The notes beneath the pieces were generated by a model, which had not been told where the DNA came from, searched no databases, and worked only from the letters and a program-made list of their open reading frames with translations. The position numbers and the translations under genes are program-made. Below are positions 1 to 64,000 of a DNA stretch of 64,000 bases, one piece after another (within the stretch, counting starts at the first letter, position 1; the number at the start of each line of letters is the position of its first letter). Origin of the DNA: an uncultured Candidatus Saccharibacteria bacterium (GTDB lineage Bacteria > Patescibacteriota > Minisyncoccia > UBA11713 > 2-01-FULL-45-33); the NCBI GenBank assembly GCA_964464405.1, contig CAYXFX010000002.1, positions 44,027-108,026 of the forward strand, in the 5' to 3' direction.

Positions 1-2
1 AC

Positions 3-1061
3 TTGGAATTTGTAAAAGGCGCGTTTGAAAGAAATTACGTAAATGAGGGCGTGCTCGCCTCGGAATTTGAGAAAAAAATCGCGGAGCTTGTCGGCGCAAG
101 ATACGCAGTCGCGACGACAAGCGGGACGGTTTCAATTTTCCTTGTTTTAAAAGCGCTTGGCGTAGGCTCCGGAGACGAAGTTATAGTTCCCGACGCAACC
201 TTCATTGCCACCGCCAATGCAGCTGAGCTCTGCGGAGCGCGGCCAGTCTTTGTTGATATAAACGAACGCGATTTAAATATCAGCACAGAAGCCTTTGAGC
301 GTGCAATTACTTCGAAAACAAAAGCTGTAGTGCCCGTTCACGTAACGGGTCGTGCATGCGACATGGAAACAATTTTGGATATCGCTCGCAAAAATAAAAT
401 TTTTGTTGTAGAAGACGCAGCGGAAGCTTTGGGATCAAAATATAAAGGAAAATTTTTAGGAACATGGGGAGACGCAGGATGCTTTTCTTTTTCGGCAAAT
501 AAAACGATTTCTACTGCACAGGGAGGAATGATTGTAACAAACAACGGCGCGCTTGCTTCAAAAATACGCGCACTAAAAGACCAAGGACGGACAATTAAAG
601 GCACGGGCGGAGACGATTTACATAGCTCGGTAGGATACAATTTTAAATATACCGACATTCAAGCAGCTTTGGGGTTAGGACAGCTTACGCACTTTGAAAG
701 GCGCGCAGCACGAATGAAAAGAAATTACAAAATGTATTCTGATAATTTGAAAAACATAAAAGACGTTAGAGTGTTTCCTTCCAACCCGGAAGAACTTCCG
801 CAATGGACGGATATAATCTGTCCGCGAAGAGACGAACTTGCGGAACATTTAAAAAAACAAAATATTGATTGCCGCAAATATTGGCATCCAATTCACAAAC
901 AGTCTGCTTATCCCCAGCCAGACGATAAATTTCCTGTAAGCACGAGAGTGCTCCCCAAGTCGCTCTGGCTGCCTTCGGCGTTCACATTAACAGACGAGGA
1001 CGTAAATTTTGTCTCAAACGAAATAAAAAGTTTTTTCGCTCCTAAAATAAAAAGTATATAG
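3..1061 (+). CDS. DegT/DnrJ/EryC1/StrS-family PLP-dependent sugar aminotransferase. Truncated at the 5' end by the window edge.
   Basis: Its 352 aa align along the full length of DegT-family aminotransferases (..TSGTVSIFLVLKALGVGSGDEVIVPDATFIATANA.. and the FSFSANKTIST lysine region). The ORF runs to the window edge with no in-frame start, so the start lies upstream. Confidence 0.85.
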   Translation: MEFVKGAFERNYVNEGVLASEFEKKIAELVGARYAVATTSGTVSIFLVLKALGVGSGDEVIVPDATFIATANAAELCGARPVFVDINERDLNISTEAFERAITSKTKAVVPVHVTGRACDMETILDIARKNKIFVVEDAAEALGSKYKGKFLGTWGDAGCFSFSANKTISTAQGGMIVTNNGALASKIRALKDQGRTIKGTGGDDLHSSVGYNFKYTDIQAALGLGQLTHFERRAARMKRNYKMYSDNLKNIKDVRVFPSNPEELPQWTDIICPRRDELAEHLKKQNIDCRKYWHPIHKQSAYPQPDDKFPVSTRVLPKSLWLPSAFTLTDEDVNFVSNEIKSFFAPKIKSI

Positions 1062-1145
1062 AAAATTAAAAAAACCGCTATAGCATTTTTTACATATACA
1101 TTTACGGACGACCGTCATTATGTGTATATATCCTATATTTTGCAT

Positions 1146-2165
1146 TTAAACTGCCGTAGAATGCTTGAAATACCACTCATACGTGCGGCGCAATCCTTCG
1201 TCTAAAGAAACTTCGGGTTTCCAGCCGGTGAGTGTTTGTAATTTAGAAACGTCCGCGAGGCGCCGTTTTACGCTACCAGGCGGAGAAGATTTGATGTCTA
1301 ACTCTTTTGGGCGCCAACCGGTAATTTTAAACATGCGCTCAGCTAAATCGAGCGCTGTGATTTCGTGAAAATCACCTATATGCACAGTTTCTATTGGCTG
1401 GTGGTCAGTTTTCGGAGTATCCATAAGTAAACGCATCGCGCGCACGGCATCATCTATATAACAATACGTGCGTGTTTCGTCCGCTCCGAAAATAGAAAAA
1501 GGATCGACGCTTCGTGCGATTCTTAAAGAAAATTCCGGTATTACGTGATCATATCCGGCGCGCGGACCGTAAAAGTTGTGCGGACGCACAATTATCCCAC
1601 GAAAATTATGGCTCTTCGCATAATGAATTAAAAACGGCTCTCCTATTAGTTTTGTGGCCGCATATGACCATCGCGGATTATACGGGTCGTCCACAACTAG
1701 CTGAACATTTTCGGGCGTTGGAATCGGCAGAGAGTTAAAAGCGTTAAGGGCGCCTGCGTATGCTTCATTTGATGATGTAAATAAAAATTTTCCGCCAGAG
1801 TTTTCTTTTTTAAACCATTCGAGCATATATATCAAAGAAAGCGTATTTATTCGCATAACTTCGTGCGGCATTTGATAAAAGTTTTTAGTGCCGTTAATTG
1901 CCGCGAGATGATAGACATGATGATACCCGTTTCCCAAATCGTTATACGAATTATGGTCAGTTAAATCCAAGTTAAGAAACCGAACGCGCGGATCGCAAAG
2001 CAGCGTTTTAAATTCGTCGTCCATTTTTCCACGCTGCAAATTATCTACCAATATAAGCAAAATATTTTCACCATAAGATGCAAGCAAATGCTGCGCTAAA
2101 TGGTAGCCGATAAACCCCGCTCCTCCTGTTATTAATATTTTTTTTATTTTTTCAGCCATATCCAC
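1146..2165 (-). CDS. NAD-dependent epimerase/dehydratase (extended SDR, NDP-sugar modifying)
   Basis: Has the N-terminal GGAGFIGYHL Rossmann motif and the YAATK catalytic Y-x3-K motif. Its 339 aa are typical of UDP/GDP-sugar 4-epimerases and 4,6-dehydratases. Confidence 0.85.
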   Translation of the reverse strand: MDMAEKIKKILITGGAGFIGYHLAQHLLASYGENILLILVDNLQRGKMDDEFKTLLCDPRVRFLNLDLTDHNSYNDLGNGYHHVYHLAAINGTKNFYQMPHEVMRINTLSLIYMLEWFKKENSGGKFLFTSSNEAYAGALNAFNSLPIPTPENVQLVVDDPYNPRWSYAATKLIGEPFLIHYAKSHNFRGIIVRPHNFYGPRAGYDHVIPEFSLRIARSVDPFSIFGADETRTYCYIDDAVRAMRLLMDTPKTDHQPIETVHIGDFHEITALDLAERMFKITGWRPKELDIKSSPPGSVKRRLADVSKLQTLTGWKPEVSLDEGLRRTYEWYFKHSTAV

Positions 2166-3742
2166 AAACTTTTTGGATCTTCTATTTCGTGTTTAATAAA
2201 TTTAAAACCGACGGCCTCCGCCATTTGTTTTGCTTCGCGGGGACTTAAAGAAACGCCGTATGCCCAATGCCACTTGTATGGGCCCATTCCCGTGCGAAGG
2301 TGAAGCTTTGCAATTCCTCCTGTATTTAACGTCCGGTAAAGTTCCTTAAAATAATTAGCAAGCGCTTTTTTTTGAGGCACATGCCGCAATGCTTGATATG
2401 AAAACGCCAAATCGAAGGAATTGCTTTTAAATGGAATGCTTTGTCCATCGGAAATTTGATAGTTAATGCGCTGGTCCGCAACTCTTTTTTTTGCGCTAGT
2501 CAGCATTGCGTCTGAAATATCAATTGCAGCAACACTTACAAAATGCTTCGGGAAAAATTCCGTCATTCTACCAAGACCGCATCCGATTTCAAGCGCAGAT
2601 GTTTTTGAATTTAGTATCTGGAATAATAATTTGTCTTCTTCTATATATTTTTTATAATCAGAAAGTCCGGTCTCCCGCAATTCAAATTCACTCACGTCTT
2701 TTCCTGACAAAGTTTTCGTATTTACATAATATCTCGCGTTCTTTTCTGCAAGTTTATTCCAAATATCACGCACATCGGATAAATCTCTGTCGGGAATCAC
2801 GCGCGTGAGCGCTTCTGATAAAAATCTAAATTTTTTCCTTGCCAGCTGCACCCCCCGTAAAGAATTAAGTTTATTCCACAAAAAAATACCGGTTCCTACG
2901 TCTCCCATAGCCTGCCGCTCATCGGCCCAAGAAGAAAACCATTCAGGAAGCTCGTTTTTTTTCTCAAATTCGCGATGCGCTAAATTACTTTTGTATGCCG
3001 CTTCCATAACCATGTTTCTTCCGCCGCTTCTGAAAGCGCGGGCAAATGCCCGCAGGTCTTTTGGTAAACAATGTCCCCCAAACGATTTTCCGTATCTTAA
3101 ATAACTTTTTTTCTCAAAAATAAAATCTATTACATCAGAGTCCTGAGTTAAATCTCCAAATTCATTAACAAATGCAACGCGCAGCGCATTCCAAATATTT
3201 GAAAGATATTTAATATAAGAAGCCTGTTCAGGCGTTCCTGTAAAAACTCTGTTTGACCTTATCCGCCATGAATCAAAGAATTCCGGTTCTTTTTGTAGCA
3301 TTGTTTTTGCGCCCAAAACAAAAAATTGCGGATTTAAGCACTCTTCCACCGCATGCTTTTCATGCAGAAACTCAGGCAAATAGAAATGAAAGTTAAGCTC
3401 TCGCAAACTTTGCGGTAAAACAGTCGAACGCAAAATAATTTTCCCCTTTGTTTCTTTTAACGAATCGAGTGCTTTTTTTATTAAACTTAAGTCCTGCGCG
3501 CCCTCTTCACTCACCTTATCCCCCACGCAAACGATATAAGAAGTGTCCACACTGTCCTTTTCTAAAGGGCTCGCAAGCGGCTGAATTTTTTTGTATAAGT
3601 CTTCGAATTCCACATAACGAAAAACTGGCGGCACCACGTCGTAATAATAAACTTCTTCGCCCATTTTTGTAAGCGCAATTGCGTTTGCCTGCCCCACCCA
3701 TCCGAACCCGACAACAACCATTCTTGGCTTTCCATTTTGCAT
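2144..3742 (-). CDS. Fusion protein: UDP-glucose/GDP-mannose-dehydrogenase-like N-terminal domain plus C-terminal class I SAM-dependent methyltransferase
   Basis: The N-terminus has VVVGFGWVGQ NAD-binding, PEFLHEKHAVEE (compare PEFLREG in UDPGDH) and GGHCLPKD (compare the catalytic GGSCFPKD). The C-terminus has EIGCGLGRM.. and ..FDLAFS.. methyltransferase motifs I and II. It is a single 532-aa ORF. Confidence 0.7.
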   Translation of the reverse strand: MQNGKPRMVVVGFGWVGQANAIALTKMGEEVYYYDVVPPVFRYVEFEDLYKKIQPLASPLEKDSVDTSYIVCVGDKVSEEGAQDLSLIKKALDSLKETKGKIILRSTVLPQSLRELNFHFYLPEFLHEKHAVEECLNPQFFVLGAKTMLQKEPEFFDSWRIRSNRVFTGTPEQASYIKYLSNIWNALRVAFVNEFGDLTQDSDVIDFIFEKKSYLRYGKSFGGHCLPKDLRAFARAFRSGGRNMVMEAAYKSNLAHREFEKKNELPEWFSSWADERQAMGDVGTGIFLWNKLNSLRGVQLARKKFRFLSEALTRVIPDRDLSDVRDIWNKLAEKNARYYVNTKTLSGKDVSEFELRETGLSDYKKYIEEDKLLFQILNSKTSALEIGCGLGRMTEFFPKHFVSVAAIDISDAMLTSAKKRVADQRINYQISDGQSIPFKSNSFDLAFSYQALRHVPQKKALANYFKELYRTLNTGGIAKLHLRTGMGPYKWHWAYGVSLSPREAKQMAEAVGFKFIKHEIEDPKSLWIWLKK

Positions 3743-3782
3743 ATAAATTAAACCTGTTGCGAGCTAGTGAAGTAACCATTTT

Positions 3783-5510
3783 TTAATACTTAATTTTATA
3801 TAAATAAAGGCTTTCCGATCTTAAAACTTCTTCGAGCCCAGTTATAAATTTTAAGTCCCATTCGGGATTTTTCTCTTTATCCCAAACGATATAATTAACT
3901 CCGTATTTTCTTAATATTTCAACGATATTGTTTTTATTTTTTGAAATATCCGAGTATTTCGCCTCCAGTTCCTTTTTTACTTCTAGCTCACTTTTCCCGG
4001 TTTTATGTGCATTAAATCCGGCAACGGTTCCCAAAAGCATATAGTAATAGTTGCGGTCCGTAAAATTCTTTTCTGCGGTCTTTACATTTGAATAATAATC
4101 AAAAAAGTTATTTCTGGCGTCTTTATTTAAATATGTATAAACGTAAAATACATCATAAATTTTTTCTTCCGGTGTATTTAAAGTTTGTGCGCCATCTGCC
4201 CAAAAAAGGTCATGCGGAGTATGCACAATAAACAGAAGCTGATCTAAATATTGGGACGCAAGTATTACGCCCGGCGTGCTGTCTTTATTTAAATAATCAA
4301 TTGCCGCACCATAGCGTTGCAGATATTTTTTTATTTCGAATGTTGCAAATGTTCCGCGGTATTGATGGATTCCCATGTATCCATAAATTAATAAAATAAT
4401 AGAACAAAACAATATATTTTTATATTTAAAACTTTTTAATAAATCAGCCGCAATTATTAATACAACAAAAATCGAAACGGGAATGACAAAATACCAAAAA
4501 TAATGCCATGGCTGTATTTCTCTGCCAGTGATAATATGCTGATTTAGGACAAACCAATTTCCTAAAAATAAGCTGAAAAGCAAAATAGAATTTTTTTGCA
4601 TGCGGTTTTTATAAAAATACGGAATTAGCAAAAAAACAGGAACCAAAGCGATTTTGCTGAAAACAAATGAGCCGCTCAGTGTCTCCCCGGAAAAAAACAA
4701 AAGCCGCCGTCCTAATTCGGAGTTAATCACAGAAAAAAGCTTAATTAACGGATACGCACCAACTGCTAATGCCGTAACTCCGACAAGCACTATTTTTTTA
4801 ATTTGCCCAAAATCGCGCAACACCGCGTTTAGCAGCAAAGAAACAAAAATGACCGCTCCAGCATAAGTCCATGCGTAAAAATAAACATAAAATAACGCGC
4901 CTAGCGTCGCTCCAGACAAATAAATATATTTTTTATTTGTTTCTTTTAAACACTTATTAAAAAAATATAAAAAGAGAAAAAGAAAAATCGCGCTAAAAAG
5001 CGGACGTATAGGACGAGCATAAACATTAAAATCCGTGCCGTATCCGCTAAAAAGTATCGGATATCTAACAATCAAATTATATCCTCCGATAATAAAAACC
5101 GGCGCAAGAACCGAAACAATTTTGTCAGCCGTTAATTCAAGGGCTAAAAAATAAATAATAACTGAAAGCAAAAATACGCCAATAAATCCCCATATATTAA
5201 AAACGGCTTCAACATTGACATCAGTGGCCCCAAACAATTTATATGGAAACATCAGCAACTGTTCCACGTAAATTTGTTGGACATTGGGCCCATCTTTTCC
5301 TTCTTTTAAAATAAAATTCCCGAGAGAATGTCCGTCTAAAATTTCTCTGCCGTGAGCAAGATACTGCCACTCATCCGATTCAAAATTTCCTGAATTAATT
5401 CCTCTATAATCGCCTCCGGCTAAAAATGGGAGTATTATATTCGGAAAAAACACCAAAAAAGCAATGGCAAGCGCATTTACCAACATAAACTTGTGTTCCT
5501 TAAATTTCAT
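3783..5510 (-). CDS. Large polytopic membrane protein, paralog A of three; candidate GT-C-like glycosyltransferase of unknown family
   Basis: About 12 predicted TM segments. It shares motifs with 5500..7224 and 12960..14783: G-D-Y-R/Q-G-I-N..D-E..Y..G...L-x-G-N-x-L-G-N, FYVY-x-YAWT, (H/Y)T-x-HDLFW, and a C-terminal NIVE-x-L-x-KY-x-V-x-YI-x-WD. The start is taken at the internal Met (MKFKEHKF...) by alignment with the paralogs; the ORF track extends to 5543. Confidence 0.75.
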   Translation of the reverse strand: MKFKEHKFMLVNALAIAFLVFFPNIILPFLAGGDYRGINSGNFESDEWQYLAHGREILDGHSLGNFILKEGKDGPNVQQIYVEQLLMFPYKLFGATDVNVEAVFNIWGFIGVFLLSVIIYFLALELTADKIVSVLAPVFIIGGYNLIVRYPILFSGYGTDFNVYARPIRPLFSAIFLFLFLYFFNKCLKETNKKYIYLSGATLGALFYVYFYAWTYAGAVIFVSLLLNAVLRDFGQIKKIVLVGVTALAVGAYPLIKLFSVINSELGRRLLFFSGETLSGSFVFSKIALVPVFLLIPYFYKNRMQKNSILLFSLFLGNWFVLNQHIITGREIQPWHYFWYFVIPVSIFVVLIIAADLLKSFKYKNILFCSIILLIYGYMGIHQYRGTFATFEIKKYLQRYGAAIDYLNKDSTPGVILASQYLDQLLFIVHTPHDLFWADGAQTLNTPEEKIYDVFYVYTYLNKDARNNFFDYYSNVKTAEKNFTDRNYYYMLLGTVAGFNAHKTGKSELEVKKELEAKYSDISKNKNNIVEILRKYGVNYIVWDKEKNPEWDLKFITGLEEVLRSESLYLYKIKY

Positions 5511-7224
5511 ACAGATGAATGTTATTCTCACTTTTAATTTCATGAAGTGTATTTATAAAAGACAAATCCCAGCTAGAATAAATATTTTCATCCCACAAAA
5601 TATACCGAACTTCATATTTTTTAAGCATTTCGACGATGTTTTTAGGACTCCGCGCCAGTTTGTTGTATTCCTCTGAAAAATCATTTAATAACTTTTCTCT
5701 TTTTTCTAAAAGTTCCGGATCTTTTCTTCCTAGTCTGCGATAATATTCATAGTGGTCAAATCCGGATAAATATCCTTCTATGCCTTCATAAACCGCGTGA
5801 GTCGGCGCATTATTAATAAAATCATTTCTTGTATTTTTATTTAAATATACATAAAGATACAAAGCGTCTTTAAAGCGCTGCATAGGATTGTAATTCATTG
5901 CGGCAAAATTGTGCCAAAAAAGATCATGCGGAGTATATATATTTACGAGCTGCGCATAAGGGTCGTCTCCCGCTAAAACAACTTCTGACTCTTTTTCTTT
6001 ATTTAAAATTTCCAGCACACTTTTATATTTTTGGTCGTAAAGTTTAGATTCGTAAGTTGTGCCAAAAGAACGGTATTGTCCTATGGCCGTATTTAGCAAC
6101 GCAAGCAAAATCAGTAAACCAAAACTTATTTTTCTTAAAAAATTATAATTTTCGGACAGCTTCCATAACATATAGAAGGTCGTAATAATAAAAAGCGGCA
6201 CAATAAAAAACCAGTAATAATGATTTTGTTGTAGCATTCGTCCCGTAATTATCTGCTGGTTTAAGGCGACAAATCCGGCAAGAGCCACAGAAAGCACAAA
6301 AGGGGCATTCGAATCCTCGCGGTCTTTGTAAATAAAAAAACAGAAAAGAACCAGTGAAAGCAACCCGAGATTATTCATTATAGGAGCGCTTCCCAGTGAC
6401 GACCATGAAAAATAATAAAATTGTTCACCTGCCGGCGAATTCAAAAAGTTAAAAATACGCAAAAGATACAAGCTTCCGATAAAAAATCCCAAAATATTTA
6501 TCCAGAAAACCCTTTTTGCGTTGCGGAAATCCTTCCAAAAAAGAAGGGCTAAAAATAAAATTCCGTTTAAAACTAAAGCAAAAGTCCAGGCATAAAAATA
6601 AACATAAAAAAGTAGCCCGTAAAGCGCGCCGGCAAAAAATATCGTTTTAATTTTTTCTGATTTAAGTGCCTTTACTAAAGCAAGCAAGTAAGAAAAAAAT
6701 GCAAGTGAGCCAATATAAGGATATAAAGATCTGCCGTACACATTAAAATCCTCGTAAAAAAAAGTTTTGTTGTATACTATTGAATAACCGCCGACAACAA
6801 AAAGTGCGGCGGATATTGCGAGAAATTTATTCGCGCTAATTTTCAAAGTTAAAAAATAAATTAGCAGAATTAAAAGAAATACTCCTATAAAATTATAAAT
6901 ATTATAAAGCGTTACAATATTTATTTGGTCCTTCAGTCCAAGAAAATATAAAGGTCCAACAAGCACATACTCGTTTATCGTAAAGTAATAGTCTTGTTTC
7001 GTACTTTTCCCTTCTTTTAATGCGGGGTTGCCCAAATAATTGCCGTGAAGCACATCGTTTCCGCGTGTTAAATAAAGATGTTCGTCTGTACCAAAATGAG
7101 CAATGTTTATTCCTTGGTACGAATCTCCAGCTTTAAAATAAAATGCAACTAGAGGAAATTCTATAAGCAGAGCCAAAATAAAGGACGAAATTAGTGCGGC
7201 TCGATGTTGTTTTAAAAATTCCAT
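5500..7224 (-). CDS. Large polytopic membrane protein, paralog B
   Basis: 574 aa with the same conserved motifs as paralogs A and C (AGDSYQGINIAHFGTDEHLYLTRGNDVLHGNYLGN; FYVYFYAWTF; YTPHDLFW; KNIVEMLKKYEVRYILWDE). Confidence 0.8.
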   Translation of the reverse strand: MEFLKQHRAALISSFILALLIEFPLVAFYFKAGDSYQGINIAHFGTDEHLYLTRGNDVLHGNYLGNPALKEGKSTKQDYYFTINEYVLVGPLYFLGLKDQINIVTLYNIYNFIGVFLLILLIYFLTLKISANKFLAISAALFVVGGYSIVYNKTFFYEDFNVYGRSLYPYIGSLAFFSYLLALVKALKSEKIKTIFFAGALYGLLFYVYFYAWTFALVLNGILFLALLFWKDFRNAKRVFWINILGFFIGSLYLLRIFNFLNSPAGEQFYYFSWSSLGSAPIMNNLGLLSLVLFCFFIYKDREDSNAPFVLSVALAGFVALNQQIITGRMLQQNHYYWFFIVPLFIITTFYMLWKLSENYNFLRKISFGLLILLALLNTAIGQYRSFGTTYESKLYDQKYKSVLEILNKEKESEVVLAGDDPYAQLVNIYTPHDLFWHNFAAMNYNPMQRFKDALYLYVYLNKNTRNDFINNAPTHAVYEGIEGYLSGFDHYEYYRRLGRKDPELLEKREKLLNDFSEEYNKLARSPKNIVEMLKKYEVRYILWDENIYSSWDLSFINTLHEIKSENNIHLYEI

Positions 7225-7898
7225 TGTTTTTCCGGTTTGATTATTAAAAAATGGAAAGTGTTAAAATAACACGGCCGCAAAATCAGGGAATAAAAAGGAT
7301 AAATTAAAAAAAATATTATTTTGAATCTTTTTTTTAATTTATCTTCACGAATATCATAAACTGCAAAACCTGTTTTGTTCAACATTTTTTTCGCTCTTTT
7401 ATAAGTAAAGTAATGCATGCTTACTAATTTCTGTCTTCCTCCGTAACCATCCGGTTTTTGCCGCCGAGCAAATTTCAAAACGGCTTCGGTCCATTCCCTT
7501 GGAATCCAGTTGATAAAATAGATATGATAATGATAGTCATAAACTCCGAAACGGTTGTGAAAGCTAATATAAGATTTGCCTCCCGGCTTTAAAACTCTGA
7601 AAATTTCTGCGCACATTTTTTTTGGGTCATCAACATGCTCCGTAACTTCCGAGGAATTTATAAAATCAAACATATTGCTTGAAAAAGGCAGCTCCTCCGC
7701 CTTGCCTGCAATAATATTTCCGCGCATACTTTCCGGTTTTACGTCAACGCCATAAGTTTTATAACCTAGACGTTCCATCTCTTCCAAAAATCTTCCGTCA
7801 CCCGCTCCTATATCTAAAACTAAACCGCCTTTTTTTAAAAACTGTGCGCAATATTCTGAATGCCTCATATAAATGTTTAGTAATATAGACCTCTCCAA
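7212..7898 (-). CDS. Class I SAM-dependent methyltransferase
   Basis: VLDIGAGDGRF (motif I), KTYGVDV, and FDFINSSEVTEHVDDP..VLKPGG (motifs II and III). Confidence 0.8.
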   Translation of the reverse strand: MERSILLNIYMRHSEYCAQFLKKGGLVLDIGAGDGRFLEEMERLGYKTYGVDVKPESMRGNIIAGKAEELPFSSNMFDFINSSEVTEHVDDPKKMCAEIFRVLKPGGKSYISFHNRFGVYDYHYHIYFINWIPREWTEAVLKFARRQKPDGYGGRQKLVSMHYFTYKRAKKMLNKTGFAVYDIREDKLKKRFKIIFFLIYPFYSLILRPCYFNTFHFLIIKPEKQWNF

Positions 7899-8617
7899 TG
7901 GTTAATTTTTATTTGTAATAACTCCTTCGCAGAACTTACTATGTCCGAAAGTACTCTCACTCGAGAATCATCATCATGCGCCCAGCTTACGGGCATCTGC
8001 CGAATTGGAATTTGTTTAAGACGTGCAATATATAAAAGCTCCGTATCAAAAGCCCATCTGTTAATCCGCGCCCTGGGAAATATTTTTACCGTTGCTTCTT
8101 TTGAAAAGCACTTAAATCCGCATGTAAAATCGGGGATCCCTGGAACAAAAAGGTTAGAGAGCTTGCTAAACCCTTGTCCTAAAAAAATTCTTAAAAAAGA
8201 TTCGCTTCTTTGTACTTTAGATCCACTAAGTCTCCGGCTTCCGATAATAATTTGGTCAGAAGGCTCCATAAGTAATTTTAATTGTTCAAATTCCGAAAGC
8301 GGAGTTGCTAAATCAATATCAAAAAAAATGACCCAGTCACTCGATGCGGCCAAAGCTCCCTGCCTTACAGCGTACCCCTTTCCGGTGTTTTTTTTGTATT
8401 CTACTATCTTAAACCCATACTTTGACTTGTAGTTTTCTAAAATCTTTTGCGTATCGTCACGAGATCCGTCATTTACAAAAATAATTTCCGTTCGCTCCGG
8501 AACTTTAGAAAAAAACTCGCAGATGCTGTCTATATTTTTCGGGATCCTTTTTTCTTCATTATAAACGGGAATTACAATAGAAAAAGAATGGGGCATTTTA
8601 AAAAAAATATTTCGCAA
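7877..8617 (-). CDS. Family 2 glycosyltransferase (polyprenyl-phosphate sugar synthase-like, DPM1/GtrB/ArnC type)
   Basis: FSIVIPVYNEE...EIIFVNDGSRDDT...DIDLATP. The likely true start is the internal Met (MPHSF..). Confidence 0.85.
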   Translation of the reverse strand: MRNIFFKMPHSFSIVIPVYNEEKRIPKNIDSICEFFSKVPERTEIIFVNDGSRDDTQKILENYKSKYGFKIVEYKKNTGKGYAVRQGALAASSDWVIFFDIDLATPLSEFEQLKLLMEPSDQIIIGSRRLSGSKVQRSESFLRIFLGQGFSKLSNLFVPGIPDFTCGFKCFSKEATVKIFPRARINRWAFDTELLYIARLKQIPIRQMPVSWAHDDDSRVRVLSDIVSSAKELLQIKINHWRGLYY

Positions 8618-9644
8618 ATTTTAATATTCCCTGTTTCCAAGGTACTCGGTGAGATACACCACTTATATCGCCGAACTTATTTTTATTTTCAAGATACCAT
8701 TCAAAATTTCTCACAAGCGCATCTTTATTTGAATATTTAGGGGTATACCCCAAAATACTCTCCGCTTTCTCTATAGAAACAAAGGAGTCTTTCCCGGCAG
8801 TTTCGTATACCCACTTGTAAAGCGGCGAAAGATGAAGTATTTCTAAAAATCGCAAAGTCCAAATCATAGGAGCTGCAGGCAACCCTATGATTTTTTTTCC
8901 GAAACCGGCATGATCCAAAACCGCTTGATAATCTTCGCGCATAGTTAAGAAGTTCCTTGCGCCAATATTAAAAGTATCGTTCACTTTTTCTTCTGGCAAT
9001 GTAAGCGTGAGCCAAATAGCTTCGCACAAATCTTCGACGTCCAGCAACTGATATTTATTTTTTCCGTTGCCTATCATAGGGAAACCACAACCTGTACTTG
9101 CCCAATCATAAAATAAAGCAAATACCCCCAAACGTTCTGGGCCTATAAAAGATTTTGGACGCAAAATAGGAACAATAGCTCCTTTTTTTCTTGCTTCTTT
9201 ACAAAGCTCTTCTGCCAAAATTTTTGCTTCGCCGTATGGTCCCACCCCTTGCAATTTATCGGTTTCATATATCGGGTGATGGTCGGGAATCCCATAAACA
9301 GCCGTGCTTGATATATGTACGATGCGCGGAATTTTATTTTTTATAACGGCGTCTAAAATATTTTTTGTGCCGTTAACTTCCGTTGAAAAAATATCTTCTT
9401 TGCTATAAAGTGGAAGCGCTGCTGCGGTATGCACTACCGCATAAACATTGTGAGTTGCTTCTTCGACATCTTTTACATTTCGTACATCTCCCGTAATGCA
9501 CTTAACTTGATTTTTTTCTAAGTAATCAAAAGGCGCGATATCCAAAGACACAACCTCGCATCCTTTTTTTAATAAAAAGCGCGCGAGGTTAATTCCTAAA
9601 AATCCAGCTCCACCGGTAATTAATATTTTTTTATCGCCATCCAT
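8598..9644 (-). CDS. NAD-dependent epimerase/dehydratase (SDR)
   Basis: KILITGGAGFLGINLARFL plus a YGEAK catalytic motif; 348 aa. Confidence 0.85.
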   Translation of the reverse strand: MDGDKKILITGGAGFLGINLARFLLKKGCEVVSLDIAPFDYLEKNQVKCITGDVRNVKDVEEATHNVYAVVHTAAALPLYSKEDIFSTEVNGTKNILDAVIKNKIPRIVHISSTAVYGIPDHHPIYETDKLQGVGPYGEAKILAEELCKEARKKGAIVPILRPKSFIGPERLGVFALFYDWASTGCGFPMIGNGKNKYQLLDVEDLCEAIWLTLTLPEEKVNDTFNIGARNFLTMREDYQAVLDHAGFGKKIIGLPAAPMIWTLRFLEILHLSPLYKWVYETAGKDSFVSIEKAESILGYTPKYSNKDALVRNFEWYLENKNKFGDISGVSHRVPWKQGILKFAKYFF

Positions 9645-10045
9645 AATTTATAAGCTATATTATCAATCAAATAAGTTATTTTTACAAACAAAGGTTCTCT
9701 TCCAGAGATTTTTCTTCGCACCATCATAAAATCAGAGCCTATATTTTTAGCAAACAGCCCGTCCGTCAAAAATTTATCTCCTATTACAATCGTATTTTTA
9801 CTTTTTATTTCTAAATTTCCCAAAGCCGATCTCCACGGTTTTCTTTTGTTGCTTCCTTTGTTACTTAATATGTGGACCTCATTATTCCTTTTTAATTCCT
9901 CTATCTTATGTAAAACTACTTTGCTTATGTCTTTGTCTCCATCCGGGCGCAGGGTGCCATCAACGTCTAAAATGATACACGCTCCAGAAATCGCGCCGAT
10001 TTCCTCAAAAAATTGCGGGTTTTCTCTTTTTTCACTACCCAGCAT
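9620..10045 (-). CDS. HAD-superfamily subfamily IIIA (YqeG-type) phosphatase
   Basis: ILDVDGTL motif I, ILSNKGS motif II, and KRKP...VIGDKFLTDG motifs III and IV; 141 aa. Confidence 0.65.
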   Translation of the reverse strand: MLGSEKRENPQFFEEIGAISGACIILDVDGTLRPDGDKDISKVVLHKIEELKRNNEVHILSNKGSNKRKPWRSALGNLEIKSKNTIVIGDKFLTDGLFAKNIGSDFMMVRRKISGREPLFVKITYLIDNIAYKLWMAIKKY

Positions 10046-10901
10046 AAAGTATAATTCCAGCAGAAACTATTAGCCAAATAAAAACAGTCACGAGCAGATG
10101 CTTATCAAAAAGCAAATCGTCAGTTGGACCGTCGTCTATTGTTTCTTTTACACTGATTAAAAATAAATATCTAAATAGTCCGTAAAGAACAATTGGAATA
10201 GTGACCATGAGAAGTTTGCTATGTTCTGAACTAAATGTATAAAACGCGTAAGTTATTATAGTTGAAGGAAGAACAATCATATTCATCTGGTCAAGCAACT
10301 GTGGGGAATATTGATTTAACCCAGTGCGAGTTAAGCTGTTTTGAGGATACGCAAGCTCGTTTTTCCTTTTAGAAATTCCCAAAAAAAGCGTGAGAAAAAA
10401 AGTAGACAAAATCAGCCATTGAGAAAAAGTGACTCCGATCGCAACCGCTCCAGCAATTACGCGTATTAAAAATCCAGCAGCAACAACAATTACATCGATA
10501 ATAACCACGCGCTTTAAATAAAAAGAATAAAGAATATTCAGTAATATATAATTTGCAATAAGCATTGCAAAATATGGATTAATAAAAAGTGAATTACCCA
10601 AAGAGAGTACGATTAGAAGCGCTGCGACAAGCCAAGCGGTATTTTGACTAAGTTTGCCAGAAGCGATCGGGCGGCTCCTTTTTTTAGGATGATTTCTATC
10701 CTGTTCAAAATCAAGCAAGTCATTAACTAAATAAACGGCGCTTGCAGCCAAACAAAAAAGAATGAAAGCAAAAACAACCGTCAAAAGTTTCGAAAAATCT
10801 GTAAATTCTTTTACAAAAATTATCGCAGCAAAAAGAAAAAGATTTTTAATCCATTGCTTGGGACGCATTGAGATAAACAAATTTTTTACGATTTCCTTCA
10901 T
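10035..10901 (-). CDS. UbiA-family prenyltransferase resembling decaprenyl-phosphate phosphoribosyltransferase (DPPR synthase)
   Basis: Multi-TM, 288 aa, with the motif LVNDLLDFEQDRNHPKKRSRPIASGKLS (N/DxxD...D plus the basic patch characteristic of 5-phosphoribosyl-1-pyrophosphate:polyprenyl-P transferases). Confidence 0.75.
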   Translation of the reverse strand: MKEIVKNLFISMRPKQWIKNLFLFAAIIFVKEFTDFSKLLTVVFAFILFCLAASAVYLVNDLLDFEQDRNHPKKRSRPIASGKLSQNTAWLVAALLIVLSLGNSLFINPYFAMLIANYILLNILYSFYLKRVVIIDVIVVAAGFLIRVIAGAVAIGVTFSQWLILSTFFLTLFLGISKRKNELAYPQNSLTRTGLNQYSPQLLDQMNMIVLPSTIITYAFYTFSSEHSKLLMVTIPIVLYGLFRYLFLISVKETIDDGPTDDLLFDKHLLVTVFIWLIVSAGIILYAG

Positions 10902-10962
10902 TGTCGCAATTTATCATAAAACAAAACCCAAAATTGCGCACTATTGACAGAGTAAAGGAAAA

Positions 10963-11697
10963 CTAGCTTAACCACTTCTCAAAATCGGAAAGAAATTGGT
11001 TTACGACTTCTTCGGTTTTAAAGTGATTTATCATATCGGGAAAATATTTTGGAGGGACTGTTACAATGTGCGCCCCTGCGAGCCTTGCATCCCGCACGTC
11101 AATCACTCCTCGCATGCTTCCTGCAATAATTTCTGCCGGAATCTTGTCTTGGTCAAAAATTCTGCGAGTCGCTTGTACAACTTTATAAGGGTTGAAGTCA
11201 TTTTTATCTAGCGCGCGTCTATTTTTTGCCTCGTCCCGTTCTTTGGACATTTTTTCATCTAGGCCCCCGTCCCGAATTCTTCCCCAAAAAAGACTGACAT
11301 ATTTTGCTCCGGCACGCGCCGCCATAACTGCTTGCGTAACATTCATGCAGGCCGTGCAATTTACAGAAATTCCTGCCTTGCTTAATTTTTTTATGGTTTC
11401 TAATTCATCCCATCCGACCTGAACTTTAATGCTCATCTGAGGATAGTTAAAATGGTTCATCATGTGGTGTGCTTGTTCAATTATCGTTTTTGGATCCCTC
11501 GAAAACACTTCAACACTAAGATGAATGCCGGGCTGATACTTATTTATAAGTTCTATAATTTTGCCGATATGCTTCGCAAGTGAAGATTTCGGCTCTTTTG
11601 CTAAAAGAGAAGGATTCGTTGTAATCCCGTGCGCAAAACCGCGCCTTAACGCTTCCTCAATGTCAACTAAGTTTGCCGTATCAATAAATATTTTCAT
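10963..11697 (-). CDS. Transaldolase / fructose-6-phosphate aldolase family (TalC/Fsa-like)
   Basis: MKIFIDTANLVDIEEA...GITTNPSLL, with a Schiff-base lysine region and TIM-barrel pattern; 244 aa. Confidence 0.8.
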   Translation of the reverse strand: MKIFIDTANLVDIEEALRRGFAHGITTNPSLLAKEPKSSLAKHIGKIIELINKYQPGIHLSVEVFSRDPKTIIEQAHHMMNHFNYPQMSIKVQVGWDELETIKKLSKAGISVNCTACMNVTQAVMAARAGAKYVSLFWGRIRDGGLDEKMSKERDEAKNRRALDKNDFNPYKVVQATRRIFDQDKIPAEIIAGSMRGVIDVRDARLAGAHIVTVPPKYFPDMINHFKTEEVVNQFLSDFEKWLS

Positions 11698-11733
11698 GCA
11701 ATTTTATATTATCAAATAAATTTTAAAAGACTA

Positions 11734-12300
11734 CTAAGAAGTTTGTATAATTTTTTTTATTAATTCTGTAGCTTCCGGCAAATCAGAAACATGGTAATCT
11801 GCTTCGACGCCCAAATTTTGTTCACCATTAATCAAAATTGTGCTGACTCCCGCAGACTTTCCTGCTTCAATGTCGCTTCCGCTATCGCCCACGATAAAAG
11901 AACCTTTAAGATCGATCCCCCATTTATTTGCCGCGGAAAGCAACATTCCTGGTTTAGGTTTTTTGCAATCGCATCCGTCATTTCTTCCGTGAATACAGAC
12001 ATAAACGTCGTCGAAAGGAAGTTTTCCAATATCTTTCATTATTAAATTGTGATCTTCTTGGGAAAGAAGTCCGTATGTCAGATCCGGCTGGTTAGTTACC
12101 AAAATTTTTAGAAATCCCAGACCGCCCAATTTGCTTAATTCGTCGTTCACACCAGATTTTATTCTAAATTCCTGATAGCTCCAGGGGGCCGTCCACCTTA
12201 CTTTCTTGCCAAGAACTTCGCAATTTTCTCCGCGATCAACAACTTCATTAATTACTCCATCTCTGTCCAAAAAAACCGCTCTTTTTTTTAAAGGTAACAT
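11734..12300 (-). CDS. gmhB: D-glycero-D-manno-heptose 1,7-bisphosphate phosphatase (HAD, GmhB)
   Basis: VFLDRDGVIN motif I, the zinc-binding C-x-H-x(6)-C-x-C motif (CIHGRNDGCDCKKPKPGM), and GDSGSD motif IV. Confidence 0.8.
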   Translation of the reverse strand: MLPLKKRAVFLDRDGVINEVVDRGENCEVLGKKVRWTAPWSYQEFRIKSGVNDELSKLGGLGFLKILVTNQPDLTYGLLSQEDHNLIMKDIGKLPFDDVYVCIHGRNDGCDCKKPKPGMLLSAANKWGIDLKGSFIVGDSGSDIEAGKSAGVSTILINGEQNLGVEADYHVSDLPEATELIKKIIQTS

Positions 12301-12305
12301 GTTAC

Positions 12306-12926
12306 TTAAATTATCTGCGGCGTCTTATGAATTCCCTCCCACTTGCCTTCGATCATTTTTAATTTGGGATGAAAAACCATACTATGCCACAAAACCGCCT
12401 GCCACGACTCCGCATGCGCCGTTACATTTTCGTGGTTTACTACAGGTACCAAAATGCAGGCATCCGCGACTCGCGCTGTGTGCCCGCCGTCTCTTGAAAC
12501 AATTCCTACCACCCTTGCTCCCATTTCCTTTGCGTGGTCTAGGGCATGCACAATATTTGTGCTCACTTTTTTTTCGGCATTTCCACCGCCTACTGAAAAA
12601 ACCATGACTACATCTTTTGGACCGATATTATTTCTTTCAAGCCATCTTACAAAAACAGAATCCCACCCGTCGTCATTCACACGAGCTGTTAATTCCGCGA
12701 CGTTATCTGTCGGCGTATAAGATTCTATATGCGCGATTTTTCTAAAATCGTTTACCGCATGAGAGGCGTTCGCAGCTGACCCCCCTACGCCAACTATAAA
12801 AAGTCTGCCTTTGTTATCTCTTGCGTTCCTTAGGATATCTACCGTCTTGTGAATCGCGCTTTTATCTACCTTTTTCGTAATTTCCGCGACTTCGTTTAAG
12901 TAGTTATCTATATAGTCGTTTTCCAT
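12306..12926 (-). CDS. gmhA: Sedoheptulose-7-phosphate isomerase (SIS domain, GmhA)
   Basis: RLFIVGVGGSAANASHAVNDF SIS motif; 206 aa; immediately adjacent to gmhB. Confidence 0.85.
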   Translation of the reverse strand: MENDYIDNYLNEVAEITKKVDKSAIHKTVDILRNARDNKGRLFIVGVGGSAANASHAVNDFRKIAHIESYTPTDNVAELTARVNDDGWDSVFVRWLERNNIGPKDVVMVFSVGGGNAEKKVSTNIVHALDHAKEMGARVVGIVSRDGGHTARVADACILVPVVNHENVTAHAESWQAVLWHSMVFHPKLKMIEGKWEGIHKTPQII

Positions 12927-12959
12927 GGTTTACTTTTATATAACAGAGCGCGCTTTCAT

Positions 12960-14783
12960 CTAGTTACTCTTTACTTTATATAGATATATGTTGCCTTCGC
13001 TAGTTAAAAGAGCCAGATTTCCCAAAATTGGGCTTAAATCCCATTCGGGACTTTTATTTTTATCCCAAACAATAAAATTTACTTCATTTCGTTTTAAAAT
13101 TTCAGCCATACCATTCGGATTTGCGGCTTTTTTATAATTATCGAACAGATAGTTTATCGTTTCCTCGCGGCTTTTTACAATCTTGGGGTCTTTTAATCTT
13201 ACACGTATATTATATTGATCGAAATCGACTCCGGATCTAAAGCCAGCAATATAACTATAAATCAAAGGATAATAGCTGTTTTCACCAGTAGTTCCGACAA
13301 GGCCGAACCCCTCATCAATTTTGCGCATTTGTTCCACAAAATTATTTCTTGAGTTTCTGTCCATGTAAGCATAAAAAAAGAGTGCATCTTCTAAACGCTT
13401 GTAAGGGGTATTAAATACAAATGCATTATTGCCCCAAAATAAATCGTGGCCAGTATAAACCGAAAAGAATCTCCCGTAATAATGTTCGGAGGTTAAAACT
13501 ACGCCGGGTTTTTTTTCTTTTTTTAAATAATCAATAATTGGACGGTAATTCTGTCCGTATTCCTTTATTTCCCATGTGGCCATCATTCCCTGATACTGCT
13601 GGCGCGTAGCGGCAATAAAAGCGGCAACAATAATTATTCCTAAAATCCATTTGCCATATTTTTGCAGTAAAGCAGAAACCTGTTTTTGATAATTTGCAAA
13701 TTTCCACAAAAGATACGATCCTACAACGATTGAAGTTGGAATAGTAAAGTACCAGTAGTAGTGCATAATCTGGGGTACTTTTCCGGTAAGCACTTGTTGG
13801 TTGAGGGTTAACCAGCTTGCTAAAACTATTGATAGAAAAACCGGCCCGTATTTATTCCTCTTATTTAAAAGCAAAAAAAGTATTGATAAAAAAAGGACAG
13901 CAAAAGAAATTTTACTAAATGGCGCCGGGTTTCTATTTAACGTGATTCCGTAATACAAAATCTGCCTGCCTACTTCCGTTTTAGAAAATGTAAGAGTTTT
14001 ATAAATTGTAAATGATCCTATCATGAGCCCCGCAAAAAAAACTATAAACATCTTTTTAAAAAGTTCGTACTGTCGTAAAATTAAATACAAAAGAACTAAA
14101 CTTCCCGTAAACGCCAAAGCGAAAGTCCACGCGTATGGATAAACATAAAAAAGAACACCGAATAATACGCTGGGCAATATCCAATATTTTAATTCCGTCC
14201 TGTCTAAGCTTCTAACTAGTGCGTTAATATATAAAAACAAAATAAGAAGGCCGTAAACAGGCATAATTGGCCTGCTAAAAATATTTAGGCCTGGAACTAC
14301 GGCCGTAACAGGCGCGTGCGAAAGTTTTACCAATGTATATCCGCCCACTGTAAATAGCGCAACGGATACGGAAAGTAATTTATTTTCCGAAAAAGAATAA
14401 ATTAAAAAATAAATGGATAAAACCAAAAGAAAAACGCCCAAAAAAGAATAAAAAGTGTAAATCGAAGTAATATTTTCTTTTGCAAATTCCACAAAACCCG
14501 AAAATTTAAACGGGGACAAAAGCACATACTCCAAATAAACCTGGTGGGGATCTGAAGACGAGTCTTTGCCGATTTTTAAAAAAATATTTCCCAAAGAATT
14601 GCCTTCCAAAATCTCTCTTCCTTTAACAATATAATAAGCATCGTCCACCCATTCGCCGATATTTACGCCTCTATAAACATTTCCCGCCAAAATAGGAAAA
14701 ATCAGTGCTGGAGAAATAACAACTAACGACATAAGTATCGCCGTAACAATTGCAAAGTTATGAATTTTTAGGAAACCAAACAA
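12960..14783 (-). CDS. Large polytopic membrane protein, paralog C
   Basis: 607 aa with the same motif set as paralogs A and B (AGNVYRGVNIGEWVDDAYYIVKGREILEGNSLGN; FYVYPYAWTF; YTGHDLFW; MAEILKRNEVNFIVWDK). Confidence 0.8.
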   Translation of the reverse strand: MFGFLKIHNFAIVTAILMSLVVISPALIFPILAGNVYRGVNIGEWVDDAYYIVKGREILEGNSLGNIFLKIGKDSSSDPHQVYLEYVLLSPFKFSGFVEFAKENITSIYTFYSFLGVFLLVLSIYFLIYSFSENKLLSVSVALFTVGGYTLVKLSHAPVTAVVPGLNIFSRPIMPVYGLLILFLYINALVRSLDRTELKYWILPSVLFGVLFYVYPYAWTFALAFTGSLVLLYLILRQYELFKKMFIVFFAGLMIGSFTIYKTLTFSKTEVGRQILYYGITLNRNPAPFSKISFAVLFLSILFLLLNKRNKYGPVFLSIVLASWLTLNQQVLTGKVPQIMHYYWYFTIPTSIVVGSYLLWKFANYQKQVSALLQKYGKWILGIIIVAAFIAATRQQYQGMMATWEIKEYGQNYRPIIDYLKKEKKPGVVLTSEHYYGRFFSVYTGHDLFWGNNAFVFNTPYKRLEDALFFYAYMDRNSRNNFVEQMRKIDEGFGLVGTTGENSYYPLIYSYIAGFRSGVDFDQYNIRVRLKDPKIVKSREETINYLFDNYKKAANPNGMAEILKRNEVNFIVWDKNKSPEWDLSPILGNLALLTSEGNIYLYKVKSN

Positions 14784-14787
14784 TTAA

Positions 14788-15774
14788 TTAAAAATCGAGT
14801 TTTTTAACACGCGCTCCCTGCTCATCAATCCAAAAATTAACCTCGCGAAGCATAAATGGCCGAAGTGTAGCTCTCACAGACTCTTTTATTTGTTCGGTGG
14901 GACAGTAAAATAAGAAATATCCTCCGCCTCCAGCACCGATAATTTTTCCTCCCAATGCTCCAGCTTTTTTTGCCGCATCATAAATATCGTCAAATCTCTT
15001 ATTGGACATCTGTTGAGACATCGCCTTTTTTATCTTCCAGTGATTATCCATCAAAGATCCGAAGCGATCTAGATCCTCTTTCAAAAATGAGTCATAAACC
15101 GCAAGCCCAATTTTTTTTGTTTCATGTTTTAACTCCAAAACTTTTTCTTTGTCCTGCGCCGCAAGAATTGGACTGCTTTCGCGGCTTACTCCAGTGTAAA
15201 AAAGGAGCGAGTTTTTTAGAAATTTATCCGTCGTTTCTTTTTTTATTTCGGGTTTTGTAATTTTCACTTTTCCATCCTGCGTAATATCAAACACAGCAAA
15301 CCCCCCGACGGCGCATGCGTACGGATCCTGCTTTCCATCGGGAAGTCCTAAATTTTGAGTAATCTCAAAAGATTTTTCCGCAGCTTCTATATTGCTCATT
15401 TCGTTTCCTTTGTACGCGGAAAGCCCCTTAAGAAGCGCCACTATGCAGGCGCCAGAAGATCCCAAACCGGTGCCAGCGGGAGTATCAGCTTTAAAGGAAA
15501 TCGCCACTCCTCTCTTAATTCCAGTCATTTTTAAAGATTCGCGCGCAAGTTCATGATGAATATCGTCAATCGAAGGGACTGCTTCAAAATTTTTATAATG
15601 CACATGTATCAAGTCGTCAGAACGCGTTTGTTTAATAAGCACATCCATATACATATTAATGGCCGCGCTAAAAATAAATCCTCCGTATTTTTGATAGTAC
15701 GAAGGCATATCAGTCGAGCCGCCTCCCAACGGAATCCTAAACGGCACCCGGCTTAAAATTAGTGATGAATTCAT
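14788..15774 (-). CDS. hddA: GHMP-family sugar kinase; D-glycero-α-D-manno-heptose-7-phosphate kinase (HddA-like)
   Basis: GHMP motif DTPAGTGLGSSGACIVAL; 328 aa; lies between gmhA and the other heptose-pathway genes. Confidence 0.75.
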   Translation of the reverse strand: MNSSLILSRVPFRIPLGGGSTDMPSYYQKYGGFIFSAAINMYMDVLIKQTRSDDLIHVHYKNFEAVPSIDDIHHELARESLKMTGIKRGVAISFKADTPAGTGLGSSGACIVALLKGLSAYKGNEMSNIEAAEKSFEITQNLGLPDGKQDPYACAVGGFAVFDITQDGKVKITKPEIKKETTDKFLKNSLLFYTGVSRESSPILAAQDKEKVLELKHETKKIGLAVYDSFLKEDLDRFGSLMDNHWKIKKAMSQQMSNKRFDDIYDAAKKAGALGGKIIGAGGGGYFLFYCPTEQIKESVRATLRPFMLREVNFWIDEQGARVKKLDF

Positions 15775-15828
15775 ATTTTATATAACTATTTATTTATAAT
15801 AAATGTTTTTTGGTCAAAAACGCAAATA

Positions 15829-15856
15829 TTGACAAAACTTGGGGTGGCGCTATATT
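15829..15856 (+). promoter_or_regulatory. Sigma70-like promoter for the plus-strand Nudix gene
   Basis: TTGACA (15829-15834), a 16-nt spacer, TATATT (15851-15856), then the RBS AAGGAG at 15876-15881 and ATG at 15888. Confidence 0.5.
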
Positions 15857-15887
15857 TATGCAAGAAAAATACTTAAAGGAGTACTAA

Positions 15888-16454
15888 ATGGGCATCGCAA
15901 CCGAGCGTGAAATTGTGGTTCGTGAAGTTTTGCACGAAGACAAGTGGGTTTATGCTAAACAAGTTGATGTAAACTTGAACAATGGGAAAGAAATAAAAAA
16001 CTTTCTCATGATTGAAACGAAATCCGGTGGTTTTATATCGGTATGCGCCAGAATGGAGGATGGAAAATTCCTTTTTGTTAGGCAATGCAAGCCGGCAGCC
16101 GGGCTCAGCATAGAATCTGTTGCTGGCGGAAAAAATCCTGAAGAAACATGGCCGGAAGCGGCACTGCGCGAGATGGTTGAAGAAAGCAAACATGAACCGG
16201 GAAAAATTGTAGAAATAGGCAACCATGATATTGGAATTTTTACGCAAACTGATCGTATTATCAATCCGGTACGTCTATTTCTCGCGTTCGACTGTAAAAT
16301 GAGTGAGGAAAAATTAAAAGGAGACGAAATACAGGGAATCGAACACCTTTTTTTAACTCCCGAAGAAACGCTGGAATGTATAGCAACCGGAGAAATCAGA
16401 GATCTTCCTACAGTTACCGGAATTTTTGCTCATCTTTATTACGAAAAAAAATAG
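15888..16454 (+). CDS. NUDIX hydrolase (candidate nucleotide-sugar pyrophosphatase)
   Basis: Nudix box GGKNPEETWPEAALREMVEESK (Gx5Ex7REUxEExG). It is the only plus-strand gene in the heptose cluster and has its own promoter and terminator. Confidence 0.8.
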   Translation: MGIATEREIVVREVLHEDKWVYAKQVDVNLNNGKEIKNFLMIETKSGGFISVCARMEDGKFLFVRQCKPAAGLSIESVAGGKNPEETWPEAALREMVEESKHEPGKIVEIGNHDIGIFTQTDRIINPVRLFLAFDCKMSEEKLKGDEIQGIEHLFLTPEETLECIATGEIRDLPTVTGIFAHLYYEKK

Positions 16455-16475
16455 CCGCGTTTTGCGGCTTTTTTG
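16455..16475. terminator. Bidirectional rho-independent terminator
   Basis: Hairpin GCCGC-GTTTT-GCGGC followed by TTTTTT on the plus strand and by a T-run on the minus strand, between convergent genes. Confidence 0.6.
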
Positions 16476-17132
16476 TTAGCTAGAAAGATAATCAACTACC
16501 TCAAGATACTGTTTTTGAGTGATGGGGCTTGAAGTCTCAACTTTGATATGCGAGTATTTTTCAATTTCTGGAGGAACGGGCGGTTGCTCTTCTAAATGCT
16601 TTTTCCATTCCTCATCAGAAGAAAGTTTTACTTTATCGTGCTCCGCAGCCCTTTCAATGACTCTTTTCCTTATAATCTCGGGGTCGGCATGTGCCAAAAT
16701 TATTTTTAATTTAAAGGAACCTTCGCGCCACCACGCAAAGTCGGTAAGCTGGGGTGCTAGAACTTTTTCGATATATCCGAATCTTACTTCTTTGATATAG
16801 TTGCCTTCCAAAATCGGATGCTTTCCCATCGGCAAAAGCTGTTTTGCCATCATCAGCATCAAATGATAGCTTTGATACCGAACGTGATCTCCATAATAAG
16901 TGTTGCTTGGATCATCTCTCGGAACCAAATCCCCGATTAAATATTGTGAGTGGCCAACTCCTTGAACCTTTTTGGGTGTCCATAGTAGTGCATAATTGAT
17001 CAAATCCTTTTCAATAAAAACAGAATTTGTCAAAGCTTTTGCCAACGGGTTAAGCAACGTACTTTTCCCGCTCCCGGAAATTCCCGCTCCCAAAATCAGG
17101 GTGGGATTAGGCAAAGAAAATTTAAAGTTCAT
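16476..17132 (-). CDS. P-loop NTPase / predicted kinase (AAA_33 or zeta-toxin-like fold)
   Basis: Walker A ILGAGISGSGKSTLL; 218 aa; no other family signature recognised. Confidence 0.55.
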   Translation of the reverse strand: MNFKFSLPNPTLILGAGISGSGKSTLLNPLAKALTNSVFIEKDLINYALLWTPKKVQGVGHSQYLIGDLVPRDDPSNTYYGDHVRYQSYHLMLMMAKQLLPMGKHPILEGNYIKEVRFGYIEKVLAPQLTDFAWWREGSFKLKIILAHADPEIIRKRVIERAAEHDKVKLSSDEEWKKHLEEQPPVPPEIEKYSHIKVETSSPITQKQYLEVVDYLSS

Positions 17133-18036
17133 GCTTTCCTCCTTTGATTAATTGCATCACTTCCTGATGCAATTGTTTATTTGCAAAAACCAAATCCTTG
17201 CAATTACTTAGAGACCATTTTTCTCCGTCCAAACTTGTTACTCTCCCGCCGGCTTCCTCAACCAATAAACAGCCTGGTAAGTTGTCCCACGGCTTGTTGC
17301 CGAGCGAGATTAAAACATCAGCAGACACATTTGAATTCCCTCCAGATGCGATTTTAACAACAGCACAAGAAGAAGATAACGACTGTCTATTCCTTACGGT
17401 TTTTCCTACAACTTCCAACACAAAGTTATTCTTTCCACGTCTGCTTGCACCTTCCAACAAAACAACGGCTTCCGATATCGAAGACACAGAAGAAACATGT
17501 AATCGTTCTAACCTCTGATTGGTATATCTCCAAGTTCCTTTTTTGCTTTCTGCAAAATAAAGCCCCGAAGAAAAAATTGGGTCATACTGCAAAAGAGATG
17601 CTTCTAGCACCGCCTCACACGGAAGAAAAATTACAGAAAAAACAACATGGCCGTCTATAACTTGGGCAATCATCGTGCCAAATAAAGGCAACCCCATCAA
17701 AAAGTTGTGTGTTCCATCCAAAGGATCTATTATCCAAAATGAATCAGTGATGGGAGGCCATGAATTTTGAATTTCTTCGCTCACAATACACTCGGCATTA
17801 AATTTACTGCGAAGATAGCCAATAATTCTTTCCTGCAATTCTTTGTCCAACTCACCAACAAGTTCGTTAGCTGCTTTTTTGGTAAATTGATTAACGGAAA
17901 ACAGTCGCTTAATGTAAAGCGGGAGCAAGTCGGTAAAAAATAAATTAAAATCCAAAGTTCTGGTCAATAACGAATACTCTAAATTGTCGTGGAACATATT
18001 CATTCTGCCACTCCTTTCTGGGAAGTAGGTTAGCAC
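17122..18036 (-). CDS. Inositol-monophosphatase-family phosphatase (IMPase/CysQ/SuhB-like)
   Basis: WIIDPLDGTHNF (the DPIDGT metal-binding motif); 304 aa. Confidence 0.8.
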   Translation of the reverse strand: MLTYFPERSGRMNMFHDNLEYSLLTRTLDFNLFFTDLLPLYIKRLFSVNQFTKKAANELVGELDKELQERIIGYLRSKFNAECIVSEEIQNSWPPITDSFWIIDPLDGTHNFLMGLPLFGTMIAQVIDGHVVFSVIFLPCEAVLEASLLQYDPIFSSGLYFAESKKGTWRYTNQRLERLHVSSVSSISEAVVLLEGASRRGKNNFVLEVVGKTVRNRQSLSSSCAVVKIASGGNSNVSADVLISLGNKPWDNLPGCLLVEEAGGRVTSLDGEKWSLSNCKDLVFANKQLHQEVMQLIKGGKHEL

Positions 18037-18046
18037 AAAAGAGTTT

Positions 18047-20047
18047 TTATTGCAACTCGCGCGTGGAAATTTGAGTTAAAACTTTCTTCGCCGCAGAAAC
18101 TGCGGTTAAAATCTTGCCGCTAAAAATTGAGTAGCAGCCGAATCCGTGCGAAACGACATCTGTTGGACGAGCATCCGTTTTTGCGGCAAATGTTTCCGTA
18201 GGAAGTATTACAAACATTGATTCAACATATTCGCAATCTTTCAAAACCGGAAACCACTTTAAACACCTCTCTTTCATTTTCAAAAAACGAGACTTTGGTA
18301 ATTTTTTAATTTCGTCCAAAGATAAACTTGTTTTGCCCTCAAAACTTTTATGCACGGATAAAGGAACGTCTCCTAACGTGTATAAATTTTTAGATTTCCC
18401 TACAGGAACAAGGGTCGCGAAAGGTCCGTCCATAATTGTAACAGCGCATTTATTTTTGGTACGCAACTTAACAACAGCGAGTTCTTTTAATCTGAAATTG
18501 AGTCTCTTTAAAGGAAAGCCGAGCCACAGGCAAAATTTATTATATCTCGCATATGTCGCGTTAATAATGTAGTCGAACTCTTTTTCCTTTTTTTTGCCGT
18601 TAGTAACCATTGAAAGAATTTTTTTTCCGTTCGCGTTAAGTTTTACAGACAATATTTCGGAATTCAAACTCATTTTTGTATTCCGGTTTTTTTTGAGTCG
18701 ATTTAGTATATATTTTTTTAAAATATTATAATCATAAACCGCTTCAGGGGTTAAAATGGAAAAATTTACAGTTTCTTTATTTAGAAATTCTTTTGGAGGA
18801 TATGCGTTTTTTTTCGGCAAATTGTTGTCCTTACAAACTTTCAAAAATTGGCCTTTTGTAACATTTGAGCCGTTTTTTGACACGCAATAAAAACTTGGGA
18901 AATCAGAGACTATTGAAGGGCCGTAAAAATTTTCAAAATCCTGCCTTTCCTCCTGAATTTCTTTTATTGTCTCTGGGCTTCTCGGATAATGGTATCCAAA
19001 ATGATGCCTATATTGATTAGCGCGCGTTGCTTCTTCAAAAATATTTTTATTTTTTTCAAACAACTCAACTTCGAATTTTTTTCCCAAAATTAAAGCTGTC
19101 GTTGTTCCAAAAATTCCTCCTCCGATAACGGCGATTTTCTGCTTTTTGGATAGAGCGCGGTTTGCGCTCTCTATAATTTCAATAATTCTTTTTCCAACTT
19201 TTCCGTCAGGATATTCCTTAACTACTCCGGAAACGGCGCCCAAAAACGCCTCAAGTTCCAGACGCAACGGTTCTTTTCTTTCAATAACTTTTTCTTTTTC
19301 TCTTCCGTTTTTCACTAAAATTATGGAGCTTTTTGCGTAGTCACAAACAACTTTTGACCCGTCCGATGAATTAAAGATGAGCTTTCTAATTTTATCTTTT
19401 CCCTTCCAGCCGATTTCTAAATTTGCGTCTACCCCGTTCAGATACCTCATTGAAACGTTTTTTAGGAAACTTGTGCCATTTGCCCAGATTTTTTCAGGAA
19501 ATCTTCCGAATAAAAAATCTAAAACATCAAAAAAATGGAGTTCTTCCAAGAAAGCTTCTTCGCCCTTGTGATAAGTTGCAATCGGGCTTGTAAACACGCC
19601 TTCCACGCTTAAAATTTTTGGAATTTTTCTAAGCATCATGTTAACTTTTTCAGTAGCGGGGTGGTATCTAAAAATATGCCCGACCATTAATATTTTTTTG
19701 TATTTTTGCGCTAAATCAATGAGTTCCTTTGCTTTTTTTGAGTTGTCTGCAATTGGTTTTTCAACAAAAACATGCGCGTACGAAAGGCTTTTTTTTACCA
19801 AATCAAAGTGGGTTTTGTAGGGCGTCACAATATCTACGCAGTCAACAGATTTTAATAAGTCAGGCTGCAACTTCAAAAATACTGGAACATTATATTTCTC
19901 CTTAATTTCTTTTTGAGATTCTTTTGTTTTCACAACAACTCCCTTAAGTTCAATTTTTTTGTCTTCAGCAAGAGCAAGAAGCACTCTTAGATGATTTTTC
20001 CCGAATCTTCCTGCACCAACTAATAAAATTTTCGGGAGCCGCTTCAT
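18047..20047 (-). CDS. Two-domain oxidoreductase: Gfo/Idh/MocA-like NAD(P)-binding domain fused to an FAD-dependent oxidoreductase (DAO-like) domain
   Basis: The N-terminus has KILLVGAGRFGKNHL...DIVTPYKTHFDLVKKSLSYAHVFVEKP (GFO_IDH_MocA). The middle has KIAVIGGGIFGTTTAL...ELFEKN (a FAD dinucleotide-binding GxGxxG motif). Single 666-aa ORF. Confidence 0.7.
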   Translation of the reverse strand: MKRLPKILLVGAGRFGKNHLRVLLALAEDKKIELKGVVVKTKESQKEIKEKYNVPVFLKLQPDLLKSVDCVDIVTPYKTHFDLVKKSLSYAHVFVEKPIADNSKKAKELIDLAQKYKKILMVGHIFRYHPATEKVNMMLRKIPKILSVEGVFTSPIATYHKGEEAFLEELHFFDVLDFLFGRFPEKIWANGTSFLKNVSMRYLNGVDANLEIGWKGKDKIRKLIFNSSDGSKVVCDYAKSSIILVKNGREKEKVIERKEPLRLELEAFLGAVSGVVKEYPDGKVGKRIIEIIESANRALSKKQKIAVIGGGIFGTTTALILGKKFEVELFEKNKNIFEEATRANQYRHHFGYHYPRSPETIKEIQEERQDFENFYGPSIVSDFPSFYCVSKNGSNVTKGQFLKVCKDNNLPKKNAYPPKEFLNKETVNFSILTPEAVYDYNILKKYILNRLKKNRNTKMSLNSEILSVKLNANGKKILSMVTNGKKKEKEFDYIINATYARYNKFCLWLGFPLKRLNFRLKELAVVKLRTKNKCAVTIMDGPFATLVPVGKSKNLYTLGDVPLSVHKSFEGKTSLSLDEIKKLPKSRFLKMKERCLKWFPVLKDCEYVESMFVILPTETFAAKTDARPTDVVSHGFGCYSIFSGKILTAVSAAKKVLTQISTRELQ

Positions 20048-20772
20048 ATATTTTCCGTGATATGCCCGATCAAATTTGGAGCATCTTTTTCAGGATAACG
20101 ATACGGTTTTTTGAATCTAGCAATAAATGCTATTTTTAGTAAACCGAATCCGCCCTTAATCATATTTGAAATCTTAATTTTGGATTCTCCCGCTTTCCTT
20201 TCGTTATGAGAAACCCAAACCTCGCAAACTTTAGCTCCACGAGCTCTTGCTATTGCGGGCAAAAAAACTTGAACTTGCCCCCAAAGTTCAAAATCTTTAA
20301 TAAATTTCGATTTATATGCTTTAAGTCCGCAACCAAAATCGTGAACGGTAACTCCTAATAAAATTCTGGAAATTAAATTTGCAATTTTTGAAAACAATAT
20401 TCTGGATGCCGGATCTTGGCGATTTTCTCTCCTTCCCACTACCGCGTCGCACCCCGAATCAATTTTCGTTAAGAGTTTAGGAATTTCCTCTGGTAAATTT
20501 TGCAAATCGGCATCAAGAAAAACAATGGCATCTCCTTTTGCTTCTTTTATTCCAACGTTTAGTGCTGGAGTCTGGCCAGAATTTTTCGCAAGAGTTATCA
20601 ACTTGAGAGGATTAAGTTCGCGTGCAACCATCTCGGTGTTATCATGCGATCCGTCGTTTACAAATATTATTTCGTAAGGACGGCCGTATTTTTCCATTAC
20701 GACTGTTATCCGCTGATGAAGTTCTTTTACTGTGCGCTCTTCATTATAAACAGGTACGACAATTGAAATCAT
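20044..20772 (-). CDS. Family 2 glycosyltransferase (polyprenyl-phosphate sugar synthase-like)
   Basis: ISIVVPVYNEE...EIIFVNDGSHDNT...FLDADLQN, with a C-terminal amphipathic/TM region. Confidence 0.85.
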   Translation of the reverse strand: MISIVVPVYNEERTVKELHQRITVVMEKYGRPYEIIFVNDGSHDNTEMVARELNPLKLITLAKNSGQTPALNVGIKEAKGDAIVFLDADLQNLPEEIPKLLTKIDSGCDAVVGRRENRQDPASRILFSKIANLISRILLGVTVHDFGCGLKAYKSKFIKDFELWGQVQVFLPAIARARGAKVCEVWVSHNERKAGESKIKISNMIKGGFGLLKIAFIARFKKPYRYPEKDAPNLIGHITENI

Positions 20773-20781
20773 ATTACTTAC

Positions 20782-21447
20782 TTATACTACCCTATTAATG
20801 TCTTCCGGCGAAGTAAAAGAAGGCCTGTTTTTTGCGATTACTGCCTTTACATTGTGTTCTTTTACAAATTTATTCATGAGCGACGTTAAATAATATTCAC
20901 CTGTCTCATGCTTTTCCGGAATGTAATTAAAAAGATCTGAATTTACAAGCATGAGCCCTCCTCCCCCCAAACTTGATTTCGGTTCCTGCGGCTTTTCTAC
21001 AATTTCAGTAATGAACCCTTCCGAAGACACCGTTACAATTCCGGAAGCCTTGGGATTTTCTACTTCCCAGCAAAGCCACGCAAATTCATTTTCAAGGCAT
21101 TTTTCAACATCGTTTTTTGAAATCAATTCGTCTGCATAAAAAATTAGAAATCTCTCCGCTTCGGTAAATAAATGCTTCGTAAGCAAAACGGCATTTCCGG
21201 TTCCCGAAAGCTCTTCTTGAACTATGTAGTGAATTTTTCTCCCTTTATAATTTTCTCCCAAGTATTCTTTGATTTTGTCGCCCATATAGCCGATGACGAG
21301 TATCGCTTCATTTATTTCTTCTGTAAGCGAATCAAAGATGTAGTCTAAAAAAGTTTTTTCGTTAAATTTTAAAAGCGGTTTAGGAACTTCATCCGTCAGA
21401 TGCCGCATTCTCTTTCCTCTACCTGCCGCCAGTATTATTGCCTTCAT
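20782..21447 (-). CDS. hddC: Sugar-1-phosphate nucleotidyltransferase; D-glycero-α-D-manno-heptose-1-phosphate guanylyltransferase (HddC-like)
   Basis: MKAIILAAGRGKRMRHLTDEVPKPLL NTP_transferase motif; 221 aa; clusters with gmhA, hddA and gmhB. Confidence 0.75.
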   Translation of the reverse strand: MKAIILAAGRGKRMRHLTDEVPKPLLKFNEKTFLDYIFDSLTEEINEAILVIGYMGDKIKEYLGENYKGRKIHYIVQEELSGTGNAVLLTKHLFTEAERFLIFYADELISKNDVEKCLENEFAWLCWEVENPKASGIVTVSSEGFITEIVEKPQEPKSSLGGGGLMLVNSDLFNYIPEKHETGEYYLTSLMNKFVKEHNVKAVIAKNRPSFTSPEDINRVV

Positions 21448-21548
21448 TCACATATTTTTAACTTTATTTTCTACTCCGTCAACTTGACGACTATAACTAA
21501 TAATGTAAATGTCACATAAGACCGTATCAGAAAGGATGTTCATGAATA

Positions 21549-22160
21549 TTGAAATCGCTGATTATTTCCGCTTTGATGTTCGGCTTGTGGCCGCTTGTGA
21601 TGCAAAAAAGCGAGCTCCCGGACACAACCAAGGCCTTTCTTTTGACTTCTGTCACAATCGTTGTGGTTGGTTTTGCATTTTTCGCGTTTATGTCCACAAA
21701 TAGTTTCCAAACCGCTGGCCAAGGGATTATAATCGCAGTACTAATTGCTAGTGTTGGCGGCGCAATGAATGGTTTTGGCACATTAAAATTTTTAGATGCT
21801 ACAAGCGCAGTTGCAAAAATAGATTTGGCAAAAGCCATTCTTACGATGATTTTAATGCAAGTTACAGCAAACGAACTCGGGGGGGATACTTCTTTACGGA
21901 TCTCCCATAACTTTGAAAAAGGTTGCGGGATTTATTTCCGCAGTCATAACTTTTTGTTTACTTGTTTTATAAAAAAACCGTCCGCGATTAGATCGGGGCG
22001 GTATTTTTTATTTGTTAAAAACACAGCGCTCAAAAAACCCGCTGATTTGCCTCCAGTCTGTAAAAACCTTGTAAGCGCCAGAGCAGTACAAATTCCTTAT
22101 TACTGTTTCGTCATCATACACTGGAATTCCGATGACCATAGAACCAGCCGCAACCCCTGA
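21549..22160 (+). CDS. Hypothetical small membrane protein. Doubtful: the 3' half is probably not coding.
   Basis: The first ~115 aa are hydrophobic (3-4 TM). The last 153 nt overlap the convergent HAD gene and translate to low-plausibility sequence. Confidence 0.3.
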   Translation: MKSLIISALMFGLWPLVMQKSELPDTTKAFLLTSVTIVVVGFAFFAFMSTNSFQTAGQGIIIAVLIASVGGAMNGFGTLKFLDATSAVAKIDLAKAILTMILMQVTANELGGDTSLRISHNFEKGCGIYFRSHNFLFTCFIKKPSAIRSGRYFLFVKNTALKKPADLPPVCKNLVSARAVQIPYYCFVIIHWNSDDHRTSRNP

Positions 22161-22709
22161 TTTGACTCCTCGCGGCGAATCCTCAAATACAACCTGTTCT
22201 GTCGGATCAATCCCCATGCGAGCAGATGTTTCCAAAAAACAGTCGGGGGCAGGCTTAGAATTTTTCACGTCAGTTAGTAAAACAATTTCATGAAGCATAA
22301 AAAGTTTTGCAAGTCCGGAATATTTAAGTAGCGCCAGACCACGTTCGAGTTCAACCGCCGTCCCTATGGATGTGCGATACCCCGCACATCTGATCTGTCC
22401 GAGGAACTCCAAGAATCTCGGCCGAGGCGATAAGTCCAAAGTTCTTAAAAGCTTGTCATAATGCAACCCTTTTCTTGCAAGAAATTCTTCCTGAGTTAAA
22501 TCCGGTTTTTTAGAAGCAAGAGAATAAATTTCTTGAATAATTTCTTTATCAGGCCCACCAATGAAGTGAGGCAATGTTTTAATGGCCTCTTTAAGCGTAA
22601 GACGCACCCCAATTTCTTCGGCGGCCATAAGCCACCCATTATGATGCGCAGGCTCCACATTTATCACAGTACCTTCTAAATCAAACGCCGCTCCCTTTAT
22701 CTGTGTCAT
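22008..22709 (-). CDS. HAD-superfamily hydrolase (β-phosphoglucomutase/phosphatase-like, subfamily IA)
   Basis: FDLEGTV motif I and VVFEDSPRGVKSGVAAG motifs III and IV; 233 aa. Confidence 0.7.
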   Translation of the reverse strand: MTQIKGAAFDLEGTVINVEPAHHNGWLMAAEEIGVRLTLKEAIKTLPHFIGGPDKEIIQEIYSLASKKPDLTQEEFLARKGLHYDKLLRTLDLSPRPRFLEFLGQIRCAGYRTSIGTAVELERGLALLKYSGLAKLFMLHEIVLLTDVKNSKPAPDCFLETSARMGIDPTEQVVFEDSPRGVKSGVAAGSMVIGIPVYDDETVIRNLYCSGAYKVFTDWRQISGFFERCVFNK

Positions 22710-22791
22710 CTTGCAAACCCCCTTCTTAAACTAACCAAAAACTATCAAAAAAAAGAAACAATGTCAAGCGTTAACAGGTTTTATTTCTAAT

Positions 22792-23547
22792 ATGGAGCAG
22801 CCGCAATATTTAGCGATGTACAACATGGAGCGCGATCATTGGTGGTTTCGCGGAAGGCGGAAGATACTGCATTCATGCCTAAAAACACACTCTCCCGTTA
22901 AAAGAAATAATGCCTTAGACATCGGCTGCGGTACAGGATTTAACGCGGCCTTGCTTTCAAACTTTGCAAAAAAAGTCGCTGGGCTTGATTTTTCGGACAC
23001 CGCTTTGGAGCTTGCGCGCAAAAGCAATCCGAACCTCACTTTAATTAAAGGCGCTTTTCCGGATTATAAAACTGGCGAAAAATATGAAATGATCACGTTG
23101 CTTGACGTTTTGGAGCATATTGACGATGACGCTAGAGCAATTAAACGGGTTGAAGAACTTTTGGCTCCCGGAGGGATTGCATTAATTACAATTCCTGCTT
23201 ACAAATTTTTATGGACAGAGCACGACGCGCTACTTCATCACAAGCGAAGATACACTAAGGCAGATGTCCTTAATCTAATTTCAAAAAATACATGCCTTAG
23301 CGTAAAAAAGGTAAGTTATTTTAACGCATTCATGTTTTTTCCAATTTTATTTTTTAGATTTATCAGAAAAGTTTTCCGCTTAAAAGAAGGAAATTCAGAT
23401 TTTTTTATGTTGCCCAAGCCATTAAATAATATTCTTGAAAAAATTTTTTCCTGGGAAGCACAAGCACTGCAATTCATCAATTTTCCCTTCGGAGTTTCAA
23501 TTATGGTTTTGCTGAAAAAAGAGTCGGCGTCTACTAAAGAAAGCTGA
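22792..23547 (+). CDS. Class I SAM-dependent methyltransferase
   Basis: ALDIGCGTGFNAALL motif I and LAPGGIALIT motif III. Confidence 0.8.
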   Translation: MEQPQYLAMYNMERDHWWFRGRRKILHSCLKTHSPVKRNNALDIGCGTGFNAALLSNFAKKVAGLDFSDTALELARKSNPNLTLIKGAFPDYKTGEKYEMITLLDVLEHIDDDARAIKRVEELLAPGGIALITIPAYKFLWTEHDALLHHKRRYTKADVLNLISKNTCLSVKKVSYFNAFMFFPILFFRFIRKVFRLKEGNSDFFMLPKPLNNILEKIFSWEAQALQFINFPFGVSIMVLLKKESASTKES

Positions 23548-23671
23548 TGTCTCTTCACTTTCCTCGCTCGCTCCGGCGCGGCTCGCTCAGGGTTTCGCGC
23601 TTCGCTCTTTTTGCTTCGCAAAAAACCAAGCCCGCTTCGCGCTCAAAACCCGCTCAGAAACATCAGCTTTC
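23539..23671. repeat. GC-rich ~133-bp palindromic repeat element, intergenic copy A, with perfect 12-bp terminal inverted repeats
   Basis: GAAAGCTGATGT (23539-23550) and ACATCAGCTTTC (23660-23671) flank a GC-rich core in an AT-rich genome. The core is about 70% identical to 27001-27138 (shared blocks CTTTCCTCG..TCCGGC, CTCAGGGT, GCTTCGCAAAAAACC, AAACCCGC). Confidence 0.7.
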
Positions 23672-23677
23672 TTTAAA

Positions 23678-25111
23678 TTACCAATATGTATAAAACAAAA
23701 CCTGCATAAATATGATTTGAAAAAATAACATGGAAAGAACAGAAGAAAAGTCGTCATCGCTTAAAGTTCTCCCTGAATAAATAACCGGCAAAATAAAAAG
23801 CGGAGTTATAAATAGCCAAATCCGCTCAATTTCTCCTTGGAATATGCCGACTAATAGAAAAATTGCGAGCATAAAAAATCCGACTAAATAGGGCCATAAT
23901 TTTTCTCTAAATATATTCCTGACATTTTTTAAAATAAGATAAATATTGGCAAATCCCAAATAAATGCAAAAAGCCGCCAAGTTTATAAAAAAATAAATAA
24001 AATATATTCTAATTGATTCGAAGTTGCTGCTAACCGTTTCCGCGTTGGATTTATAAGAATCAAAAAAATCATTAATCACCGAATATCCTGCCCAAAGCTT
24101 AAGCGCTAAAAAAAATAAAATAAATCCCAAAGCCGCAAAAACAGCCCTTGCGAAAGTTTTAAAATTATTTTGCGAAAAATTAAAAAGTGCGTAAATAATA
24201 AGCAATAAATATAAAGGTGTGAGCAGCAAAAAAAGGAAATTTGAAAAAAGCGAAAACCCCGCTAGTACCCCTCCCGCGAAAGCCAAAATGAGATTTTTTT
24301 TAACGCCAAAGTAAATTAGCACAAACGCAATAAATGAGAAAAACAAAAACGTCGTTTCCATCGAAGTCGCGCTAAACATAAGGAAACTCGGAACAAGCGC
24401 GAAAATCTGAATTCCGCGCCTTGCTTCTGCTTCACTGGCAAATTCGCACAATAAATAGTAAAGTAGGAAAATAGTAAGACCCCCAAGCATTACAACTAAT
24501 AGGGATATGCCGGCTAAATTTGGCCAAGAAACTTTTTGAAAAGCGTAAAGTATTAAAGAATACCCGGGTGGGTGCCAACGGCTATGAAGCGCAAGCTGGA
24601 GTTTGAGATTCGAATAGTCTTTTATAAAATCCTGCGCGCTTGTAATAAGCGGCAAATTACCAGAATATTCCCAGCGAGTGCGGGTAAACGGTTCATAAAC
24701 GCCGTAAAATCCCTCGCGTATTGCCGCAATACTAACCGCAAGAAAAACAAATATTATATAAAGTGTAAGTAAAAATTTAAAAGTTGAAAAATTTTCTATC
24801 CGCTTCCTAAAATAAATAAATATTAAAAAAATAAAAAATGCGGCCGAAAACCAAAAATATCCCGATGTTTTAGGTGAGAAAATCGCATAAAAAATTAAAC
24901 GGTCGGGAATATAACCTTTGTAAAAAAAAGAAATAAAAGCTTTAAGTAAAGAAAAAAAAGAAACGAGTCCCAAAACCAAAAAAAATAAGCGCCGCGAAAA
25001 AACATTTTTCTTAAAATAAAAAAAATACCAAAAAGTAAATATGACGGAAAATATAAATAACGTAACAATTCCCCAAAAAGCAATTACGAGCTTCGGCCCT
25101 GAAATATCCAT
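23678..25111 (-). CDS. Polytopic membrane protein, probable GT-C-type (PMT_2/ArnT-like) glycosyltransferase
   Basis: 477 aa and very hydrophobic. The loop motif ..HSRWHPPGYSLILY.. resembles the KPPL motif of PMT_2/ArnT. It is paired with a divergent GT2 gene. Confidence 0.55.
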   Translation of the reverse strand: MDISGPKLVIAFWGIVTLFIFSVIFTFWYFFYFKKNVFSRRLFFLVLGLVSFFSLLKAFISFFYKGYIPDRLIFYAIFSPKTSGYFWFSAAFFIFLIFIYFRKRIENFSTFKFLLTLYIIFVFLAVSIAAIREGFYGVYEPFTRTRWEYSGNLPLITSAQDFIKDYSNLKLQLALHSRWHPPGYSLILYAFQKVSWPNLAGISLLVVMLGGLTIFLLYYLLCEFASEAEARRGIQIFALVPSFLMFSATSMETTFLFFSFIAFVLIYFGVKKNLILAFAGGVLAGFSLFSNFLFLLLTPLYLLLIIYALFNFSQNNFKTFARAVFAALGFILFFLALKLWAGYSVINDFFDSYKSNAETVSSNFESIRIYFIYFFINLAAFCIYLGFANIYLILKNVRNIFREKLWPYLVGFFMLAIFLLVGIFQGEIERIWLFITPLFILPVIYSGRTLSDDDFSSVLSMLFFQIIFMQVLFYTYW

Positions 25112-25817
25112 AGTTATACCAGTTTATAACGATGAAGCAGCAATCGGCAAGAGCTTGCGTTTGCTTACCGATTTCATAAATTTAGGCGGTCTAAATGCCG
25201 AAGTTTTAATAATTAATGACGGGGGCAAAGACAAAACTCTGGAAACCGTAAAAAATGAAATGCAAAAATTCCCTTTTATTAAATTAATCGATAGAAAAAA
25301 AAATAAAGGAAAAGGTTTTACAGTAAGAGAAGGTTTTGGCGCAGCCCAAGGAGATATTATTTTGTTTACTGACGCCGATCTTCCGTACGGAACAAAATAT
25401 TTCGAAAAATTCATTGAAGCAATTAATTCTGGCGCAGATTTAGCTATCGCAAATAGAAATCTTTTAAAATTCATGAAAGAAAAGAAAAGCCCCGGACTCT
25501 TGCGCACTCTAAACCATTGGGGTACAATATTTTTTGTAAAAATGCTGCTAGGCCTTCCCTTTTCAGACACTCAAGCGGGACTTAAGGGAATAAAAAAAGA
25601 AGCGGCGATGCGCCTCCTTCCTAAATTAACTATTGATAGGTATGCTTTCGATCTTGAACTTTTGGTAGCCGCCAAAAAATCAAATTTCAAAATTGCTGAA
25701 ATTCCCGTAGCGCTTGAAAATGTCGGATCCTCACACATCAATATTTTGCGCGACACTCTCGAAGCCCTGCGCGACGCTCTTAAAATCTGGTGGAGAATGA
25801 GAAAAAATTTATATTGA
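25041..25817 (+). CDS. Family 2 glycosyltransferase (dolichyl/polyprenyl-phosphate glucosyltransferase-like)
   Basis: ISIVIPVYNDE...VLIINDGGKDKT...TDADLPYG. Confidence 0.85.
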   Translation: MTENINNVTIPQKAITSFGPEISIVIPVYNDEAAIGKSLRLLTDFINLGGLNAEVLIINDGGKDKTLETVKNEMQKFPFIKLIDRKKNKGKGFTVREGFGAAQGDIILFTDADLPYGTKYFEKFIEAINSGADLAIANRNLLKFMKEKKSPGLLRTLNHWGTIFFVKMLLGLPFSDTQAGLKGIKKEAAMRLLPKLTIDRYAFDLELLVAAKKSNFKIAEIPVALENVGSSHINILRDTLEALRDALKIWWRMRKNLY

Positions 25818-25853
25818 AAATATTATCTAAAAAAAGACTAGCGGAGTCTCAAA

Positions 25854-25895
25854 AAGCATTCCAACTTTACGCGATCGCGTAAAGTTGGAATGCTT
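25854..25895. repeat. 42-bp perfect palindrome with GCGATCGC (HIP1-like) core; bidirectional terminator-like
   Basis: AAGCATTCCAACTTTACGCGATCGCGTAAAGTTGGAATGCTT, followed by a T-run. It is intergenic between convergent or adjacent genes. The core CAACTTTACGCGATCGCGTAAAGTTG recurs at 63179-63202 and 63782-63807. Confidence 0.7.
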
Positions 25896-25981
25896 ATTTT
25901 TATTTTTTCTTTTTTCTGAAATTTACCACTTGGTGCGCTATAGCATGTTATGTTGCATTTTAAATATTTAGATCATTTCAT

Positions 25982-27613
25982 TTAATTGCTTTTGTACAGC
26001 ACGTAATGCCCTTCGTTTTTGAGAAGAGTATATTTTGTTTTTAGATCATTTTCAAGATCCGGGAAAAGGGTCGGATAGTCCTCTTGCGTTACAACATAAG
26101 AATACATTTTTCCGTTTTCTGTTAAAGAGTTCCTGCCAAAATATAATACCGGATTAATTTGGAGAAATTGATAAATCTGAAAATCATTAAGCAAATATGC
26201 GACGCTGGGAGCATTAATGATTAGTATTTTAGAATCTTTAGGCAAGGCGTTTGAAATATAATCTGAAATTTTTTGTGCGTCATTTGAATAATATAGCAGT
26301 GAATATCTTTGATTAAATGTGAAAACCAGCTGGAACAGAAATATAAATATAATTGCTGCTTGCGCGGCTTTAATGTAATTAAAACTAGTTATTACTTTAG
26401 GAACTTTAAAAATTAATTTCTTTTTTGAATTTAAATCTACCAGCTTTTTTTCAATATTTTTTAGTATGTAAGTAATAGACGCAGGAAACGTAAGAAAAAG
26501 CAGAAGATGTGCTGGGAAAAAATAACGGTACCAACCTGGTGTTTTTAAATAAAAAATAAGTGTAAAAATCGTAAAAATAAATAAAATTGACTCTGTTTCC
26601 TGAACTTTTTCTTTTTTTATTTTTTTGATAATTAAAAACAAAATAAATGCAGAAAAAAGAACTGTGAAATGGATAGGAGTTGATTCCTTAAAAAACCTCA
26701 CTATATTTTGCAAAATAAGTTCAATTAAATTTTGCGAGGCATATGAGTTTGAGTAATAACCGAAAGCGCTAATAAGCCCCCCTGCTGAATACTCGGAAAG
26801 AATCGTATATAGCCAAAAAATCATAGGGGACAACGCGCCTGCGGCGATTAAAAACAGGCGCTTACATAAATTATTTAAATCTCGCCATCCGTAAATTATT
26901 TCTGCAATAAAAACTGAGGCAGGAACAATCAAAAAAAACGGTTTTGTCGCTGCCGAAAGACCAATGAACAAACCCGCAAAAAACAGGTGCCGATTGAAAA
27001 CAACCCGAGCAGTGTTTTTGCTTTCCTCGTTCCGGCCAGCGCCGGAACTCAGGGTGGAAGCTTCGCAATTTTTCGCTTTGCGAAAAAACCGTGCTTGCTC
27101 GCTTCCAAACCCGCAAAAATGCTCTCGGTTTGTTTTCTTGGGACAGAGCTCAAGCAAAATAAGCGCCGCCAGAAAATAAAATAAACCCGGAATTTCTCCT
27201 AATAAATTTTTTCCGTTGCCATAAAATGGAGTAAAACTTATGATTAGCGCGACACTCATTATCGCCAGCGTTATTCCATACATTTTTTTTACAAGAAAAT
27301 ATGCAGAAATTGTAAATAGAAATAAAAACACAACCATCGGATATCTTGCTGCCAAAATTGTATTTCCGAAAATTTTAACTGAAAGCGCAGAAGGCAAAAG
27401 CGCAGGATAATTTGAAGTTATTAAAAATTGCCTTGTTTCTACGTATTCTCCGGGGGCGGTGCCCAAGCTAAATACTCCGTCGCTCACTAAACTTTTTATT
27501 ATTCCTAAATTAATCCCCTCATCAAACCATGTAGCCGGGCTTGCGGAAAGATGCCACGTGCTAAATACGGCTAAAATTATAAAAAGTAAAATTATAATTA
27601 TTTTATTTTGCAT
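25982..27613 (-). CDS. GT-C superfamily membrane glycosyltransferase (PMT_2/ArnT-like) carrying an in-frame repeat-element insertion
   Basis: N-terminal multi-TM region with the loop ..WFDEGINLGIIKSL... A hydrophilic, GC-rich-encoded segment (KKTNREHFCGFGSEQARFFRKAKNCEASTLSSGAGRNEESKNTARVVF) interrupts the TM core; its DNA (27001-27138) is a copy of the 23539-23671 element. Confidence 0.75.
   Translation of the reverse strand: MQNKIIIILLFIILAVFSTWHLSASPATWFDEGINLGIIKSLVSDGVFSLGTAPGEYVETRQFLITSNYPALLPSALSVKIFGNTILAARYPMVVFLFLFTISAYFLVKKMYGITLAIMSVALIISFTPFYGNGKNLLGEIPGLFYFLAALILLELCPKKTNREHFCGFGSEQARFFRKAKNCEASTLSSGAGRNEESKNTARVVFNRHLFFAGLFIGLSAATKPFFLIVPASVFIAEIIYGWRDLNNLCKRLFLIAAGALSPMIFWLYTILSEYSAGGLISAFGYYSNSYASQNLIELILQNIVRFFKESTPIHFTVLFSAFILFLIIKKIKKEKVQETESILFIFTIFTLIFYLKTPGWYRYFFPAHLLLFLTFPASITYILKNIEKKLVDLNSKKKLIFKVPKVITSFNYIKAAQAAIIFIFLFQLVFTFNQRYSLLYYSNDAQKISDYISNALPKDSKILIINAPSVAYLLNDFQIYQFLQINPVLYFGRNSLTENGKMYSYVVTQEDYPTLFPDLENDLKTKYTLLKNEGHYVLYKSN
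27001..27138. repeat. GC-rich palindromic repeat element copy B, inserted in-frame within a CDS
   Basis: Imperfect terminal inverted repeats (CAACCCGAGCAGTGT and its near reverse complement AATGCTCTCGGTTTG), an internal palindrome TTCGCAA..TTGCGAA, and about 70% identity to copy A. Confidence 0.65.
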
Positions 27614-28925
27614 AAAAATTTTTTAATGCAAACATAAATAAAAATGGCGAAAGAGGCAGCATATACCTGCTCATATCCGCTCCGATCCCAAGTGCACCCA
27701 GAGATACAGCATTTACCGCGAGTATTGATATAAAAAGCGAAGACCAAAAAATAATTTTTCTATCAAAAAATCCAATTAAAGACAAAAAATATGTTACGTA
27801 CCAAAAAAAACCTCCGATTAAAGCAAGCAATGTAATTATATTGCCCAAGTAACTCTCAAAAATCTGCGGAAATTTCGGGCGAATAACGTATTCTGAAAGA
27901 TATTTATAAGGATTTTTAAATAGAGATTTAATGACGAGCGACGAATGAAATTTTATATATTCCAGCGGATTTTCTTTAAATATTTTCCAAAAATGTTCTT
28001 TATAATAAGGAACTAGCGCAAAATCATAATTTGAAATATCTTTTCTGGGATATCCCGAAGGCGCTTCGGGGCGCGGCAAAATAAATCCTTTTTTATCCGC
28101 ATATTGGCTCGTTACATTTCCATAAAGATTATACCAAGACGCGCTTGTTAACTCCCAAGTGTTAAAAACAATTTTATTTCGCAGCATCCAAGGGAATAAG
28201 ATCGCAAAAAAAATAATAATACTAACCGCCCCGACCTTAAGGTCGTGGCTCCAAGGAAAAATTATTTTTTCATAGGTTAACTCAGACGAGGAATTGTTGT
28301 TTATCATTTCTTCTTTCCGCTTACTATAAAACCTCCAAACCATTGCAAGCAGGAATAACGGGAAAAGATAAAATCCTACCGATCTTGTAAGAGTCGCGAG
28401 CCCAAAAATAAATGAAAACAAAAAATATCTTTTTAAAACAAATAAATAAAAACTTAGAATAAACAAGAACGCGTAGAGATAATCAGACATCAAAAGATTG
28501 TTCCAGTAAATCGACATCGGCTCAACGGAAACAACGAGAGCTGAAAAAAGCCCTACTTTTTTTGAATCAAAAATTAAAAAACCCATTTTATAAATTAAAA
28601 TAACAGTAAATCCGGCAATAATGTTTTGAAAAAAAATAACTAAAAAAAGAGGAAGGCGCGCCCACAAAACTCCTGCGATAAGCAAAATATATAACGGCGG
28701 CCTATAAGCGTCGGGCATGTAGGGAGCATCGGTGTTTAAACTAAAAACGCCGTGGTTTATTAAATTTTCAGCACTTCTTAAATAAAAAGAAAATGCATCG
28801 GAATACGCCAAAAATCCCTCGCCCCCGAATTTTATCTGCACAAAAAGCGCGTAAAGAAATCTGATTCCGAATGCCGTCAAAAAAAGAAAAGTTTCAATTT
28901 TGTGTTCTTTTAAAAATCTAGTCAT
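27603..28925 (-). CDS. GT-C superfamily membrane glycosyltransferase (PMT_2/ArnT-like)
   Basis: 440 aa with the motif [17 protein letters not shown] in the first extracytoplasmic loop and about 11 TM segments. Confidence 0.75.
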
Positions 28926-29617
28926 CCCAAAATATTAAAACGTAAAATTGCCCAAACTGCGGCGAGTCCATCTTTCCAGTCGATTTTTTTTCCTTCCGCA
29001 TAAGTGCGGCCGCTATACGAAATTCCAACTTCATAAACTCGTAGTTTTGCGCGGGCAATTCTTGCCGTTATTTCTGGTTCAATCCCAAAACGGTTGCTTT
29101 TTAAATTATCACGTATAGCAAGAAGCGCTTTTCTATTAAAAGCCTTATATCCTGTTTCCATATCAGTTAAGTTTAAATCTGTGAATATATTTGAAAATGT
29201 CGTAAGTAATTTATTCCCGACATAATGCCAAAAAAAGAGAACTCTGTGGGCGGAAGCTCCCATAAAACGCGATCCATATACAACATCTGCTTTGCCATCG
29301 AGCAATGGTTTTAAAAGTAAATTATATTCACTAGGATCATATTCTAAATCCGCGTCTTGAATTATTGCAAAATCGCCCGAGCATTCTTTAAATCCTCTTC
29401 TGATTGCGGCCCCTTTGCCCATATTTTTTTCTTGATAAAAAATTTTATATTTTTGTTCCAAATTTTTTAACACGTCGCGCGTGCCGTCCCGAGATCCGTC
29501 ATCAATAATTATTATTTCTTTTTCCAAATCGCAAGCGTCTGCTCGCAAAATAGCATCCACTATCTTATGAATAGTGGTTTTTTCATTATATGCTGGAATA
29601 ATTACCGAAAGCTTCAT
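28922..29617 (-). CDS. Family 2 glycosyltransferase (polyprenyl-phosphate sugar synthase-like)
   Basis: [11 protein letters not shown]...[12 protein letters not shown]...QDADLEYD; translationally coupled to the upstream GT-C gene (4-nt overlap). Confidence 0.85.
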
Positions 29618-29659
29618 CTCTGGATTATAAAATAAATTTCAGATATAGTACAGATTATA

Positions 29660-31270
29660 ATGGACAAAAAGATCTTGATAGTCCTTGTGCTCGCTTTTGT
29701 TTTGAGGCTCGCGGGAATCGCTTACGGGCTGCCACTCTGGCTGATAGATGACGAGCCGCCTTTTATTTTAGGCGCTCTTAAAATGATGGAATTAAAAACA
29801 TTACTCCCTAACTCCCATTTTGAAGAATTTAAAACCGTACTTTATTACCCGCCATATTTGTCTTATCTCTATTTGCTTCCATTTTCTCTGCTTGTGGGCA
29901 TTAAATATTTATTTTTTTCGGGCTCCACAGAACTTTTTACTTCATATTTACTAGCGGATCTTTCCGGTTTTTTTATTATCGCAAGATTTTTTTCTATATT
30001 CGCTGGAGTGTTTTCTATTTATTTTACATACGCTACCGCGAGAAATTTATTTAGAAACAAAAAGCCAGCAGTTTTTTCCGCAATACTAGCCAGCACAAGT
30101 TTAATTCATATTTCTTTATCCATAGTAAGCAGACATTGGATCTGGGTTTTTTTATTTACTTCTTTAGTATTATTTTTTCTCTCGCAACAAAATTGGAGTT
30201 TTAAAAAGAAATATTTTCTTGCATTTTTATCTGCAGGCATCGGAATAGGATTCGCAGTTATTAACGTCATCCTAACTGGACTCATACTTTCGTGGTATTT
30301 ACTTTATGAAAAAAATTCAACTTTTAAACTTATCAAAGAAAAATATTTTTATTTATTATCGGCTATTTTTATTTTTTTAGCTTCTCTTCCCTACCTTCTT
30401 TATAAAGGAAGCCTGGGATTTACTGCGGATGTCACAACTAAGGTATCAAAAAATATTTCGGGGGCTATTTTTTCTCCTTTTAACTTCGCGTATACAATTT
30501 TTCAATCCGAATTTATACTTATAATATTCGCGGCATTCGGCTTTTATTTTGTTTTTAGAAACAAAAGGAATATTTTTTGGGCTTTTGGCATATATATTTA
30601 TACCGTTAGTACAGTTTTTTACATAATATTCCGTTTTGAACCGCGCTTTTTTATGGCGCTGCTTCCATATTATTTGATTTTAGCAGGATACGGTTTATGT
30701 GAACTGCAAAATAAAATTAAAAATAAATATTTATCTGAAGCTCTGCTGATTTTTTTGATAGTTCCAATGATATTTTCTTTTAGACTATCAGCTCTTGCTT
30801 TTAAAAATGACACCAGGGTTTTGTTAAGAAACTGGGCTCAAAAGAATTTACCTCAAAAGACTAAAATATTAGTTAATGCGCGCCTTACAAGATTTCCGAC
30901 CACCAAAGAAGCCGTCTCTGAACAGCAAAAAATTGATCCCACTTCGGTGAGAAAAATCGACAAAGCAGAGGCAGAGTTAAACTACTCGAATCTGCATTCT
31001 TTGAATATTTTTGACGCAAATAATAAATTATTTTTTGAAAATATAGATAAATATATCAAAGAAAACAAATATGAATATGCCGCGATCAGCCCCGGGTATA
31101 GGCATAGCGAATTTTTTGAGAACGTGCTAAAAAAAGGAATACTGCTAAAAAGTTTTAGCGGAGGAAAATCGGAAATGTCTATTGCGGAAAGCCAATTTTT
31201 TAAAAACCCGTTTGAATTATTTAAGATTAAAGAACTCGGTCCTGAAATTAAATTATATAAAATAAACTAA
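29660..31270 (+). CDS. GT-C superfamily membrane glycosyltransferase (PMT_2/ArnT-like)
   Basis: 536 aa with the loop motif WLIDDEPPFILGAL...YYPPYLSYLYLL and a multi-TM core plus a C-terminal soluble domain. Confidence 0.7.
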   Translation: MDKKILIVLVLAFVLRLAGIAYGLPLWLIDDEPPFILGALKMMELKTLLPNSHFEEFKTVLYYPPYLSYLYLLPFSLLVGIKYLFFSGSTELFTSYLLADLSGFFIIARFFSIFAGVFSIYFTYATARNLFRNKKPAVFSAILASTSLIHISLSIVSRHWIWVFLFTSLVLFFLSQQNWSFKKKYFLAFLSAGIGIGFAVINVILTGLILSWYLLYEKNSTFKLIKEKYFYLLSAIFIFLASLPYLLYKGSLGFTADVTTKVSKNISGAIFSPFNFAYTIFQSEFILIIFAAFGFYFVFRNKRNIFWAFGIYIYTVSTVFYIIFRFEPRFFMALLPYYLILAGYGLCELQNKIKNKYLSEALLIFLIVPMIFSFRLSALAFKNDTRVLLRNWAQKNLPQKTKILVNARLTRFPTTKEAVSEQQKIDPTSVRKIDKAEAELNYSNLHSLNIFDANNKLFFENIDKYIKENKYEYAAISPGYRHSEFFENVLKKGILLKSFSGGKSEMSIAESQFFKNPFELFKIKELGPEIKLYKIN

Positions 31271-32070
31271 TGAAAATAATTGTAGTGATCCCGACGTACA
31301 AAGAAGCGGGAGAGATCGGAAAAGTTATAGATGCTTTATGCGGACCAGTTTTTAAAGCAATTCCCAACCACGAAATGGGCATTTTAGTTGTAGACGGAAA
31401 TTCACCCGATGGAACTGCAGAAATTTTAAGAGAGAAAAGTATTTTCTATCCTAATCTCTACTTTTTGATTGAACCAAAAAAACGCGGAATCGGAGTCGCA
31501 TACATTGAAGGAATAAAATACGCGATAAAAGAGTTGGGGGCTGATGCAATTATAGAATTTGACGGAGATGGACAGCACAACCCAAAAGATGTCGTCAGAT
31601 TGGTAACAGAATTTGACAACGGACATGATTATGTTATCGGTTCTCGATACGTTCCGGGCGGAGCGATTCCCGCAGAGTGGTCGCTTCATAGAAAACTGCT
31701 AAGCCGTTTTGGCAGCTTGACTGCGCGCGCGGTTCTTAATCTACCTACGCGCGACAATACTTCGGGATTTAAACTTTCGCGCGTCGCGGGTTTCGCGGAA
31801 AATTTGCCGCTGGACGAAAATAAAATACTTTCAAAATATTACGCTTATAAAATCCACTTCCTTTATAATATGATTTCGATGGGCGCTAAAACAAAGGAAA
31901 TTCCTATTGTTTTTTTAGAGCGCAAATCCGGCTCATCCAAAAGCACTTTCCGCGATATTTACGATTCATTGCGAGTGGTGTTTGCGCTTAAATTTAGAAG
32001 GAAAAAATATCAAGTTTTTCCAAATAAAAAAACCGGAGAGAATTTATCTCAACCGGCGATAAAATTATAA
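31270..32070 (+). CDS. Family 2 glycosyltransferase, dolichol-phosphate-mannose-synthase (Dpm1)-like
   Basis: KIIVVIPTYKEAGEIGKVI...VVDGNSPDGT...GDGQHNP; its start overlaps the stop of the preceding GT-C gene. Confidence 0.85.
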   Translation: MKIIVVIPTYKEAGEIGKVIDALCGPVFKAIPNHEMGILVVDGNSPDGTAEILREKSIFYPNLYFLIEPKKRGIGVAYIEGIKYAIKELGADAIIEFDGDGQHNPKDVVRLVTEFDNGHDYVIGSRYVPGGAIPAEWSLHRKLLSRFGSLTARAVLNLPTRDNTSGFKLSRVAGFAENLPLDENKILSKYYAYKIHFLYNMISMGAKTKEIPIVFLERKSGSSKSTFRDIYDSLRVVFALKFRRKKYQVFPNKKTGENLSQPAIKL

Positions 32071-32522
32071 ATCGGCCATGGCAGTAAACGCAAAGGAATC
32101 TCGCGAAGAAAATAGAGAAAACGAGATCGCGTAAACCACTGAAACGATTTTCTGTTGAAAAGAGAAACTCCGCAAAAAAAGAAATGTTTATCGTAAGTTG
32201 TTGAAAAGCCAAACCTTTCCAAATCTCTGCAACAGCGTTTGGAATGGCATGGAGCGGCGACCACCAATACATTTTTCCATCCATTTTTATTGGCAAGATT
32301 CACAAAAAACTTAACGAACCTTAACGTAGTGTAGTTCTCCTCGGGCGTCAAATAAAAAATATTGTCTTGGTAAGTTTCCGATTCTGGCAGTGCGCCTTCG
32401 GCAATAACTAAAATGTTATAAATACTTCCCAGATAAGCTGCCCTTTTGATCAGCAACTTGTTTGATTCAAGTTCGGGAGGAAGGCCAAATGCAAAAACTG
32501 CAACAACGTCATATTTTTTCAA
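32049..32522 (-). CDS. Hypothetical protein, tentatively DUF218/YdcF-like
   Basis: 157 aa; weak resemblance to the YdcF VVTS.YHMPRA motif (VLVVAAPCHSKRC). Confidence 0.35.
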   Translation of the reverse strand: MKKYDVVAVFAFGLPPELESNKLLIKRAAYLGSIYNILVIAEGALPESETYQDNIFYLTPEENYTTLRFVKFFVNLANKNGWKNVLVVAAPCHSKRCCRDLERFGFSTTYDKHFFFCGVSLFNRKSFQWFTRSRFLYFLREIPLRLLPWPIYNFIAG

Positions 32523-32630
32523 TCAAATCACCTCCTTTCGGCAAATAAAAACGACGCGAGCAATGCCAAAAACAGAGAATTTTTAAATATTTCCACACTA
32601 TTCTCCTTTACTTTCTCTTAGATTTCTGTG

Positions 32631-33737
32631 TTATTTATACTCTGTGTCGGAAATAAAGTCAAGTGCGCGTTTGGCGCGTTTGTCCCATGTATAATTTTCT
32701 ACTTTTAAAAACGAGGCTTCGGAAATTTCCTCTGCCAATTTTTGATTCCATAAAATGTTTTTTATCGCGTAAGCCAAGTCATGCGCATCATCTGGATTGA
32801 AAAATATTGCTTCATTTTCAGTAAGAATTTCGCGAATCGACGGCAAATCCGAAGCGACGATTGGACGACGGGATGCCATGTATTCAAAAAGTTTTAGCGG
32901 AGAAGTATGTTCTTCCGAAATTTTTGTGCCTTTTTTATTCGGCAATATCAAAACATCAGCAGCTTTTAACCACAAAGGAATTTCGGAATAGGGCTTTTGA
33001 CCAACAAAACAAACATTGTTTTTCTTTTGCTGAGAAAAATTCCCGCCAACAACATAAATTTCAAGATTTTGAGATTCTAATATTGCGCCGACCTCAATTA
33101 TTATCTCAACCCCCTTCCAGTTAAAAAGTTGCCCTGTATAAACCGCGATTTTTTTATCAAATGGTAAATTTAATTTATGCCGCGCATCTTTTTGGGAAAT
33201 ATTAAGATCAAATTTTTCCAAATCAACCGCATCCGGCAAAATGCATATTTTATTTTCCGGAATTCCATATCCAACAAGTTCTTGTTTTAAAAAACTCGTA
33301 AGAACAAAAATGGCGCGAGCTTGTTGCCAAGTTAATTTATTTAAAAATCTGGGGTGAGATGGCAAAGAGTGCACTTCCAGAGAAAAATTTTTAAAAAATA
33401 AACCCGCCCATTCTTCGCGAGTGTAAAAAAAACTGTAATGTTTGTTCAGCAAATAAATTTTGGCAAAGACCAAAAAAATAATAGTTTCTATAAAAAAACC
33501 GATTTTCCCGAATCTAAAACTGATTAAATCAAGCGTCGGCAATTTGGTAATTTTAAAATTTTTATTAACGCCGTAATATTCAAATGGATCCTGTTTGATA
33601 GAATTTAATCTTCTTGGAACAATTAGTTCAATTTCGAGTTGGAAATTTGCAAACGTATTAAGCATTTGCATTATCTGAATCCCATGCGCCTTTTCCGTGG
33701 GAATGCGCACATTTGCGATATAAATCAACTTCTTCAT
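32631..33737 (-). CDS. Family 4 (GT-B fold) glycosyltransferase
   Basis: The E-x7-E motif EEHTSPLKLFEYM plus PIVASDLPSIREIL; 368 aa. Confidence 0.8.
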   Translation of the reverse strand: MKKLIYIANVRIPTEKAHGIQIMQMLNTFANFQLEIELIVPRRLNSIKQDPFEYYGVNKNFKITKLPTLDLISFRFGKIGFFIETIIFLVFAKIYLLNKHYSFFYTREEWAGLFFKNFSLEVHSLPSHPRFLNKLTWQQARAIFVLTSFLKQELVGYGIPENKICILPDAVDLEKFDLNISQKDARHKLNLPFDKKIAVYTGQLFNWKGVEIIIEVGAILESQNLEIYVVGGNFSQQKKNNVCFVGQKPYSEIPLWLKAADVLILPNKKGTKISEEHTSPLKLFEYMASRRPIVASDLPSIREILTENEAIFFNPDDAHDLAYAIKNILWNQKLAEEISEASFLKVENYTWDKRAKRALDFISDTEYK

Positions 33738-35569
33738 TATTTCATTTTAATTTTATAAATCTTCGCCCAAACCTGAAAAATGATAAGCGCCCAGAGCGTT
33801 GTTAAATTATATTTTTTGCCGGAATTGTGTTCCACAAGCATTTTTCTCACTTCCGACCAATTAAATAATTCTTTTGTTTCCGAGAAATATTCGGGCGAGA
33901 GAATCATCTGAGACAGCGTGTAAACCGCAGGATCTCGTAGCCATTTTGCCGCAGGGGAAAACCATCCACGTTTAGGTTCATGCATTAAATAATCCGGAAT
34001 GCGCCCCTTAAAACTCTCTTTTAAAATAATTTTTGTATTGCGTAAATTGACTTTGTATTTTAAAGGAATTGACGATGCAAATTCCACCAAATCTTTACTA
34101 AGCAACGGCACTCGCGCTTCCACCCCTTGAGACATTGCTGTTTTATCCGTCTTCATAAGTGAGTCGTCTACCAGCCAACTCTGCCTATCTACTGACATAA
34201 AACTTTCTTCAAAAGACTTCGAATTTGAAAATGAAAAATATTTATTTTCAAAAAATTTTTCTGATATCTTTTCATTAAAACACGCTGGACTCATTATGTT
34301 CCGCAAAATTTCATCTTTCTGAAACATAAATAATGCGAACCTTTTGATTCCTGGCGGTGTGTTTAATTTGCGCAAATTGCCGAAGTTCAAAAATTTTCTA
34401 AAAATTTCTGGAAATTTTTCATAGTAGCTTGCAAACAGGCTTAAACGATACCTTTCGTAACCCCCGAAAAGTTCATCTCCACCATCTCCTCCCAACACAA
34501 CATCAACTCCGCTTTTTTTTGTAAACCTTGCAAGTTTCATCATTGGAATCGCAGTCGGATTCGCGATAGGCTCGTCTAAATGTAAAACGGTGCCTTCTAA
34601 ATGCGTTATCACATCTTCCGGAGAAAGAAGCACTTCATGATGGTTTGTTTTATAATAGTTAGCCGTTTGCCGTGCGAGCTGAAAATCCGCGTTAAACTTT
34701 CTTTCATCTTCCGGGTTCGGAAGCGAAAAACCAACCGAAAAAGTATCCACACTTTCTCTAAAAGTTTTCATTGCATCTAAAATGACACTCGAGTCAATGC
34801 CGCCCGAAAGATAAAGCCCCACAGGACGGTCAGATATCAGCTGCGAGCCTACTGATTCAATAACTTTTTTCCGAACTAAGCCTTTAAGCTCAGAGTAGTC
34901 TGCGGCCGAAATGCGAGCGTTAAGATTCCAATAACACGAAACTTCCAGTTTATTTTCTTTTAAAATTCCGCAGTGCCCGGGTGGAAATTTAAAAATATTT
35001 TCAAACATTGTCAGAGGATTCGGAACGTAAAGCATCCTAAAATAGTGGTTTAGCGCCTCCTTATTTAAAACCCTTGGGATATCGTGCTCTAAAATAGCTT
35101 TTATTTCTGACGAAAAAATAAAATTCTTTCCGTCAAAATAATAATAAAGCGGCTTAACTCCCACGTGGTCTCTGGCTAAAAAAAGTTCTTTACGCTCTTT
35201 GTCCCAAATTGCAAAAGCAAAAATGCCGTCTAATTTTTTAGGAACATCACTCCCCCATTTTTCATAAGCGGCTAAAATAACCTCCGTATCGCTATTTGTA
35301 TTAAATTTGTAGAATTCTAAAAGTTCTTTTTTTAAATTATTAAAATTATAAATCTCTCCGTTAAAAACAATAATAAATCTACCATTCTCGCTTTTCATAG
35401 GCTGACCGGCAGAAGCGCTCAAATCAATAATACTTAAACGGTTATGCCCCAAAGAAATATTCTCATCCAAAAAAACTCCGGTACCATCCGGACCCCTGTG
35501 GCTTGTCACCCGATTCATTTTTAAAATAAGCGCCTCGTTTTTAAAATTAAATCCATTAATCGCGCACAT
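33737..35569 (-). CDS. asnB: Asparagine synthetase (glutamine-hydrolysing), AsnB family amidotransferase
   Basis: N-terminal MCAINGF (Cys2 Ntn), HRGPDGTG, and the PP-loop SGGIDSS; 610 aa. Confidence 0.9.
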   Translation of the reverse strand: MCAINGFNFKNEALILKMNRVTSHRGPDGTGVFLDENISLGHNRLSIIDLSASAGQPMKSENGRFIIVFNGEIYNFNNLKKELLEFYKFNTNSDTEVILAAYEKWGSDVPKKLDGIFAFAIWDKERKELFLARDHVGVKPLYYYFDGKNFIFSSEIKAILEHDIPRVLNKEALNHYFRMLYVPNPLTMFENIFKFPPGHCGILKENKLEVSCYWNLNARISAADYSELKGLVRKKVIESVGSQLISDRPVGLYLSGGIDSSVILDAMKTFRESVDTFSVGFSLPNPEDERKFNADFQLARQTANYYKTNHHEVLLSPEDVITHLEGTVLHLDEPIANPTAIPMMKLARFTKKSGVDVVLGGDGGDELFGGYERYRLSLFASYYEKFPEIFRKFLNFGNLRKLNTPPGIKRFALFMFQKDEILRNIMSPACFNEKISEKFFENKYFSFSNSKSFEESFMSVDRQSWLVDDSLMKTDKTAMSQGVEARVPLLSKDLVEFASSIPLKYKVNLRNTKIILKESFKGRIPDYLMHEPKRGWFSPAAKWLRDPAVYTLSQMILSPEYFSETKELFNWSEVRKMLVEHNSGKKYNLTTLWALIIFQVWAKIYKIKMK

Positions 35570-36386
35570 AACGCAAACGTTTTTCTATAAATAAATAAAG
35601 AATATAAACGTGATACCACATAATTTGAATTTCGAATTTGAGTGGCATTGAATCGCGAAATCCATACCGCAAATACATTAGTGGAATTCTATACAAATAC
35701 CCCGCAATTATTCGCAAGCGTTTATAAACGCACCAATATAAAAAGGAGCTTAGTGTGCTTCCTGTAAAATCTATCACATCAGCTTCCCAATCGGCATACA
35801 TTTTTTGATATTTCCAAAGATTTTTGACTCGCTCTTCCGGCCAATGGAAATCGTAATAGCTTTTAAGCTCTCCGACTTTATTTTTTTTGCGATCAAATTC
35901 GAGTCTGTCATGCACTCTTCCTTTAAAATACGGTTTTATTTTTCTGTTAATTAGCCTCGTTTGATAGGACGGATAAGTTGCTTCGTGTTTAATTTCACGG
36001 CCCATAATAAATATTCTCGTAGGCATCCGATAAACCGTAAACTCCGGATTTTGATTTGTAACAATTTCTTTTATCTCACCGACAACGTCGTGCGACAAAG
36101 TGTCGTCTGAATCCATAAAAAAATACCAATCATAGGAAGCAGCTTCCATGTTTCTCATACGAACATTTGCCTTATCTTTTACGCACCGCAAATTCGGCTC
36201 GTTGGAATCGTATTGTTTAACAATTTTTGCACCGTACTCGCGCGCGATATCTAAAGTGTTGTCAGTGCTATTCCCGTCGCAAATCACAATTTCGGCAAAA
36301 TTTTTAACTGACTCTAAACACCGCCGAAGCGTGTTTCCGGAGTTTAAGGTCAAAATACCAATTGAACATAGAATTTTTTTATCCAT
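35556..36386 (-). CDS. Family 2 glycosyltransferase
   Basis: CSIGILTLNSGNTLRRCLESV...IVICDGNSTDNT; 276 aa. Confidence 0.75.
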   Translation of the reverse strand: MDKKILCSIGILTLNSGNTLRRCLESVKNFAEIVICDGNSTDNTLDIAREYGAKIVKQYDSNEPNLRCVKDKANVRMRNMEAASYDWYFFMDSDDTLSHDVVGEIKEIVTNQNPEFTVYRMPTRIFIMGREIKHEATYPSYQTRLINRKIKPYFKGRVHDRLEFDRKKNKVGELKSYYDFHWPEERVKNLWKYQKMYADWEADVIDFTGSTLSSFLYWCVYKRLRIIAGYLYRIPLMYLRYGFRDSMPLKFEIQIMWYHVYILYLFIEKRLRYVRD

Positions 36387-37440
36387 TTCCTATCTTATTT
36401 AAAATTTTATCAATTAAATTATTAAGATTATGATCTTTTACAACAACTTCGCGCAGTACAAGATTTTTTCCGTTTTTTTCCAATTTAACAATTTTTTCCA
36501 AAAATTTATCAACATTTTTATCAGTATAGTACTCCCGCGGCACAATATCTTTGAAAGCTTGGCCAGTTACGAGAATCGGAAGCCCGCAAGACATGGCTTC
36601 CAAAACGGTTTTATCGACACTCCCCGTCTCACTTACGTGAAGTAATATATCATGGCTGTTATAAACGGCGGGCATTTCGTCATTTCTTTTTGCTCCCAAA
36701 AACCGAATATCGCCGTTTAAATTATTTTTATTTATCTTTTCTTCCAAGCGCTTCTTATATATAACGTCTTTGGGAGTAATTATGTCCCCCACAATATCAA
36801 GTGCGGCGTCTATATTTCTGTGCGCAATTTCAACCATCAAATCAATTAAAAAATCCAAATTTTTTGATTCCGAAATTCGCCCAATAGCTAACAATTTAGT
36901 AGACTTATTTAAAATATTGTTCCTTAGTACTCCGACGCTTTCGTTGGAGTGGTTCGGAACAAAGCGCTCCGTATCAATTCCGTGACCTGTAATAATAATT
37001 TTTTTGGAATTTATCCGGCAGCTCTCTTTAGAAGCCGTAAAAATATTTTTTACAATCTTTTCCGCGATTCTTAGCGACAAAGTTACAGATTTATGTGTAT
37101 ACCACAAAAATATTTTTTTTCTGAAAATTAACGCAACCGGGCAAATTAAAATCGCCCATGCGGGAATCATGTGCACAAAAATGACATCTGCTTTTCTTAC
37201 ATTTTGAAATAAGTATTTATAGAAATTTATATACCTAGCTGGCCGGCCGATACTGCGTTCTTTGCCCATCGAAAAAACGTGCACGTTTTGTGGTAAATTA
37301 TATTTTCCTTTTTGTCCACAAATAACAAAAACACAATCTGCCTTTTTCCCGAATTCCTCTATCCACCCATGAAAAAATCCAAGATTGCTGTCTTTCCTAT
37401 CAACTTTTTGAGTAAAAATTAGAAGATTCATTTTAAGCAT
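36379..37440 (-). CDS. Family 4 (GT-B) glycosyltransferase
   Basis: HVSETGSVDKTVLEAMSCGLPILVT (E-x7-E region). Confidence 0.8.
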   Translation of the reverse strand: MLKMNLLIFTQKVDRKDSNLGFFHGWIEEFGKKADCVFVICGQKGKYNLPQNVHVFSMGKERSIGRPARYINFYKYLFQNVRKADVIFVHMIPAWAILICPVALIFRKKIFLWYTHKSVTLSLRIAEKIVKNIFTASKESCRINSKKIIITGHGIDTERFVPNHSNESVGVLRNNILNKSTKLLAIGRISESKNLDFLIDLMVEIAHRNIDAALDIVGDIITPKDVIYKKRLEEKINKNNLNGDIRFLGAKRNDEMPAVYNSHDILLHVSETGSVDKTVLEAMSCGLPILVTGQAFKDIVPREYYTDKNVDKFLEKIVKLEKNGKNLVLREVVVKDHNLNNLIDKILNKIGNG

Positions 37441-38534
37441 TTCTCAAAACTTTGTTTATATAATTTTAAATATTCTTCTTTTGAAACTGATTTAATCGGT
37501 TTCGGCGGTTTAATTTTGCCTTCAAGAGCAAGTTTAATTTTTTCTGCTAACATATTTTTATCACCGACAGGAAAAATGTTTTCTGGTTCTAATATTTCTT
37601 TCGCAACTCCAACATCCGACGATATTATTTTGCACCCAGCAGCAGCCGCTTCAACCAAGGTCCGACCGTAGCTTTCATGGTTAGACGTCAGTAAAAACAA
37701 ATCGCATGTTTTATAATATGACAAAAGATCGTTAGTATGCGGCTCAAATTTAATAAAGTTGCTAAGCTCCGATTCACTTACCATATTCTTTAAACTTTCT
37801 TTTTCTGGCCCGTCGCCGACGATAAGCAACAACGGCGTTTCAGTAACAAATTTTACATGACTCGCATATTCGCCTGCTGGCGAATTGCTCTGCTCGTGCC
37901 GACCGCACTGCGCAAGGTCCTGCAAAACTTGTTCCCTCACCGCCTTAAAACTTTCAATCGATAATTCAATATTTTTTTCTCTGGTTATTCTAGACGCCAT
38001 CAAAATAATAAACTTTCGCCTTCCATATTTGCCATGCAAATCGATTTTAACAGGAGCTTGCCGAATTTGCTCGACATCAACAAAAATCGGCAAGACAGAA
38101 AGTTTGGAAATTGTAAATTTAAAATTGTATATTAACGAATCAGCGATTCGTTCAGACACTACCCTTATGCAACTTGCTCGCGGAATCAAAAATTTAGCCA
38201 GCAAAACCCTAATTTTATTCAGCCGCGAATGTTCGGCGAAATGAGGATTAAAAATGTCTGAATGAATTTGCATCTGCCATGGTATGCCGTAAATTTTTGA
38301 AAAAATCCACGCAAGAAAAGAATGTTCCATATCCTGCGAGGAAATTATGTCAAACTTTTTTCGACTCAAAATTTTATAACAACTAAAAAATCCCGAAATA
38401 AAACTCCAAATGCTGCCCCTGCAAAGCAGAATTTCAATTTCTCCAAGGACGCTTCTATATTCCTCTATCCTTTTTCCGGTATCCGAACCCCCCTCCAAGA
38501 CACTCGGATCCCCGCTTATCATTAATATGCGCAT
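37428..38534 (-). CDS. Family 4 (GT-B) glycosyltransferase
   Basis: TSNHESYGRTLVEAAAAGCKIISSDVG. Confidence 0.8.
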   Translation of the reverse strand: MRILMISGDPSVLEGGSDTGKRIEEYRSVLGEIEILLCRGSIWSFISGFFSCYKILSRKKFDIISSQDMEHSFLAWIFSKIYGIPWQMQIHSDIFNPHFAEHSRLNKIRVLLAKFLIPRASCIRVVSERIADSLIYNFKFTISKLSVLPIFVDVEQIRQAPVKIDLHGKYGRRKFIILMASRITREKNIELSIESFKAVREQVLQDLAQCGRHEQSNSPAGEYASHVKFVTETPLLLIVGDGPEKESLKNMVSESELSNFIKFEPHTNDLLSYYKTCDLFLLTSNHESYGRTLVEAAAAGCKIISSDVGVAKEILEPENIFPVGDKNMLAEKIKLALEGKIKPPKPIKSVSKEEYLKLYKQSFEKCLK

Positions 38535-38554
38535 TAAATTATTTAATTAAAACA

Positions 38555-40855
38555 TTAATCCAGTAGCGTGTCAATTGTGTTTTTTATCATTCTTTCTTTT
38601 GAAAATTCCTGCGCTTTTTGCTTTGCATTTTCGGAGAATTTTTTTGCCCGTTCCGGATTTTTTAAAATCTCTAGAATTCTACTTTTAAGTGCTTCTTTAT
38701 CATTGTAATCAACTAAAAATCCACTTTCCCCGTCTTTAATAAGTTCCGGGTTGCCTCCGATATCGGTAGTTACAACCGGAACTCCTAAAGCCATTGCTTC
38801 TAGAATTTGGTGTGACAAGCCCTCATATGCCGTATTTAATACAAAAACATCCGCGGCTCGCAAATACATAAATAATTTTTCTTTGGGTTCATCATGAAAT
38901 ATAAATAACTTTATTTCCGGAATCTCCTGCTTTAATTCGTTAATTGCTTCTTTTAAAGCTTCAAATCCCTTCCATGGAACATTTCTGCCAGCAGAAACAA
39001 CAACTTTGCCGGAAACTCCGAGTTGTCTTCTTGCTTCGTCTTTCAAAATATTTACGTTCGGAATCTCAAACGAATTGTATACAACGTGAATTTTATTTTC
39101 CGGCACTCCCCACATTAAAACGATTTTTTTTAAATATTCGCTCGGGACTATTACGAAATCTGCTTTCTTTGCCACAAACCGCTCGACGAAACGCCTCGCT
39201 TCAGTGAAAAAATCGTATCTGCTTTTTTGAAACTCTTCCAAGTTTGAAAATTGAAAATTGCCTGCCCGCCAATTGGCAGGCGGGGAAATTGAAAATTTTT
39301 GCATATACTGCTCCCACGCATAGTCGCCAACAATTTTCAGTAAAAACTTTTTCCGTAAAATTTTTGCCGCAAGCATTGCTGGCAAACCTACGCTTACGGG
39401 ATCCTGCGCGAAAACAGCATCCGCGTTCCGCGCGAACCGCAGGGCTCTAAAGAAATAAAGTGTATGTCTTAAAACACGAGGATATTTTCTTATTAATCCG
39501 AAACTTAAAATTTTTACTCCAATATTTTTTTTTGGGAGCTCGTCCAACAAAATTTTGCTATACGTTGCCGGCCCCCCCACATCCGGCGGATATAGCCCAG
39601 TGGCTATAAGAACTCTTTTTTTGATGAATAGTTGACTATTAAAAATTTTTTCATAGTCATCCGCAATTTTATCCCACGAAAACTTTTCTCTTACCATTTT
39701 TTGCCCATTATCAACAATACGCGCCAACAACTCTTTATTGTTTAATAAAGTTTTAATCTTCTCCGCCAAATCTTTTGGGTCATCAATTTTTGCAAACAAC
39801 CCCGTTTCTTTATCCTTAATGATGTCTAAAATTCCGCCAACAGGAGTTCCTATTATAGGGAGGCCGGCTGATAAAGCCTCAACGAAAGCATTGCCCATAC
39901 CTTCCGATCGTGAAGGTCGAACAAAAATATCGGCTTGGGATAGATGCTTTGGAATTTCATCGTACGGCACTTCACCCAAAAATTTAATCTGCAATCCTCC
40001 CTCCGAAAAGAATGTTCCTCCCCCTTTTTCCCCCTCCCTTAAAGTAAGGGAGGGGGTCGGTGGGTGGGTTATCTCATTTGCCAAACTTTCTAAAACACTA
40101 CGCTCCGACCCATCACCAATAACTAGAAGTTGGAAGTTTGAAGTTGGTGGTTGGATTTTTTTCAGCTCCGCCATCGCCCTTATCAAAACATCAATCCCAT
40201 TTTTGGGAACCAATCTTGATACAGTAATTATGACATTTGATTTTTTTTGAAAATTGAAAATTGCCTGCCCGCCAATTGGCAGGCGGGGAAATTGAAAATT
40301 GTTTGTATCCACTCCATTATGAATGACTTTTTCTTCTCCGATATATCCATAATCGTGCGCGACATTTAGTAAGTAGTTAGAAATTGCGGTTACGCAATCT
40401 GCTTGATTTAAAATGAATTTAAACATCCTACCTATAATTCCTCCTCTTCCTTTTTTAATCCTTTCGTCACCGTACCCGTATTGGATATTAAAAATGAACG
40501 GAATTTTTGGATAAAATATTTTGCATATTGCCGCCGCCGCTGCGCCGAATGATAAATCTAGCCCAAAAAATAAATTTTCTTTTTTCTTCATAAGTTTTCT
40601 GATCACAAATAAAGAAAAAATTGGCAACAAATATTTATCTATTACGGTTCCGAAACCCAATCTAATTATCTTTCCTTCTGAATACACCTCCTCACTCGGC
40701 AAGTCCTTCCTCATTCGGGAAGTTACAATAATAAAATCAAATTTATTTTTTAACCGCTTAGAAATTTCTTCAACAGCAATTTCCGCACCTCCAATAAAAG
40801 GCCTGTACGCCGTTGTAAAAACGATAATTTTGGGCTTTGATGCGCTTAAATCCAT
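38555..40855 (-). CDS. Tandem double GT4 (two GT-B domains) glycosyltransferase fusion, carrying several in-frame repeat insertions
   Basis: Domain 1 has ..SRSEGMGNAFVEALSAGLPIIGTPVGGI... Domain 2 has ..TAYEGLSHQILEAMALGVPVVTTDIGG... Total 766 aa. It contains a 54-bp exact repeat twice (39244-39297 and 40247-40300), a C/G-rich palindrome (40004-40070), and a 7-mer tandem (40126-40155). Confidence 0.8.
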   Translation of the reverse strand: MDLSASKPKIIVFTTAYRPFIGGAEIAVEEISKRLKNKFDFIIVTSRMRKDLPSEEVYSEGKIIRLGFGTVIDKYLLPIFSLFVIRKLMKKKENLFFGLDLSFGAAAAAICKIFYPKIPFIFNIQYGYGDERIKKGRGGIIGRMFKFILNQADCVTAISNYLLNVAHDYGYIGEEKVIHNGVDTNNFQFPRLPIGGQAIFNFQKKSNVIITVSRLVPKNGIDVLIRAMAELKKIQPPTSNFQLLVIGDGSERSVLESLANEITHPPTPSLTLREGEKGGGTFFSEGGLQIKFLGEVPYDEIPKHLSQADIFVRPSRSEGMGNAFVEALSAGLPIIGTPVGGILDIIKDKETGLFAKIDDPKDLAEKIKTLLNNKELLARIVDNGQKMVREKFSWDKIADDYEKIFNSQLFIKKRVLIATGLYPPDVGGPATYSKILLDELPKKNIGVKILSFGLIRKYPRVLRHTLYFFRALRFARNADAVFAQDPVSVGLPAMLAAKILRKKFLLKIVGDYAWEQYMQKFSISPPANWRAGNFQFSNLEEFQKSRYDFFTEARRFVERFVAKKADFVIVPSEYLKKIVLMWGVPENKIHVVYNSFEIPNVNILKDEARRQLGVSGKVVVSAGRNVPWKGFEALKEAINELKQEIPEIKLFIFHDEPKEKLFMYLRAADVFVLNTAYEGLSHQILEAMALGVPVVTTDIGGNPELIKDGESGFLVDYNDKEALKSRILEILKNPERAKKFSENAKQKAQEFSKERMIKNTIDTLLD
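39244..39297. repeat. 54-bp exact repeat, copy 1, inside the GT4-fusion CDS
   Basis: TTGAAAATTGAAAATTGCCTGCCCGCCAATTGGCAGGCGGGGAAATTGAAAATT, identical to 40247-40300. It contains the quasi-palindrome CCTGCCCGCCAATTGGCAGGCGGGG flanked by GAAAATT direct repeats. Here it is translated as ..PPANWRAGNFQFSNLEEF.. Confidence 0.9.
40004..40070. repeat. C/G-rich palindromic insert inside the GT4-fusion CDS
   Basis: CCTCCCTCCGAAAAG...CCCCTCCCTTAAAGTAAGGGAGGGGG (perfect palindrome 40031-40055), encoding the low-complexity segment LREGEKGGGTFFSEGG. Confidence 0.6.
40247..40300. repeat. 54-bp exact repeat, copy 2, inside the GT4-fusion CDS
   Basis: Identical to 39244-39297 but read in a different frame (..NFQFPRLPIGGQAIFNFQ..). 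Confidence 0.9.
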
Positions 40856-40870
40856 TTAGCTAATTATAAC

Positions 40871-42415
40871 TCACTTCGGGAAATATCGTTTAACAAAAAC
40901 ATATGCTAAGCCGCCAAGAAGCCCGGCGCCTGCTCCGTAAAATAGCCAAATATATTCATTCCAAGAGAAATTCTTTGGATTTTCCGAGTTTAAAACAGAA
41001 GCTGTTAAGTTTTCATTTTTAACCTCCGAAACTTCATTTTTGGGTTTAGTTTCGGTTTTAATTTCTTTAACTATTGCTTTTTTTGCAGTAGATAACTTTT
41101 GATTCACCTCTCCAGGAGTAGAGCGCGTAAGCATCCACTCGTTATTTATTAAACTTAAACTTTCGTCCTGCTTTAAATTTGCGTCTTCGTATTTAACGGA
41201 AAGCGCTCGCTTGCCGTTAGGATATAAAACGGCGAGCTCCCCTGTTTCATTTAAAGCAAAACCTAGCGTTGAAGAAGCAACGGCAAGAAAAGCATATGGA
41301 GATAAAAAAGTATTTAACGGAAAATAGTAAGTGCGAATCCCGGAGTTTAAACCGAAATTTGAAATTTCAATTTTTTTATTCGAATCGTTTTTAAATTCCA
41401 CCCATCCATCCGCACCGGTTTTAATTTCCGAGATTCTAAGTGGGCTTTCCATTGCTGCAATTTTAACCGTATGCAGTGCGGATATATCGCCGGAAGCAAC
41501 TGTAAGCGCCGTAATATAATTTCCTGGGTATGAAAAAACATGAGTTACGCGCTTGCCCTCCTTGATAGCCGATCCATCGCCGAAATTCCATAAAAACCGC
41601 GCATTTAAAATCGCTTCTCCCTCCACACCCTCAACCGCACCTTCAAAAAAAACATCTGACCCCGCAATTACCGTGCGGTCGAAACCGGCATACGCTTTTA
41701 TTTTATTTTCTTCGAGAGCACGCCCTTGATTTTGTGCGTAAGATGAATCGTTTTGATTGTTTTGAAACAAACTTTCATTGGGCTGATTAGAAGTATTTTC
41801 ACTAGAGCCGCTTGGCAACGGTGCACTTGTGCCGTTTTTTATAGACCAGCCAGAAGCACTGTTTTTATTTGCAAAATCTTCCAAATTTAAATACTGGTCT
41901 TCTGAAAAATTTGAAATATCAATATAAGATCCCGCAGTCCAAATTCCTATCTCCGCGGCGGAACTTTCCCATGTTTTCTTTTCTCCGCTTTCGGGCTTCT
42001 GATATCTCGCGAAAGAAATAATTGTATCCTTGCTGTGGTTCGTTGAATTAAAAAGCGCAACAGACCCGGAAGAATTACCCATATTCCCCGTCGCAGCTAC
42101 GTGGTACAAATTATTTGCATCATCCGCGCCCGACTTCCGCAAATGAATTTTAACAGCACTTCCCGATTCGAGCGCAAAGTTGGGAAAAGTAAAATATCCC
42201 ATTCCATCAGGATATAAATCCCATCCGTTTAAATTTACTGATTCTGTGCCGAAATTTTTTATCACAATATATTCAAGACCTGTATCGCTGCCGGCTGGAT
42301 CAAACATTATTTCAGAAATCGCCGCGTCTTTAGACGCGGCATAGACTCGAGATGAGAACGAAAAAACCAAAAAAGATAAAATTAAAATAAAAAATCGCCC
42401 ATAATTCATCATCAT
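40871..42415 (-). CDS. Secreted or surface protein with two lamin-tail-domain (LTD)-like repeats and a C-terminal TM anchor
   Basis: N-terminal signal peptide. The LTD-like segments are ISEIMFDPAGSD..EYIVIKNFG..VNLNGW and LRISEIKTGADGWVEFKNDS..ISNFGLNSG. The C-terminus has a G/A-rich TM helix followed by KRYFPK. Confidence 0.6.
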   Translation of the reverse strand: MMMNYGRFFILILSFLVFSFSSRVYAASKDAAISEIMFDPAGSDTGLEYIVIKNFGTESVNLNGWDLYPDGMGYFTFPNFALESGSAVKIHLRKSGADDANNLYHVAATGNMGNSSGSVALFNSTNHSKDTIISFARYQKPESGEKKTWESSAAEIGIWTAGSYIDISNFSEDQYLNLEDFANKNSASGWSIKNGTSAPLPSGSSENTSNQPNESLFQNNQNDSSYAQNQGRALEENKIKAYAGFDRTVIAGSDVFFEGAVEGVEGEAILNARFLWNFGDGSAIKEGKRVTHVFSYPGNYITALTVASGDISALHTVKIAAMESPLRISEIKTGADGWVEFKNDSNKKIEISNFGLNSGIRTYYFPLNTFLSPYAFLAVASSTLGFALNETGELAVLYPNGKRALSVKYEDANLKQDESLSLINNEWMLTRSTPGEVNQKLSTAKKAIVKEIKTETKPKNEVSEVKNENLTASVLNSENPKNFSWNEYIWLFYGAGAGLLGGLAYVFVKRYFPK

Positions 42416-42430
42416 GAAGCGTAGCGCTCT

Positions 42431-43726
42431 TTATTTTGAAAGTCCAGCAGAAAATAGAAAACGCATAATACGCCCGTTTCCGCGATGAGGAAGTGAGCGA
42501 AGAAAAAATCTAGAAGCCGTGATTGCGGTAAACATGCTTACCAAAATACCCAATCCTAAAGTAAGTGCGAAACCCCTTACTAAACTTGTGCCAAACCAGT
42601 AGAGAATCACGGCAGTAATTAAACTCGATACATTTGAATCTCTGATTGATGTCCACGCACGATTAAAACCTTCCGCCATTGCCGCGTCTAAAGATTTTCC
42701 AGCAAGCAATTCTTCTTTCATTCTTTCAAAAATAAGAATATTCGCGTCCACCGCCATTCCGATCGAGAGAATAAATCCAGCGATGCCAGCTGAAGATAAT
42801 GTTACTGGTATAAATTTAAACAAAAGCAGTGTAAGCGCCCCGTAAACTAAAAGCGCAAAAACAGAAACAAGCCCCGGCAGGCGATACCATAAAATCATAA
42901 AAATCATAACAAGCAAAGATCCGTAAAGTCCGGCCAATAAACTTTTTTTAAGCGATACAGCCCCTAAAGAGGATTCGACGCTTTGTTGGGATAAAAGGGT
43001 TATTGGCAAAGGCAAAGCTCCTGCATTTAATCTTCTCACCAATTGAGTTGCCTCGTCCGTAGTAAAACGTCCAGTAATCTGCGCACGCCCGCCGGAAACT
43101 TTTTCCTGCACAACCGGCGAACTTATAGGAAAGCCGTCTAAAAAAATGGCTATGGGTTTACCTATATTTCTTTCTGTTAAAGTTTCGAAAATTTTTCCGC
43201 CTTCTTCATTAAATTCAAGAGAAATCTCCGGAGTCCCAACTGTTTGATTAAAGTTAACATTTGCCCGCTTTAAAAATCTTCCAGTCAAATTTGTTGAAAC
43301 AAAATCATTAACCCCAAGCGCGCCTGTCGTTGTTGCATTGGGGCTTACTTCCTTGAATTCCAAATATGGCGTCTCTCCGATTGTTTTGATCGCGTCTCCG
43401 ATATTAAAAACCCCAGCAAGTTCGATAATTAATCTGTTTTCTCCGGCTACTTTTTCGGTCTGAATAACTGGTTCCGCGACCCCAAAAAGATTTACACGTC
43501 TTTCGATTACATCGCGAAGTCCTTCCATTGCTTCTGAAATTTCCTCAGGCGTAATGAGCGAGGTGTCTGCTTTGTAAACTAAATGCGTGCCCCCCTGAAG
43601 ATCAAGACCCAACCGAAAAGGCCTAGCCCACCATGAATTTTGAAATCCCAAAAAACTTGCGGCATTTAAAAATCCGGCCAAAGTACCGATTAAAAGTATT
43701 AATAATGCTAGTATTCTTATACGCAC
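42431..43726 (-). CDS. secD: Protein translocase subunit SecD
   Basis: The LGLDLQGGTHLVY signature; 431 aa with the periplasmic domain and 6 TM. No secF lies adjacent. Confidence 0.85.
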   Translation of the reverse strand: MRIRILALLILLIGTLAGFLNAASFLGFQNSWWARPFRLGLDLQGGTHLVYKADTSLITPEEISEAMEGLRDVIERRVNLFGVAEPVIQTEKVAGENRLIIELAGVFNIGDAIKTIGETPYLEFKEVSPNATTTGALGVNDFVSTNLTGRFLKRANVNFNQTVGTPEISLEFNEEGGKIFETLTERNIGKPIAIFLDGFPISSPVVQEKVSGGRAQITGRFTTDEATQLVRRLNAGALPLPITLLSQQSVESSLGAVSLKKSLLAGLYGSLLVMIFMILWYRLPGLVSVFALLVYGALTLLLFKFIPVTLSSAGIAGFILSIGMAVDANILIFERMKEELLAGKSLDAAMAEGFNRAWTSIRDSNVSSLITAVILYWFGTSLVRGFALTLGLGILVSMFTAITASRFFLRSLPHRGNGRIMRFLFSAGLSK

Positions 43727-43893
43727 CCCATTAAAAAATTATTTTTAATCCGAATGACCATAGCATTTAATTTAATATAATATGCCCAGCAATGCAATAT
43801 TAAACGCGAGTAATTTTCTAACGGGGCAAGTGTAATTGATAATTAAAATTGAGTGTGTTATCTTGCCAATAGAATCAATTGGGGGGAAAATAA

Positions 43894-44520
43894 ATGCCGC
43901 GAAATTTGGTGATAGCCGTTGATTTGGATAATACTTTAATTCAATCATCGGCACGATTTAGAAAAGAACAAAAAATTGCGGAAAAATACAAGCTCGATCC
44001 GGAATTGTACGCCCAGTGCATCCGAAATGAATTTATATTAAAAAACGGCAATGGGCGCTATTCCTTCCAGCACTTGTGGCCATTTTTAAGAAAACTTAAA
44101 CCTGATTTGCCAAGAAAAATGCTACACGAGTTAAATGCACTGCTTGACCATCAATATTTTTTCCACGACACAATTAATTTTTTAGAAAATTTTCAAAAAA
44201 AATCTTTAATTTTAGTCTCGTCCGGTGATTATGTTGTTCAATTAAGGAAAGTGCATGCGCATCGCATTGAAAAGTACTTTAAAAATATTTACGTAACCGA
44301 AAACAAACCGGAGGTAATTTCGAAAATTAAAAAAACCAAAACTTTTTTTCTCGATGACGCGCCGCGCCAAATTGATGCCGTAAAGAAGCGAAATCCAGAT
44401 GTTACCTGCATTCTCATGCGCAAACCGCCTCCGTGGGAAGTCAAAACAAAATCAGAACTTGCGGACGTGCATTGCACAAACTTATTAGACGCCGCCGCAT
44501 ACATAAAAAGCAGAATGTAA
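43894..44520 (+). CDS. HAD-superfamily hydrolase
   Basis: IAVDLDNTLIQ motif I, ..LVSSGDYVVQ.., and ..FFLDDAPRQ.. motif IV. Confidence 0.55.
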   Translation: MPRNLVIAVDLDNTLIQSSARFRKEQKIAEKYKLDPELYAQCIRNEFILKNGNGRYSFQHLWPFLRKLKPDLPRKMLHELNALLDHQYFFHDTINFLENFQKKSLILVSSGDYVVQLRKVHAHRIEKYFKNIYVTENKPEVISKIKKTKTFFLDDAPRQIDAVKKRNPDVTCILMRKPPPWEVKTKSELADVHCTNLLDAAAYIKSRM

Positions 44521-44544
44521 TCACATTTCTGCTTTTTTATTTTA
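44507..44544. terminator. Bidirectional rho-independent terminator
   Basis: Hairpin GCAGAA-tgtaatcacat-TTCTGC followed by TTTTTTATTTT. The stop codon of the plus-strand gene lies in the loop. Confidence 0.55.
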
Positions 44545-45000
44545 AACCAAAACCGAGAAAAGGTCTTCTGGGGTTTTGATTACGCCATGAATTAATTTTT
44601 TTGCTGATATTTCTTCGTATAAATTGTGTGGGTAATCACCCATCAAAGTCCGTTCATCTAAGGAATAAACCATTTTCCCCAATGCGGCCGCGGCAAACAG
44701 CTCCCCCACGACGTTTACCCCCATATATCCGTTCTTATTAAAAATAAAACAGACGTCGGCAACTCTGACTTTTCGAAATAAATGGTCATATACTTTGCCG
44801 GCCACTTCCGCGCGATAAACTGGGTCAATCAGTCTTTCTTTTTCAGGCAAGTGATGTAGATTGTGCTGGTCCATTGCAAACTCGGGATGTAAAATCGTAA
44901 GCCTTACTCCGCGTTCTTTCGCCAATTCATGCAAGTGGTCCATAAAAAAGCTCAAATCTTTGGAAAACCTCTGTGATGAACTAAATACGATTGATTTCAC
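44542..45000 (-). CDS. Hypothetical protein
   Basis: 152-aa ORF with good coding appearance; no recognisable family motif. Confidence 0.4.
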   Translation of the reverse strand: MKSIVFSSSQRFSKDLSFFMDHLHELAKERGVRLTILHPEFAMDQHNLHHLPEKERLIDPVYRAEVAGKVYDHLFRKVRVADVCFIFNKNGYMGVNVVGELFAAAALGKMVYSLDERTLMGDYPHNLYEEISAKKLIHGVIKTPEDLFSVLV

Positions 45001-45096
45001 CTTTTAATTTTAGCGCCACGTGGAAAATAGGCAATCTGTGGATTAAGTGCCACATTTTCACCAAATCTCCATATTTAAGTAGCTTAATTATATGAT

Positions 45097-45417
45097 ATGA
45101 AAAATAAGTATAAACTAATTATTATCCAATGGTTATCTCTCTTTCTTTTCTTTCTTTTACATCCGGCATTTGCAGGAGCCAACTACACAAACCCAACAAT
45201 TGAAACGAGTTACACTATTGGCTTCTCACAATATTTGCCAATGTATTGGAATTATTACTATCCTAGTTATTCCTCTTATCCTTCTTACCCGTCGTATTAT
45301 TATACTTACCCCTCCTACGGCTATTATCCCAGTTATCAAATGAGGTACAACTATTATCAATCTCCGTATGAGTATAATAATTACAGTAATTACGGATACG
45401 GAAATTTTGGTTATTAA
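45097..45417 (+). CDS. Small secreted Tyr/Ser/Pro-rich low-complexity repeat protein
   Basis: The signal peptide (MKNKYKLIIIQWLSLFLFFLLHPAFA) is followed by SYPSYPSYYYTYPSYGYYPSY.. repeats and a Y/N-rich tail. 106 aa; about 30% of the mature sequence is Tyr. Confidence 0.5.
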   Translation: MKNKYKLIIIQWLSLFLFFLLHPAFAGANYTNPTIETSYTIGFSQYLPMYWNYYYPSYSSYPSYPSYYYTYPSYGYYPSYQMRYNYYQSPYEYNNYSNYGYGNFGY

Positions 45418-45460
45418 AAAATAATTCTCCCCATATTAAAGGGGAGGGTATAGAGAGATA

Positions 45461-45988
45461 TTAAATCTTTCCTAAATCTTTGAGAATCTTATACCACACG
45501 GGCTCCAATCCCATTTCTTCTTTCCACTCGGGGTCTGTATTTTTATTTGCGGTATCTCCGAAAATTGCTCGTGTTAAACTGCCGACTTCAGTGTAAGGAA
45601 CTTTGTATTTTTGCATAAAATATTCCGTACGCTCCGCATATTTTAGTAATTCGTCTTTTGTCGCCAAAAATGCTTCTTTCGCGTCGTCTCCGGCTTTAAC
45701 TTCTCCGTCCCAACTCATAGCTAGAAAAACCGACCAATCGTGATGCGTTCCACCTTCTCTTTTGCATGGATTATCGACACGTCCAGACCAGATCATTTCA
45801 ATTTTTTGGGGTGTAAGCCCGACTTCTTCTGAAGATTCTCTCACAGAATTTTCTCCGGATGTATCTCCGTCAAAATGCCCTGCCGGCAATGCAATAGATT
45901 CAGGATAGTTTTTCCGTTCAATAAGTAGAATGTTTCCGTTTCCTTCAAAAATTGTACCCGAACTTGTGTTATCGCAAATTTTTGCCAT
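45461..45988 (-). CDS. NUDIX hydrolase
   Basis: Nudix box GHFDGDTSGENSVRESSEEVGL. The start is placed at the internal Met (MAKICD..) because a terminator hairpin for the upstream gene lies at 46049-46080; the ORF track extends to 46072. Confidence 0.7.
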   Translation of the reverse strand: MAKICDNTSSGTIFEGNGNILLIERKNYPESIALPAGHFDGDTSGENSVRESSEEVGLTPQKIEMIWSGRVDNPCKREGGTHHDWSVFLAMSWDGEVKAGDDAKEAFLATKDELLKYAERTEYFMQKYKVPYTEVGSLTRAIFGDTANKNTDPEWKEEMGLEPVWYKILKDLGKI

Positions 45989-46048
45989 ATATTTTCTCCT
46001 TAATTGGCAACCCCACACTAAATCTACTCTTATTATTACAGTCTGACA

Positions 46049-46080
46049 CAAAAAAGAAAACCTCGAAAGCATCGAGGTTT
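46049..46080 (-). terminator. Rho-independent terminator for 46079..46684
   Basis: Hairpin AACCTCG-aaagca-TCGAGGTT overlapping the stop codon, followed on the minus strand by TTCTTTTTT. Confidence 0.5.
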
Positions 46081-46684
46081 AGTGGATAGTTTTTGTTGGC
46101 TTGGTTTCTTTTCCATTGTATAAAAAATGTTCGGAGATAATTTCAAATTCTCCATCCGTAATAAAACCTGCTTCACGCGCCCCTGCTATGGTTTCGTCCT
46201 GCGTATGAATGATATCGTGCAATGTTTTTATTTCCTCATCTTTTTCTTTTTGAATGACGTCGCAGGTTGTTCCCAGCTCTTTATATCTTTTTTCCTCATC
46301 GGAAAGAGCTGCGAACAAAATCTCATTTCGCTTGCGAATTTTTTCAAGAAGTTGTGCGCAATCTATAGCTTCCCTTTTGAGTTGTTCAAAATATTCATCT
46401 GCAGTCGGCGCGATGTGTCCTGTAGAAAAATCGAGAAGTTTAATTTCGTGCGCAGATGCCCATTCTTGAACCCTTTTATTTAAAAGAAAAACATTGCCGC
46501 TTTCTTCAAAAAGCGTTTCCACAATGACGGGCGCGAGAGCTTGTTCATCTTTTGCGTCATCGAACTTAAAATGTTTCAAACGTAAAAGAACATTATACCG
46601 ATCTTTATATTCTTGATCTCTAATCCTGATAATATGCGCATAAATCATTTTACACCTCCTTTGATCTAGAGTTTGTTGTATCAT
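46079..46684 (-). CDS. Hypothetical protein (coiled-coil rich)
   Basis: 201-aa ORF with charged, helical character; no family recognised. Confidence 0.45.
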   Translation of the reverse strand: MIQQTLDQRRCKMIYAHIIRIRDQEYKDRYNVLLRLKHFKFDDAKDEQALAPVIVETLFEESGNVFLLNKRVQEWASAHEIKLLDFSTGHIAPTADEYFEQLKREAIDCAQLLEKIRKRNEILFAALSDEEKRYKELGTTCDVIQKEKDEEIKTLHDIIHTQDETIAGAREAGFITDGEFEIISEHFLYNGKETKPTKTIH

Positions 46685-46700
46685 ATTTTTGAAAAAAAAT

Positions 46701-46728
46701 AAACTCTCTGTAAAATTACAGAGAGTTT
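46701..46728 (-). terminator. Rho-independent terminator for deoC
   Basis: Hairpin AAACTCTCTG-taaaatta-CAGAGAGTTT with the stop codon in the loop and a T-run downstream on the minus strand. Confidence 0.5.
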
Positions 46729-47381
46729 TCCTTTATTTCCTCTTCCACAATTTGTACGCTTGCGGAGCATCCCAGACGGTTTGCTCCCGCTTCGAGCATT
46801 GCCCGAGCTTGGGCTAAAGTTTTAATTCCTCCTGCAGCTTTAACCCCCATTTTTTTACCCACAACACTACGCATAAGTTTTACATCTTCAACTGTAGCGC
46901 CGTGTACAGAAAACCCAGTCGAGGTTTTTACAAAATCAGCGCCAAAAGCGCGTGCGATATTACAAGCACGCACTTTTTCATCATGCGTCAGCAAACATGC
47001 TTCGATAATAACCTTTAACACAGCATTTGTCGTCCGCCGCACAGTTTGTATATCTCGCGCAAGCAGCCTTAAATTACCAGATTTTAGGGCACCAATATTA
47101 ATAACCATATCAACCTCATCCGCTCCGTCTGCAATTGCACATCTTGCTTCTTCCGCCTTGATTTCTGAACAATTTGATCCTAAAGGGAATCCAACAACAG
47201 AACAAATCTTTAAATTTGAGAATCCTATAAAATAACTACGGCAAAATTCAACCCAGACAGGATTTACACACACTGAAAAAAATCCGTAATTAATTGCTTC
47301 TTTACAAAGCGTCTCAATTTGACTTTGAGTCGCATTAGGTTTTAACAAAGTATGATCAATGTACCGAGCAATGCCCATCAT
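46716..47381 (-). CDS. deoC: Deoxyribose-phosphate aldolase
   Basis: IDHTLLKP..., CVNP, and the lysine region FVKTSTGF; 221 aa. Confidence 0.85.
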   Translation of the reverse strand: MMGIARYIDHTLLKPNATQSQIETLCKEAINYGFFSVCVNPVWVEFCRSYFIGFSNLKICSVVGFPLGSNCSEIKAEEARCAIADGADEVDMVINIGALKSGNLRLLARDIQTVRRTTNAVLKVIIEACLLTHDEKVRACNIARAFGADFVKTSTGFSVHGATVEDVKLMRSVVGKKMGVKAAGGIKTLAQARAMLEAGANRLGCSASVQIVEEEIKENSL

Positions 47382-47474
47382 TTTTCTCCTTTCAATCTGG
47401 CATTATTCCTAGCATTAGGAAAAAAAATATGCAAATATAATTTTAGAATATTTTTTGAAAAAAAGGAGCCATGA

Positions 47475-49154
47475 ATGAGCAAGGTCACAAATCCCTATGT
47501 TACGCGAAATGAAGCAGGCGACCTCATAACTACAAACGCCGGATATCGGCACCTTTCCAAAATAGTTACGGACGTACGCGGACCGGTTTACGCATTTACA
47601 AACAACGCCGACCCGCTTAAGGTTGCGGCCGCCATGGCGCGTCTTTCTCGCAGAGGAGATGATTTAAGAAAAATTTATTTGGATGAATTTGCAAATTACA
47701 ACAAATTCACGGATACGTTTTTAGATAGATGGGCAGAAAAAGCGTATAATTTCGTTAAATCAGCAAATTCGGACCGCATGAAGGATTTAGCTTTATTTAA
47801 AAGAGTCGTTACAGGATTCGGAGATGATTCCGTCGCACAGCTAAATTTTATCTATCTTGCGTACGAAGGAGCATCGAATCTCCTTACAAAGCTTATCGAA
47901 TGGGGCAGACTCCGCGCTTATCTTGAGCAATCAACGCGATATATTTATTTTGACCAAATGGATATCAACGGGCGGTACAATTTCTTTACTCCAAAAAATC
48001 TTTCTCCTTCACTGTTAAATGAATACGAAAGAACTATGGCGCACATTTTCGATCTTTATTCAGACATCGTCCACGAACTTACGGGGTATGAACGAAAGAA
48101 AAATCCTGAGCCCGAAGGCAAGTTGGAAAGAGTTGCTTGGATCGGAGCAACAAGAGCACAGGCGTGCGACGCTGCGCGCCCTCTTTTGCCGGTTGCCGTA
48201 AAATCAACAGTCGGAATTGTAGGATCGGCGCAATCAATTCAAAACATGATTTTATTTCTCTCCGCACACAATTTGTTAGAAGCGCAAGAAGCGGGAATAA
48301 GTTTTTTGAGAGAATCAAGAAAAGTGAGCGCAGCATTTTTGGAAAGAACGGATATGCCAGAATACGGCGGAGCAGCCGTCGCTTATCAAAAAGATATTAA
48401 AGAATCTATGAAAAAAATTTCCGAAGAACTTTTGCTCCGGAGATCTTCTGAAAGCCCCAGAGTTGTTTTACTCGACTATTGGCCAAAAAACGAGCTGGAC
48501 ATCGTACCGGAAATGCTGTTTGAGTCTTCGAGAGTTCCGATAATTGAAATAGAAAATACAACTGCACGTCTATCTTATGAAGAAAAATTAAAAATTTTCA
48601 ACACCTATGTCGGAAATCGTTTAAACAGAAGGCAAAAACCAGGCAGAGCATTCGAAAAAATACACTATGAATGGATAATTTTTGCAGATTACGGAACATT
48701 TCGCGATCTCCAGCGCCACCGCATGGTAGATATGATGGAATGGCAAGAGCTTACCACAAAATATGGATTTGATGTTCCGAAATCTGTCGTAGATTCGGGA
48801 CTTGAGCAAAAATTCCGATTGTGTTTTTTGCTTTCAGACGAACTTTATAATAAAATGGCAAGCGAAAAACATGAAGAAGAAGCTCAATACGCAACGCTTC
48901 TGGGACACAAAATGAGATACCGTTTTATGCTAAACGCCCGCGCAGCATTTCATTTTCACGAGCTGCGTACGGGGCCCCAAGGGCACCCAGGTTATCGATC
49001 GATTGTAAATGAAATGCATGACATCTTAAAAAAAGTGCATCCAAATATCGCCGCGGCAATGAAATTCGTAAACCAAGGAGAAGATCCTGCGCTTACGAGA
49101 ATGGCCGCCGAAATGGCGACACAAAGAAAACTTATGTTGTTAAGTAAAGAGTAA
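47475..49154 (+). CDS. Long flavin-dependent thymidylate synthase (ThyX)-like protein (tentative)
   Basis: 559 aa, with an RHR-type motif (FRDLQRHRMVDMMEW) in the C-terminal half. The RBS AAGGAG sits 7 nt upstream. The ThyX assignment rests on the motif and on neighbouring pyrimidine genes. Confidence 0.5.
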   Translation: MSKVTNPYVTRNEAGDLITTNAGYRHLSKIVTDVRGPVYAFTNNADPLKVAAAMARLSRRGDDLRKIYLDEFANYNKFTDTFLDRWAEKAYNFVKSANSDRMKDLALFKRVVTGFGDDSVAQLNFIYLAYEGASNLLTKLIEWGRLRAYLEQSTRYIYFDQMDINGRYNFFTPKNLSPSLLNEYERTMAHIFDLYSDIVHELTGYERKKNPEPEGKLERVAWIGATRAQACDAARPLLPVAVKSTVGIVGSAQSIQNMILFLSAHNLLEAQEAGISFLRESRKVSAAFLERTDMPEYGGAAVAYQKDIKESMKKISEELLLRRSSESPRVVLLDYWPKNELDIVPEMLFESSRVPIIEIENTTARLSYEEKLKIFNTYVGNRLNRRQKPGRAFEKIHYEWIIFADYGTFRDLQRHRMVDMMEWQELTTKYGFDVPKSVVDSGLEQKFRLCFLLSDELYNKMASEKHEEEAQYATLLGHKMRYRFMLNARAAFHFHELRTGPQGHPGYRSIVNEMHDILKKVHPNIAAAMKFVNQGEDPALTRMAAEMATQRKLMLLSKE

Positions 49155-49190
49155 AAAAAACAAGAAGCCCCGCGGCTTCTTTTTTATAAT
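49153..49190. terminator. Bidirectional rho-independent terminator
   Basis: Hairpin AAGAAGCC-ccgc-GGCTTCTT with A-run and T-run flanks, between convergent genes and overlapping the stop of the minus-strand gene. Confidence 0.6.
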
Positions 49191-50371
49191 CCAAGTCTTT
49201 CGTTTACAGTTTTAATTATTTGTACCGTCAACCAATTTCTGTCTTCATCAGCGGGAAGAACCACGTAACGCCGCGGATCTTTCGCCGCTTCCGTAAGAAA
49301 CCCTTGCCTTACGCGCTCGTGAAATTCGACGCCTTCTTTTTCAAATCGCGTTACCTCAGTTTCTCTGTCTTTTTTAATCCGATCCAAAATTACGCTCGGC
49401 TTCAGATCTAAAACGAATGTTAAATCAGAAATTACTCCAGAGGTGGATTTTTTGTTAGCAGCCCGAATCTTCTCCAAATCCATTCCGCGGCCATACCCTT
49501 GATACGCAAGGGTGGAATCTCCATTTCGGTCGCAAAGAATAATTTTACCTGCTTGTTTTAATGGAATGATTTTCTTGGAAAAATGAACTTTTCTGTCTTC
49601 TTCAAAAATCTCAAATTCTGCTTCCGGTAAATCAGGACGATTCGGGTCAAGATTCTTTACTCTGCTCCTTAAATCCGGAATTCCACCTCCCGGTTCTTTT
49701 GTCGTGAAAACGGAGTATCCTTTACCAGTCAGGTAACCTGCCAGCCGCTCGATCTGAGTCGATTTTCCAGCTTTTTCCGGCCCCTCAAAAATAATAAGCA
49801 GTCCCTGCGACAACGTCTTCATAATATTCATTTTGAAGTCGAGCATTAGTTCCAAGTTCGGATAGTCGCGAAAAAGTCCTCCGTCGCCTTTTAATCTCTC
49901 AAAAACTTTTTTAAAGATAAGCGCAACATCGGCTGGATCCTTGGACCATTGCTCAAGTGGCACGCCTTTTTGTTTGCAAATTTCAGGAACAAATTCAATT
50001 CCGGCAATATTGCTATATTGTCCGACATAAACAATCCGCGAAACGCCGTACTGAAGAAGTTTTTTTACGCAAGCAAGACAAGGTGTCGCAATAATATAGG
50101 CAGTTGCGCCAGATAAGCTGGAAACAGCATTCGCAATTGCGTTATCTTCTCCATGTAAAGTGCGCAAACAGTGACCGTTAACCATGTAATGATCCACTTC
50201 ATCGCAATTCGGCAATCCGGCAACCGCTCCGTTATATCCTGAACCAATGATTCTATTATTTTTGGTTAAAACACAAGCTGTCCGCAAACGATCACAGGTT
50301 CCTCTGGAAGAAACCAGCAATGCTATTCCTATAAATAATTCGTCCCATTCCGGCTTAGACCATCTTTCCAT
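49184..50371 (-). CDS. Bifunctional fusion: dCMP/cytidine-deaminase-family zinc deaminase (N-terminal) plus thymidylate kinase (C-terminal)
   Basis: The N-terminus has HGEDNAIANA...PCLACVKKL (the H-A-E / PC-x2-C zinc motifs). The C-terminus has LIIFEGPEKAGKSTQ (Tmk P-loop), ..KEPGG.., and DRNGDSTLAYQGYG (LID/DRY region). Confidence 0.8.
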   Translation of the reverse strand: MERWSKPEWDELFIGIALLVSSRGTCDRLRTACVLTKNNRIIGSGYNGAVAGLPNCDEVDHYMVNGHCLRTLHGEDNAIANAVSSLSGATAYIIATPCLACVKKLLQYGVSRIVYVGQYSNIAGIEFVPEICKQKGVPLEQWSKDPADVALIFKKVFERLKGDGGLFRDYPNLELMLDFKMNIMKTLSQGLLIIFEGPEKAGKSTQIERLAGYLTGKGYSVFTTKEPGGGIPDLRSRVKNLDPNRPDLPEAEFEIFEEDRKVHFSKKIIPLKQAGKIILCDRNGDSTLAYQGYGRGMDLEKIRAANKKSTSGVISDLTFVLDLKPSVILDRIKKDRETEVTRFEKEGVEFHERVRQGFLTEAAKDPRRYVVLPADEDRNWLTVQIIKTVNERLGL

Positions 50372-50461
50372 TCCGCTTCTCCTATTTAAAGTGTTCTTCT
50401 AAAAACAAGGTTAGCACCGAATGCGCCTTCTAAGAAAAAATTCTGTGGATAAATGAACAGA

Positions 50462-50489
50462 TTGCAAATCAAAGTTTAAATTGTATGAT
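50462..50489 (+). promoter_or_regulatory. Candidate sigma70 promoter giving a leaderless or near-leaderless transcript for 50496..50780
   Basis: TTGCAA (50462-50467), a 16-nt spacer, TATGAT (50484-50489), then ATG at 50496 only 6 nt downstream, with no SD. Confidence 0.35.
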
Positions 50490-50495
50490 TAAAAC

Positions 50496-50780
50496 ATGAC
50501 AGATGCAATTACGAAAAAGGACTTAGAAACAATTTTGGACAAAAAATTCACTGAATATCAAGGAGCGATCCTTGAAGCTATGAATTTTAAATTTCAACAA
50601 ATTGAAAACCGAATGGACAAATTTGACAAAAAGATGGACAAATTAGCCACAACGCTGGATAATTTTGTTAAACAACTAAGCGATTACAAAGAAGAATTTA
50701 TAATTTTGAAAGGAGAAGTAGATCAAATGAAAGCAATATTTAAAGAAAAATTCGGTATTGAAATAGCAGTGCAAAAGTAA
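50496..50780 (+). CDS. Hypothetical small coiled-coil protein
   Basis: 94 aa, helical and K/E-rich, bracketed by a promoter-like element and a terminator hairpin. Confidence 0.45.
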   Translation: MTDAITKKDLETILDKKFTEYQGAILEAMNFKFQQIENRMDKFDKKMDKLATTLDNFVKQLSDYKEEFIILKGEVDQMKAIFKEKFGIEIAVQK

Positions 50781-50801
50781 ATTCATCTCATTTATAAAAA
50801 T

Positions 50802-50832
50802 AAAAAAGCGGAGCTAAACCGCTTTTATTATC
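50802..50832. terminator. Bidirectional terminator hairpin
   Basis: AAAAGCGG-agctaaa-CCGCTTTT between convergent genes. Confidence 0.5.
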
Positions 50833-51241
50833 CTGGAACCATAAGCCAACCAACAACAACTGAAAGGGAAACTCCGATTATTTGACGAATACTCAAGTTT
50901 TGACCCTGCAATAAGCAAACCATTAAAACAGTAATCGCGGGGTAGAGTGCTGAAAGAGCGGAAGTTTTAATTGGGCCGCTTGATGCCATAGCTAAAACAA
51001 AAGTTAAGCCTCCTAAAGCATAGGTAAGACCAAAAGTAAGTCCTTCCCAATCCCACCGCCAGCCGGCAAACGTGCGAAAATTCGTAGAAAATAAAATGAC
51101 AATCCCCCAAAAAATCATACCTAGCGCGATCCAGAAGTGACCGTCGAATATATCGCCGTTCTTTTTTGCAAGAACGCCGCCAAAATAAACAGACACGCCC
51201 CACATAATTGGCACAAGATAAACCCATATCGAATTTTTCAT
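50828..51241 (-). CDS. Small 4-TM membrane protein (EamA/SMR-like)
   Basis: 137 aa with four hydrophobic helices. Confidence 0.5.
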   Translation of the reverse strand: MKNSIWVYLVPIMWGVSVYFGGVLAKKNGDIFDGHFWIALGMIFWGIVILFSTNFRTFAGWRWDWEGLTFGLTYALGGLTFVLAMASSGPIKTSALSALYPAITVLMVCLLQGQNLSIRQIIGVSLSVVVGWLMVPG

Positions 51242-51534
51242 TCATCACTCTCCTTCAAAGATTCCGGTACCCGAAGTGAGTCGGTGTAAGTTTTCCACTG
51301 AATCGGCCAGTTATGAAAAAGCACGTTTCCCCTCAAAAGACACACCAAATTCCGTCGTGCTTCAGCCAACGTTTTGCCCTTCGCACAAGCTTCAACTAAA
51401 GCAATGTGTGCGCCTCGAACAGCACAAACATCTTTAGTGTTATCCAGAAGTGAAATTTTTATTGAATACCGTCCCACTTCTTCCTCTTCTTTCAACTCAC
51501 CGTCAATTTGGTAAACGACTTCCTCGAGAGTCAT
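51238..51534 (-). CDS. HicB-like / UPF0150-family small protein (tentative)
   Basis: GRYSIKISLLDNTKDVCAVRGAHIALVEACAKGKTLAEARRNLVCLL fits the UPF0150 pattern (x-G-Y..v.P...G...G.T.EEA..N..EAI). It occupies the position where rplA would normally follow rplK. Confidence 0.4.
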   Translation of the reverse strand: MTLEEVVYQIDGELKEEEEVGRYSIKISLLDNTKDVCAVRGAHIALVEACAKGKTLAEARRNLVCLLRGNVLFHNWPIQWKTYTDSLRVPESLKESDE

Positions 51535-51579
51535 GAGCGGCTCCTTCTTAAAAAAGTAATCTGAAATTAATTTAGCATT

Positions 51580-52005
51580 CTAATCAACAATTTCAATACC
51601 CATGCTTCTGGCACTGCCAGCGATGATTTTTTCGGCAGCTTCAACGTCGTTTGCGTTTAGATCTTCCATTTTGCGTTCCGCAATTTCTCGAAGTTTTGCT
51701 TTTGATATTTTTCCTACTTTTCCTTTTAAAGGATTTGCGGCTCCCTTATCAATCCCCGCCGCCTTACGCAAAAGATCAGACGCAGGAGGAGTTTTTAATT
51801 TAAAATCGAAAGTCCGATCCTGATAGATCGTAATTTCGGCAGGTATTATGTCATCCCCCATCTGAGCAGTAGCCGCGTTAAACTTGCTTACGAATTCTCC
51901 AATGTTAATTCCGTGCTGACCCAAAGCAGGCCCAATTGGAGGAGCCGGGGTCGCCTTGCCCGCAGGCGCTTGTATTTTAATTATTGTTTTTATTGGTTTG
52001 GCCAT
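51580..52005 (-). CDS. rplK: 50S ribosomal protein L11
   Basis: [35 protein letters not shown]; 141 aa. Confidence 0.9.
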
Positions 52006-52023
52006 TTACCTGCCTAAATTTTA
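52006..52023. repeat. Arm of a recurrent inverted-repeat motif (TTACCTGCCTAAATTTTA) abutting the rplK start
   Basis: It is the reverse complement of AAAATTTAGGCAGGTAA placed directly 5' of the rplK ATG. Its partner arm AAAATTTTGGCGGGTGAAT lies at 52094-52112. The same motif occurs at 52657-52674, 52746-52768 and 62122-62163. Confidence 0.6.
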
Positions 52024-52093
52024 AGCATTTATAAACTTAAATTGAAATTTAACAATAAATTAATATTTTTGCAAACTGCCGAAATTTTATATA

Positions 52094-52112
52094 AAATTTT
52101 GGCGGGTGAATT
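52094..52112. repeat. Inverted-repeat motif arm (AAAATTTTGGCGGGTGAAT), overlapping the nusG stop
   Basis: See 52006-52023. The arms are separated by about 70 nt of AT-rich spacer containing TTTTGCAAA. Confidence 0.6.
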
Positions 52113-52656
52113 ACAATTTTTTAACCTGAAGGAAATCTAGCTCCACGGGTGTCTCTCTTCCAAACATGGAAACTAGAACCTTTACCTTGCCTCTTGATTC
52201 GTCAACCTCGCTGATTTTTCCTTCGAAATCGCGGAAGGGTCCATCGTTAATTCTTACAGGATCCCCTATGGATACGTCAATCTTATGAGTCGGCTCTTCT
52301 TTTCCTAACTTGGAAAATAACACATTTATCTCGCCTTCCGAAAGCGGGGCGGGAGTTGTCCCAGACCCAACAAACCCAGTAACTCGCGGAGTATTTCTAA
52401 CAACATACCATGAAGCGTCGGTTACAACCATTTCAACCAAAACGTAGCCTGGGTAAATTTTTTCCTCGATAACTTTCCTTTTTCCGCCTTTAATTTTTAT
52501 CTTTTTTTCCTTAGGAACCACGACTTGAAAAATTTGGTCTTCCATTCCCAAAGATTCTATACGCTGCCTCAAATTGCGGGCAACAGCTTCTTCATATCCA
52601 GCGTACGTGTGGACTGCGTACCAATTTTTTCCAAATTCTGAAGTTTGTTTTGCCAT
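52111..52656 (-). CDS. nusG: Transcription termination/antitermination factor NusG
   Basis: NWYAVHTYAGYEE (NGN domain) and a C-terminal KOW (..GDPVRINDGPFRDFEGKI..); 181 aa. Confidence 0.9.
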   Translation of the reverse strand: MAKQTSEFGKNWYAVHTYAGYEEAVARNLRQRIESLGMEDQIFQVVVPKEKKIKIKGGKRKVIEEKIYPGYVLVEMVVTDASWYVVRNTPRVTGFVGSGTTPAPLSEGEINVLFSKLGKEEPTHKIDVSIGDPVRINDGPFRDFEGKISEVDESRGKVKVLVSMFGRETPVELDFLQVKKL

Positions 52657-52674
52657 TTACCCGCCTAAATTTTA
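52657..52674. repeat. Inverted-repeat motif arm (TTACCCGCCTAAATTTTA) abutting the nusG start
   Basis: Reverse complement of AAAATTTAGGCGGGTAA placed immediately 5' of the nusG ATG. Its partner arm lies at 52746-52768, overlapping the secE stop. Confidence 0.6.
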
Positions 52675-52745
52675 AAACCTGTAATTAAAATAACTCGGCC
52701 TTTTGCAAAATCTATTTTATTATAAACTTTTGAAATTGTATTCAT

Positions 52746-52768
52746 AAATTTTAGCGGGCAAATTAAAT
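52746..52768. repeat. Inverted-repeat motif arm (AAATTTTAGCGGGCAAATTAAAT), overlapping the secE stop
   Basis: Matches the consensus AAAATTTWRGCGGGYRAAT. Confidence 0.55.
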
Positions 52769-52948
52769 AATAAAAATTTGTAATAGTCTTTGAAATATAA
52801 AATCAAACCCGCCTAAAATTAAGGCGATGCCTAAAGATACTCCGATTACAATAAGGGTAAACCGCGTGGTTTGGGCGCGCGATGGCCAATTCACCTTGCG
52901 CATCTCAATCCGCGTCTCCTTTATATAATTCATTAATTTATTAAACAT
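52763..52948 (-). CDS. secE: Preprotein translocase subunit SecE
   Basis: 61 aa with a single C-terminal TM helix (..VNWPSRAQTTRFTLIVIGVSLGIALILG..), located immediately upstream of nusG. Confidence 0.8.
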   Translation of the reverse strand: MFNKLMNYIKETRIEMRKVNWPSRAQTTRFTLIVIGVSLGIALILGGFDFIFQRLLQIFII

Positions 52949-53036
52949 AAAAATTTAAAGTTTTTTAAAAGCCCCCGAGGGCTTTATATTTATAAGTATA
53001 TAGTAAATATAATAAAAGTCAACGCATCGCGTTGGC

Positions 53037-53231
53037 TTAGTGCATAGTTAAGTTCATTTGCTTCGATAGCGCCCAATTTAGCGCCTTACCGATAGTAACT
53101 CTTATAAAAAATTCCTCGCCAGAAAAAAACCCGTTTTTTTCAGCCAATATTTTCAGCTCGATTTCACTTATACTAAGCTCCAGTGATTCTAGGTCTTCAA
53201 CATCACCCCGAAACACATCTTGTGTATACAT
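53037..53231 (-). CDS. Hypothetical small protein (uncertain)
   Basis: 64-aa ORF in a 340-bp intergenic gap; no family recognised. Confidence 0.25.
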   Translation of the reverse strand: MYTQDVFRGDVEDLESLELSISEIELKILAEKNGFFSGEEFFIRVTIGKALNWALSKQMNLTMH

Positions 53232-53289
53232 ATCGTTCTCCTTTAGGGAAATTATCTATTTTAGAGTATACAATATTTTAGCAAAAAAA

Positions 53290-56118
53290 TCAACTGCAAC
53301 TTCCGATGTTTTCTCCGCAAGAAGGACAAGTATAACATGAACCAGTGCGCACCATTATCGCTCCGCATCTGCAAGCAGGTGCATCCTGATAAGCAAACGC
53401 TTGCGCATTTGCAACTATTGGCTTGATTTCCGCGCGAATTTCTATCGGAGCAGATAATTTCGGCTGTTCTTCTAATTTGAGAGAATTTTTTACGTTAGTT
53501 GTTTGGGGAGATTCTGGTTTTGAATGTGTATAAATTCCTAAAGCTTCCTGGTCGCCTTGCGAAAGAAAATTAATTGCAAGGAACTTTCCGATATAATCGA
53601 GAATTGATTTCGCTACCGGTACATCTTGGTTTTCTGTAAAGCCAGCGGGCTCGAATCTTGAATGGACAAATTTTCTGATTATAGTTTCAACAGGTATTCC
53701 TGACTGTAAGGAAACAGACATAAGTACTCCTATTGCGTCCAACAGACCTGAAATGGTTGATCCTTCTTTTGCAACACGTATGAATACTTCACCAAGTCTT
53801 CCGTCTTCGTACATACCGCAGTGAATGTATCCCTCATGCCCAGCTATAGAAAATTTGTGCCGGATTGCTTTTACATCCGCGGGAAGTTTTTTCCTCATGC
53901 TAGGCGGGGGGGCAGAGCTTGAAACTTCTTCAGCGTCTCTTGCGTCTTGATTTGAACTTTTGGTGCGCGAGGTGTTTAATGGCTGAACCCCCTTTGAGTT
54001 GTCGCGGTAAATTGCTATCGCTTTTAACCCAAGCTTCCAAGCATCCATATAAGTGTTCGTAACATCATCAATTGTTGCAGATTCGGGAAGATTTACGGTT
54101 TTAGAAATTGCGCCAGAGATAAACGGCTGAGCAGCCGCCATCATGCGGATGTGCCCCGAGTAATGGATTGATCGCTTGCCTCCCGGAGAATTTGTAGCAC
54201 AATCAAAGACAGGAAAATCGCTTTCTTTTAGGTGCGGTGCTCCCTCAATGGAATCGTTCGCTAAAATATAATCTAAAATTTCTTCTCTTTCTTTTTCGTT
54301 ATACCCTAAATTTTTAAGAGAGCGCGGTACGGAAGTATTTACAATCTTTAAGAATCCGCCTCCCACCATTTTTTTGTAGGCTACCAAAGAGAAGCTTGGT
54401 TCGATTCCTGTAGTTGTGGCATCCATCATAAAAGAAATAGTGCCGGTTGGCGCAAGAACCGAAGTTTGCGAATTTCTAATTCCGAAGCTTATTCCATTTT
54501 GATAAGCCTTTTCCCAAACACGCTCTGCTTCTTTCCATAAATTTTCCTCACGAAGCGCACTTTTAGCGATTTTTTTGGATTCATATCCGTGCATTTTTAT
54601 AACAGCCAGCATTGCATCTTTATCCTTTTCGTATCCGGCAAATGAGCCAACTGCGCGAGAAATTTCCGCAGAAACATTATATGCCTCTCCGGTCATAATC
54701 GAGGTTAGCGCACTGCAATACGCCCGCGCTTCGTCAGAATCATATGGAAGCCCCAATTGCATAAGAAGTGCGCCTAAATTCGTGTACCCCAGCCCAAGCT
54801 CCCTGTATGCGCGCGCATTTTCTCCAATTTTTTCAGTCGGATAAGATGAAAATCCCACAATAATGTCTTGCGCGATTATAAAAATGCGGACAGCATTTTT
54901 ATACGATTCTGTATCAAAACTTCCGTCTTCATTTAAAAAACGCAAAAGATTTAATGATGCCAAATTGCATGCTGAATTATCCAAATGCATGTATTCACTG
55001 CATGGATTTGATCCGTTAATCCGCCCGGCATTAGGAACAGTATGCCACTGGTTTATTGTGGTATCAAACTGCATTCCTGGATCAGCGCAATTCCATGCCG
55101 CTTCTGCAATTAAATTCATAAGCTCCCTCGCACGCACAGTTTCTAAAACCTCTCCTTTTTTTACTGATTTTAAATCCCAAGTTTTGTCTTCCAAAACTGC
55201 GTTCATAAATTCATCCGTTGCGCGGACTGAATTGTTCGCGTTCTGAAAAAAAATATTTGAATAAACTTCTCCATCTAAAGCATCGTCAAATCCCATCGAA
55301 ATTAAAGCTTTTGCCTTTTCTTCTTCTTTCCATTTTGAAACAATAAAAGACCTGATGTCGGGATGTTCAATATTTAATATAACCATTTTCGCGGCGCGAC
55401 GTGTCTTGCCTCCAGATTTAATTGTGCCCGCGATTGCGTCGGCGCCTTTCATAAAAGAGACCGGCCCAGAAGATTTTCCGCGGTTTGTAATGCTTTCTTT
55501 CGAAGATCGGAGTGGTGAAATATTTACTCCGGAACCAGAACCTCCCGCAAAAATAAACATTTCCGTCCTATACCATTCAGCGATAGATTCTTTAGAGTCT
55601 TCCAAAGCCAAAATAAAACAAGCGGAGCACTGCGGCCATTTCTCTACTCCCACATTAAACCAGACGGGCGAATTAAAAGACCCCAATTGGTTAACCAATA
55701 TATATTTTAATTCTTCGTTGAAAATTTGTGCGTCTTTAACTGTCGCAAAATAGTCGGCTTCTACTCCCCACTTTGCAATTGTATCTGCAACCCGATTTAT
55801 TACCTGACGAACGGAAGCTTCTCGTTCGGGTTTACCCAAATGCCCGGAAAAATATTTTTCGGCGACAATATCAGTCGCAGTTTGCGACCAAAATTTAGGA
55901 GCTTCCACATCTTTTTGTTCAAAAATAATTTCACCGCTTGATTTTGCTATCCGCGCAACTCTTCTCTCCCATTCGATTTCATCATATGGATGGATATTTT
56001 CTTTTGAAAAAAATCTTGCGATCCGTAATTTTTGCAAATCATCATTTGGTTCAGTTGAGGCAAAAAAAGTCCCGCTTTGGGACCCGCTTTTCAGTAAAAT
56101 ATTGTTTCCCTCATTCAT
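53290..56118 (-). CDS. nrdJ: Ribonucleoside-diphosphate/triphosphate reductase large subunit, class II (adenosylcobalamin-dependent, NrdJ-like)
   Basis: 942 aa with the RNR barrel motifs (..SFNSPVWFNVG.., NPCSEYMHLDNSACNLASLNL) and the C-terminal Cys-rich zinc ribbon (CRCGAIMVRTGSCYTCPSCGENIGSC) typical of class II enzymes. No nrdB-like small subunit lies nearby. Confidence 0.8.
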   Translation of the reverse strand: MNEGNNILLKSGSQSGTFFASTEPNDDLQKLRIARFFSKENIHPYDEIEWERRVARIAKSSGEIIFEQKDVEAPKFWSQTATDIVAEKYFSGHLGKPEREASVRQVINRVADTIAKWGVEADYFATVKDAQIFNEELKYILVNQLGSFNSPVWFNVGVEKWPQCSACFILALEDSKESIAEWYRTEMFIFAGGSGSGVNISPLRSSKESITNRGKSSGPVSFMKGADAIAGTIKSGGKTRRAAKMVILNIEHPDIRSFIVSKWKEEEKAKALISMGFDDALDGEVYSNIFFQNANNSVRATDEFMNAVLEDKTWDLKSVKKGEVLETVRARELMNLIAEAAWNCADPGMQFDTTINQWHTVPNAGRINGSNPCSEYMHLDNSACNLASLNLLRFLNEDGSFDTESYKNAVRIFIIAQDIIVGFSSYPTEKIGENARAYRELGLGYTNLGALLMQLGLPYDSDEARAYCSALTSIMTGEAYNVSAEISRAVGSFAGYEKDKDAMLAVIKMHGYESKKIAKSALREENLWKEAERVWEKAYQNGISFGIRNSQTSVLAPTGTISFMMDATTTGIEPSFSLVAYKKMVGGGFLKIVNTSVPRSLKNLGYNEKEREEILDYILANDSIEGAPHLKESDFPVFDCATNSPGGKRSIHYSGHIRMMAAAQPFISGAISKTVNLPESATIDDVTNTYMDAWKLGLKAIAIYRDNSKGVQPLNTSRTKSSNQDARDAEEVSSSAPPPSMRKKLPADVKAIRHKFSIAGHEGYIHCGMYEDGRLGEVFIRVAKEGSTISGLLDAIGVLMSVSLQSGIPVETIIRKFVHSRFEPAGFTENQDVPVAKSILDYIGKFLAINFLSQGDQEALGIYTHSKPESPQTTNVKNSLKLEEQPKLSAPIEIRAEIKPIVANAQAFAYQDAPACRCGAIMVRTGSCYTCPSCGENIGSCS

Positions 56119-56197
56119 AAATTCATCGTATCATGAAGGACAAAAAAAATCCGCCTGTGGATATCGCGAAAAATTTTAAAAATTTTTAGAATCTTGT

Positions 56198-57328
56198 CTA
56201 CTCTCTTTTTGTTCGACGAATGAATGCCGGAATTGAATCCCATTCGGATTCTTCAGCTAAAATTTCCGGCTTTTCTCCAGGATTTAATTTAGGTGGCGAA
56301 TTTTTAGGTGAAAGGATGGAATTACTTTGGAAACCCGAGCCAAAAAGATTGGCAGTTTTGCCCGTGCCCCCGTTTGGCGGAAAGCCCGAAGCAATGACTG
56401 TGATTTTAATTTCACCTTTCTTTAGCCGATCATCGTTTATCGCTCCGAATATGACACGCGCTTCAGCATCAATTGAGCCTGTAATGATTTTGGCAGCTTC
56501 GTTTATTTCCCACATTGTAAGATCCGGCCCCCCGGAAACCGTAAACAACACTCCTTTTGCGCCATTTACAGAAACATCTAAAAGCGGAGAACTTATTGCC
56601 ATCTTAGCCGCTTCTTCCGCTCTGCTTTCGCCTTGCGCATGTCCTATGCCCATAAGGGCTGAACCTGCATTTTGCATAATTGAACGGACATCCGCAAAAT
56701 CCACATTTATAATTCCGGGCATTGTGATTAAATCGGAAATTCCTTGCACAGCGTGCCTCAAAACTTCGTCGCACATCGCAAACGCCGTAAGAAATGGTGT
56801 TTCTTTGTCCACCAAAGTCAAAAGTCTATCATTTGGTATTACGATAAGCGCATCCACCGCTTCACGCAATTTTATCAATCCGCTTTCTGCAAGCCTTGCA
56901 CGCTCAGCGCCTTCAAAAGCAAAAGGCTTTGTGACTACTCCTATTACCAAAGCACCTAAATTTTTTGCCGTCTGCGCAATAACCGGCGCACCTCCCGTTC
57001 CCGTTCCTCCGCCCATTCCGCAAGTAACAAAAACCATATCGGCGCCTTTCAATACCTCTTGGATTTCATCTTTTGTTTCTTCGGCGGCCTGCTTTCCAAG
57101 CTCAGGATTCATTCCTGTGCCCAATCCCTGGGTTAGGCCTCTTCCGATTCGAATTTTTTTATGTGCCAAGCTTTTATGTAAATCCTGTGTGTCTGTGTTG
57201 AACGCGATAAATTCAACTCCCTTAACTTTAGAATTTATCATGTGATTTACAGCATTTTTACCGGATCCTCCAACTCCAGCTACTTTGATCCGCGCAAATG
57301 TTTCAACTTCTGGTTTAATATATGGCAT
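56198..57328 (-). CDS. ftsZ: Cell division protein FtsZ
   Basis: IKVAGVGGSGKNAVNHM, the tubulin signature GGGTGTGGAPVIAQ, and a C-terminal tail. The start is taken at MPYIKPE; the ORF track extends 23 codons further. Confidence 0.9.
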   Translation of the reverse strand: MPYIKPEVETFARIKVAGVGGSGKNAVNHMINSKVKGVEFIAFNTDTQDLHKSLAHKKIRIGRGLTQGLGTGMNPELGKQAAEETKDEIQEVLKGADMVFVTCGMGGGTGTGGAPVIAQTAKNLGALVIGVVTKPFAFEGAERARLAESGLIKLREAVDALIVIPNDRLLTLVDKETPFLTAFAMCDEVLRHAVQGISDLITMPGIINVDFADVRSIMQNAGSALMGIGHAQGESRAEEAAKMAISSPLLDVSVNGAKGVLFTVSGGPDLTMWEINEAAKIITGSIDAEARVIFGAINDDRLKKGEIKITVIASGFPPNGGTGKTANLFGSGFQSNSILSPKNSPPKLNPGEKPEILAEESEWDSIPAFIRRTKRE

Positions 57329-57452
57329 ATTGCATTTAAATAAATTTTTAAATCTAAATTTATAACTAATCCGTAGCATATCGGACAAACATTGCAATAC
57401 TTGACAAAATTTTTTACAATGCTGAATTTTCGATTGGAAAAATAAAGAAAGG

Positions 57453-57488
57453 CACGGCTTTAAAACCGTGTTTTTTTATTTTTTAAAT
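57453..57488. terminator. Terminator-like hairpin between ftsA and ftsZ
   Basis: CACGGCTTTAAAACCGTG flanked by T-rich or A-rich runs on both sides. Confidence 0.45.
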
Positions 57489-57506
57489 AACGTTTTGAAA
57501 AGTATT

Positions 57507-58736
57507 CTATGGCAAAAAGGCTTTGAGCCAATATAAGAATGTCCCTGGGCGCGGATGTGAGAGAGAATTTAAAGAAGAAGATTTTTCTAAACCCAAAAGC
57601 CCTACCCCCAAAGAAGCAGACCAGGAAGGATTCCTTACTTTATCTCTGAAACCGCCGAGACTATCCGGATAAGAAATCCGCGCAGGAAGTTTTAAATATT
57701 CGCGCGTAAAATCTGCAATACCTTCAAGATTCGCTCCTCCACCAACGATAACAACGCCTGCGGCAAGAAGTCCTACCCGTTCAACTTTTTTTAGATGCTT
57801 TTCAATAAGCTCAAAAATGTCGTCTAGTCGCAACTCAATAATGTCCGATAGTTTTTTTCTCGAATATTTTCCGTAAATTAAGTCATCCGCGTCGTTTTTT
57901 ACCCTCGCCGTCTTTTTTGCCTGAACTTGCTCCCTTCCGACAATTCCGTGAGTTACTTTTAGTTTTTCCGCTTCTTCCATTGAAATCTGAAATCCGACAG
58001 CAATGTCTTGTGTTATGTGGCGAGAACCTACAGGCAATACTTCAAGAGAATAAGGATATCCTTCTTCAAAAATTATGAGAGAAGTAGTCAAAGAGCCAAT
58101 ATCCAAAAGCATTACACCCACCTCCTTCTCTCTTTTGGAAATCGCGCCCGCTCCTAACGCAAAAGGACTTGCAAATACGTCTTCTAATTCAATCCCAACC
58201 TCGTCAAACGTTTTTATAATATTTTTTAACTGTTGCGAAAGAGTCGTTATAAAAATGGTTTCCGCTTCTAGCTTTCCTCCAGATAGACCTTCTGGATCCG
58301 GAGTTGCAAGATCGTTATCGATTTTAAAAGAAAAAGGGATAGAATGTAGTACTTCCCTATTCTGCACTTTAGCTAAATTGGTCTCGCTCGCATCAATAGC
58401 GCGCTTTATATCGTCCTTCGAAATTTGGTTATCTGCACGGGAAACCGCTACGAGTCCTTTTGATTTTTGGAAACCCAGGCTTGTGCCCCCAATACCCGCA
58501 AAAGCGCGTGTAATTTTCATTCCGATCGCTTTTTCAAGTCCACTAGCAGCATTTTTTAGGGCTTTTGCTACATCGGCAACTTCGATTATGGCGCCCTTTT
58601 TTATCCCTTCCGAAGGAACAGAGCTCGCTCCAAGCACCCGCGTAAGATTGCCTTCACTACGGTCGGAAGACAAAGCTACAGCTTTAATAAATTCGGTTCC
58701 TAAATCTATTGCGATTACAGAATTTTGGCGGGCCAT
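57507..58736 (-). CDS. ftsA: Cell division protein FtsA (actin/ASKHA fold)
   Basis: VIAIDLGTEFIKAV (phosphate 1), ..LLDIGSLTTSL.., and ..IVGGGANLEGI.. (adenosine motif); 409 aa. Confidence 0.85.
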   Translation of the reverse strand: MARQNSVIAIDLGTEFIKAVALSSDRSEGNLTRVLGASSVPSEGIKKGAIIEVADVAKALKNAASGLEKAIGMKITRAFAGIGGTSLGFQKSKGLVAVSRADNQISKDDIKRAIDASETNLAKVQNREVLHSIPFSFKIDNDLATPDPEGLSGGKLEAETIFITTLSQQLKNIIKTFDEVGIELEDVFASPFALGAGAISKREKEVGVMLLDIGSLTTSLIIFEEGYPYSLEVLPVGSRHITQDIAVGFQISMEEAEKLKVTHGIVGREQVQAKKTARVKNDADDLIYGKYSRKKLSDIIELRLDDIFELIEKHLKKVERVGLLAAGVVIVGGGANLEGIADFTREYLKLPARISYPDSLGGFRDKVRNPSWSASLGVGLLGLEKSSSLNSLSHPRPGTFLYWLKAFLP

Positions 58737-58769
58737 TGGATTTGTTAATTAGTTAAATAGTTGAATGGT

Positions 58770-59117
58770 TTAATTAATTTGTTCTAAAATTTTCTTTTCC
58801 ATTTTATCCATACGCTTCGCGTCTTTGTCCTTTATGTGGTCGTAGTGCAAAAGATGCAAAGATCCATGGATAAAAAGATATTTCAAATCTTTCTCGGATA
58901 TATTTATAAATATTTCACCGCTTGACTTACCAAAGGAAAAAGATAACACATTTGCCGCCTTATCCTTTCCGCGATACTTCTTATTTAGTTTTCGCAATAA
59001 TAAAGGTGTGGCAAGTACAAGAGAAAGTTCGAAGTCTTTTTTAAAAATTTTATGGTAAATGTCAAAAAATATTTTCTTTTCTATTTTCTTCCTGCTTAGA
59101 TTGAGGATTTCCAGCAT
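58770..59117 (-). CDS. ybeY: Endoribonuclease YbeY (rRNA maturation factor)
   Basis: The metalloprotease-like motif HGSLHLLHYDH; 115 aa. Confidence 0.8.
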   Translation of the reverse strand: MLEILNLSRKKIEKKIFFDIYHKIFKKDFELSLVLATPLLLRKLNKKYRGKDKAANVLSFSFGKSSGEIFINISEKDLKYLFIHGSLHLLHYDHIKDKDAKRMDKMEKKILEQIN

Positions 59118-59118
59118 C

Positions 59119-59586
59119 TCACTTCCTTATTGTAGCAAGTTCTTGTCTTAATGCTTGTGAAATTCGATCCCCAGACGCCTTTCCTTTCAAAGTAGGCATA
59201 ATTATCTTCATAACATTCCCGAAGTCCTGTTCACTTCCGGCTCCAGCTTCCCTAATTCCTTCTTTAACAATACGCAAAAGGTCCTCATCCGATATCTCTG
59301 GAGGCAAATAAGGGCGCAAAATTTCAAGCTCCGATTCTTCTTTAGCCGCCAAATCTTCTCTTCCCCCTTTTCTAAACTCTTGCGCTGCGTCTTTTCTTTT
59401 TTTTACTTCGGATGATATGACGTCAAGCACTTCTTGGTCTGAAAGTCCTACATCGCGTTTCCTTAAATCTATTTCTTTATTGCCTATGGACGACAAAAGC
59501 AGGCGTAAAACGGAAAGGCGCAACGCCTCTCCAGATTTTAATGCTTGCTTTTGGTCTTCAGTAATTTTGTCTTTTAGGGTTGCCAT
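59119..59586 (-). CDS. GatB/YqeY-domain protein
   Basis: 155 aa with YqeY-family conservation (..ALKSGEALRLSVLRLLLS.. ..NVMKIIMPTLKGKASG..). Confidence 0.75.
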   Translation of the reverse strand: MATLKDKITEDQKQALKSGEALRLSVLRLLLSSIGNKEIDLRKRDVGLSDQEVLDVISSEVKKRKDAAQEFRKGGREDLAAKEESELEILRPYLPPEISDEDLLRIVKEGIREAGAGSEQDFGNVMKIIMPTLKGKASGDRISQALRQELATIRK

Positions 59587-59807
59587 TAGCGGGTTTTGTT
59601 TTTGCCAAGTTTTCTTAAGAGTTCCTGCTCTTTTTGATATTCGATGCGGCGCAAGGCCTCTTTTTTCTTTTGATATTCTGATTGGGAAGAGATGTGATAT
59701 CTATTTCCTCTTGCGCGAGTAAGAAAACTCGACGCTTGCATAACTTTGCTAAAACGCCGAAGCAAACTCCCCGTCGATTCATTTTCTCTTCTTCTTACTT
59801 CAACCAT
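59586..59807 (-). CDS. rpsU: 30S ribosomal protein S21
   Basis: ..RRENESTGSLLRRFSK..; a 73-aa basic protein. Confidence 0.75.
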   Translation of the reverse strand: MVEVRRRENESTGSLLRRFSKVMQASSFLTRARGNRYHISSQSEYQKKKEALRRIEYQKEQELLRKLGKNKTR

Positions 59808-59834
59808 GATTTAAATACTAATTTACTAATTATA

Positions 59835-60179
59835 TTAAGCATTTGTTCTTTTCTCGCCTTTAGACCAGCCGCCCAAAAGATGCAAATGTATGTGATCAAC
59901 AATCTGTCCGCCCTCTCTTCCTATATTGAAAGTTAATTTATAACCTTGAAGGCCTAGCTTTTCAGCCGCTTCTTTTCCTAAAAATATCAAGTGTCCAATT
60001 AAAGCTTCGTCATTGTTTGATATTTCTTTAACAGACGCAATGTGTCTTTTAGAAACGATCAGATAATGCACTGGAGCCGAAGGGCGAATGTCTTTGAATA
60101 TAACAGCTTCGTCGGTTTCTTGCAATACCTCCGCCGGCATTTCCTTATTTATTATTTTACAAAAAATACAATTTTCCAT
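59835..60179 (-). CDS. HIT-family nucleotide hydrolase (Hint-like)
   Basis: CIFCKII... and the histidine triad HIHLHLLGG; 114 aa. Confidence 0.85.
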   Translation of the reverse strand: MENCIFCKIINKEMPAEVLQETDEAVIFKDIRPSAPVHYLIVSKRHIASVKEISNNDEALIGHLIFLGKEAAEKLGLQGYKLTFNIGREGGQIVDHIHLHLLGGWSKGEKRTNA

Positions 60180-60188
60180 TATAGCAAA

Positions 60189-61544
60189 CTATTTTTTTAA
60201 TTTTGCTTTGATTTTTTCAATCAAGCGCGCTTGCATGACGGTTTCCTGAACACCTTCTTCCATATCACGGACAATAACCGAACCTTCCATTGCTTCTTTT
60301 TGTCCGATAAGAAGCGCGAGTTTCGCCCCGATTTTTGCAGCAATATTTAACTGTGCCTTTAAGTTGTCCCTTGAAATAGACTCCGCAACCGGAATTCCTG
60401 CGTTCCTCAAAACTTCAACTAAATTAAAACTTTTTTTCTTCCCAGCCGGCCCAATTTGTATCAAAAACACTTTGGGACTTAACTGTTTTTTTGCCGGAAG
60501 ACCAATTCTTTTCATTTCGTAAATGATTCTTTCAATTCCCATAGCCCAGCCGACGGCAGGAAGCGGTTTCCCTCCTAAAAGGCTCATTAGGTCGTCGTAT
60601 CTCCCTCCTCCACCTAGAGCAATTCTAGCGGGTAATTCTTTCTCCTCTTCTTCCTTTTGTGAGTTCTTATCATTTTGATCCGCAACTTTTTCTTCTTTTT
60701 TTGACTCTTCTTCCAAAAAAATCTCAAAAACAGTCCGTCCATAATAATCAAACCCACGAACCAGATAGTTGTCCATAAAATAAGGTATTTTCCCCTCATC
60801 TAAAAACTCCAAAACATTTTTAAAATGCGTTGAGCACGCTGAACATAAGTGCTCAATCATCTGGGGAGCTTGTCCTTTTAATTCTATGCATCCAGGCACC
60901 TTGCAATCTAGGAGACGCAAAGGGTTTTCTTTTAGCCGTCTTTTACAATCTTTGCAAAGATAATTAAATTTCTTTTTATAATAATTTGTGAGTTCCCTTT
61001 TATAAATTGGCCTGCATTCTTTATCCCCTATACTATTTACGTGTGTGATAACATTCTCAAACCCAAGTTCGCTTAAAATAAGGGTAAAAATTTTAATAGC
61101 GACTGCATCCATTACCGGATCAGCCTCTCCCAAAATTTCTATGCCAAATTGGCGGAATTCGCGGAAACGCCCTTTTTGTGGGGACTCGTATCTAAAAAAA
61201 GAACCCCCATAAGACAGCTTGACGGGTTGCGGCCATGAACCCATGCCGTTTTCGTTGTAAGCACGCATGATTGAAGCAGTTCCTTCCGGACGCAAAGCAA
61301 GCAAGTCCCCGCCCTTCGTACGGAGCGTATACATCTGTTTTTCAATGACATCGCTTGTTTCTCCCAAAGGGCGCAAAAATAGATCCGCGTTCTCTAAATG
61401 AGGAGTTTCTATCGGCATAAAACCGTAAAATTCTGAAATTTCACGCGCGCACTCCAATATTTTCTCCAGATATTTGGCGTCGGCCGGCAAAAGATCGTGC
61501 ATACCTTTTGGCGCCTGCGGTATTTCTTTTTTTGTTTTTTCCAC
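60189..61544 (-). CDS. hisS: Histidyl-tRNA synthetase (class II)
   Basis: PKGMHDLLP (motif 1 region), ..FFRYESPQKGRFREFRQ.. (motif 2), and ..GGGRYDDL.. (motif 3). 451 aa with a K/E-rich insertion. Confidence 0.9.
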   Translation of the reverse strand: MEKTKKEIPQAPKGMHDLLPADAKYLEKILECAREISEFYGFMPIETPHLENADLFLRPLGETSDVIEKQMYTLRTKGGDLLALRPEGTASIMRAYNENGMGSWPQPVKLSYGGSFFRYESPQKGRFREFRQFGIEILGEADPVMDAVAIKIFTLILSELGFENVITHVNSIGDKECRPIYKRELTNYYKKKFNYLCKDCKRRLKENPLRLLDCKVPGCIELKGQAPQMIEHLCSACSTHFKNVLEFLDEGKIPYFMDNYLVRGFDYYGRTVFEIFLEEESKKEEKVADQNDKNSQKEEEEKELPARIALGGGGRYDDLMSLLGGKPLPAVGWAMGIERIIYEMKRIGLPAKKQLSPKVFLIQIGPAGKKKSFNLVEVLRNAGIPVAESISRDNLKAQLNIAAKIGAKLALLIGQKEAMEGSVIVRDMEEGVQETVMQARLIEKIKAKLKK

Positions 61545-61554
61545 AATATTAAAA

Positions 61555-62115
61555 TTAATTAATAATTTTTGCCTCTCCTATCGGCCAAAGACGAATAAAG
61601 GCACGGCCGATAATATTTTTTTTAGGTAAAATCCCCCAAAAACGCGAATCTGAGCTTGCGCCTCTATTATCCCCCAAAACAAAATACTGGCCGTCTCCCA
61701 AACTCCATGTGCCTCCGGAAGTGGTTTCTGTCGGCGGCAAATATGATTCTTCCAAAATAATCTCTTTGCCTTCCTTTGTTGTAATAAAAACTTCGCCAGA
61801 TTTAATATTTACTGTTTCTCCAGGAAGCCCAACAATTCTTTTAATAAAGTACTCCGAGGGCATGATGGGGTATCTAAAAACAATGACTTCCCCCCTTTTG
61901 GGGTCTCTTAAAAAGTAAGAAAGTTCGTCAATTATCAAATATTGTCCGTTTTTAAAATTTGGCTCCATAGAAGAACCTTCTACAATGAATGGCTGGGCAA
62001 CAAAAGTACGAATCGGAAGTACGATCGCTAAAGAAATGATAATGACTTTTATAAATTCCCAAAGACTGTTCTCATTTTTTGTCCTACTCTCCACAATTTC
62101 TTGATTTTCATCCAT
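61555..62115 (-). CDS. lepB: Signal peptidase I
   Basis: N-terminal TM, GSSMEPNF (catalytic Ser box), ..RIVGLPGE.. (Lys box), and GDNRGASSDSRFWG. Confidence 0.85.
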   Translation of the reverse strand: MDENQEIVESRTKNENSLWEFIKVIIISLAIVLPIRTFVAQPFIVEGSSMEPNFKNGQYLIIDELSYFLRDPKRGEVIVFRYPIMPSEYFIKRIVGLPGETVNIKSGEVFITTKEGKEIILEESYLPPTETTSGGTWSLGDGQYFVLGDNRGASSDSRFWGILPKKNIIGRAFIRLWPIGEAKIIN

Positions 62116-62121
62116 AATATT

Positions 62122-62163
62122 TTACCCACCAAAATTTTTAAACAAAAATTTAGGCGGGTGAAT
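62122..62163. repeat. Hairpin copy of the AAAATTTWGGCGGGTRAAT inverted-repeat motif in the lepB/pth divergent region
   Basis: TTACCCACCAAAATTTTT-aaac-AAAAATTTAGGCGGGTGAAT has its two arms adjacent with a 4-nt loop, placed 5 nt upstream of the lepB ATG on the minus strand. Confidence 0.6.
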
Positions 62164-62214
62164 ATATGATACACCATTTTTGAAAAAATATCAAAATGAT
62201 ACTACCATCAAGAG

Positions 62215-62778
62215 ATGATAATAATTGGACTAGGCAACCCAGGAAAAGAATATGAGCAAACGAGGCACAATGCGGGAAGAGAAACCGCGCAATTTTTTGC
62301 CGAAAAAAAAGATTTTCCAGCATTTGAATTTGATAAAAAATCCAATTCATTAATCAGTTCTGCAAAAATCGGCAAAAATAGCGTGCTTATTGCATTGCCT
62401 GAAACATTTATGAATAAATCCGGACTGGGCGCAATTAAGTTAATCAAGCCAAAAAAAGAATTAAAAGATGTGGTTGTAATCCACGACGATCTGGACATTC
62501 CTTTAGGGCGCTTTAAAATTTCTTACGGGAAAAATTCCGGAGGGCATAAAGGCGTGGAATCCATAATGCGAGCGCTTAAAACAAAAAATTTTATCCGCAT
62601 TCGTATCGGCGTCTGCCCGAAAAAGAAACCCCAACAAAAAGAATTACTTAAATTTATTATCGGCAAGTGGAAACCGGCAGAATTGGAAATTTTCAAAAAA
62701 ACAAAAAAACGCGTTTGTGACGCGCTTGAAGTCATGTGCAAAGAAAGTTTAGAACGTGCAATGAGCGAGTTTAATTAG
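62215..62778 (+). CDS. pth: Peptidyl-tRNA hydrolase
   Basis: IIIGLGNPGKEYEQTRHNAGRE; 187 aa. Confidence 0.9.
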   Translation: MIIIGLGNPGKEYEQTRHNAGRETAQFFAEKKDFPAFEFDKKSNSLISSAKIGKNSVLIALPETFMNKSGLGAIKLIKPKKELKDVVVIHDDLDIPLGRFKISYGKNSGGHKGVESIMRALKTKNFIRIRIGVCPKKKPQQKELLKFIIGKWKPAELEIFKKTKKRVCDALEVMCKESLERAMSEFN

Positions 62779-63104
62779 TTTTCTGGCAAAGCTATCGATT
62801 GAAAAAACTCGAATATTTCCGAAGTATACGAGATATTATCTATTGTTTTTATTACACTTCCTTCATTAAAAGCTACAAGCTCGTGTTTTCCATATCCTGA
62901 AGAATATTTTAGTTCATTGACGGCAATACATATTTTGCACACAAAAAATAAAACCCTTCCTGAAAAAACAATAGACATGGCCTCATTTCTAATTTTTTTC
63001 GATAGACACTCCTCACAATCTGACTGACAAAATTCAACAATAACAGGTTTTTTGGCCAATAAAACCTTCTTTTGGAAACTCTTTGCCGTTACAACTTTTG
63101 GCAT
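62775..63104 (-). CDS. Thioredoxin-fold protein with a CEEC (CxxC) motif (tentative)
   Basis: ..KKPVIVEFCQSDCEECLS.. sits at the position of the Trx WCGPC motif; 109 aa. Confidence 0.45.
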   Translation of the reverse strand: MPKVVTAKSFQKKVLLAKKPVIVEFCQSDCEECLSKKIRNEAMSIVFSGRVLFFVCKICIAVNELKYSSGYGKHELVAFNEGSVIKTIDNISYTSEIFEFFQSIALPEN

Positions 63105-63178
63105 TGAACTCTCCTCCTTTTCTAGACATAAAATAGAATTTTATTGCATTTTTGTCAAACGACGACGACAAAAAATCC

Positions 63179-63202
63179 AACTTTACGCGATCGCGTAAAG
63201 TT
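63179..63202. repeat. Palindrome AACTTTACGCGATCGCGTAAAGTT (copy 2 of the HIP1-core element)
   Basis: 24-bp perfect palindrome, intergenic, identical in its core to 25858-25891 and 63782-63807. Confidence 0.8.
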
Positions 63203-63212
63203 AACACATTTA

Positions 63213-63770
63213 TTAGTTGAGACAGAAATGAAGCTTTAGATCTGCGTCTGGTGCTATATTATTTATTTCCGCGTAGCGAATAAAATTTCGAGTTTCGAAT
63301 ACTTCTGAAATAAAATCTACTGCATCCTTACAATCGTAGGGATATACCCAAACACTTTTTTGCACTTCCAAAAATCCGATTTTTTTAAGCTCCCAGCGAA
63401 CAGCGTCTCTTGCGCGTTTCTTTTTCTCCGGGATGTCGTATGTAACCATTCTCCACTTTTTGTCCCACCGCGATGGAATACGAACTTTTATATTTTGGGG
63501 ATCATATTTAAGCGCGTGCTTTTCACCAAGCGATGTCAGAACGATATCCACCGTCCCATCTTTATTTTCAACATAATCAACTAATCTTTTATATTTAAAT
63601 TCGTTAATAATTCTCTTTAAAGTTGCGCGCTCGATTTCATTCCAGGCATGTGGTAAGTTCTTTAGAATTTTTCCAGACTTTTTAGGTGATCCTGAAAAAC
63701 ATAGTGTAACTCCGGCTGCGAGTAATAATACAATTTTTTGTTTTAGTGGACTATAAAAATATTTCGCCAT
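63213..63770 (-). CDS. PaaX-like / Cas2-fold domain protein (tentative)
   Basis: The C-terminal half (..MVTYDIPEKKKRARDAVRWELKKIGFLEVQKSVWVY..) follows the Cas2/PaaX-C pattern (V-x-YDI...R..V...L...G.R.Q.SV-aromatic). N-terminal signal-peptide/TM-like segment. Flanked on both sides by the HIP1-core palindrome. Confidence 0.45.
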   Translation of the reverse strand: MAKYFYSPLKQKIVLLLAAGVTLCFSGSPKKSGKILKNLPHAWNEIERATLKRIINEFKYKRLVDYVENKDGTVDIVLTSLGEKHALKYDPQNIKVRIPSRWDKKWRMVTYDIPEKKKRARDAVRWELKKIGFLEVQKSVWVYPYDCKDAVDFISEVFETRNFIRYAEINNIAPDADLKLHFCLN

Positions 63771-63781
63771 ATACTATATTT

Positions 63782-63807
63782 CAACTTTACGCGATCGCGT
63801 AAAGTTG
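63782..63807. repeat. Palindrome CAACTTTACGCGATCGCGTAAAGTTG (copy 3)
   Basis: 26-bp perfect palindrome located 11 nt upstream of the 63213..63770 start. Confidence 0.8.
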
Positions 63808-64000
63808 GTCAAATTTGAACATGCATATTGCCATTTCCTTATTATGAGGAAAACCGCCATATGTGCTTGCACATTACCCGTGCGTATTGCATTTCTATCT
63901 TTTTGTCGTAAAATTTATGTACTGAAAGAAAAGATAGAAAAAACTCGCCTGCCGATAAGGCAGGTTTTAATAGCAGCTGTTACTCCCCCTCTTTTGGAAA

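Follow-up and report, generated by a model that had tools for sequence, protein, structure and literature searches.

A probable cell-surface glycan locus of a Candidatus Giovannonibacteria genome with several putative multi-component transmembrane glycosylation modules

Background

Adjacent GT-A (GT2) and GT-C genes, several pairs to a genome, are known from the single-membrane Firmicutes, e.g., CsbB/YfhO/GtcA, YkcC/YkcB and YkoT/YkoS of B. subtilis, CsdAB, CsdCD and CsdEF with CflA of L. lactis, and GacI/J/K/L of S. pyogenes (PMC8035078, PMC10821137). In these systems the GT2 makes a C55-P-sugar, the GT-C adds sugar to wall polymers on the outer side, and the flippase is often shared and unlinked, as has been documented for the pairs of B. 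subtilis, L. lactis and Listeria (PMC8035078). ArnC/ArnT (GT2/GT83, lipid A aminoarabinose) and the phage-type GtrA/GtrB/GtrC systems (O-antigen glucosylation) follow a three-step logic that is also the one proposed below. A further group, the three-component pentofuranose systems, combines a polyprenyl phosphoribose synthase, a phosphatase, an SDR epimerase, a MATE flippase and a GT136 GT-C (Kelly et al. 2024, PMC11127046).

Here we describe a 64,000-nucleotide stretch of DNA (the window) from a Candidatus Giovannonibacteria (Patescibacteria/CPR) genome, the tiny genome of a groundwater bacterium. It is very probable that positions ~1-42,000 are a large cell-surface glycan locus with a 12-kb region as its core, and that this locus encodes several modules for multi-component transmembrane glycosylation, of the same kind as GtrB/GtrC, CsbB/YfhO, ArnC/ArnT and Ppm1/Pmt. 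The two-enzyme scheme, in which one enzyme attaches a sugar to a lipid of the membrane and a partner in the membrane takes it to the surface, is an ordinary one; its density in one locus is unusual. The Firmicutes modules are dispersed, whereas three to five predicted modules lie side by side here, and we regard the locus as a dense, divergent instance of systems that are already known.

Organization of the locus

Features are listed in Table 1 and are referred to below by their lower coordinate. A preliminary description of the core had reported four GT2/GT-C pairs. Its ORF coordinates and overlaps all hold: the divergent starts at 25041/25111 overlap by 71 nt, the coupling overlap at 28922-28925 is 4 nt long and the stop/start overlap at 31270 is 1 nt, to which 11 nt at 27603-27613 can be added. 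The number of physically linked modules is three, not four, and comprises a divergent 1:1 pair (23678 and 25041, module 1), an operon of one GT2 followed by two GT-C genes (28922, 27603 and 25982, module 2) and a 1:1 operon (29660 followed by 31270, module 3). The remaining GT2, 20044, is an orphan with no adjoining GT-C gene, coupled to the nucleotidyltransferase gene 20782. Totals in 32 kb are ~6 putative donor synthases and 7 GT-C-like proteins, and the locus as a whole is flanked by a secreted LTD/PKD protein (40871-42415) and SecD.

Table 1. Features of the glycan locus (window coordinates)
Feature	Coordinates	Strand	Remarks
GT-C-like paralogue 3	3783..5543	-	
GT-C-like paralogue 2	5500..7224	-	
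Fifth GT2, polyprenyl-phosphate class (putative)	7877..8617	-	PF00535 E 6e-29; DFTCGFK motif
SDR-family epimerase/dehydratase	8598..9644	-	PF01370 E 3e-38
Small HAD phosphatase ORF	9620..10045	-	Between phosphoribosyltransferase and SDR; Pfam Hydrolase_like 30.9 bits (22-bit gathering score)
Polyprenyl-phosphate phosphoribosyltransferase, UbiA family	10035..10901	-	Sixth lipid-linked donor synthase (putative)
GT-C-like paralogue 1	12960..14783	-	No Pfam model for family; among heptose-pathway genes
GT2, ArnC-like putative polyprenyl-phosphate sugar synthase, no TM anchor	20044..20772	-	PF00535 E 3e-31; orphan
Sugar-1-phosphate nucleotidylyltransferase	20782..21447	-	PF00483 E 5e-25
Small hydrophobic ORF	21549..22160	+	Interrupted by G7 run at 21879-21885
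HAD-family hydrolase, beta-phosphoglucomutase-like (sugar-phosphate metabolism)	22008..22709	-	PF13419 E 4e-16; NCBIfam TIGR02009 92 bits
SAM-dependent methyltransferase	22792..23547	+	PF13489 E 7e-16
Polytopic membrane protein, ~11 TM, probably divergent GT-C of PMT_2 type	23678..25111	-	PMT_2 E 6.7e-5, 23.6 bits, sub-threshold
GT2, DPM-synthase/GtrB-like putative polyprenyl-phosphate sugar synthase, no TM anchor	25041..25817	+	PF00535 E 2e-23
Hairpin, intrinsic-terminator-like, bidirectional, 19-bp stem	25854..25895	.	Between convergent genes 25041 and 25982
GT-C glycosyltransferase, PMT_2-like	25982..27613	-	PMT_2 E 3e-5, below gathering score; last gene of operon; ~9 TM
GT-C fold membrane protein, all-helical, no soluble C-terminal domain	27603..28925	-	AF2 pLDDT 93.8 and Foldseek
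GT2, AglJ/DPM-synthase-like putative polyprenyl-phosphate sugar synthase	28922..29617	-	PF00535 E 3e-34; first gene of operon
GT-C glycosyltransferase, GT39/PMT_2-like, C-terminal alpha/beta domain	29660..31270	+	PMT_2 28.1 bits, above gathering score
GT2, DPM1/PpgS-like putative polyprenyl-phosphate sugar synthase	31270..32070	+	PF00535 E 1e-22; translationally coupled to 29660

The GT2 enzymes

All four GT2 ORFs of the core match Pfam PF00535 strongly (E 1e-23 to 3e-34). Their best sequence matches among solved structures are ArnC, the P. furiosus DPM synthase and GtrB, and their best NCBIfam models are ArnC, AglJ, PgfS, PpgS and dolichyl-phosphate hexose transferase; all of them score below the NCBIfam equivalog cutoffs, so that none can be tied to a particular sugar. 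Together with the upstream GT2 7877 they have DxD and D-x-x-x-G-[FLY]-K motifs in common, and the QxxRW motif of processive synthases, sought in all five, is absent from each. These features argue for the DPM1/ArnC type of the preliminary description, i.e., a DPM1/ArnC/GtrB lipid-phosphate class with the corresponding predicted activity, and not for processive synthases. GT2 20044 (motifs DAD and DFGCGLK) is most similar to ArnC (PDB 9hwj, E 7e-39, residues 2-207 against 10-220 of 322), but it ends short of the two TM helices of ArnC, its score with the NCBIfam ArnC model (149 bits) lies below the cutoff of 529, and it has no adjoining ArnT-like gene. GT2 25041 (DAD and DTQAGLK) matches the DPM synthase 5mlz (E 1e-18) and GtrB (E 3e-12), 28922 matches NCBIfam AglJ (124 bits) and 5mlz (E 1e-18), and 31270 matches 5mlz over residues 1-240 (E 1e-21).

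No TM helix or membrane anchor was found in the GT2s, unlike ArnC, GtrB and PfDPMS, and unlike CsbB and GacI, which are membrane proteins. The catalytic domain of Ppm1 and human DPM1 are also without TM anchors. GT2s 31270, 25041 and 28922, anchorless and paired with PMT_2/GT39-like GT-C proteins with a DE loop-1 motif, resemble Ppm1/Pmt (GT39), PpgS and DPM1 with its PMT/ALG/AglJ-type partners; they differ from the actinobacterial, eukaryotic and archaeal systems in their low identity to characterised enzymes, and neither mannose nor a protein acceptor is indicated here.

The GT-C membrane partners

Of the four membrane partners, at least three (29660, 27603 and 25982) are assigned as GT-C enzymes with conserved loop-1 acidic residues; 23678, described earlier as GT-C-like, can be placed in this class only weakly. 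None of them belongs to the YfhO family. The Pfam PMT_2 gathering score (26.1) is passed by 29660 alone, 25982 (24.6) and 23678 fall below it, and 27603 has no Pfam match. The PPLY-type loop ascribed to these partners, a PP(L/G/Y)Y motif that opens the PMT_2 region, occurs in three of them (YYPPYLSY, YRPPLY, HPPGY) and is missing from 25982, which has NYPALLP.

For 29660 (AF2 model, pLDDT 95.1) the top 31 PDB matches in Foldseek are all GT-C proteins (ALG12 5e-8, ArnT 9e-7, STT3, AglB, PglB, Pmt4, AftD), and D31, E32 and P65 are invariant in its family (54 sequences). The top 29 matches of 27603 are likewise all of GT-C fold (STT3, PglB, ArnT, Pmt1/2, ALG, PIG-U; probability 1.00), with E-values of only ~4e-3, which count against a GT-C reading; ArnT is among the best structural matches of both proteins. 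The 27603 protein also aligns with the 29660 family (hhalign, 97.4%, E 1e-11), its D43 and E135-P136 are invariant, and some homologues match PF13231 or PF09594. The 25982 gene contains an in-frame palindromic insertion at 26984-27151; its L003 and L004 orthologues have precomputed PMT_2 matches, and in its loop-1 motif W-x-D-E-G, D31 is kept in 17/17 homologues and E32 in 15/17.

The sub-threshold sequence signals of 23678 suggest that it is probably a GT-C: 17 of 41 family members match PMT_2 (best E 1.5e-7), the family aligns with that of 29660 (hhalign, 57%, E 1e-4), and H180-P-P-G183 is invariant, with D70 and E148 conserved at >=90% and no acidic residue invariant in the family alignment. 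Its long N-terminus, the source of the 71-nt overlap, is conserved in homologues and this type of divergent overlap recurs in four other Giovannonibacteria loci, so the overlap is real; GT2 25041 has no alternative start codon ahead of its first beta-strand. Neither a placement of the GT2s in processive clades nor a lack of loop-1 acidic residues in the membrane partners, both of which were looked for, was found.

Conservation in related genomes

Other Giovannonibacteria share the entire arrangement, with proteins ~55% identical, and in related genomes the members of a pair stay together. Genes 29660 and 31270 are adjacent, overlapping and translationally coupled in 29 of 70 Patescibacteria species loci, where the GT2 directly follows the GT-C; in relatives further away the gene after the 29660 orthologue is a GT4 or AsnB gene and not a GT2. 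The order GT2, 27603-like, PMT_2 protein is kept in Harrisonbacteria, the adjacency of GT2 and 27603-like genes in L002, L003, L005 and L014, and in L006, L009 and L014 the modules are shuffled yet still GT2-adjacent.

Proposed scheme and alternatives

From the family and fold assignments, the conserved motifs, the linkage of the genes across species and the natural GT2/GT-C-like fusions, all of which are directly established, we infer the enzymatic activities, lipid carrier, sugars, flipping and acceptor of the following scheme. The GT2s 20044, 25041, 28922, 31270 and 7877, as soluble or peripheral proteins, would transfer sugars from NDP-sugars to polyprenyl monophosphate at the cytoplasmic face. 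The lipid-linked sugar would then be flipped, probably by a shared flippase encoded elsewhere, as are CflA and GtcA in Firmicutes; no GtrA, Wzx/MOP, MATE, ABC or ArnE/F flippase was detected among the scanned ORFs of the window, and this counts against the scheme, as does the lack of TM helices in the GT2s. At the outer face the GT-Cs (29660, 27603, 25982, probably 23678, and three upstream paralogues), with their loop-1 Asp/Glu, would pass the sugar to an acceptor outside the cytoplasm, which would be a glycopolymer of the wall or a protein of the surface. Several different lipid-linked monosaccharides may be used, as had been suggested, and of the two terms then applied to the system "extracytoplasmic" fits, while "periplasmic" does not suit a CPR cell that presumably has a single membrane. 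Unlike the ArnC/ArnT and Gtr systems, the locus has no ArnE/F or GtrA flippase, and lipid A is not expected in the organism.

The genes directly downstream (32631-40855), syntenic in L002-L004, encode five GT4 domains, an ordinary GT2 and an AsnB-type amidotransferase, and the window has no identifiable initiating phosphoglycosyltransferase, Wzy or Wzx. A primer role for some GT2s is possible because of this GT4 block and the missing initiating phosphoglycosyltransferase: rather than monosaccharide donors they would make a polyprenyl-monophosphate-sugar primer (like WpsA/WpsB and GacI), which the neighbouring cytoplasmic GT4 and GT2 enzymes would extend to an oligosaccharide, and after flipping the GT-Cs, as polymerases or ligases, would transfer whole oligosaccharides and not single sugars (like WpsH and WpsJ). 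We consider this a tentative alternative, one with a precedent in lactococci (PMC10821137) and in keeping with the GT4 or AsnB genes that directly follow 29660 orthologues in distant relatives; five distinct GT2s and seven GT-C-like proteins nevertheless exceed the needs of one primer and one ligase, and the tight 1:1 translational coupling and the GT2::GT-C-like fusions better suit donor/transferase pairs. The two models are not mutually exclusive.

Protein O-glycosylation, which differs from the donor/transferase scheme in the acceptor alone, seems rather unlikely. GT39/PMT_2-like enzymes, especially 29660 with the DPM1-like 31270, would here modify Ser/Thr residues of proteins that are secreted or exposed at the surface (candidates are pilins, S-layer proteins and the LTD-PKD protein at 40871), like actinobacterial Ppm1/Pmt and streptococcal PgfS/PgfM. 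NCBI calls homologues "glycosyltransferase family 39 protein", a weak PF02366 PMT match was seen (E 3e-4), the structural matches include Pmt4 and Pmt1/2, the GT2s have PgfS among their best NCBIfam matches, and the LTD/PKD protein and SecD flank the locus; however, ALG12, ArnT and STT3 outscore the PMTs structurally, and the locus is rich in polysaccharide-type genes. Finally, it is highly improbable that no lipid-linked pathway exists, the GT2s being ordinary Leloir GT-A enzymes that lengthen a glycan in the cytoplasm and the membrane proteins having no catalytic role or no relation to GT-Cs (transporters, O-antigen ligase/polymerase-like) in a generic polysaccharide locus, since the sub-cutoff, anchorless GT2s and the three membrane proteins with sub-threshold or no Pfam matches are set against consistent best matches to lipid-phosphate GT2s that span the whole catalytic domain and the interface region, a GT-C fold from high-confidence models, conserved loop-1 acidic residues, conserved adjacency, and fusions to GT2 and GtrA domains.

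Other genes between the modules

The nucleotidylyltransferase 20782 probably supplies an NDP-sugar to the adjoining GT2 20044, an adjacency seen again in L002 and L003. Its earlier label, hddC, is not upheld (87 bits against a cutoff of 300), and the archaeal GlmU-type (157 bits) and AglF (120 bits) NCBIfam models score better. The small ORF 21549, which has no Pfam or NCBIfam match, would, on removal of one G, encode a 140-aa, ~5-TM protein with its end near 21970; four independent assemblies show the same G7 run, and a flippase or accessory role is speculative. In L002 a GT2 like 7877 takes the place of the HAD hydrolase 22008. Methyltransferase 22792 is 32% identical over its full length to the N-terminal domain of P0259, and a homologous domain exists fused to the GT-C-like paralogue family.

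The upstream region

The three unknown paralogs were rightly placed in the same system by the preliminary description. Paralogue 12960 is ~34% identical to 3783 and 5500, and the family, with 568 representative homologues of which some carry a fused GT2, GtrA or methyltransferase domain, aligns with that of 29660 (hhalign, 87%, E 4e-6), with the DE motifs aligned. No relation of these proteins to GT136 or Emb/Aft was detected.

A pentose-type region lies upstream, outside the coordinates first described (20044-32070). Here the phosphoribosyltransferase 10035 (NCBIfam NF008977, 256 bits, cutoff 234; PDB 8j8j, M. tuberculosis DPPRS, E 5e-40) is followed by the small HAD phosphatase (NCBIfam HAD-IIIA, 42 bits), a candidate phosphoribose 5-phosphatase, the SDR, a candidate epimerase of a lipid-linked pentose by analogy with ORF13 (PMC11127046), and GT-C-like membrane proteins, as in the pentofuranose systems and the mycobacterial DPA pathway. 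Unlike the pentofuranose systems, the region has no MATE or SMR flippase, and a GT2 and a methyltransferase are interleaved. This GT2, 7877, heads a string of GT2, methyltransferase and two GT-C-like genes; it is 32% identical to GT2 25041 and is the closest relative in the window (33-55% identical) of the GT2 domains that occur in fusions with members of the GT-C-like paralogue family.

Gene organization of the locus

The window encodes NusG, FtsZ, FtsA and SecD together with a class II ribonucleotide reductase and is thus bacterial; its G+C content is ~37%, and homologues of the proteins of the locus come almost exclusively from Candidatus Giovannonibacteria and other Patescibacteria/CPR lineages. 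Glycan-related genes make up nearly all of positions ~1-42,000. Beside the GT2 and GT-C-like genes, they include determinants of a DegT aminotransferase, SDR dehydratases and epimerases, methyltransferases, a transaldolase, a UbiA-family enzyme, a GmhA/GmhB/GHMP-kinase heptose set, five GT4 domains, an AsnB amidotransferase and an LTD-PKD surface protein. Within ~32 kb, six lipid-phosphate-sugar synthases and seven GT-C-like proteins are predicted. The features considered here are listed in the table, and genes are referred to below by their first position.

Coordinates, strands and predicted products of features in and around the glycosylation locus
Positions	Strand	Feature or predicted product	Remarks
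3783-5543	-	Polytopic GT-C-like paralogue	~34% identity among the three paralogues
5500-7224	-	Polytopic GT-C-like paralogue
7877-8617		GT2, fifth paralogue
8598-9644	-	SDR epimerase
9620-10045	-	HAD phosphatase	141 aa
10035-10901	-	Putative polyprenyl-phosphate phosphoribosyltransferase
12960-14783	-	Polytopic GT-C-like paralogue
18047-20047	-	Dehydrogenase/oxidoreductase fusion	666 aa
20044-20772		GT2, ArnC-like	242 aa
20782-21447		Putative nucleotidylyltransferase
21549-22160	+	Small hydrophobic ORF	Extends into a convergent HAD gene
22792-23547		Methyltransferase
23678-25111	-	Membrane partner, probable GT-C
25041-25817	+	GT2	Divergent from 23678; starts overlap by 71 nt (25041-25111)
25854-25895		Bidirectional terminator	19-bp stem
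25982-27613	-	Membrane partner, predicted GT-C	11-nt overlap with 27603
26984-27151		Palindromic insertion	Inside 25982
27603-28925		Membrane partner, predicted GT-C	4-nt overlap with 28922
28922-29617		GT2
29660-31270		Membrane partner, predicted GT-C	1-nt overlap with 31270
31270-32070		GT2
32049-32522	-	ORF without family match	157 aa
35556-36386		Ordinary GT2
50828-51241	-	EamA-like protein	137 aa, 5 TM

All of the open reading frames in the preliminary description were reproduced, as were the 71-, 4-, 11- and 1-nt overlaps in the 23678-32070 interval. The count of four GT2/GT-C pairs was too high: these 12 kb contain three modules, with GT2 and GT-C genes in ratios of 1:1, 1:2 and 1:1, and GT2 20044, which had been named as a pair member, has no adjacent GT-C gene. 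Its neighbor 20782 had been called hddC; archaeal GlmU-type and AglF models outscore HddC, and by these matches the gene is best annotated as a generic sugar-1-phosphate nucleotidylyltransferase.

The 71-nt overlap between GT2 25041 and its membrane partner 23678 is not an artefact of start-codon choice, because the GT2 reading frame offers no second start before the first beta-strand, homologues of the membrane protein share its long N-terminus, which rules out a shorter start, and divergent overlaps of the same type (29-53 nt) recur in four related loci (L002, L005, L007 and L040). The promoter of each gene would therefore lie inside the coding region of the other. The terminator is located between GT2 25041 and the convergent operon. 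A second set of divergent starts, at 29617 and 29660, is separated by only 42 nt.

The GT2 enzymes

GT2s 20044, 25041, 28922 and 31270 match PF00535 (E 1e-22 to 3e-34) and, together with the upstream paralogue 7877, carry a DxD motif (DAD or DGD in these four); pairwise identities among the five range from 24 to 33%. The nearest solved structure, as judged by PDB sequences, is ArnC for 20044 (E 7e-39) and the P. furiosus DPM synthase (PfDPMS) for the other three (E 1e-18 to 1e-21), with ArnC and GtrB next. The top NCBIfam models for the four enzymes are ArnC, AglJ, PgfS, PpgS and dolichyl-phosphate hexose transferase, none at its equivalog cutoff (149/529 for ArnC, 124/325 for AglJ, 56/370 for PpgS and 56/500 for PgfS). 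Since the closest matches are lipid-phosphate GT2s, yet fall far below these cutoffs, the sequences make assignment to the polyprenyl-phosphate GT2 class (DPM1/GtrB/ArnC) clear and leave the sugar unspecified. All five enzymes also have variants (DFGCGLK, DTQAGLK, DMETGYK, DNTSGFK and DFTCGFK) of the motif D-x-x-x-G-[FLY]-K, which was not found in the ordinary GT2 35556; we take D-x-x-x-G-[FLY]-K/R, in the region of the post-catalytic interface helix, to be the defining motif of the polyprenyl-phosphate GT2 family. A processive-synthase reading of these proteins, which would have spoken against the preliminary description, fails because QxxRW was not found in any of the five, a TM domain is missing, and matches to PgaC, NodC and BcsA are confined to the first ~90-110 residues.

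No TM helix was detected in any of the five GT2s by hydropathy scan, and where they align with ArnC and DPMS the match stops short of the membrane anchors of those enzymes; the C-terminal TM anchor of GtrB, ArnC and PfDPMS is absent from the window GT2s. Such an anchor is not universal in the class, as human DPM1 and the catalytic domain of Ppm1 likewise lack one. On a related Giovannonibacteria contig (L089), an ArnC-like GT2 of 312 aa (3080-4018), with room for ArnC-type TM helices, directly adjoins a gene for a 23678-like membrane protein, which suggests that the shorter ArnC-like GT2 of the window is a truncated or anchor-less derivative whose partner has been relocated.

Directly downstream of GT2 20044 is the fusion gene 18047, an arrangement that is syntenic in Giovannonibacteria contig L002. 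Its product joins a GFO/IDH/MocA NAD-dependent sugar dehydrogenase, UDP-GlcNAc 3-dehydrogenase-like (125 bits), to a DAO-type FAD oxidoreductase, and may alter the sugar carried by this GT2.

The membrane partners

The four membrane partners have 6 to 11 hydrophobic segments by hydropathy scan, and in 29660, 27603 and 25982 a loop of 60-80 residues follows TM1; the equivalent loop of 23678 follows TM4. BLAST comparison among the four shows no significant mutual similarity, and their kinship is visible only by profile-profile and fold comparison. Phmmer searches of PDB sequences with the four single sequences gave no match. Against the PMT_2 (PF13231) gathering score of 26.1, 29660 passes with 28.1, 25982 and 23678 reach 24.6 and 23.6, respectively, and 27603 has no match; in precomputed annotation, some homologues of each partner lie at or above the threshold.

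For 29660 and 27603 the case is made by fold. Several of the 119 homologues of 29660 are named "glycosyltransferase family 39", and residues D31, E32 and P65 are invariant (54/54 sequences). The AlphaFold model of 29660 (pLDDT 95) finds GT-C proteins in all of its top 31 PDB matches (best E 5e-8), including ALG12, ArnT, STT3, AglB, PglB, ALG9, AftD, Pmt4, DPY19 and Emb. Although 27603 is without a Pfam match, some members of its family have PF13231 or PF09594, D43 is invariant (41/41), and the top 29 PDB matches of its model (pLDDT 94) all have the GT-C fold, with probability 1.00 and E values of only ~4e-3. Profile-profile comparison with the 29660 family (97.4%, E 1e-11) shows homology between the two at the level of family alignments, and both proteins are GT-C by their modeled folds. 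For 25982 the assignment to GT-C comes from the sequence family: its orthologues have stronger PMT_2 matches than its own sub-threshold one, and a classical W-x-D-E-G directly follows TM1, with D31 in 17/17 and E32 in 15/17 homologues. The weakest case of the four is 23678, probably also a GT-C, with PMT_2 matches in 17/41 relatives (best E 1.5e-7), 57% by hhalign against the 29660 family, and an invariant HPPG; no acidic residue is invariant among its homologues, D70 and E148 being conserved at 90% or more. The earlier view that the partners are GT-C enzymes with conserved acidic residues in loop 1 thus holds for three of the four; 23678 is a probable GT-C whose acidic residues D70 and E148 fall short of invariance.

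An upstream family with natural fusions

The three polytopic paralogues 3783, 5500 and 12960 have no Pfam match and belong to a widespread family of 568 representative clusters. Compared with the profile of the 29660 family, that of the paralogues aligns over 347 columns (87% probability) such that its DE motif coincides with that of the GT-C enzymes; it retrieves nothing meaningful from PDB sequences. Among the best 150 of the 568 representatives, eight have N-terminal extensions, of which six are GT2 domains. The closest window relative of the fused GT2 is 7877 in four cases (33-55% identical), 31270 in one (34%) and, weakly, 28922 in one (30%); the remaining extensions are a methyltransferase, closest to 22792, and a GtrA/DPMS TM domain. 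These fusions tie the family independently to lipid-linked sugar metabolism and fix its topology, with the N-terminus inside and the DE loop outside. On these grounds we consider the family a candidate new GT-C family.

Between these paralogues lies 10035, which exceeds the cutoffs of NF008977 (256 bits vs 234) and NF008978 (226 bits vs 207) and matches the M. tuberculosis DPPRS (PDB 8j8j) with E 5e-40, matches that identify it as a predicted UbiA-family polyprenyl-phosphate phosphoribosyltransferase (DPPRS/PPPRS). Together with the HAD phosphatase and SDR epimerase genes that follow, it looks like a pathway to a lipid-linked pentofuranose donor (8598-10901), similar to those of the three-component pentofuranose systems that Kelly et al. 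2024 describe (PMC11127046).

Conservation of the modules

The entire arrangement is kept in a Giovannonibacteria contig at ~55% protein identity and in one JGI contig, and a Harrisonbacteria contig retains the 29660-like and 31270-like genes as well as the series 28922-like GT2, 27603-like gene and PMT_2 protein gene. A scan of GTDB species representatives yielded 78 loci, all from Patescibacteria, of which 70 could be evaluated. A 31270-like GT2 gene lies immediately downstream of the 29660 orthologue on the same strand in 29 of the 70, in most cases overlapping it by 1 or 4 nt, and within 6 kb of it in 7 others; next to more distant 29660 orthologues the neighbor is a GT4 or AsnB gene. In three loci (L006, L009 and L014) one GT2 gene lies upstream of the 27603-like gene and another upstream of the 25982-like gene, so the modules have been reshuffled and have nonetheless stayed linked to GT2s. 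The coupling in the window, in the 29 loci and in the shuffled modules of relatives, together with the GT2::GT-C-like fusions, bears out the idea that the pairs are kept as units.

A proposed scheme for transmembrane glycosylation

The best-supported reading of these sequences and models is that the locus follows the known multi-component transmembrane glycosylation scheme, in which a cytoplasmic GT2 would make a polyprenyl-P-sugar, the lipid-linked sugar would be flipped across the membrane, and an extracytoplasmic GT-C would move it onto a glycopolymer or protein of the cell surface. B. subtilis, L. lactis and Listeria are textbook cases of genomes that each have several adjacent GT-A/GT-C pairs (PMC8035078), and ArnC/ArnT, GtrB/GtrC and Ppm1/Pmt are further precedents. 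For some modules an alternative by analogy is the lactococcal type of scheme, in which cytoplasmic glycosyltransferases extend a GT2-made primer and GT-C enzymes polymerise or ligate the oligosaccharide (PMC10821137); the GT4 block adjacent to the modules would suit it, as would the fact that no initiating phosphoglycosyltransferase was found in the window.

The flipping step of the multi-component scheme has no obvious determinant, as Pfam and NCBIfam searches of the scanned window ORFs found no GtrA, MATE, Wzx, SMR, ABC or ArnE/F flippase. Multi-component systems of Firmicutes often share a flippase that is encoded elsewhere (PMC8035078), so this gap does not refute the scheme. Only two candidates are present. 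The EamA-like protein 50828, encoded near rplK and nusG, has a Pfam E of 1.4e-5, below the gathering score; it is a weak and unlinked flippase candidate and the sole small transporter of the DMT type seen in the window. The frameshifted ~5-TM ORF at 21549, which has no family match, may represent a pseudogene, a site of frameshifting or a phase-variable gene. Deletion of one G from its G7 run (21879-21885) gives a clean 140-aa protein with ~5 TM segments that ends near 21970, just ahead of a hairpin. Four independent assemblies have the same G7 run, which rules out an assembly error.

The locus is, then, a divergent and unusually dense instance of a known scheme in an unstudied phylum; in concept it adds to a well-known mechanism and does not reveal a new one. 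Distinctive, as far as the sequences tell, are its GT2s without membrane anchors and the undescribed GT-C-like family. That its ~40 kb constitute a single machine for extracytoplasmic glycosylation, supplied by up to six different lipid-linked donors and equipped with seven GT-C-like transferases, the upstream paralogues representing a new GT-C/CAZy family, is a speculative proposal that we rate as rather unlikely. If it is true, the GT2::GT-C and GtrA::GT-C fusions would unite donor synthesis or flipping with transfer in one polypeptide, and could serve as a minimal tractable model for the trans-membrane hand-over of lipid-linked sugars.

Patescibacteria live attached to other cells and rely on surface interactions. 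To our knowledge there is almost no experimental information on their cell envelopes, and a search for literature on CPR or Parcubacteria with GT-C or glycosylation found nothing relevant. As the locus implies, the surface of Giovannonibacteria and of many relatives would be decorated by the lipid-carrier logic of teichoic acid, O-antigen, lipid A and protein O-mannosylation, with a set of modules that is unusually large for such small genomes. Its main value lies in an entry to CPR envelope biology and in the fused GT2::GT-C-like enzymes; candidates for assay are the putative new GT-C families, the TM-less polyprenyl-phosphate GT2s and the natural GT2::GT-C fusions.

Additional features of the modules

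Gene 25982 is interrupted in frame by a palindromic insertion of ~168 nt that adds ~50 residues to a loop, with a GC content of 52% vs ~35% and a predicted fold of -68.5 kcal/mol (z = -4.3). It is 91% identical in nucleotide sequence to its counterpart in the L007 orthologue (core ~97%), the proteins being only ~55% identical; L089 likewise has it at the orthologous site, and most orthologues lack it. No Rfam family was found for it, and its core had only one exact match in JGI metagenomes. The insertion is reminiscent of the palindromic elements that occur in frame in Rickettsia, yet it is not multicopy here: a multicopy mobile repeat is rejected, as no second copy exists in the window or in 88 loci beyond the orthologous sites. 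ORF 32049 shares 22 nt with the 3' end of GT2 31270, and an ORF of 50% identity occupies the same position in contig L002.

Follow-up and report, generated by a model that had tools for sequence, protein, structure and literature searches.

A family of GC-rich coding palindromes in Candidatus Giovannonibacteria, analogous to the palindromic elements of Rickettsia

Two palindromic copies and their genes

The DNA analyzed here (the window, 64 kb in length, with a GC content of 38%) contains about 20 GC peaks, among which are two regions carrying a palindromic element. Copy A (type I core; 23535-23675, plus strand) is located between two convergent genes, a SAM-methyltransferase ORF (22792-23547, plus strand) on the left and the gene of a 477-aa PMT_2-like membrane protein (23678-25111, minus strand) on the right. 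It consists of a left outer arm (23535-23554), a core bounded by CTTTCCTCG and AAACCCGC (23558-23653), and a right outer arm (23656-23675), all given on the plus strand. The two arms are 95% complementary over 20 nt and include a perfect inverted repeat of 16 nt (TAAAGAAAGCTGATGT / ACATCAGCTTTCTTTA), which bears out the perfect terminal repeats of a preceding sequence-only reading but extends them from the 12 bp given there. The left arm holds the last four codons of the methyltransferase (T K E S) and its TGA stop codon (23545-23547), so that copy A does sit at the gene end, as first described, but overlaps it instead of lying just after the stop. The right arm ends 3 nt from the stop codon of the convergent 477-aa ORF. 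The syntenic locus L034 (CP066687.1) lacks the element, and its methyltransferase and convergent genes overlap by 57 nt. The methyltransferase of the window is 14 aa shorter than this orthologue, and its last codons and stop were probably supplied by copy A. Between genes of the window, a terminator-like perfect hairpin was also observed at 25854-25895.

Copy B (type II core; 26995-27140, plus strand) is composed of a left outer arm (26996-27020), a core (27021-27114), and a right outer arm (27114-27137), likewise on the plus strand, and relative to its host gene it is antisense to the orientation of copy A. Its arms are imperfect, as had been noted before, with one bulge and a few mismatches. 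The host gene (25982-27613, minus strand) encodes a GT-C/family-39-like (PMT_2) glycosyltransferase of 543 aa, the frame of which remains intact across the element. Codons 159-205 (26999-27139, minus strand; KKTNREHFCGFGSEQARFFRKAKNCEASTLSSGAGRNEESKNTARVV) represent the in-frame peptide derived from copy B, 47 residues (10 K/R and 5 D/E) where about 45 had been estimated. The same gene, including the insert, was found again in an independent Logan assembly (L001).

The GT-C homologues are mostly 460-490 aa long. The segment is absent in 20 of the 24 best aligned homologues, where only a short loop of consensus length 8 aa occupies the insert site, in contrast to 55 aa in the GT-C protein P0001; this is in agreement with the earlier proposal that the segment is lineage-specific rather than an ancestral loop. 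The closest of the GT-C homologues found, P0002, has this insert too, in the same position; the insert peptides of P0001 and P0002 are 84% identical, versus 53-61% for the whole proteins, depending on the alignment. The insert interrupts the PMT_2 match at profile position 94, and removal of aa 159-205 extends this Pfam match from 11-94 (24.6 bits) to 11-160 (28.6 bits, above the gathering cut-off). In the AlphaFold model (mean pLDDT 91.8), confidence exceeds 90 outside aa ~160-200, and only residues ~160-200 fall below about 55; the insert is placed in a loop between predicted helices 140-155 and 196-223. In this model, the position of the copy B peptide is compatible with the GT-C fold, and homologue alignment, Pfam matches with and without the insert, and AlphaFold together indicate a loop insertion that is apparently tolerated, as the first reading had supposed.

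Copies A and B, aligned on the same strand, give a local score of 46, compared with a shuffle mean of 15.2 (sd 2.4, n=2000; z=13), and none of 1720 other window tiles exceeded 28 on either strand. Their common core of ~95 nt is 66% identical in the multiple alignment and about 72% identical in the local alignment, close to the 70% reported initially. When the GC peaks of the window were folded, only A and B had strongly negative folding z-scores; secondary structure prediction, which had been suggested as a check, gave values of -4.5 to -7.5 for the elements. Searches with nhmmer and a covariance model (R1; 122 bits for copy A and 128.7 bits for copy B) detected only these two copies in the window. 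Rfam cmscan of 23400-27300 at E<=10 returned no match at either copy. The element is 130-145 nt long and has no transposase gene inside.

Copies in other genes and genomes

The search for further copies, also proposed at the outset, revealed the same core in MiaA, at gene ends, and in one divergent intergenic region. In MiaA, the core occurs in frame in MFHO01000034.1 and in four further orthologues, giving five diverged full-length copies in a hypervariable linker, and two in-frame internal-deletion derivatives show length differences of 39 and 78 nt, each divisible by three. The core of the MiaA copy C (L002) is 86% identical to that of copy B. Copy D, the core of which is 94% identical to that of copy A, follows rpiB in L020, and copy E follows neuB in L033. 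A further copy (L041:4756-4856) is situated between the divergent genes gatB and efp and adjoins the gatB start codon. Candidatus Giovannonibacteria account for the closest named homologues and for every other copy. In total, there are two copies per 64 kb and about a dozen distinct loci across the collections searched.

The gene-end copies of the core overlap the stop codon or lie <=5 nt from it at three gene 3' ends, copy A included. Copies A, D, and E, together with the family-4 element L033:544-689, start 0-5 nt from a stop codon or overlap it, and share one orientation relative to the upstream gene. Direct reading shows T-rich sequence 3' of the 3' arm in A, B, C, and E, and a terminator scan called neither A nor B. 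Copy B and the five full-length MiaA copies have identical orientation and an open frame, and among all copies both orientations relative to host-gene transcription occur. Elements of other hairpin families are found in frame in the same GT-C loop of relatives, in the MiaA linker, in GatB, and in the window ORF 38555-40855.

A pattern scan of metagenomes yielded 30 loci, of which 26 were chance matches, mostly to one gene of high-GC soil bacteria; the real copies were only L014 and L032 (both equal to copy C) and L020 (copy D). Viral contigs contained no match in two pattern scans. An insert-peptide profile run against an index of 5.8 billion proteins produced six candidates with a single match, P0121, which is a spurious ORF across copy E, and a phmmer search with the 53-aa peptide against 1.84 billion cluster representatives, which may themselves be without the insert, found none. 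These near-empty peptide searches suggest that the in-frame form is rare, although the profile search also missed P0001 itself and thus says little about rarity.

The outer arms differ greatly from copy to copy: identity between non-orthologous copies is only 18-47%, yet every copy has complementary arms. Copy A alone shares an arm motif (GAAAGCTGATG..TCTCTTCAC) with family-4 elements, being related to the arms of L033:544-689 and L045:1189-1335, and these two family-4 copies share theirs mutually. The idea that the copy-specific outer arms are inverted target duplications was dropped for copy A because the covariance model places the same arm motif in family-4 relatives at unrelated loci. A likeness between the arms of copy B and a small family-2 palindrome was weak and of low complexity. 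Locus L043 (P0129, "arms only") was considered as a virgin hairpin target, but both core ends (CTTTCCTCG...CCCGC) are still present, and it is therefore an internal deletion derivative.

The MiaA orthologues with the insert are about 60-70% identical, and the corresponding GT-C orthologues about 55-60%. The in-gene copies thus appear to be old and vertically inherited, and since the insert is common to diverged GT-C and MiaA orthologues, some of these copies reflect descent rather than movement. No presence/absence polymorphism was seen between close strains. The loci considered for comparing the divergence of the A- and D-bearing genomes have no genes in common with the window. No direct repeat was evident in the flanks of A, B, C, D, and E, the boundaries being blurred by the palindromic ends and by the age and divergence of the copies.

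Base pairing and its constraint

Comparison of nine copies indicates that pairing is preserved while sequence changes. Compensatory double changes, some of them nonsynonymous, affect 34 of 52 base pairs, and 81.7% of cells are paired, as opposed to 64% after shuffling and 35-46% when partners are slid; 0 of 500 shuffles reached any of the pairing measures. An independent RNAalifold prediction also contained the outer stem and three of the inner helices, and 27 of its 39 pairs were compensatory. A paired nonsynonymous change in MiaA illustrates this pattern, CAT to CGC (H to R) in one arm being matched by ATG to GCG (M to A) in the other. Among the non-Watson-Crick cells, 17 are of the G-U type and 18 of the A-C type; these equal counts mean that wobble is strand-symmetric and that neither strand is favored.

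Between MiaA copies, differences in the insert are spread over the three codon positions (0.29/0.30/0.34 per position; amino-acid difference 43%), as opposed to 0.25/0.18/0.55 and 29% in the rest of the protein. Strand-symmetric wobble and the lack of a third-codon-position excess in the insert point to a constraint that acts on DNA or RNA pairing and not at the level of the peptide. Six diverged in-gene copies contain no stop in the frame that is used, and stops occur in the other frames. The logic of the frame suggests that the insert is translated; its effect would be neutral or nearly so.

The MiaA ortholog series is an unusually clean natural experiment, in which pairing is conserved through coordinated nonsynonymous changes in a translated region. 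It makes the question of what maintains the hairpins, selection or template switching, directly testable.

Origin of the repeat and its relation to known families

Copies A and B are probably diverged members of a small, selfish, RPE/MITE-like family of non-coding, GC-rich, nested-palindromic repeats that has spread to unrelated sites in Giovannonibacteria. Each element consists of a ~95-nt core with a three-way fold, closed by an outer stem of 16-25 bp. The distribution of copies suggests a transposition-like origin; movement might depend on a trans-acting transposase or on hairpin-directed recombination. Copies would persist where harm is small, which may be the case at a stop codon or a few bases from it, as for copy A, or inside genes if the insertion is a multiple of three, stop-free, and placed in a tolerant loop, where it would then be translated. 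Copy B, for instance, would have added its 47 mostly basic residues to the short loop between two GT-C transmembrane helices. After insertion, the hairpin would be retained through a constraint on nucleic-acid pairing rather than on the peptide, and arm complementarity may have been helped by template switching during replication.

This last process can be extended to a tentative proposal in which intrastrand template switching at quasi-palindromes maintains, and partly creates, the hairpins by copying changes from arm to arm and possibly by rebuilding an arm from flanking DNA. It would be a component of the repeat-family explanation and not an alternative to it. The outer stem is near-perfect in every copy although stem sequences differ, and the outer arms of A and D are 42% identical (arm columns including the shared inner stem), about the level of unrelated sequence, next to cores of 94% identity. 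Moreover, the left arm of copy D takes in the last codons and stop of rpiB, and compensatory changes are strand-symmetric even where amino acids change. However, the arms of copy A are not flank-derived, as their CTGATG...TTTCTGAAC motif is common to family-4 elements at unrelated loci, and selection for the hairpin would yield the same pattern. In a broader and equally tentative form, Giovannonibacteria, and perhaps many CPR lineages, might harbor many independent GC-rich hairpin families that repeatedly colonize the same tolerant loops in essential proteins (GT-C, the MiaA linker, GatB, and a fused GT4 enzyme), with stems maintained, or sometimes rebuilt from flanks, by DNA-level copying rather than through transposase-recognized ends. 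If true, this would amount to an as yet undescribed way in which proteins change length and palindromes propagate in ultra-small genomes.

Somewhat less probable, and on balance unlikely, is a role of the element as a transcription terminator or mRNA-stabilizing hairpin, original or co-opted and comparable to REP or SPRITE, with the in-gene copies being accidental. This would account for the stop-codon position and single orientation of A, D, E, and L033:544-689, for the T-rich sequence after the 3' arm of A, B, C, and E, and for the placement of copy A between convergent genes, a setting for which the genome elsewhere has the terminator-like hairpin at 25854-25895. Yet the terminator scan passed over both A and B, copy B and the entire MiaA series lie inside ORFs, L041:4756-4856 stands between divergent genes beside the gatB start codon, and pairing is strand-symmetric. 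The gene-end position is, in addition, equally expected from the purging of disruptive insertions.

A strand-specific structured RNA (cis-regulator, ribozyme, or sRNA) in place of a DNA repeat is highly improbable. The very strong folding z-scores, abundant covariation, and three-way-junction architecture would fit such a molecule, but Rfam has no match even at the permissive threshold of E<=10, and the parity of G-U and A-C cells favors neither strand. Copies are also found in both orientations to transcription and in frame in coding sequence, and MiaA tolerates internal deletions of most of the core. Just as improbable is an intervening sequence (intron-like, bypassed, or intein-like), which would leave a protein without the 47 residues. 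Insert substitutions do lack a codon-position pattern, as in untranslated sequence, and the long closing stem would juxtapose both junctions. Against this, 140 nt is far below the size of group I/II introns and has no Rfam intron match, Pfam detects no intein domain, the used frame alone is stop-free in the six diverged in-gene copies, and internal deletions in multiples of three would be needless if the segment were spliced. An ancestral, lineage-specific GT-C loop with a coincidental or locally duplicated likeness to copy A, to which the shared insert of P0002 might point, is scarcely credible, since the segment is missing in most aligned homologues, the insert peptide is better conserved than the whole proteins, the A-B similarity statistics argue against coincidence, and the presence of the same core in MiaA and at unrelated gene ends of other genomes already refutes it.

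As a selfish repeat family, the element most closely resembles the Rickettsia palindromic elements, RPE-1 to RPE-10, with 44 RPE copies reported in R. conorii (Ogata et al. 2000 Science 290:347; 2002 Genome Res 12:808; as summarized in PMC10969869). In that account, as here, several families of imperfect palindromes of ~100-150 bp are repeated in a small reduced genome, both between genes and in frame in unrelated housekeeping genes where the peptide is compatible with the host fold, and no transposase or mechanism has been identified. The RPE-like label of the sequence-only reading therefore holds for size, palindromic form, and in-frame copies in unrelated genes, but only as an analogy, as the host (Candidatus Giovannonibacteria, within CPR/Patescibacteria) belongs to neither Rickettsia nor Rickettsiales. 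Common descent is not expected, and the element is GC-rich in an AT-rich genome, so homology to RPEs is unlikely. Copies are far fewer here (two per 64 kb and about a dozen loci, versus 44 in R. conorii), and the arms vary while the core is conserved, with a constraint on pairing and no detectable one on the peptide. The elements described here are thus a new family of RPE-like coding palindromes in a CPR lineage, analogues of RPEs and not homologues.

Other repeat families share individual features with the element. ORF-overlapping MITEs (QMITE1 and QMITE2, PMC5896051; intragenic ERIC; Neisseria Correia) are likewise small non-autonomous hairpin repeats, often located in the 3' UTR; some are joined in frame to the end of a gene or provide its stop codon, as copy A probably does for the methyltransferase, and occasional copies lie mid-ORF. 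In these families, the terminal inverted repeats are conserved and the target site is directly repeated (2-3 nt for QMITE1 and 7-11 nt for QMITE2 in Coxiella, PMC5896051; TA for Correia), whereas the arms of the present element are mostly unconserved and no duplication is visible; such arm variability between copies is atypical of transposase-recognized terminal inverted repeats. REP/REPIN sequences (RAYT-mobilized) and BIME clusters are also GC-rich palindromes at gene ends that form hairpins in single-stranded DNA or mRNA, with stems evolving by compensatory change (PMC3733652). REPs, however, are extragenic, 20-40 nt long, and high in copy number, with a conserved GTAG or CGTC head, in contrast to the 130-145 nt, branched core, partly coding character, absence of such an end tag, and two copies in 64 kb of the element described here. 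SPRITE of Streptococcus pneumoniae, a terminator-like MITE (PMC10969869), resembles it in placing hairpin repeats directly downstream of stop codons, but the in-frame intragenic copies and the divergent-gene copy are unfit for a dedicated terminator.

A literature search found no description of coding palindromes in CPR, consistent with the initial impression that they are undescribed in this group. Protein-coding palindromes have been portrayed as all but exclusive to Rickettsia. Their well-supported occurrence in a second, phylogenetically distant lineage whose genome is just as reduced hints at a general cause: hairpin repeats that find little intergenic space may persist by settling in the loops of proteins and at stop codons. 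Such inserts can confuse MAG assembly and annotation; they inflate protein lengths, split domain matches, as with PMT_2, which here falls below the gathering score, and create spurious small ORFs such as P0121.

Repeat copies at gene ends and in other genomes

The best-supported explanation of the two elements in the window is a selfish, hairpin-forming family of DNA repeats (family 1) found at several unrelated sites. Both copies lie where the sequence-only reading had placed them, and their similarity exceeds chance: their local alignment scores 46, against a mean of 15.2 (sd 2.4) in 2000 shuffles (z=13), and 0 of 1720 other window tiles, taken on both strands, score above 28. Copy A (23535-23675) has arms that pair without mismatch for 16 nt and with 95% complementarity over 20 nt; the arms of copy B (26995-27140) span 24-25 nt and are imperfect. 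They share, on the same strand, a core of ~95 nt that begins CTTTCCTCG and ends AAACCCGC, with an identity of 66% in the multiple alignment and ~72% in the local one. About 20 GC peaks rise from the 38% GC background, and only A and B fold far better than shuffles, with folding z-scores of -4.5 to -7.5. Neither nhmmer nor a covariance model found a third copy in the window.

Further copies do occur at other loci. One, C, was recovered by a pattern scan of GTDB species representatives inside miaA (tRNA dimethylallyltransferase) of Candidatus Giovannonibacteria RIFCSPHIGHO2_02_FULL_45_13, in the same orientation relative to its host gene as B, and the peptides of C and B are recognisably homologous (GFEASEHGFLRSKNREASTLSPDAGRDEESK vs GFGSEQARFFRKAKNCEASTLSSGAGRNEESK). 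Copy D, from a metagenome scan, contains the rpiB stop codon within its left arm and has a core 94% identical to that of A, and copy E, reached via a peptide match, starts 5 nt past the neuB stop. In an alignment of MiaA homologues, the stretch linking RAIEIA to WLGIKRP is hypervariable; at least five orthologues, 60-70% identical, carry the element in it, and shortened linker forms are also seen. Two of these forms (L044 and L043) have lost 39 and 78 nt of internal DNA, with both core ends kept, and the covariance model detected a short derivative between divergent gatB and efp (L041:4756-4856).

Copy A had been described as lying directly after the methyltransferase stop; the location is right, but the TGA (23545-23547) falls inside the left arm, so gene and element overlap. 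At the same site in the syntenic genome CP066687.1, the methyltransferase and the convergent gene overlap by 57 nt and the element is absent, and the window methyltransferase, which terminates within the arm, is 14 aa shorter than its counterpart there. One arm sequence of the element is CTGATGCAGTTTCTGAAC. In copy A, the arm sequence (GAAAGCTGATG..TCTCTTCAC) is related to the arms of a kindred family, family 4 (GAAGCTGATGCAGTTTCTGAAC), and is therefore part of the element; through its CTGATG motif it probably provides the TGA stop of the methyltransferase. Gene-end copies may function as terminators or mRNA-end elements: each of the four borders a stop codon, always in the same orientation, but a terminator scan called neither A nor B.

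Conservation of pairing rather than peptide

Nine distinct copies were aligned (A5) on a structure consisting of an outer stem and four inner helices. Standard pairs fill 81.7% of cells, compared with 64% in shuffles and 35-46% with slid partners, and both sides have changed in 34 of 52 pairs; none of 500 shuffles attains any of the pairing measures. RNAalifold independently returns the outer stem and three inner helices, with compensatory changes in 27 of 39 pairs. Compensation crosses codons within the MiaA series: the 5' arm has changed CAT->CGC (His->Arg) and the 3' arm, correspondingly, ATG->GCG (Met->Ala), and the inner hairpins show further cases of this kind. Core identity between copies ranges from 55 to 94%. 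Outer-arm identity, with the orthologous MiaA copies set aside, is only 18-47%, yet the arms are complementary in every copy; D and A, so alike in their cores, have unrelated arms, those of D including the last rpiB codons. Replication template switching is a possible means by which the arms are maintained.

Differences per codon position in the MiaA insert amount to 0.29/0.30/0.34, with an amino-acid difference of 43%, compared with 0.25/0.18/0.55 and 29% in the rest of the protein; third codon positions are thus more conserved in the insert than in its host gene. With this flat pattern, the insert shows no purifying selection at the protein level. What is conserved in the element is the pairing. 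A strand-specific RNA is disfavoured: the non-Watson-Crick cells comprise 17 of G-U type and 18 of A-C type, a symmetry that favours neither RNA strand, and an Rfam search gave no match to the element.

Insertion in a glycosyltransferase loop

The host of copy B is a GT-C/family-39-like glycosyltransferase (PMT_2; 25982-27613, minus strand), identified by profile match and homologues, the latter mostly 460-490 aa long. The insert corresponds to aa 159-205 (26999-27139), i.e. 47 residues with 10 K/R and 5 D/E, and its predicted tryptic peptides include EHFCGFGSEQAR and NCEASTLSSGAGR. With the insert, the PMT_2 match ends at profile position 94 with 24.6 bits, under the gathering score; without it, positions 11-160 are matched at 28.6 bits. 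An AlphaFold model built with 94 homologues has a mean pLDDT of 91.8, residues ~160-200 being the sole stretch below about 55. An independent Logan assembly also contains the gene with the insert. The gene is genuine, and copy B is inserted in it.

The segment had been proposed to be lineage-specific, and homologues bear this out: in 20 of the 24 best homologues that were aligned, two hydrophobic helices are joined by a short loop (consensus APEFNFKK), against 55 residues in the window protein, and this disfavours an ancestral GT-C loop. One homologue, P0002, has the same insert, 84% identical to that of the window protein, while the whole proteins share 53-61%. Different inserts occupy the same loop in P0003, P0006 and P0014, and their DNA also forms long hairpins. 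This inter-helix loop repeatedly receives, or tolerates, such inserts.

Under the selfish-repeat explanation, hairpin-forming copies would reach unrelated sites and be retained at stop codons and within protein loops that tolerate them. Copies in loops are probably translated, because six diverged in-gene copies (B and five full-length MiaA copies) have no stop in the frame that is used, two different host genes agree in orientation and frame, and deletions are multiples of three; an intron- or intein-like nature of the in-gene segment is disfavoured. Neither target duplications at the copies nor insertion polymorphism among close strains was seen, and the copies within genes seem to be old and to have been inherited vertically.

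The element had been likened to Rickettsia palindromic elements (RPEs; described in PMC10969869, citing Ogata 2000 and 2002). It matches them in behaviour, but it is not a member of an RPE family, because its host belongs to the CPR and homology is not expected. It also resembles Coxiella QMITE2, an ORF-overlapping MITE (PMC5896051). Unlike typical MITEs, it shows no evident target duplications and its ends are for the most part not conserved; the characteristic size and tags of REPs are absent. Literature searches on CPR, Patescibacteria, Parcubacteria and Giovannonibacteria returned nothing on elements of this kind.

Other hairpins in the window and its relatives

Relatives carry further hairpin families in GatB, MiaA and the same GT-C loop. 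With the other in-frame hairpins of the window, these make the present finding one instance of a wider habit of the lineage. Copies A and B lie in a conserved cell-envelope glycosylation cluster (20782-31270) with several GT2 enzymes, three or four PMT_2-like GT-C membrane proteins, a SAM methyltransferase and a nucleotidyltransferase; it is syntenic with locus L037 and with L034 (CP066687.1, a 651-kb Giovannonibacteria genome). The GT-C orthologues with a loop hairpin, all from other Giovannonibacteria, are P0006 (L034:10001-11467), P0003 (L037:10001-11545) and P0014 (L038:10001-11512). The inserts of P0006 and P0003 share the inner motif CAGATGAAAWTTYTAGGCGTGGGCG and differ in their outer stems; the P0014 hairpin is unrelated to them. 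The window GT-C has a second insert (26372-26458, aa 386-414, NIEKKLVDLNSKKKLIFKVPKVITSFNYI), lineage-specific in being absent from all aligned homologues; it is extremely AT-rich (17% GC), adjoins AT-rich inverted repeats and has a moderately lower pLDDT of 71-81.

A 766-aa two-domain glycosyltransferase (ORF 38555-40855, minus strand) contains two direct copies, 98% identical, of a 58-nt palindrome, TTTGAAAATTGAAAATTGCCTGCCCGCCAATTGGCAGGCGGGGAAATTGAAAATT (39243-39300 and 40246-40303). Both are in frame, in two different reading frames (NNFQFPRLPIGGQAIFNFQK and QKFSISPPANWRAGNFQFSN), and make up the window's second coding-palindrome family. The same ORF has a 27-nt GC-rich hairpin with 12 bp (40030-40056; CCCCCTCCCTTAAAGTAAGGGAGGGGG on the plus strand), translated as ...PTPSLTLREGE..., similar to a P/G-rich peptide, PPPSPFVRGKGG, in the MiaA homologue P0125. 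The perfect palindrome CCAACTTTACGCGATCGCGTAAAGTTGG has three copies and looks REP- or terminator-like. The first (25851-25898) lies where the GT2 and GT-C genes converge, forms a hairpin of 19-24 bp followed by a T tail, and was called terminator-like; the others (63174-63204 and 63778-63808) flank ORF 63213-63770.

The MiaA linker (columns ~220-380 of alignment A4; also L045:1189-1335 and the L041 miaA) hosts at least three other insert families, sometimes adjacent or nested, among them family 3 (RGETNDPLNGFSAVFGTVPERNEGQKRAEPSELRAGGARMSEEGALVS) and family 4 (SELILAQPAPGSEASAILLRQKSETMPKWPQKPFG). The covariance model places two family-4 members, one in miaA beside a family-1 copy (L045:1189-1335) and one directly after a stop codon, abutting copy E (L033:544-689). 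At the latter locus (L033:544-830), the family-4-like copy and E stand back to back, flanked by a pair of convergent genes, each copy lying after the stop of its own upstream gene and in the same relative orientation; P0121, called as a 70-aa 'protein', is an ORF running through E. The miaA of L002, the locus of copy C, has a further hairpin (GGCGACAGAAACGCT...AGCGTTTCTGCCGTC), and gatB at that locus (ORF 4775-6340, minus strand) contains a small in-frame palindrome, CAACACTCGGTGTTGAATCCCCAAAAACACCGAGTGTT (L002:5690-5745), which in the other orientation, STLGVESPKTPSVF, forms the second insert of P0002.

Follow-up and report, generated by a model that had tools for sequence, protein, structure and literature searches.

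The three copies of a long palindrome present in the window (the whole 64-kb stretch of DNA that was analysed), together with the gene at 63213-63770 that two of them bracket, probably, though by no means certainly, form one self-regulating accessory cassette of CPR bacteria, made up of a protein, here called mini-PaaX, and its cognate hairpin sites. The cassette would be built of a palindrome with promoter, the mini-PaaX gene and a second palindrome, in that order. Its parts, and the features related to it, are the following:

25854-25895, strand not assigned: solo palindrome of 42 nt, a 26-nt core with 8 further complementary bases on each side.
62775-63104, minus strand: 109-aa ORF adjoining the cassette, outside the palindromes, with no Pfam family.
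63168-63203, minus strand: downstream copy and its T-run (palindrome at 63178-63203, one mismatch), intrinsic-terminator-like for the cassette gene.
63213-63770, minus strand: cassette gene for the 185-aa mini-PaaX, with an N-terminal PaaX/MarR-like winged helix and a Cas2-like PaaX_M domain, lacking the PaaX C-terminal domain.
63782-63807, strand not assigned: upstream (promoter-side) copy, an exact 26-mer and putative operator of the cassette gene.
63784-63812, minus strand: predicted promoter of sigma-70 type for the cassette gene (TTGACC, 17 nt, TAAAGT); its end lies 13 nt ahead of the ATG.

The 26-mer CAACTTTACGCGATCGCGTAAAGTTG occurs at three sites in the window, and in 100 dinucleotide-preserving shuffles the same pattern search returned no match. 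The copies at 25862-25887 and 63782-63807 are exact, and the one at 63178-63203 has a single mismatch, at its last base, its perfectly palindromic part being 63179-63202. The original prediction of three palindromes, two of them bracketing one gene, is thus borne out, with a gap of 9 nt from stop codon to downstream copy and one of 11 nt from start codon to upstream copy. The core of the solo copy is embedded in a perfect palindrome that has an A-run to the left and a T-run to the right and separates the convergent genes 25041-25817 (plus strand, GT2) and 25982-27613 (minus strand, PMT_2-like, both by Pfam); no family gene lies near it, the window holding a single family member. Copy number is low, one gene and three sites in 64 kb.

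The octamer central to the window palindrome is identical to HIP1, GCGATCGC, and had been labelled as such. In cyanobacteria HIP1 is hyper-abundant genome-wide, 15- to 300-fold over-represented and found about once per gene (PMC5861425). In the window, in contrast, GCGATCGC occurs exactly three times, against a Markov expectation of 2.4, each time at the centre of one long palindrome and outside coding DNA; of CGATCG there are 10 copies, with about 8 expected. We reject the HIP1 identity, because the octamer is neither iterated (3 in 64 kb, all within one palindrome type) nor over-represented, and the host is a CPR bacterium, not a cyanobacterium. Moreover, the element conserved throughout the family is CGATCG or a variant of it, with A more frequent than G at position 4 (47 vs 16).

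The upstream and downstream copies appear to have different roles. According to a promoter scan of the minus strand, the upstream copy fills the spacer between the -35 box TTGACC (63812-63807) and the -10 box TAAAGT (63789-63784), and the same layout of -35 box, palindrome and ATG is kept in the orthologous cassettes of two Giovannonibacteria loci, L022 and L026 (TTGACC/TTGATC-17-TAAAGT). In the family as a whole, a hexamer resembling a -10 box (5/6 or more matching positions) overlaps or follows the upstream copy at 23 of 42 loci and the downstream copy at 8 of 42. With no T-run on either of its strands, the upstream copy does not count as a canonical terminator; it looks like an operator. 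For the downstream copy the terminator scan gives, on the minus strand, a 12-bp stem, a 4-nt loop and the tail ATTTTTTGTC, and its RNA hairpin, like that of the upstream copy, has a predicted energy of -15.8 kcal/mol. For the solo copy the scan gives a 19-bp stem with A-run and T-run, that is, a hairpin plus T-run on both strands, and the RNA folds at -31 kcal/mol (z -9.3) on either strand, so that this copy is bidirectional-terminator-like. A G+C-containing hairpin followed directly by a T-run, 3' of a gene, was thus found at 63177-63204 (minus strand) and at 25854-25895 and not at 63782-63807, which agrees with the suggestion of rho-independent terminators for the solo and downstream copies but not for the upstream copy, inside the promoter. 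The alternative suggestion of paired terminator and operator hairpins agrees with these results and can be combined with a cassette. In other family members, too, the downstream copy is often predicted to be a terminator. The palindrome is nonetheless no standard terminator of most convergent gene pairs, as it is present at one of roughly ten such junctions in the window (nine were counted, the junction holding the palindrome being omitted from that count).

The earlier description of the gene product as Cas2-fold and PaaX-like is upheld by its Pfam match to PaaX_M, the "central Cas2-like domain" (PF20803, E 3e-21). The scores for Cas2 itself fall just below the cut-offs (PF09827, 23.4 bits vs 23.8; TIGR01573, 24.0 vs 24.5), and the Cas2 models of NCBIfam and PADLOC match at E 1e-5 to 1e-6; the PaaX equivalog model TIGR02277 scores 29.2 bits vs a cut-off of 264.55, and the three-domain architecture of PaaX is not present. 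The best Foldseek matches of an AF2 model (pLDDT 82) are E. coli PaaX (8a39), Rv0674 (3kfw) and 3l09, and its N-terminal half resembles a MarR-type wHTH. Asp111 is invariant in 23 diverse and in 8 distant family members, and Glu114 and Tyr144 are nearly invariant. The alignment pairs Asp111 with an Asp in the Cas2-family protein 3exc and with Ser in E. coli PaaX; as judged from it, mini-PaaX has the conserved Asp at the end of beta1, the metal-binding position, that marks a Cas2 fold. Pfam reports only PaaX_M and Cas2-like domains in mini-PaaX; no HUH, DDE, Tyr or Ser recombinase motif and no conserved His pair were found in it.

In 80 metagenome loci, selected on protein similarity alone, gene and palindrome go together. 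A word of at least 12 nt is common to both 200-nt flanks of 47 of 74 family genes (63.5%) vs 9 of 182 controls (4.9%), and one of at least 16 nt to those of 30 of 74 vs 1 of 182. CGATCG-centred zero-loop palindromes reach 0.91 per kb near family genes vs 0.013 per kb elsewhere, an enrichment of about 70-fold. The repeats common to both flanks are up to 45 nt long and identical also at imperfect positions, and among the pairs of readable orientation direct repeats (27) outnumber inverted (9) and fully palindromic ones (6). In many loci both end copies have one and the same sequence; elsewhere they have diverged. The arms covary: the 69 plain CGATCG motifs situated no more than 150 nt from a gene end have 52 distinct arms, with complementarity of 100% at position 4 and 51-80% at positions 5-20, compared with 21-52% at 56 CGATCG motifs elsewhere, and 28 compensated double changes were found between paired copies within a locus. 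The class of the apex tracks protein phylogeny, the nearest protein neighbour being of the same class in 40 of 54 cases, a value reached by none of 2000 permutations. Proteins found at an identical 18-nt core in different CPR lineages, however, are only 20-35% identical and have no obviously common recognition helix, so that recognition of the arms by the winged helix is no more than a possibility; with thousands of diverse sites in existence, lineages may in part share this core by chance. The family was found here only in CPR bacteria, in which it is very widespread, or on unclassified metagenome contigs, and is absent from viral contigs. No neighbouring genes are conserved around its members (in the window, these are mfd, pth and the 109-aa ORF), and hence no local target operon is apparent. 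No CRISPR-like array was found in the 80 loci scanned and no Cas1 family in the annotated loci (L001, L109-L117). Solo copies with genome-specific arms occur in other CPR genomes, where they adjoin unrelated housekeeping genes and occupy intergenic regions of every type, although they are few (one in 64 kb here, and two to three exact-core copies in two other MAGs); in a Saccharibacteria MAG two solo copies lie in divergent promoter regions. We found no published description of a palindrome-bracketed mini-PaaX cassette.

That the flanked gene might be variably present was confirmed at one syntenic site. The order hisS-lepB-pth-X-mfd is conserved among related genomes, and X is variable: a type-A cassette in the window, on the minus strand relative to mfd; a type-B cassette, of another subfamily and in the opposite orientation (plus strand), in L109 and L111; a decayed type-B pseudogene in L114; nothing in L110, L113 and L115; and a deletion in L112. 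The MAG MFHO01, whose pth-mfd site is empty (L115), carries on another contig a type-A cassette with the same 26-nt palindrome (L022). The left edge of the indel between L111 and L112 is the first base of the upstream palindrome, and in L109 an indel edge lies within 4 nt of a palindrome edge. L112, with 289 nt where the window has 1,186 nt, shows no clean excision, since the deletion reaches about 390 nt past the downstream palindrome. No solo palindrome is found at the empty pth-mfd sites, which does not support simple integration into a pre-existing site. Family proteins of 78-86% identity are found in at least four unrelated contexts, and the original suggestion of a small cassette bounded by identical palindromes is strengthened both by this variable presence and by bracketing as a trait of the whole family. 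There is no sign of recent transposition, one member of identical sequence having the same context on all 17 contigs, and neither identical cassettes in several contexts nor target-site duplications were seen. The 109-aa ORF is missing at the pth-mfd site in every relative examined (L109-L115) and is possibly, if uncertainly, a co-inserted passenger.

We propose that mini-PaaX, presumably dimeric as are PaaX and Cas2, binds its own flanking palindromes, as their linkage to the gene suggests. These palindromes share a conserved apex, CGATCG or a near variant, and have lineage-specific arms that are still base-pair complementary. By binding the upstream site the protein would repress its own gene, since this site overlaps the -35/-10 spacer, and in the window genome the downstream site would double as its intrinsic terminator. 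The unit behaves as an insertion/deletion block that is gained, lost and relocated whole, with unrelated contexts in related genomes, and would leave or seed solo palindromes such as that at 25854-25895, here a putative bidirectional terminator. Relocation could rely on the Cas2-like domain, on host recombination between repeats or on horizontal exchange.

It is possible, though we consider it doubtful, that mini-PaaX is no more than a host transcription factor, a repressor that regulates itself and a small regulon, with nothing mobile about it. The upstream palindrome would then be its operator, the downstream and solo copies further operators or operator-derived terminators, and the differing contexts the outcome of rearranged genomes and lost genes. 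Repressors related to PaaX bind palindromes, and the structural similarity to PaaX, the overlap of putative operator and promoter in the window, L022 and L026, and the -10 boxes abutting the upstream copy family-wide all fit such a role, as do the stable context of one member over 17 contigs and the two solo copies in divergent promoter regions; the wide spread of the family in CPR could equally well be that of a host regulator. However, neighbours are not conserved, and solo copies are found at convergent junctions or 3' of genes as well. Copies within a genome are identical over 26-45 nt, non-palindromic positions included, far beyond what a wHTH dimer reads, and compensated arm changes separate two sites served by one protein. 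Moreover, at a single syntenic site the cassette is present, absent, reduced to a pseudogene or exchanged for an oppositely oriented one of another subfamily, and E. coli PaaX lacks the Asp that is invariant here at the Cas2 catalytic position.

Quite improbable, in our view, is a minimal autonomous mobile element, in which a Cas2-like nuclease would cut the CGATCG apex of hairpin or cruciform ends and move the unit of about 650 bp, the solo palindromes being non-autonomous copies or footprints, as with REPINs. Cognate hairpin sites on both sides of the gene, mostly direct repeats as in single-strand transposons, end copies whose identity or divergence resembles an age series, and indel edges that match palindrome edges (exactly in L111, within 4 nt in L109) are consistent with such an element, as are the invariant Asp111 with the nearly invariant Glu114 and Tyr144, the decay of the pseudogene in L114 and the genome-specific arms of solo copies. 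Mini-PaaX nevertheless lacks the recombinase motifs named above, and the nuclease activity of Cas2 is weak and debated; multi-copy identical cassettes, target-site duplications and recent movement were not seen, nor was the family on viral contigs.

The notion that the palindromes are mere RNA-level terminators or insulators, or a HIP1-like motif linked to methylation (GATC and CGATCG, both in their centre, are known targets of cyanobacterial methyltransferases; PMC4390886), functionally unconnected with the gene, is largely refuted and very improbable, for although the solo and downstream copies fold strongly and end in T-runs, the upstream copy lies without one inside a promoter, convergent junctions in the window mostly lack the palindrome, and enrichment is beside family genes, with neither octamer nor hexamer over-represented.

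A self-regulating accessory cassette shares traits with several known systems. Like the PaaX repressors (E. coli PaaX, PDB 8a39), its best structural and profile matches, mini-PaaX has an N-terminal winged helix followed by PaaX_M and a palindromic DNA site overlapping a promoter; unlike them, it lacks the ligand-sensing C-terminal domain, keeps the Cas2-position Asp that PaaX has lost, and is encoded not with a paa operon but between its own sites, in a unit that behaves as an accessory cassette. An integron cassette is a promoterless ORF with a single 3' attC, placed in an array by intI/attI, whereas mini-PaaX cassettes are isolated single units with two sites and a promoter of their own, and no integrase nearby. 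In its very small size of about 650 bp, its single small protein gene and its direct-orientation subterminal hairpins at both ends, the unit recalls the IS200/IS605-type single-strand transposons, but it has no Y1 HUH transposase, multiple identical copies or demonstrated target motif. Judged as an insertion sequence, it varies in presence at a syntenic location and its edges fall at the palindromes, but it has no identical copies elsewhere and no recognisable transposase.

With Cas2 and VapD, mini-PaaX shares the ferredoxin-like Cas2 domain, the beta1 Asp, the QxSV(F/W) strand and an association with palindromic repeats, and some database records call its homologues "CRISPR-associated endonuclease Cas2". 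It differs from them in scoring below the gathering thresholds and in its fusion to a DNA-binding domain; there is no cas1 in the annotated neighbourhoods and no array in the scanned loci, and the two repeats bracket the gene itself instead of forming a spacer array. We regard it as unlikely that the CPR mini-PaaX/Cas2-like proteins are the catalytic part of an unrecognised minimal mobile or repeat-propagating element, in which palindromes with a CGATCG apex, as hairpins or cruciforms, would be the substrate of a Cas2-fold nuclease tethered by its winged helix. Were this true, a functional link between a Cas2-family protein and palindromic repeats would be known outside CRISPR for the first time, and this would bear on the origin of the CRISPR adaptation module and its repeats.

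The evolutionary behaviour of the cassette is best read as resembling that of REP/RAYT systems or IS ends. As in the REPINs of proteobacteria, a single-copy gene is flanked by a short hairpin-forming palindrome that also has solo extragenic copies, the repeats are homogeneous within a genome and lineage-specific, and gene and repeat type are inherited together. Unlike in REP/RAYT, the protein combines a wHTH with a Cas2-like domain in place of an HUH/Y1 (IS200-like) transposase, the sites appear to be few per genome, compared with tens to hundreds for REP, and the flanking copies are mostly direct, not inverted, zero-loop palindromes with a conserved CGATCG apex.

A 26-nt palindrome, CAACTTTACGCGATCGCGTAAAGTTG, is present three times in the window, with zero occurrences expected by a shuffled-sequence control. 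Two copies bracket a single gene, forming with it what we call the cassette, and the third stands alone:

25854-25895: solo copy, a perfect 42-nt palindrome with an exact 26-mer (25862-25887) as its core, flanked by an A-run and, on the opposite side, a T-run
62775-63104, minus strand: 109-aa ORF between pth and the cassette, with no Pfam family
63178-63203: downstream copy, one mismatch to the 26-mer, 9 nt from the stop codon of the bracketed gene
63213-63770, minus strand: bracketed gene, encoding a 185-aa protein
63782-63807: upstream copy, exact, 11 nt from the start codon

The original prediction had named the palindrome after HIP1, the cyanobacterial highly iterated palindrome. This label fails on frequency: the octamer GCGATCGC is confined, in the whole window, to the three palindrome sites, and CGATCG is found 10 times with about 8 expected, so that what we have is one long repeated palindrome to which the name HIP1 does not apply. 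The solo copy sits at the convergent junction between a GT2 glycosyltransferase gene and a PMT_2-like gene and passes a terminator scan on the plus strand; its A-run and T-run flanks and the strong predicted fold of both strands suggest that it works as a bidirectional terminator. The solo copy has a predicted fold energy of -31 kcal/mol, and the other two copies have about -16 kcal/mol each. The downstream copy is followed by ATTTTTTG (minus strand) and also passed the terminator scan. The upstream copy lacks a T-run, and is thus operator-like, by its sequence, rather than a terminator. On the minus strand it fills the spacer between a -35 element, TTGACC, and a -10 element, TAAAGT, that ends 13 nt before the ATG; in two other Giovannonibacteria loci with orthologous cassettes (L022 and L026) the same 26-nt palindrome abuts TTGACC or TTGATC immediately 5' of the orthologous MAKY(F/Y)YS... 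gene. The proposal of paired terminator/operator hairpins is thus supported: the upstream copy lies in a promoter and the downstream copy is terminator-like. A generic terminator, of the kind that would follow most convergent gene pairs, is rejected because the palindrome is found at one of roughly ten convergent junctions in the window (nine were counted without the palindrome-holding junction, which was dropped from that count) and because the upstream copy lies within a promoter. Rfam and tRNA scans of the window gave no matches.

The window holds other repeats. Two 58-nt copies of TTTGAAAATTGAAAATTGCCTGCCCGCCAATTGGCAGGCGGGGAAATTGAAAATT, which contains a G+C-rich palindrome, lie at 39243-39300 and 40246-40303 (98% identical, 1,003 nt apart), both inside an uninterrupted 766-aa ORF (38555-40855, minus strand) with two GT4 glycosyltransferase domain sets; the pair may be an in-frame palindromic insert, like the RPE of Rickettsia, or reflect a fused tandem gene pair. 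Four direct-repeat families, D1-D4 (3783-7224 and 12960-14783; 60-79% identity, spaced by about 1.7 kb and 7.5 kb), are contained in three ORFs that encode about 570-610 aa each (3783-5543, 5500-7224 and 12960-14783, minus strand), which suggests paralogous genes and not non-coding repeats. Near the 5' region of mfd, at 63948-63964, is a terminator-like hairpin, CCTGCCTTATCGGCAGG, related to a second palindrome, CCTGCCTGCCGGCAGGCAGG, that is found in unrelated metagenome loci of the Candidate Phyla Radiation (CPR): L049 (50-71), L068 (5221-5240) and L075 (769-788).

An exact-sequence look-up traced the protein to MAGs of Candidatus Giovannonibacteria (CPR/Patescibacteria). The description of the gene as Cas2-fold/PaaX-like was borne out by a Pfam PaaX_M match ('central Cas2-like domain'; residues 100-174, E 3e-21), and CRISPR Cas2 models match slightly under threshold. 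The AlphaFold2 model (pLDDT 82) finds its best structural matches in E. coli PaaX (8a39), Rv0674 (3kfw) and 3l09, and its N-terminal half is matched by MarR-type winged helices. Since the C-terminal domain of PaaX is missing, we refer to the protein as mini-PaaX. Asp111, within the motif W-R-x-x-x-F-D-I-P-E, is the same residue in all 23 diverse homologues aligned; its counterpart in the Cas2-family protein 3exc is the beta1 Asp, and in E. coli PaaX it is Ser. When 1.84 billion representative proteins were searched with a profile, at least 1,170 family clusters (50% identity) came up at E <= 1e-30, and 3,773 at the looser cut-off of E <= 1e-10; length is mostly 175-200 aa among the 150 best listed. 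By the organism names of the source records, homologues belong mostly to CPR lineages, with a few unclassified, and database names of family members are 'hypothetical', 'PaaX' or 'Cas2'. A known anti-phage defence family is rejected because a PADLOC scan gave weak matches to Cas2, CARF and winged-helix models and no other system. One metagenome contig (L106) carries two diverged family paralogues within 4 kb (489-1019 and 3947-4483), and in another locus (L084, 261-848) a family copy is split into two ORFs by a frameshift or sequencing error.

Bracketing by palindromes is a trait of the family. In 80 metagenome loci fetched by protein similarity alone (35-53% identity to the window protein), long zero-loop palindromes, mostly CGATCG-centred, adjoin many family genes, and are alike on both flanks of one gene and unlike between loci. 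Palindromes with a G+C-containing centre occur at 1.35 per kb within 250 nt of family genes as compared to 0.154 per kb elsewhere, and those centred on CGATCG at 0.91 and 0.013 per kb, respectively. In a test that presupposes no palindrome and takes its controls from the same loci, an exact word of at least 12 nt is common to both 200-nt flanks of 47 of 74 family genes and 9 of 182 control genes, and one of at least 16 nt to 30 of 74 and 1 of 182. The view of a cassette bounded by identical palindromes is therefore upheld. The flank repeats are up to 45 nt long; where asymmetry reveals direction, 27 pairs are direct, 9 inverted and 6 fully palindromic. Some cassettes have two tandem palindromes on each side of the gene (L045, 2043-2113 and 2864-2963; L060, 3717-3807 and 4528-4584), spaced 35-70 nt start to start and resembling multiple operator or end-binding sites. 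Clades have their own apex variants (CTATCG, GCGACCGC, CTATAG, CCATGG and CCTAGG), and the apex class follows the protein phylogeny, the nearest neighbour having the same class in 40 of 54 cases (matched in 0 of 2000 permutations). Even a distant subfamily member, P0045, is flanked, by sites centred on CCGATCGG.

The upstream and downstream copies appear specialized. At 42 loci, 23 upstream copies are overlapped or followed by a hexamer resembling a -10 element (at least 5/6), as compared to 8 downstream copies; in 11 and 1 of these, respectively, it is a perfect TATAAT. T-rich tails show the converse bias, coming after the downstream copy at 9 loci and after the upstream copy at 3. Members of the GCGACCGC clade have an upstream site that continues into TGcTATAAT, an extended -10.

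What the palindromes conserve was approached with all plain CGATCG within 150 nt of family gene ends, arms unconstrained (n = 69, with 52 different arms). All 69 sites are complementary at position 4, counted from the axis (A 47, G 16, C 6, T 0), and positions 5-20 are complementary in 51-80%, compared with 21-52% for 56 CGATCG elsewhere in the same loci. When the upstream copy is compared with the downstream copy at each of 46 loci, 474 of 644 arm pairs are unchanged, 119 have single changes, and the double changes comprise 28 compensated and 23 uncompensated; given the rate of change per arm, a rough estimate puts the expected number of compensated changes at about 6, although the comparison is somewhat biased, as palindromic appearance was demanded of both sites. 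In L022, for example, TTTACG upstream is TTTTCG downstream, paired with CGTAAA to CGAAAA in the other arm. That pairing is kept between two sites of the same protein points to a hairpin or cruciform constraint (DNA or RNA), or to palindrome-maintaining copying, and not merely to read-out of half-sites by a dimer. A genome-collection scan found the 18-nt core of the window's palindrome, TTTACGCGATCGCGTAAA, in roughly ten CPR genomes, in each of which the palindrome extends into arms particular to that genome; the core adjoins a family gene in 7 loci. We reject this cross-phylum sharing as a sign of operator conservation: the proteins beside the identical core differ widely from lineage to lineage (20-35% identity), no recognition helix is obviously common to them, and the arms at most homologues are of other sequence. 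With diverse sites numbering in the thousands, chance may account for part of the overlap. Of the palindrome, the apex alone is truly conserved. Possibly, the conserved Cas2-like C-terminal domain parallels the conserved apex, and the variable N-terminal winged helix the variable arms.

The cassette is also variably present, which answers a check proposed for the flanked gene. The syntenic hisS-lepB-pth-[X]-mfd region, fetched from eight relatives via Mfd orthologues, holds at X either the window's kind of cassette (type A), one of a different subfamily (type B), a remnant, or nothing:

Content of the pth-mfd site in the window and related loci
Window and L001: 109-aa ORF plus type-A cassette, antiparallel to mfd
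L109, L111: type-B cassette, parallel to mfd
L114 (3060-3480): remnant of a type-B gene, 5'-truncated, frameshifted and uncalled, both palindromes lost
L110, L113, L115: empty, a 37-83 nt gap without palindrome
L112: deletion
L116: different upstream context

The remnant shows that such cassettes decay. Type B resembles type A in the Cas2-like domain alone, and its palindromes (34-37 nt, imperfect) are centred on ACCGATCGGT and have the -35 TTGACC inside. Colinearity of L111 with L112 ends at the base before the upstream palindrome and resumes about 1 kb later, and the extra DNA of L109 has its right edge within 4 nt of the downstream palindrome. The type-A cassettes of three Giovannonibacteria (window, L022 and L026) share no neighbour genes; their proteins are 62-73% identical and their upstream palindromes identical. 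Moreover, the MAG MFHO01 has an empty pth-mfd site (L115) and a type-A cassette on another contig (L022), so the same cassette type occupies different loci in related genomes. Metagenome-locus proteins 78-86% identical lie in at least four unrelated contexts, and an equally diverged group is syntenic. None of the eight relatives has the 109-aa ORF at this site, so it may have been inserted separately or be a passenger. In L116 an rve-family integrase (IS element; 4795-5838) lies between mfd and an inositol-phosphatase gene, which indicates that the mfd neighbourhood is more generally variable. Two Logan contigs, L002 and L003 (SRR12113383 and SRR12113384), which come from independent short-read assemblies of the source population, both end about 65 nt upstream of the upstream palindrome, which may reflect assembly trouble near a repeated palindrome.

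Inversion between flanking palindromes was looked for by comparing L066 with L072, in which the cassette is inverted relative to the common neighbour, but the intervening DNA differs and the case is not clean. Integration of a circle at a pre-existing solo palindrome is unsupported, as no palindrome is present at the empty syntenic sites and the window cassette's outer flanks are non-complementary. Recent transposition is rejected by one family member whose identical protein has the same context on 17 of 17 contigs, and phage carriage by IMG/VR viral contigs, which yielded neither family relatives nor the core motif.

Solo copies occur in other genomes too. An Azambacteria MAG and a Saccharibacteria MAG have two to three further copies, identical over 32-38 nt, adjoining the unrelated housekeeping genes mreB, gatB and a class-V aminotransferase gene; in the same loci other CGATCG-centred palindromes, with different arms, adjoin frr, rpsI and msrAB. 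Their positions are convergent, tandem or divergent, with no consistent pattern. In the solo copies of the window and of L020, symmetry continues into outer arms that are particular to each copy and contain A and T tracts, so that each resembles the stem of a terminator that carries the element at its tip. Solo copies may be footprints, satellite copies or additional operators; footprints would arise, like solo LTRs, by recombination between the two direct repeats of a cassette.

As the main rival explanation, the protein may be a host repressor of the ordinary kind that regulates its own gene and has a few further sites. A self-contained accessory cassette is the simplest account of all the observations. 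It would encode, between two cognate hairpin sites, a DNA-binding protein with a Cas2-like domain, specific for sequence or structure, which would repress its own promoter through the upstream copy, the downstream copy being used as a terminator; the unit would be inserted, deleted, replaced and degraded as a block over evolutionary time. The CPR makes up a large share of bacterial diversity, and its regulators and mobile DNA are almost uncharted. Our analysis defines a very large protein family with a cis partner, a conserved-apex hairpin palindrome that flanks the gene at either end. It also supplies a marker of variable regions in CPR genomes and offers a biochemical hypothesis, binding or cleavage at CGATCG-apex hairpins. 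If the Cas2-like domain acts on the repeats, Cas2-fold proteins would be tied to palindromic repeats independently of CRISPR.

In the literature we found no description of this arrangement, and nothing relevant on PaaX with Cas2 or on Cas2 with winged helices or CPR. The cassette protein is no CRISPR Cas2: scores are under threshold, cas1 was not found in the annotated neighbourhoods, nor a CRISPR array in the loci scanned, and the annotation of family members as CRISPR Cas2 is hereby corrected. In protein homology the PaaX repressors are nearest, but the cassette protein falls outside them, having no C-terminal domain and a score far under the cut-off. Finally, while the low copy number and the lack of an HUH/Y1 transposase set it apart from REP/RAYT pairs and single-strand transposons, in behaviour the cassette is like those pairs and like the ends of small single-strand transposons.
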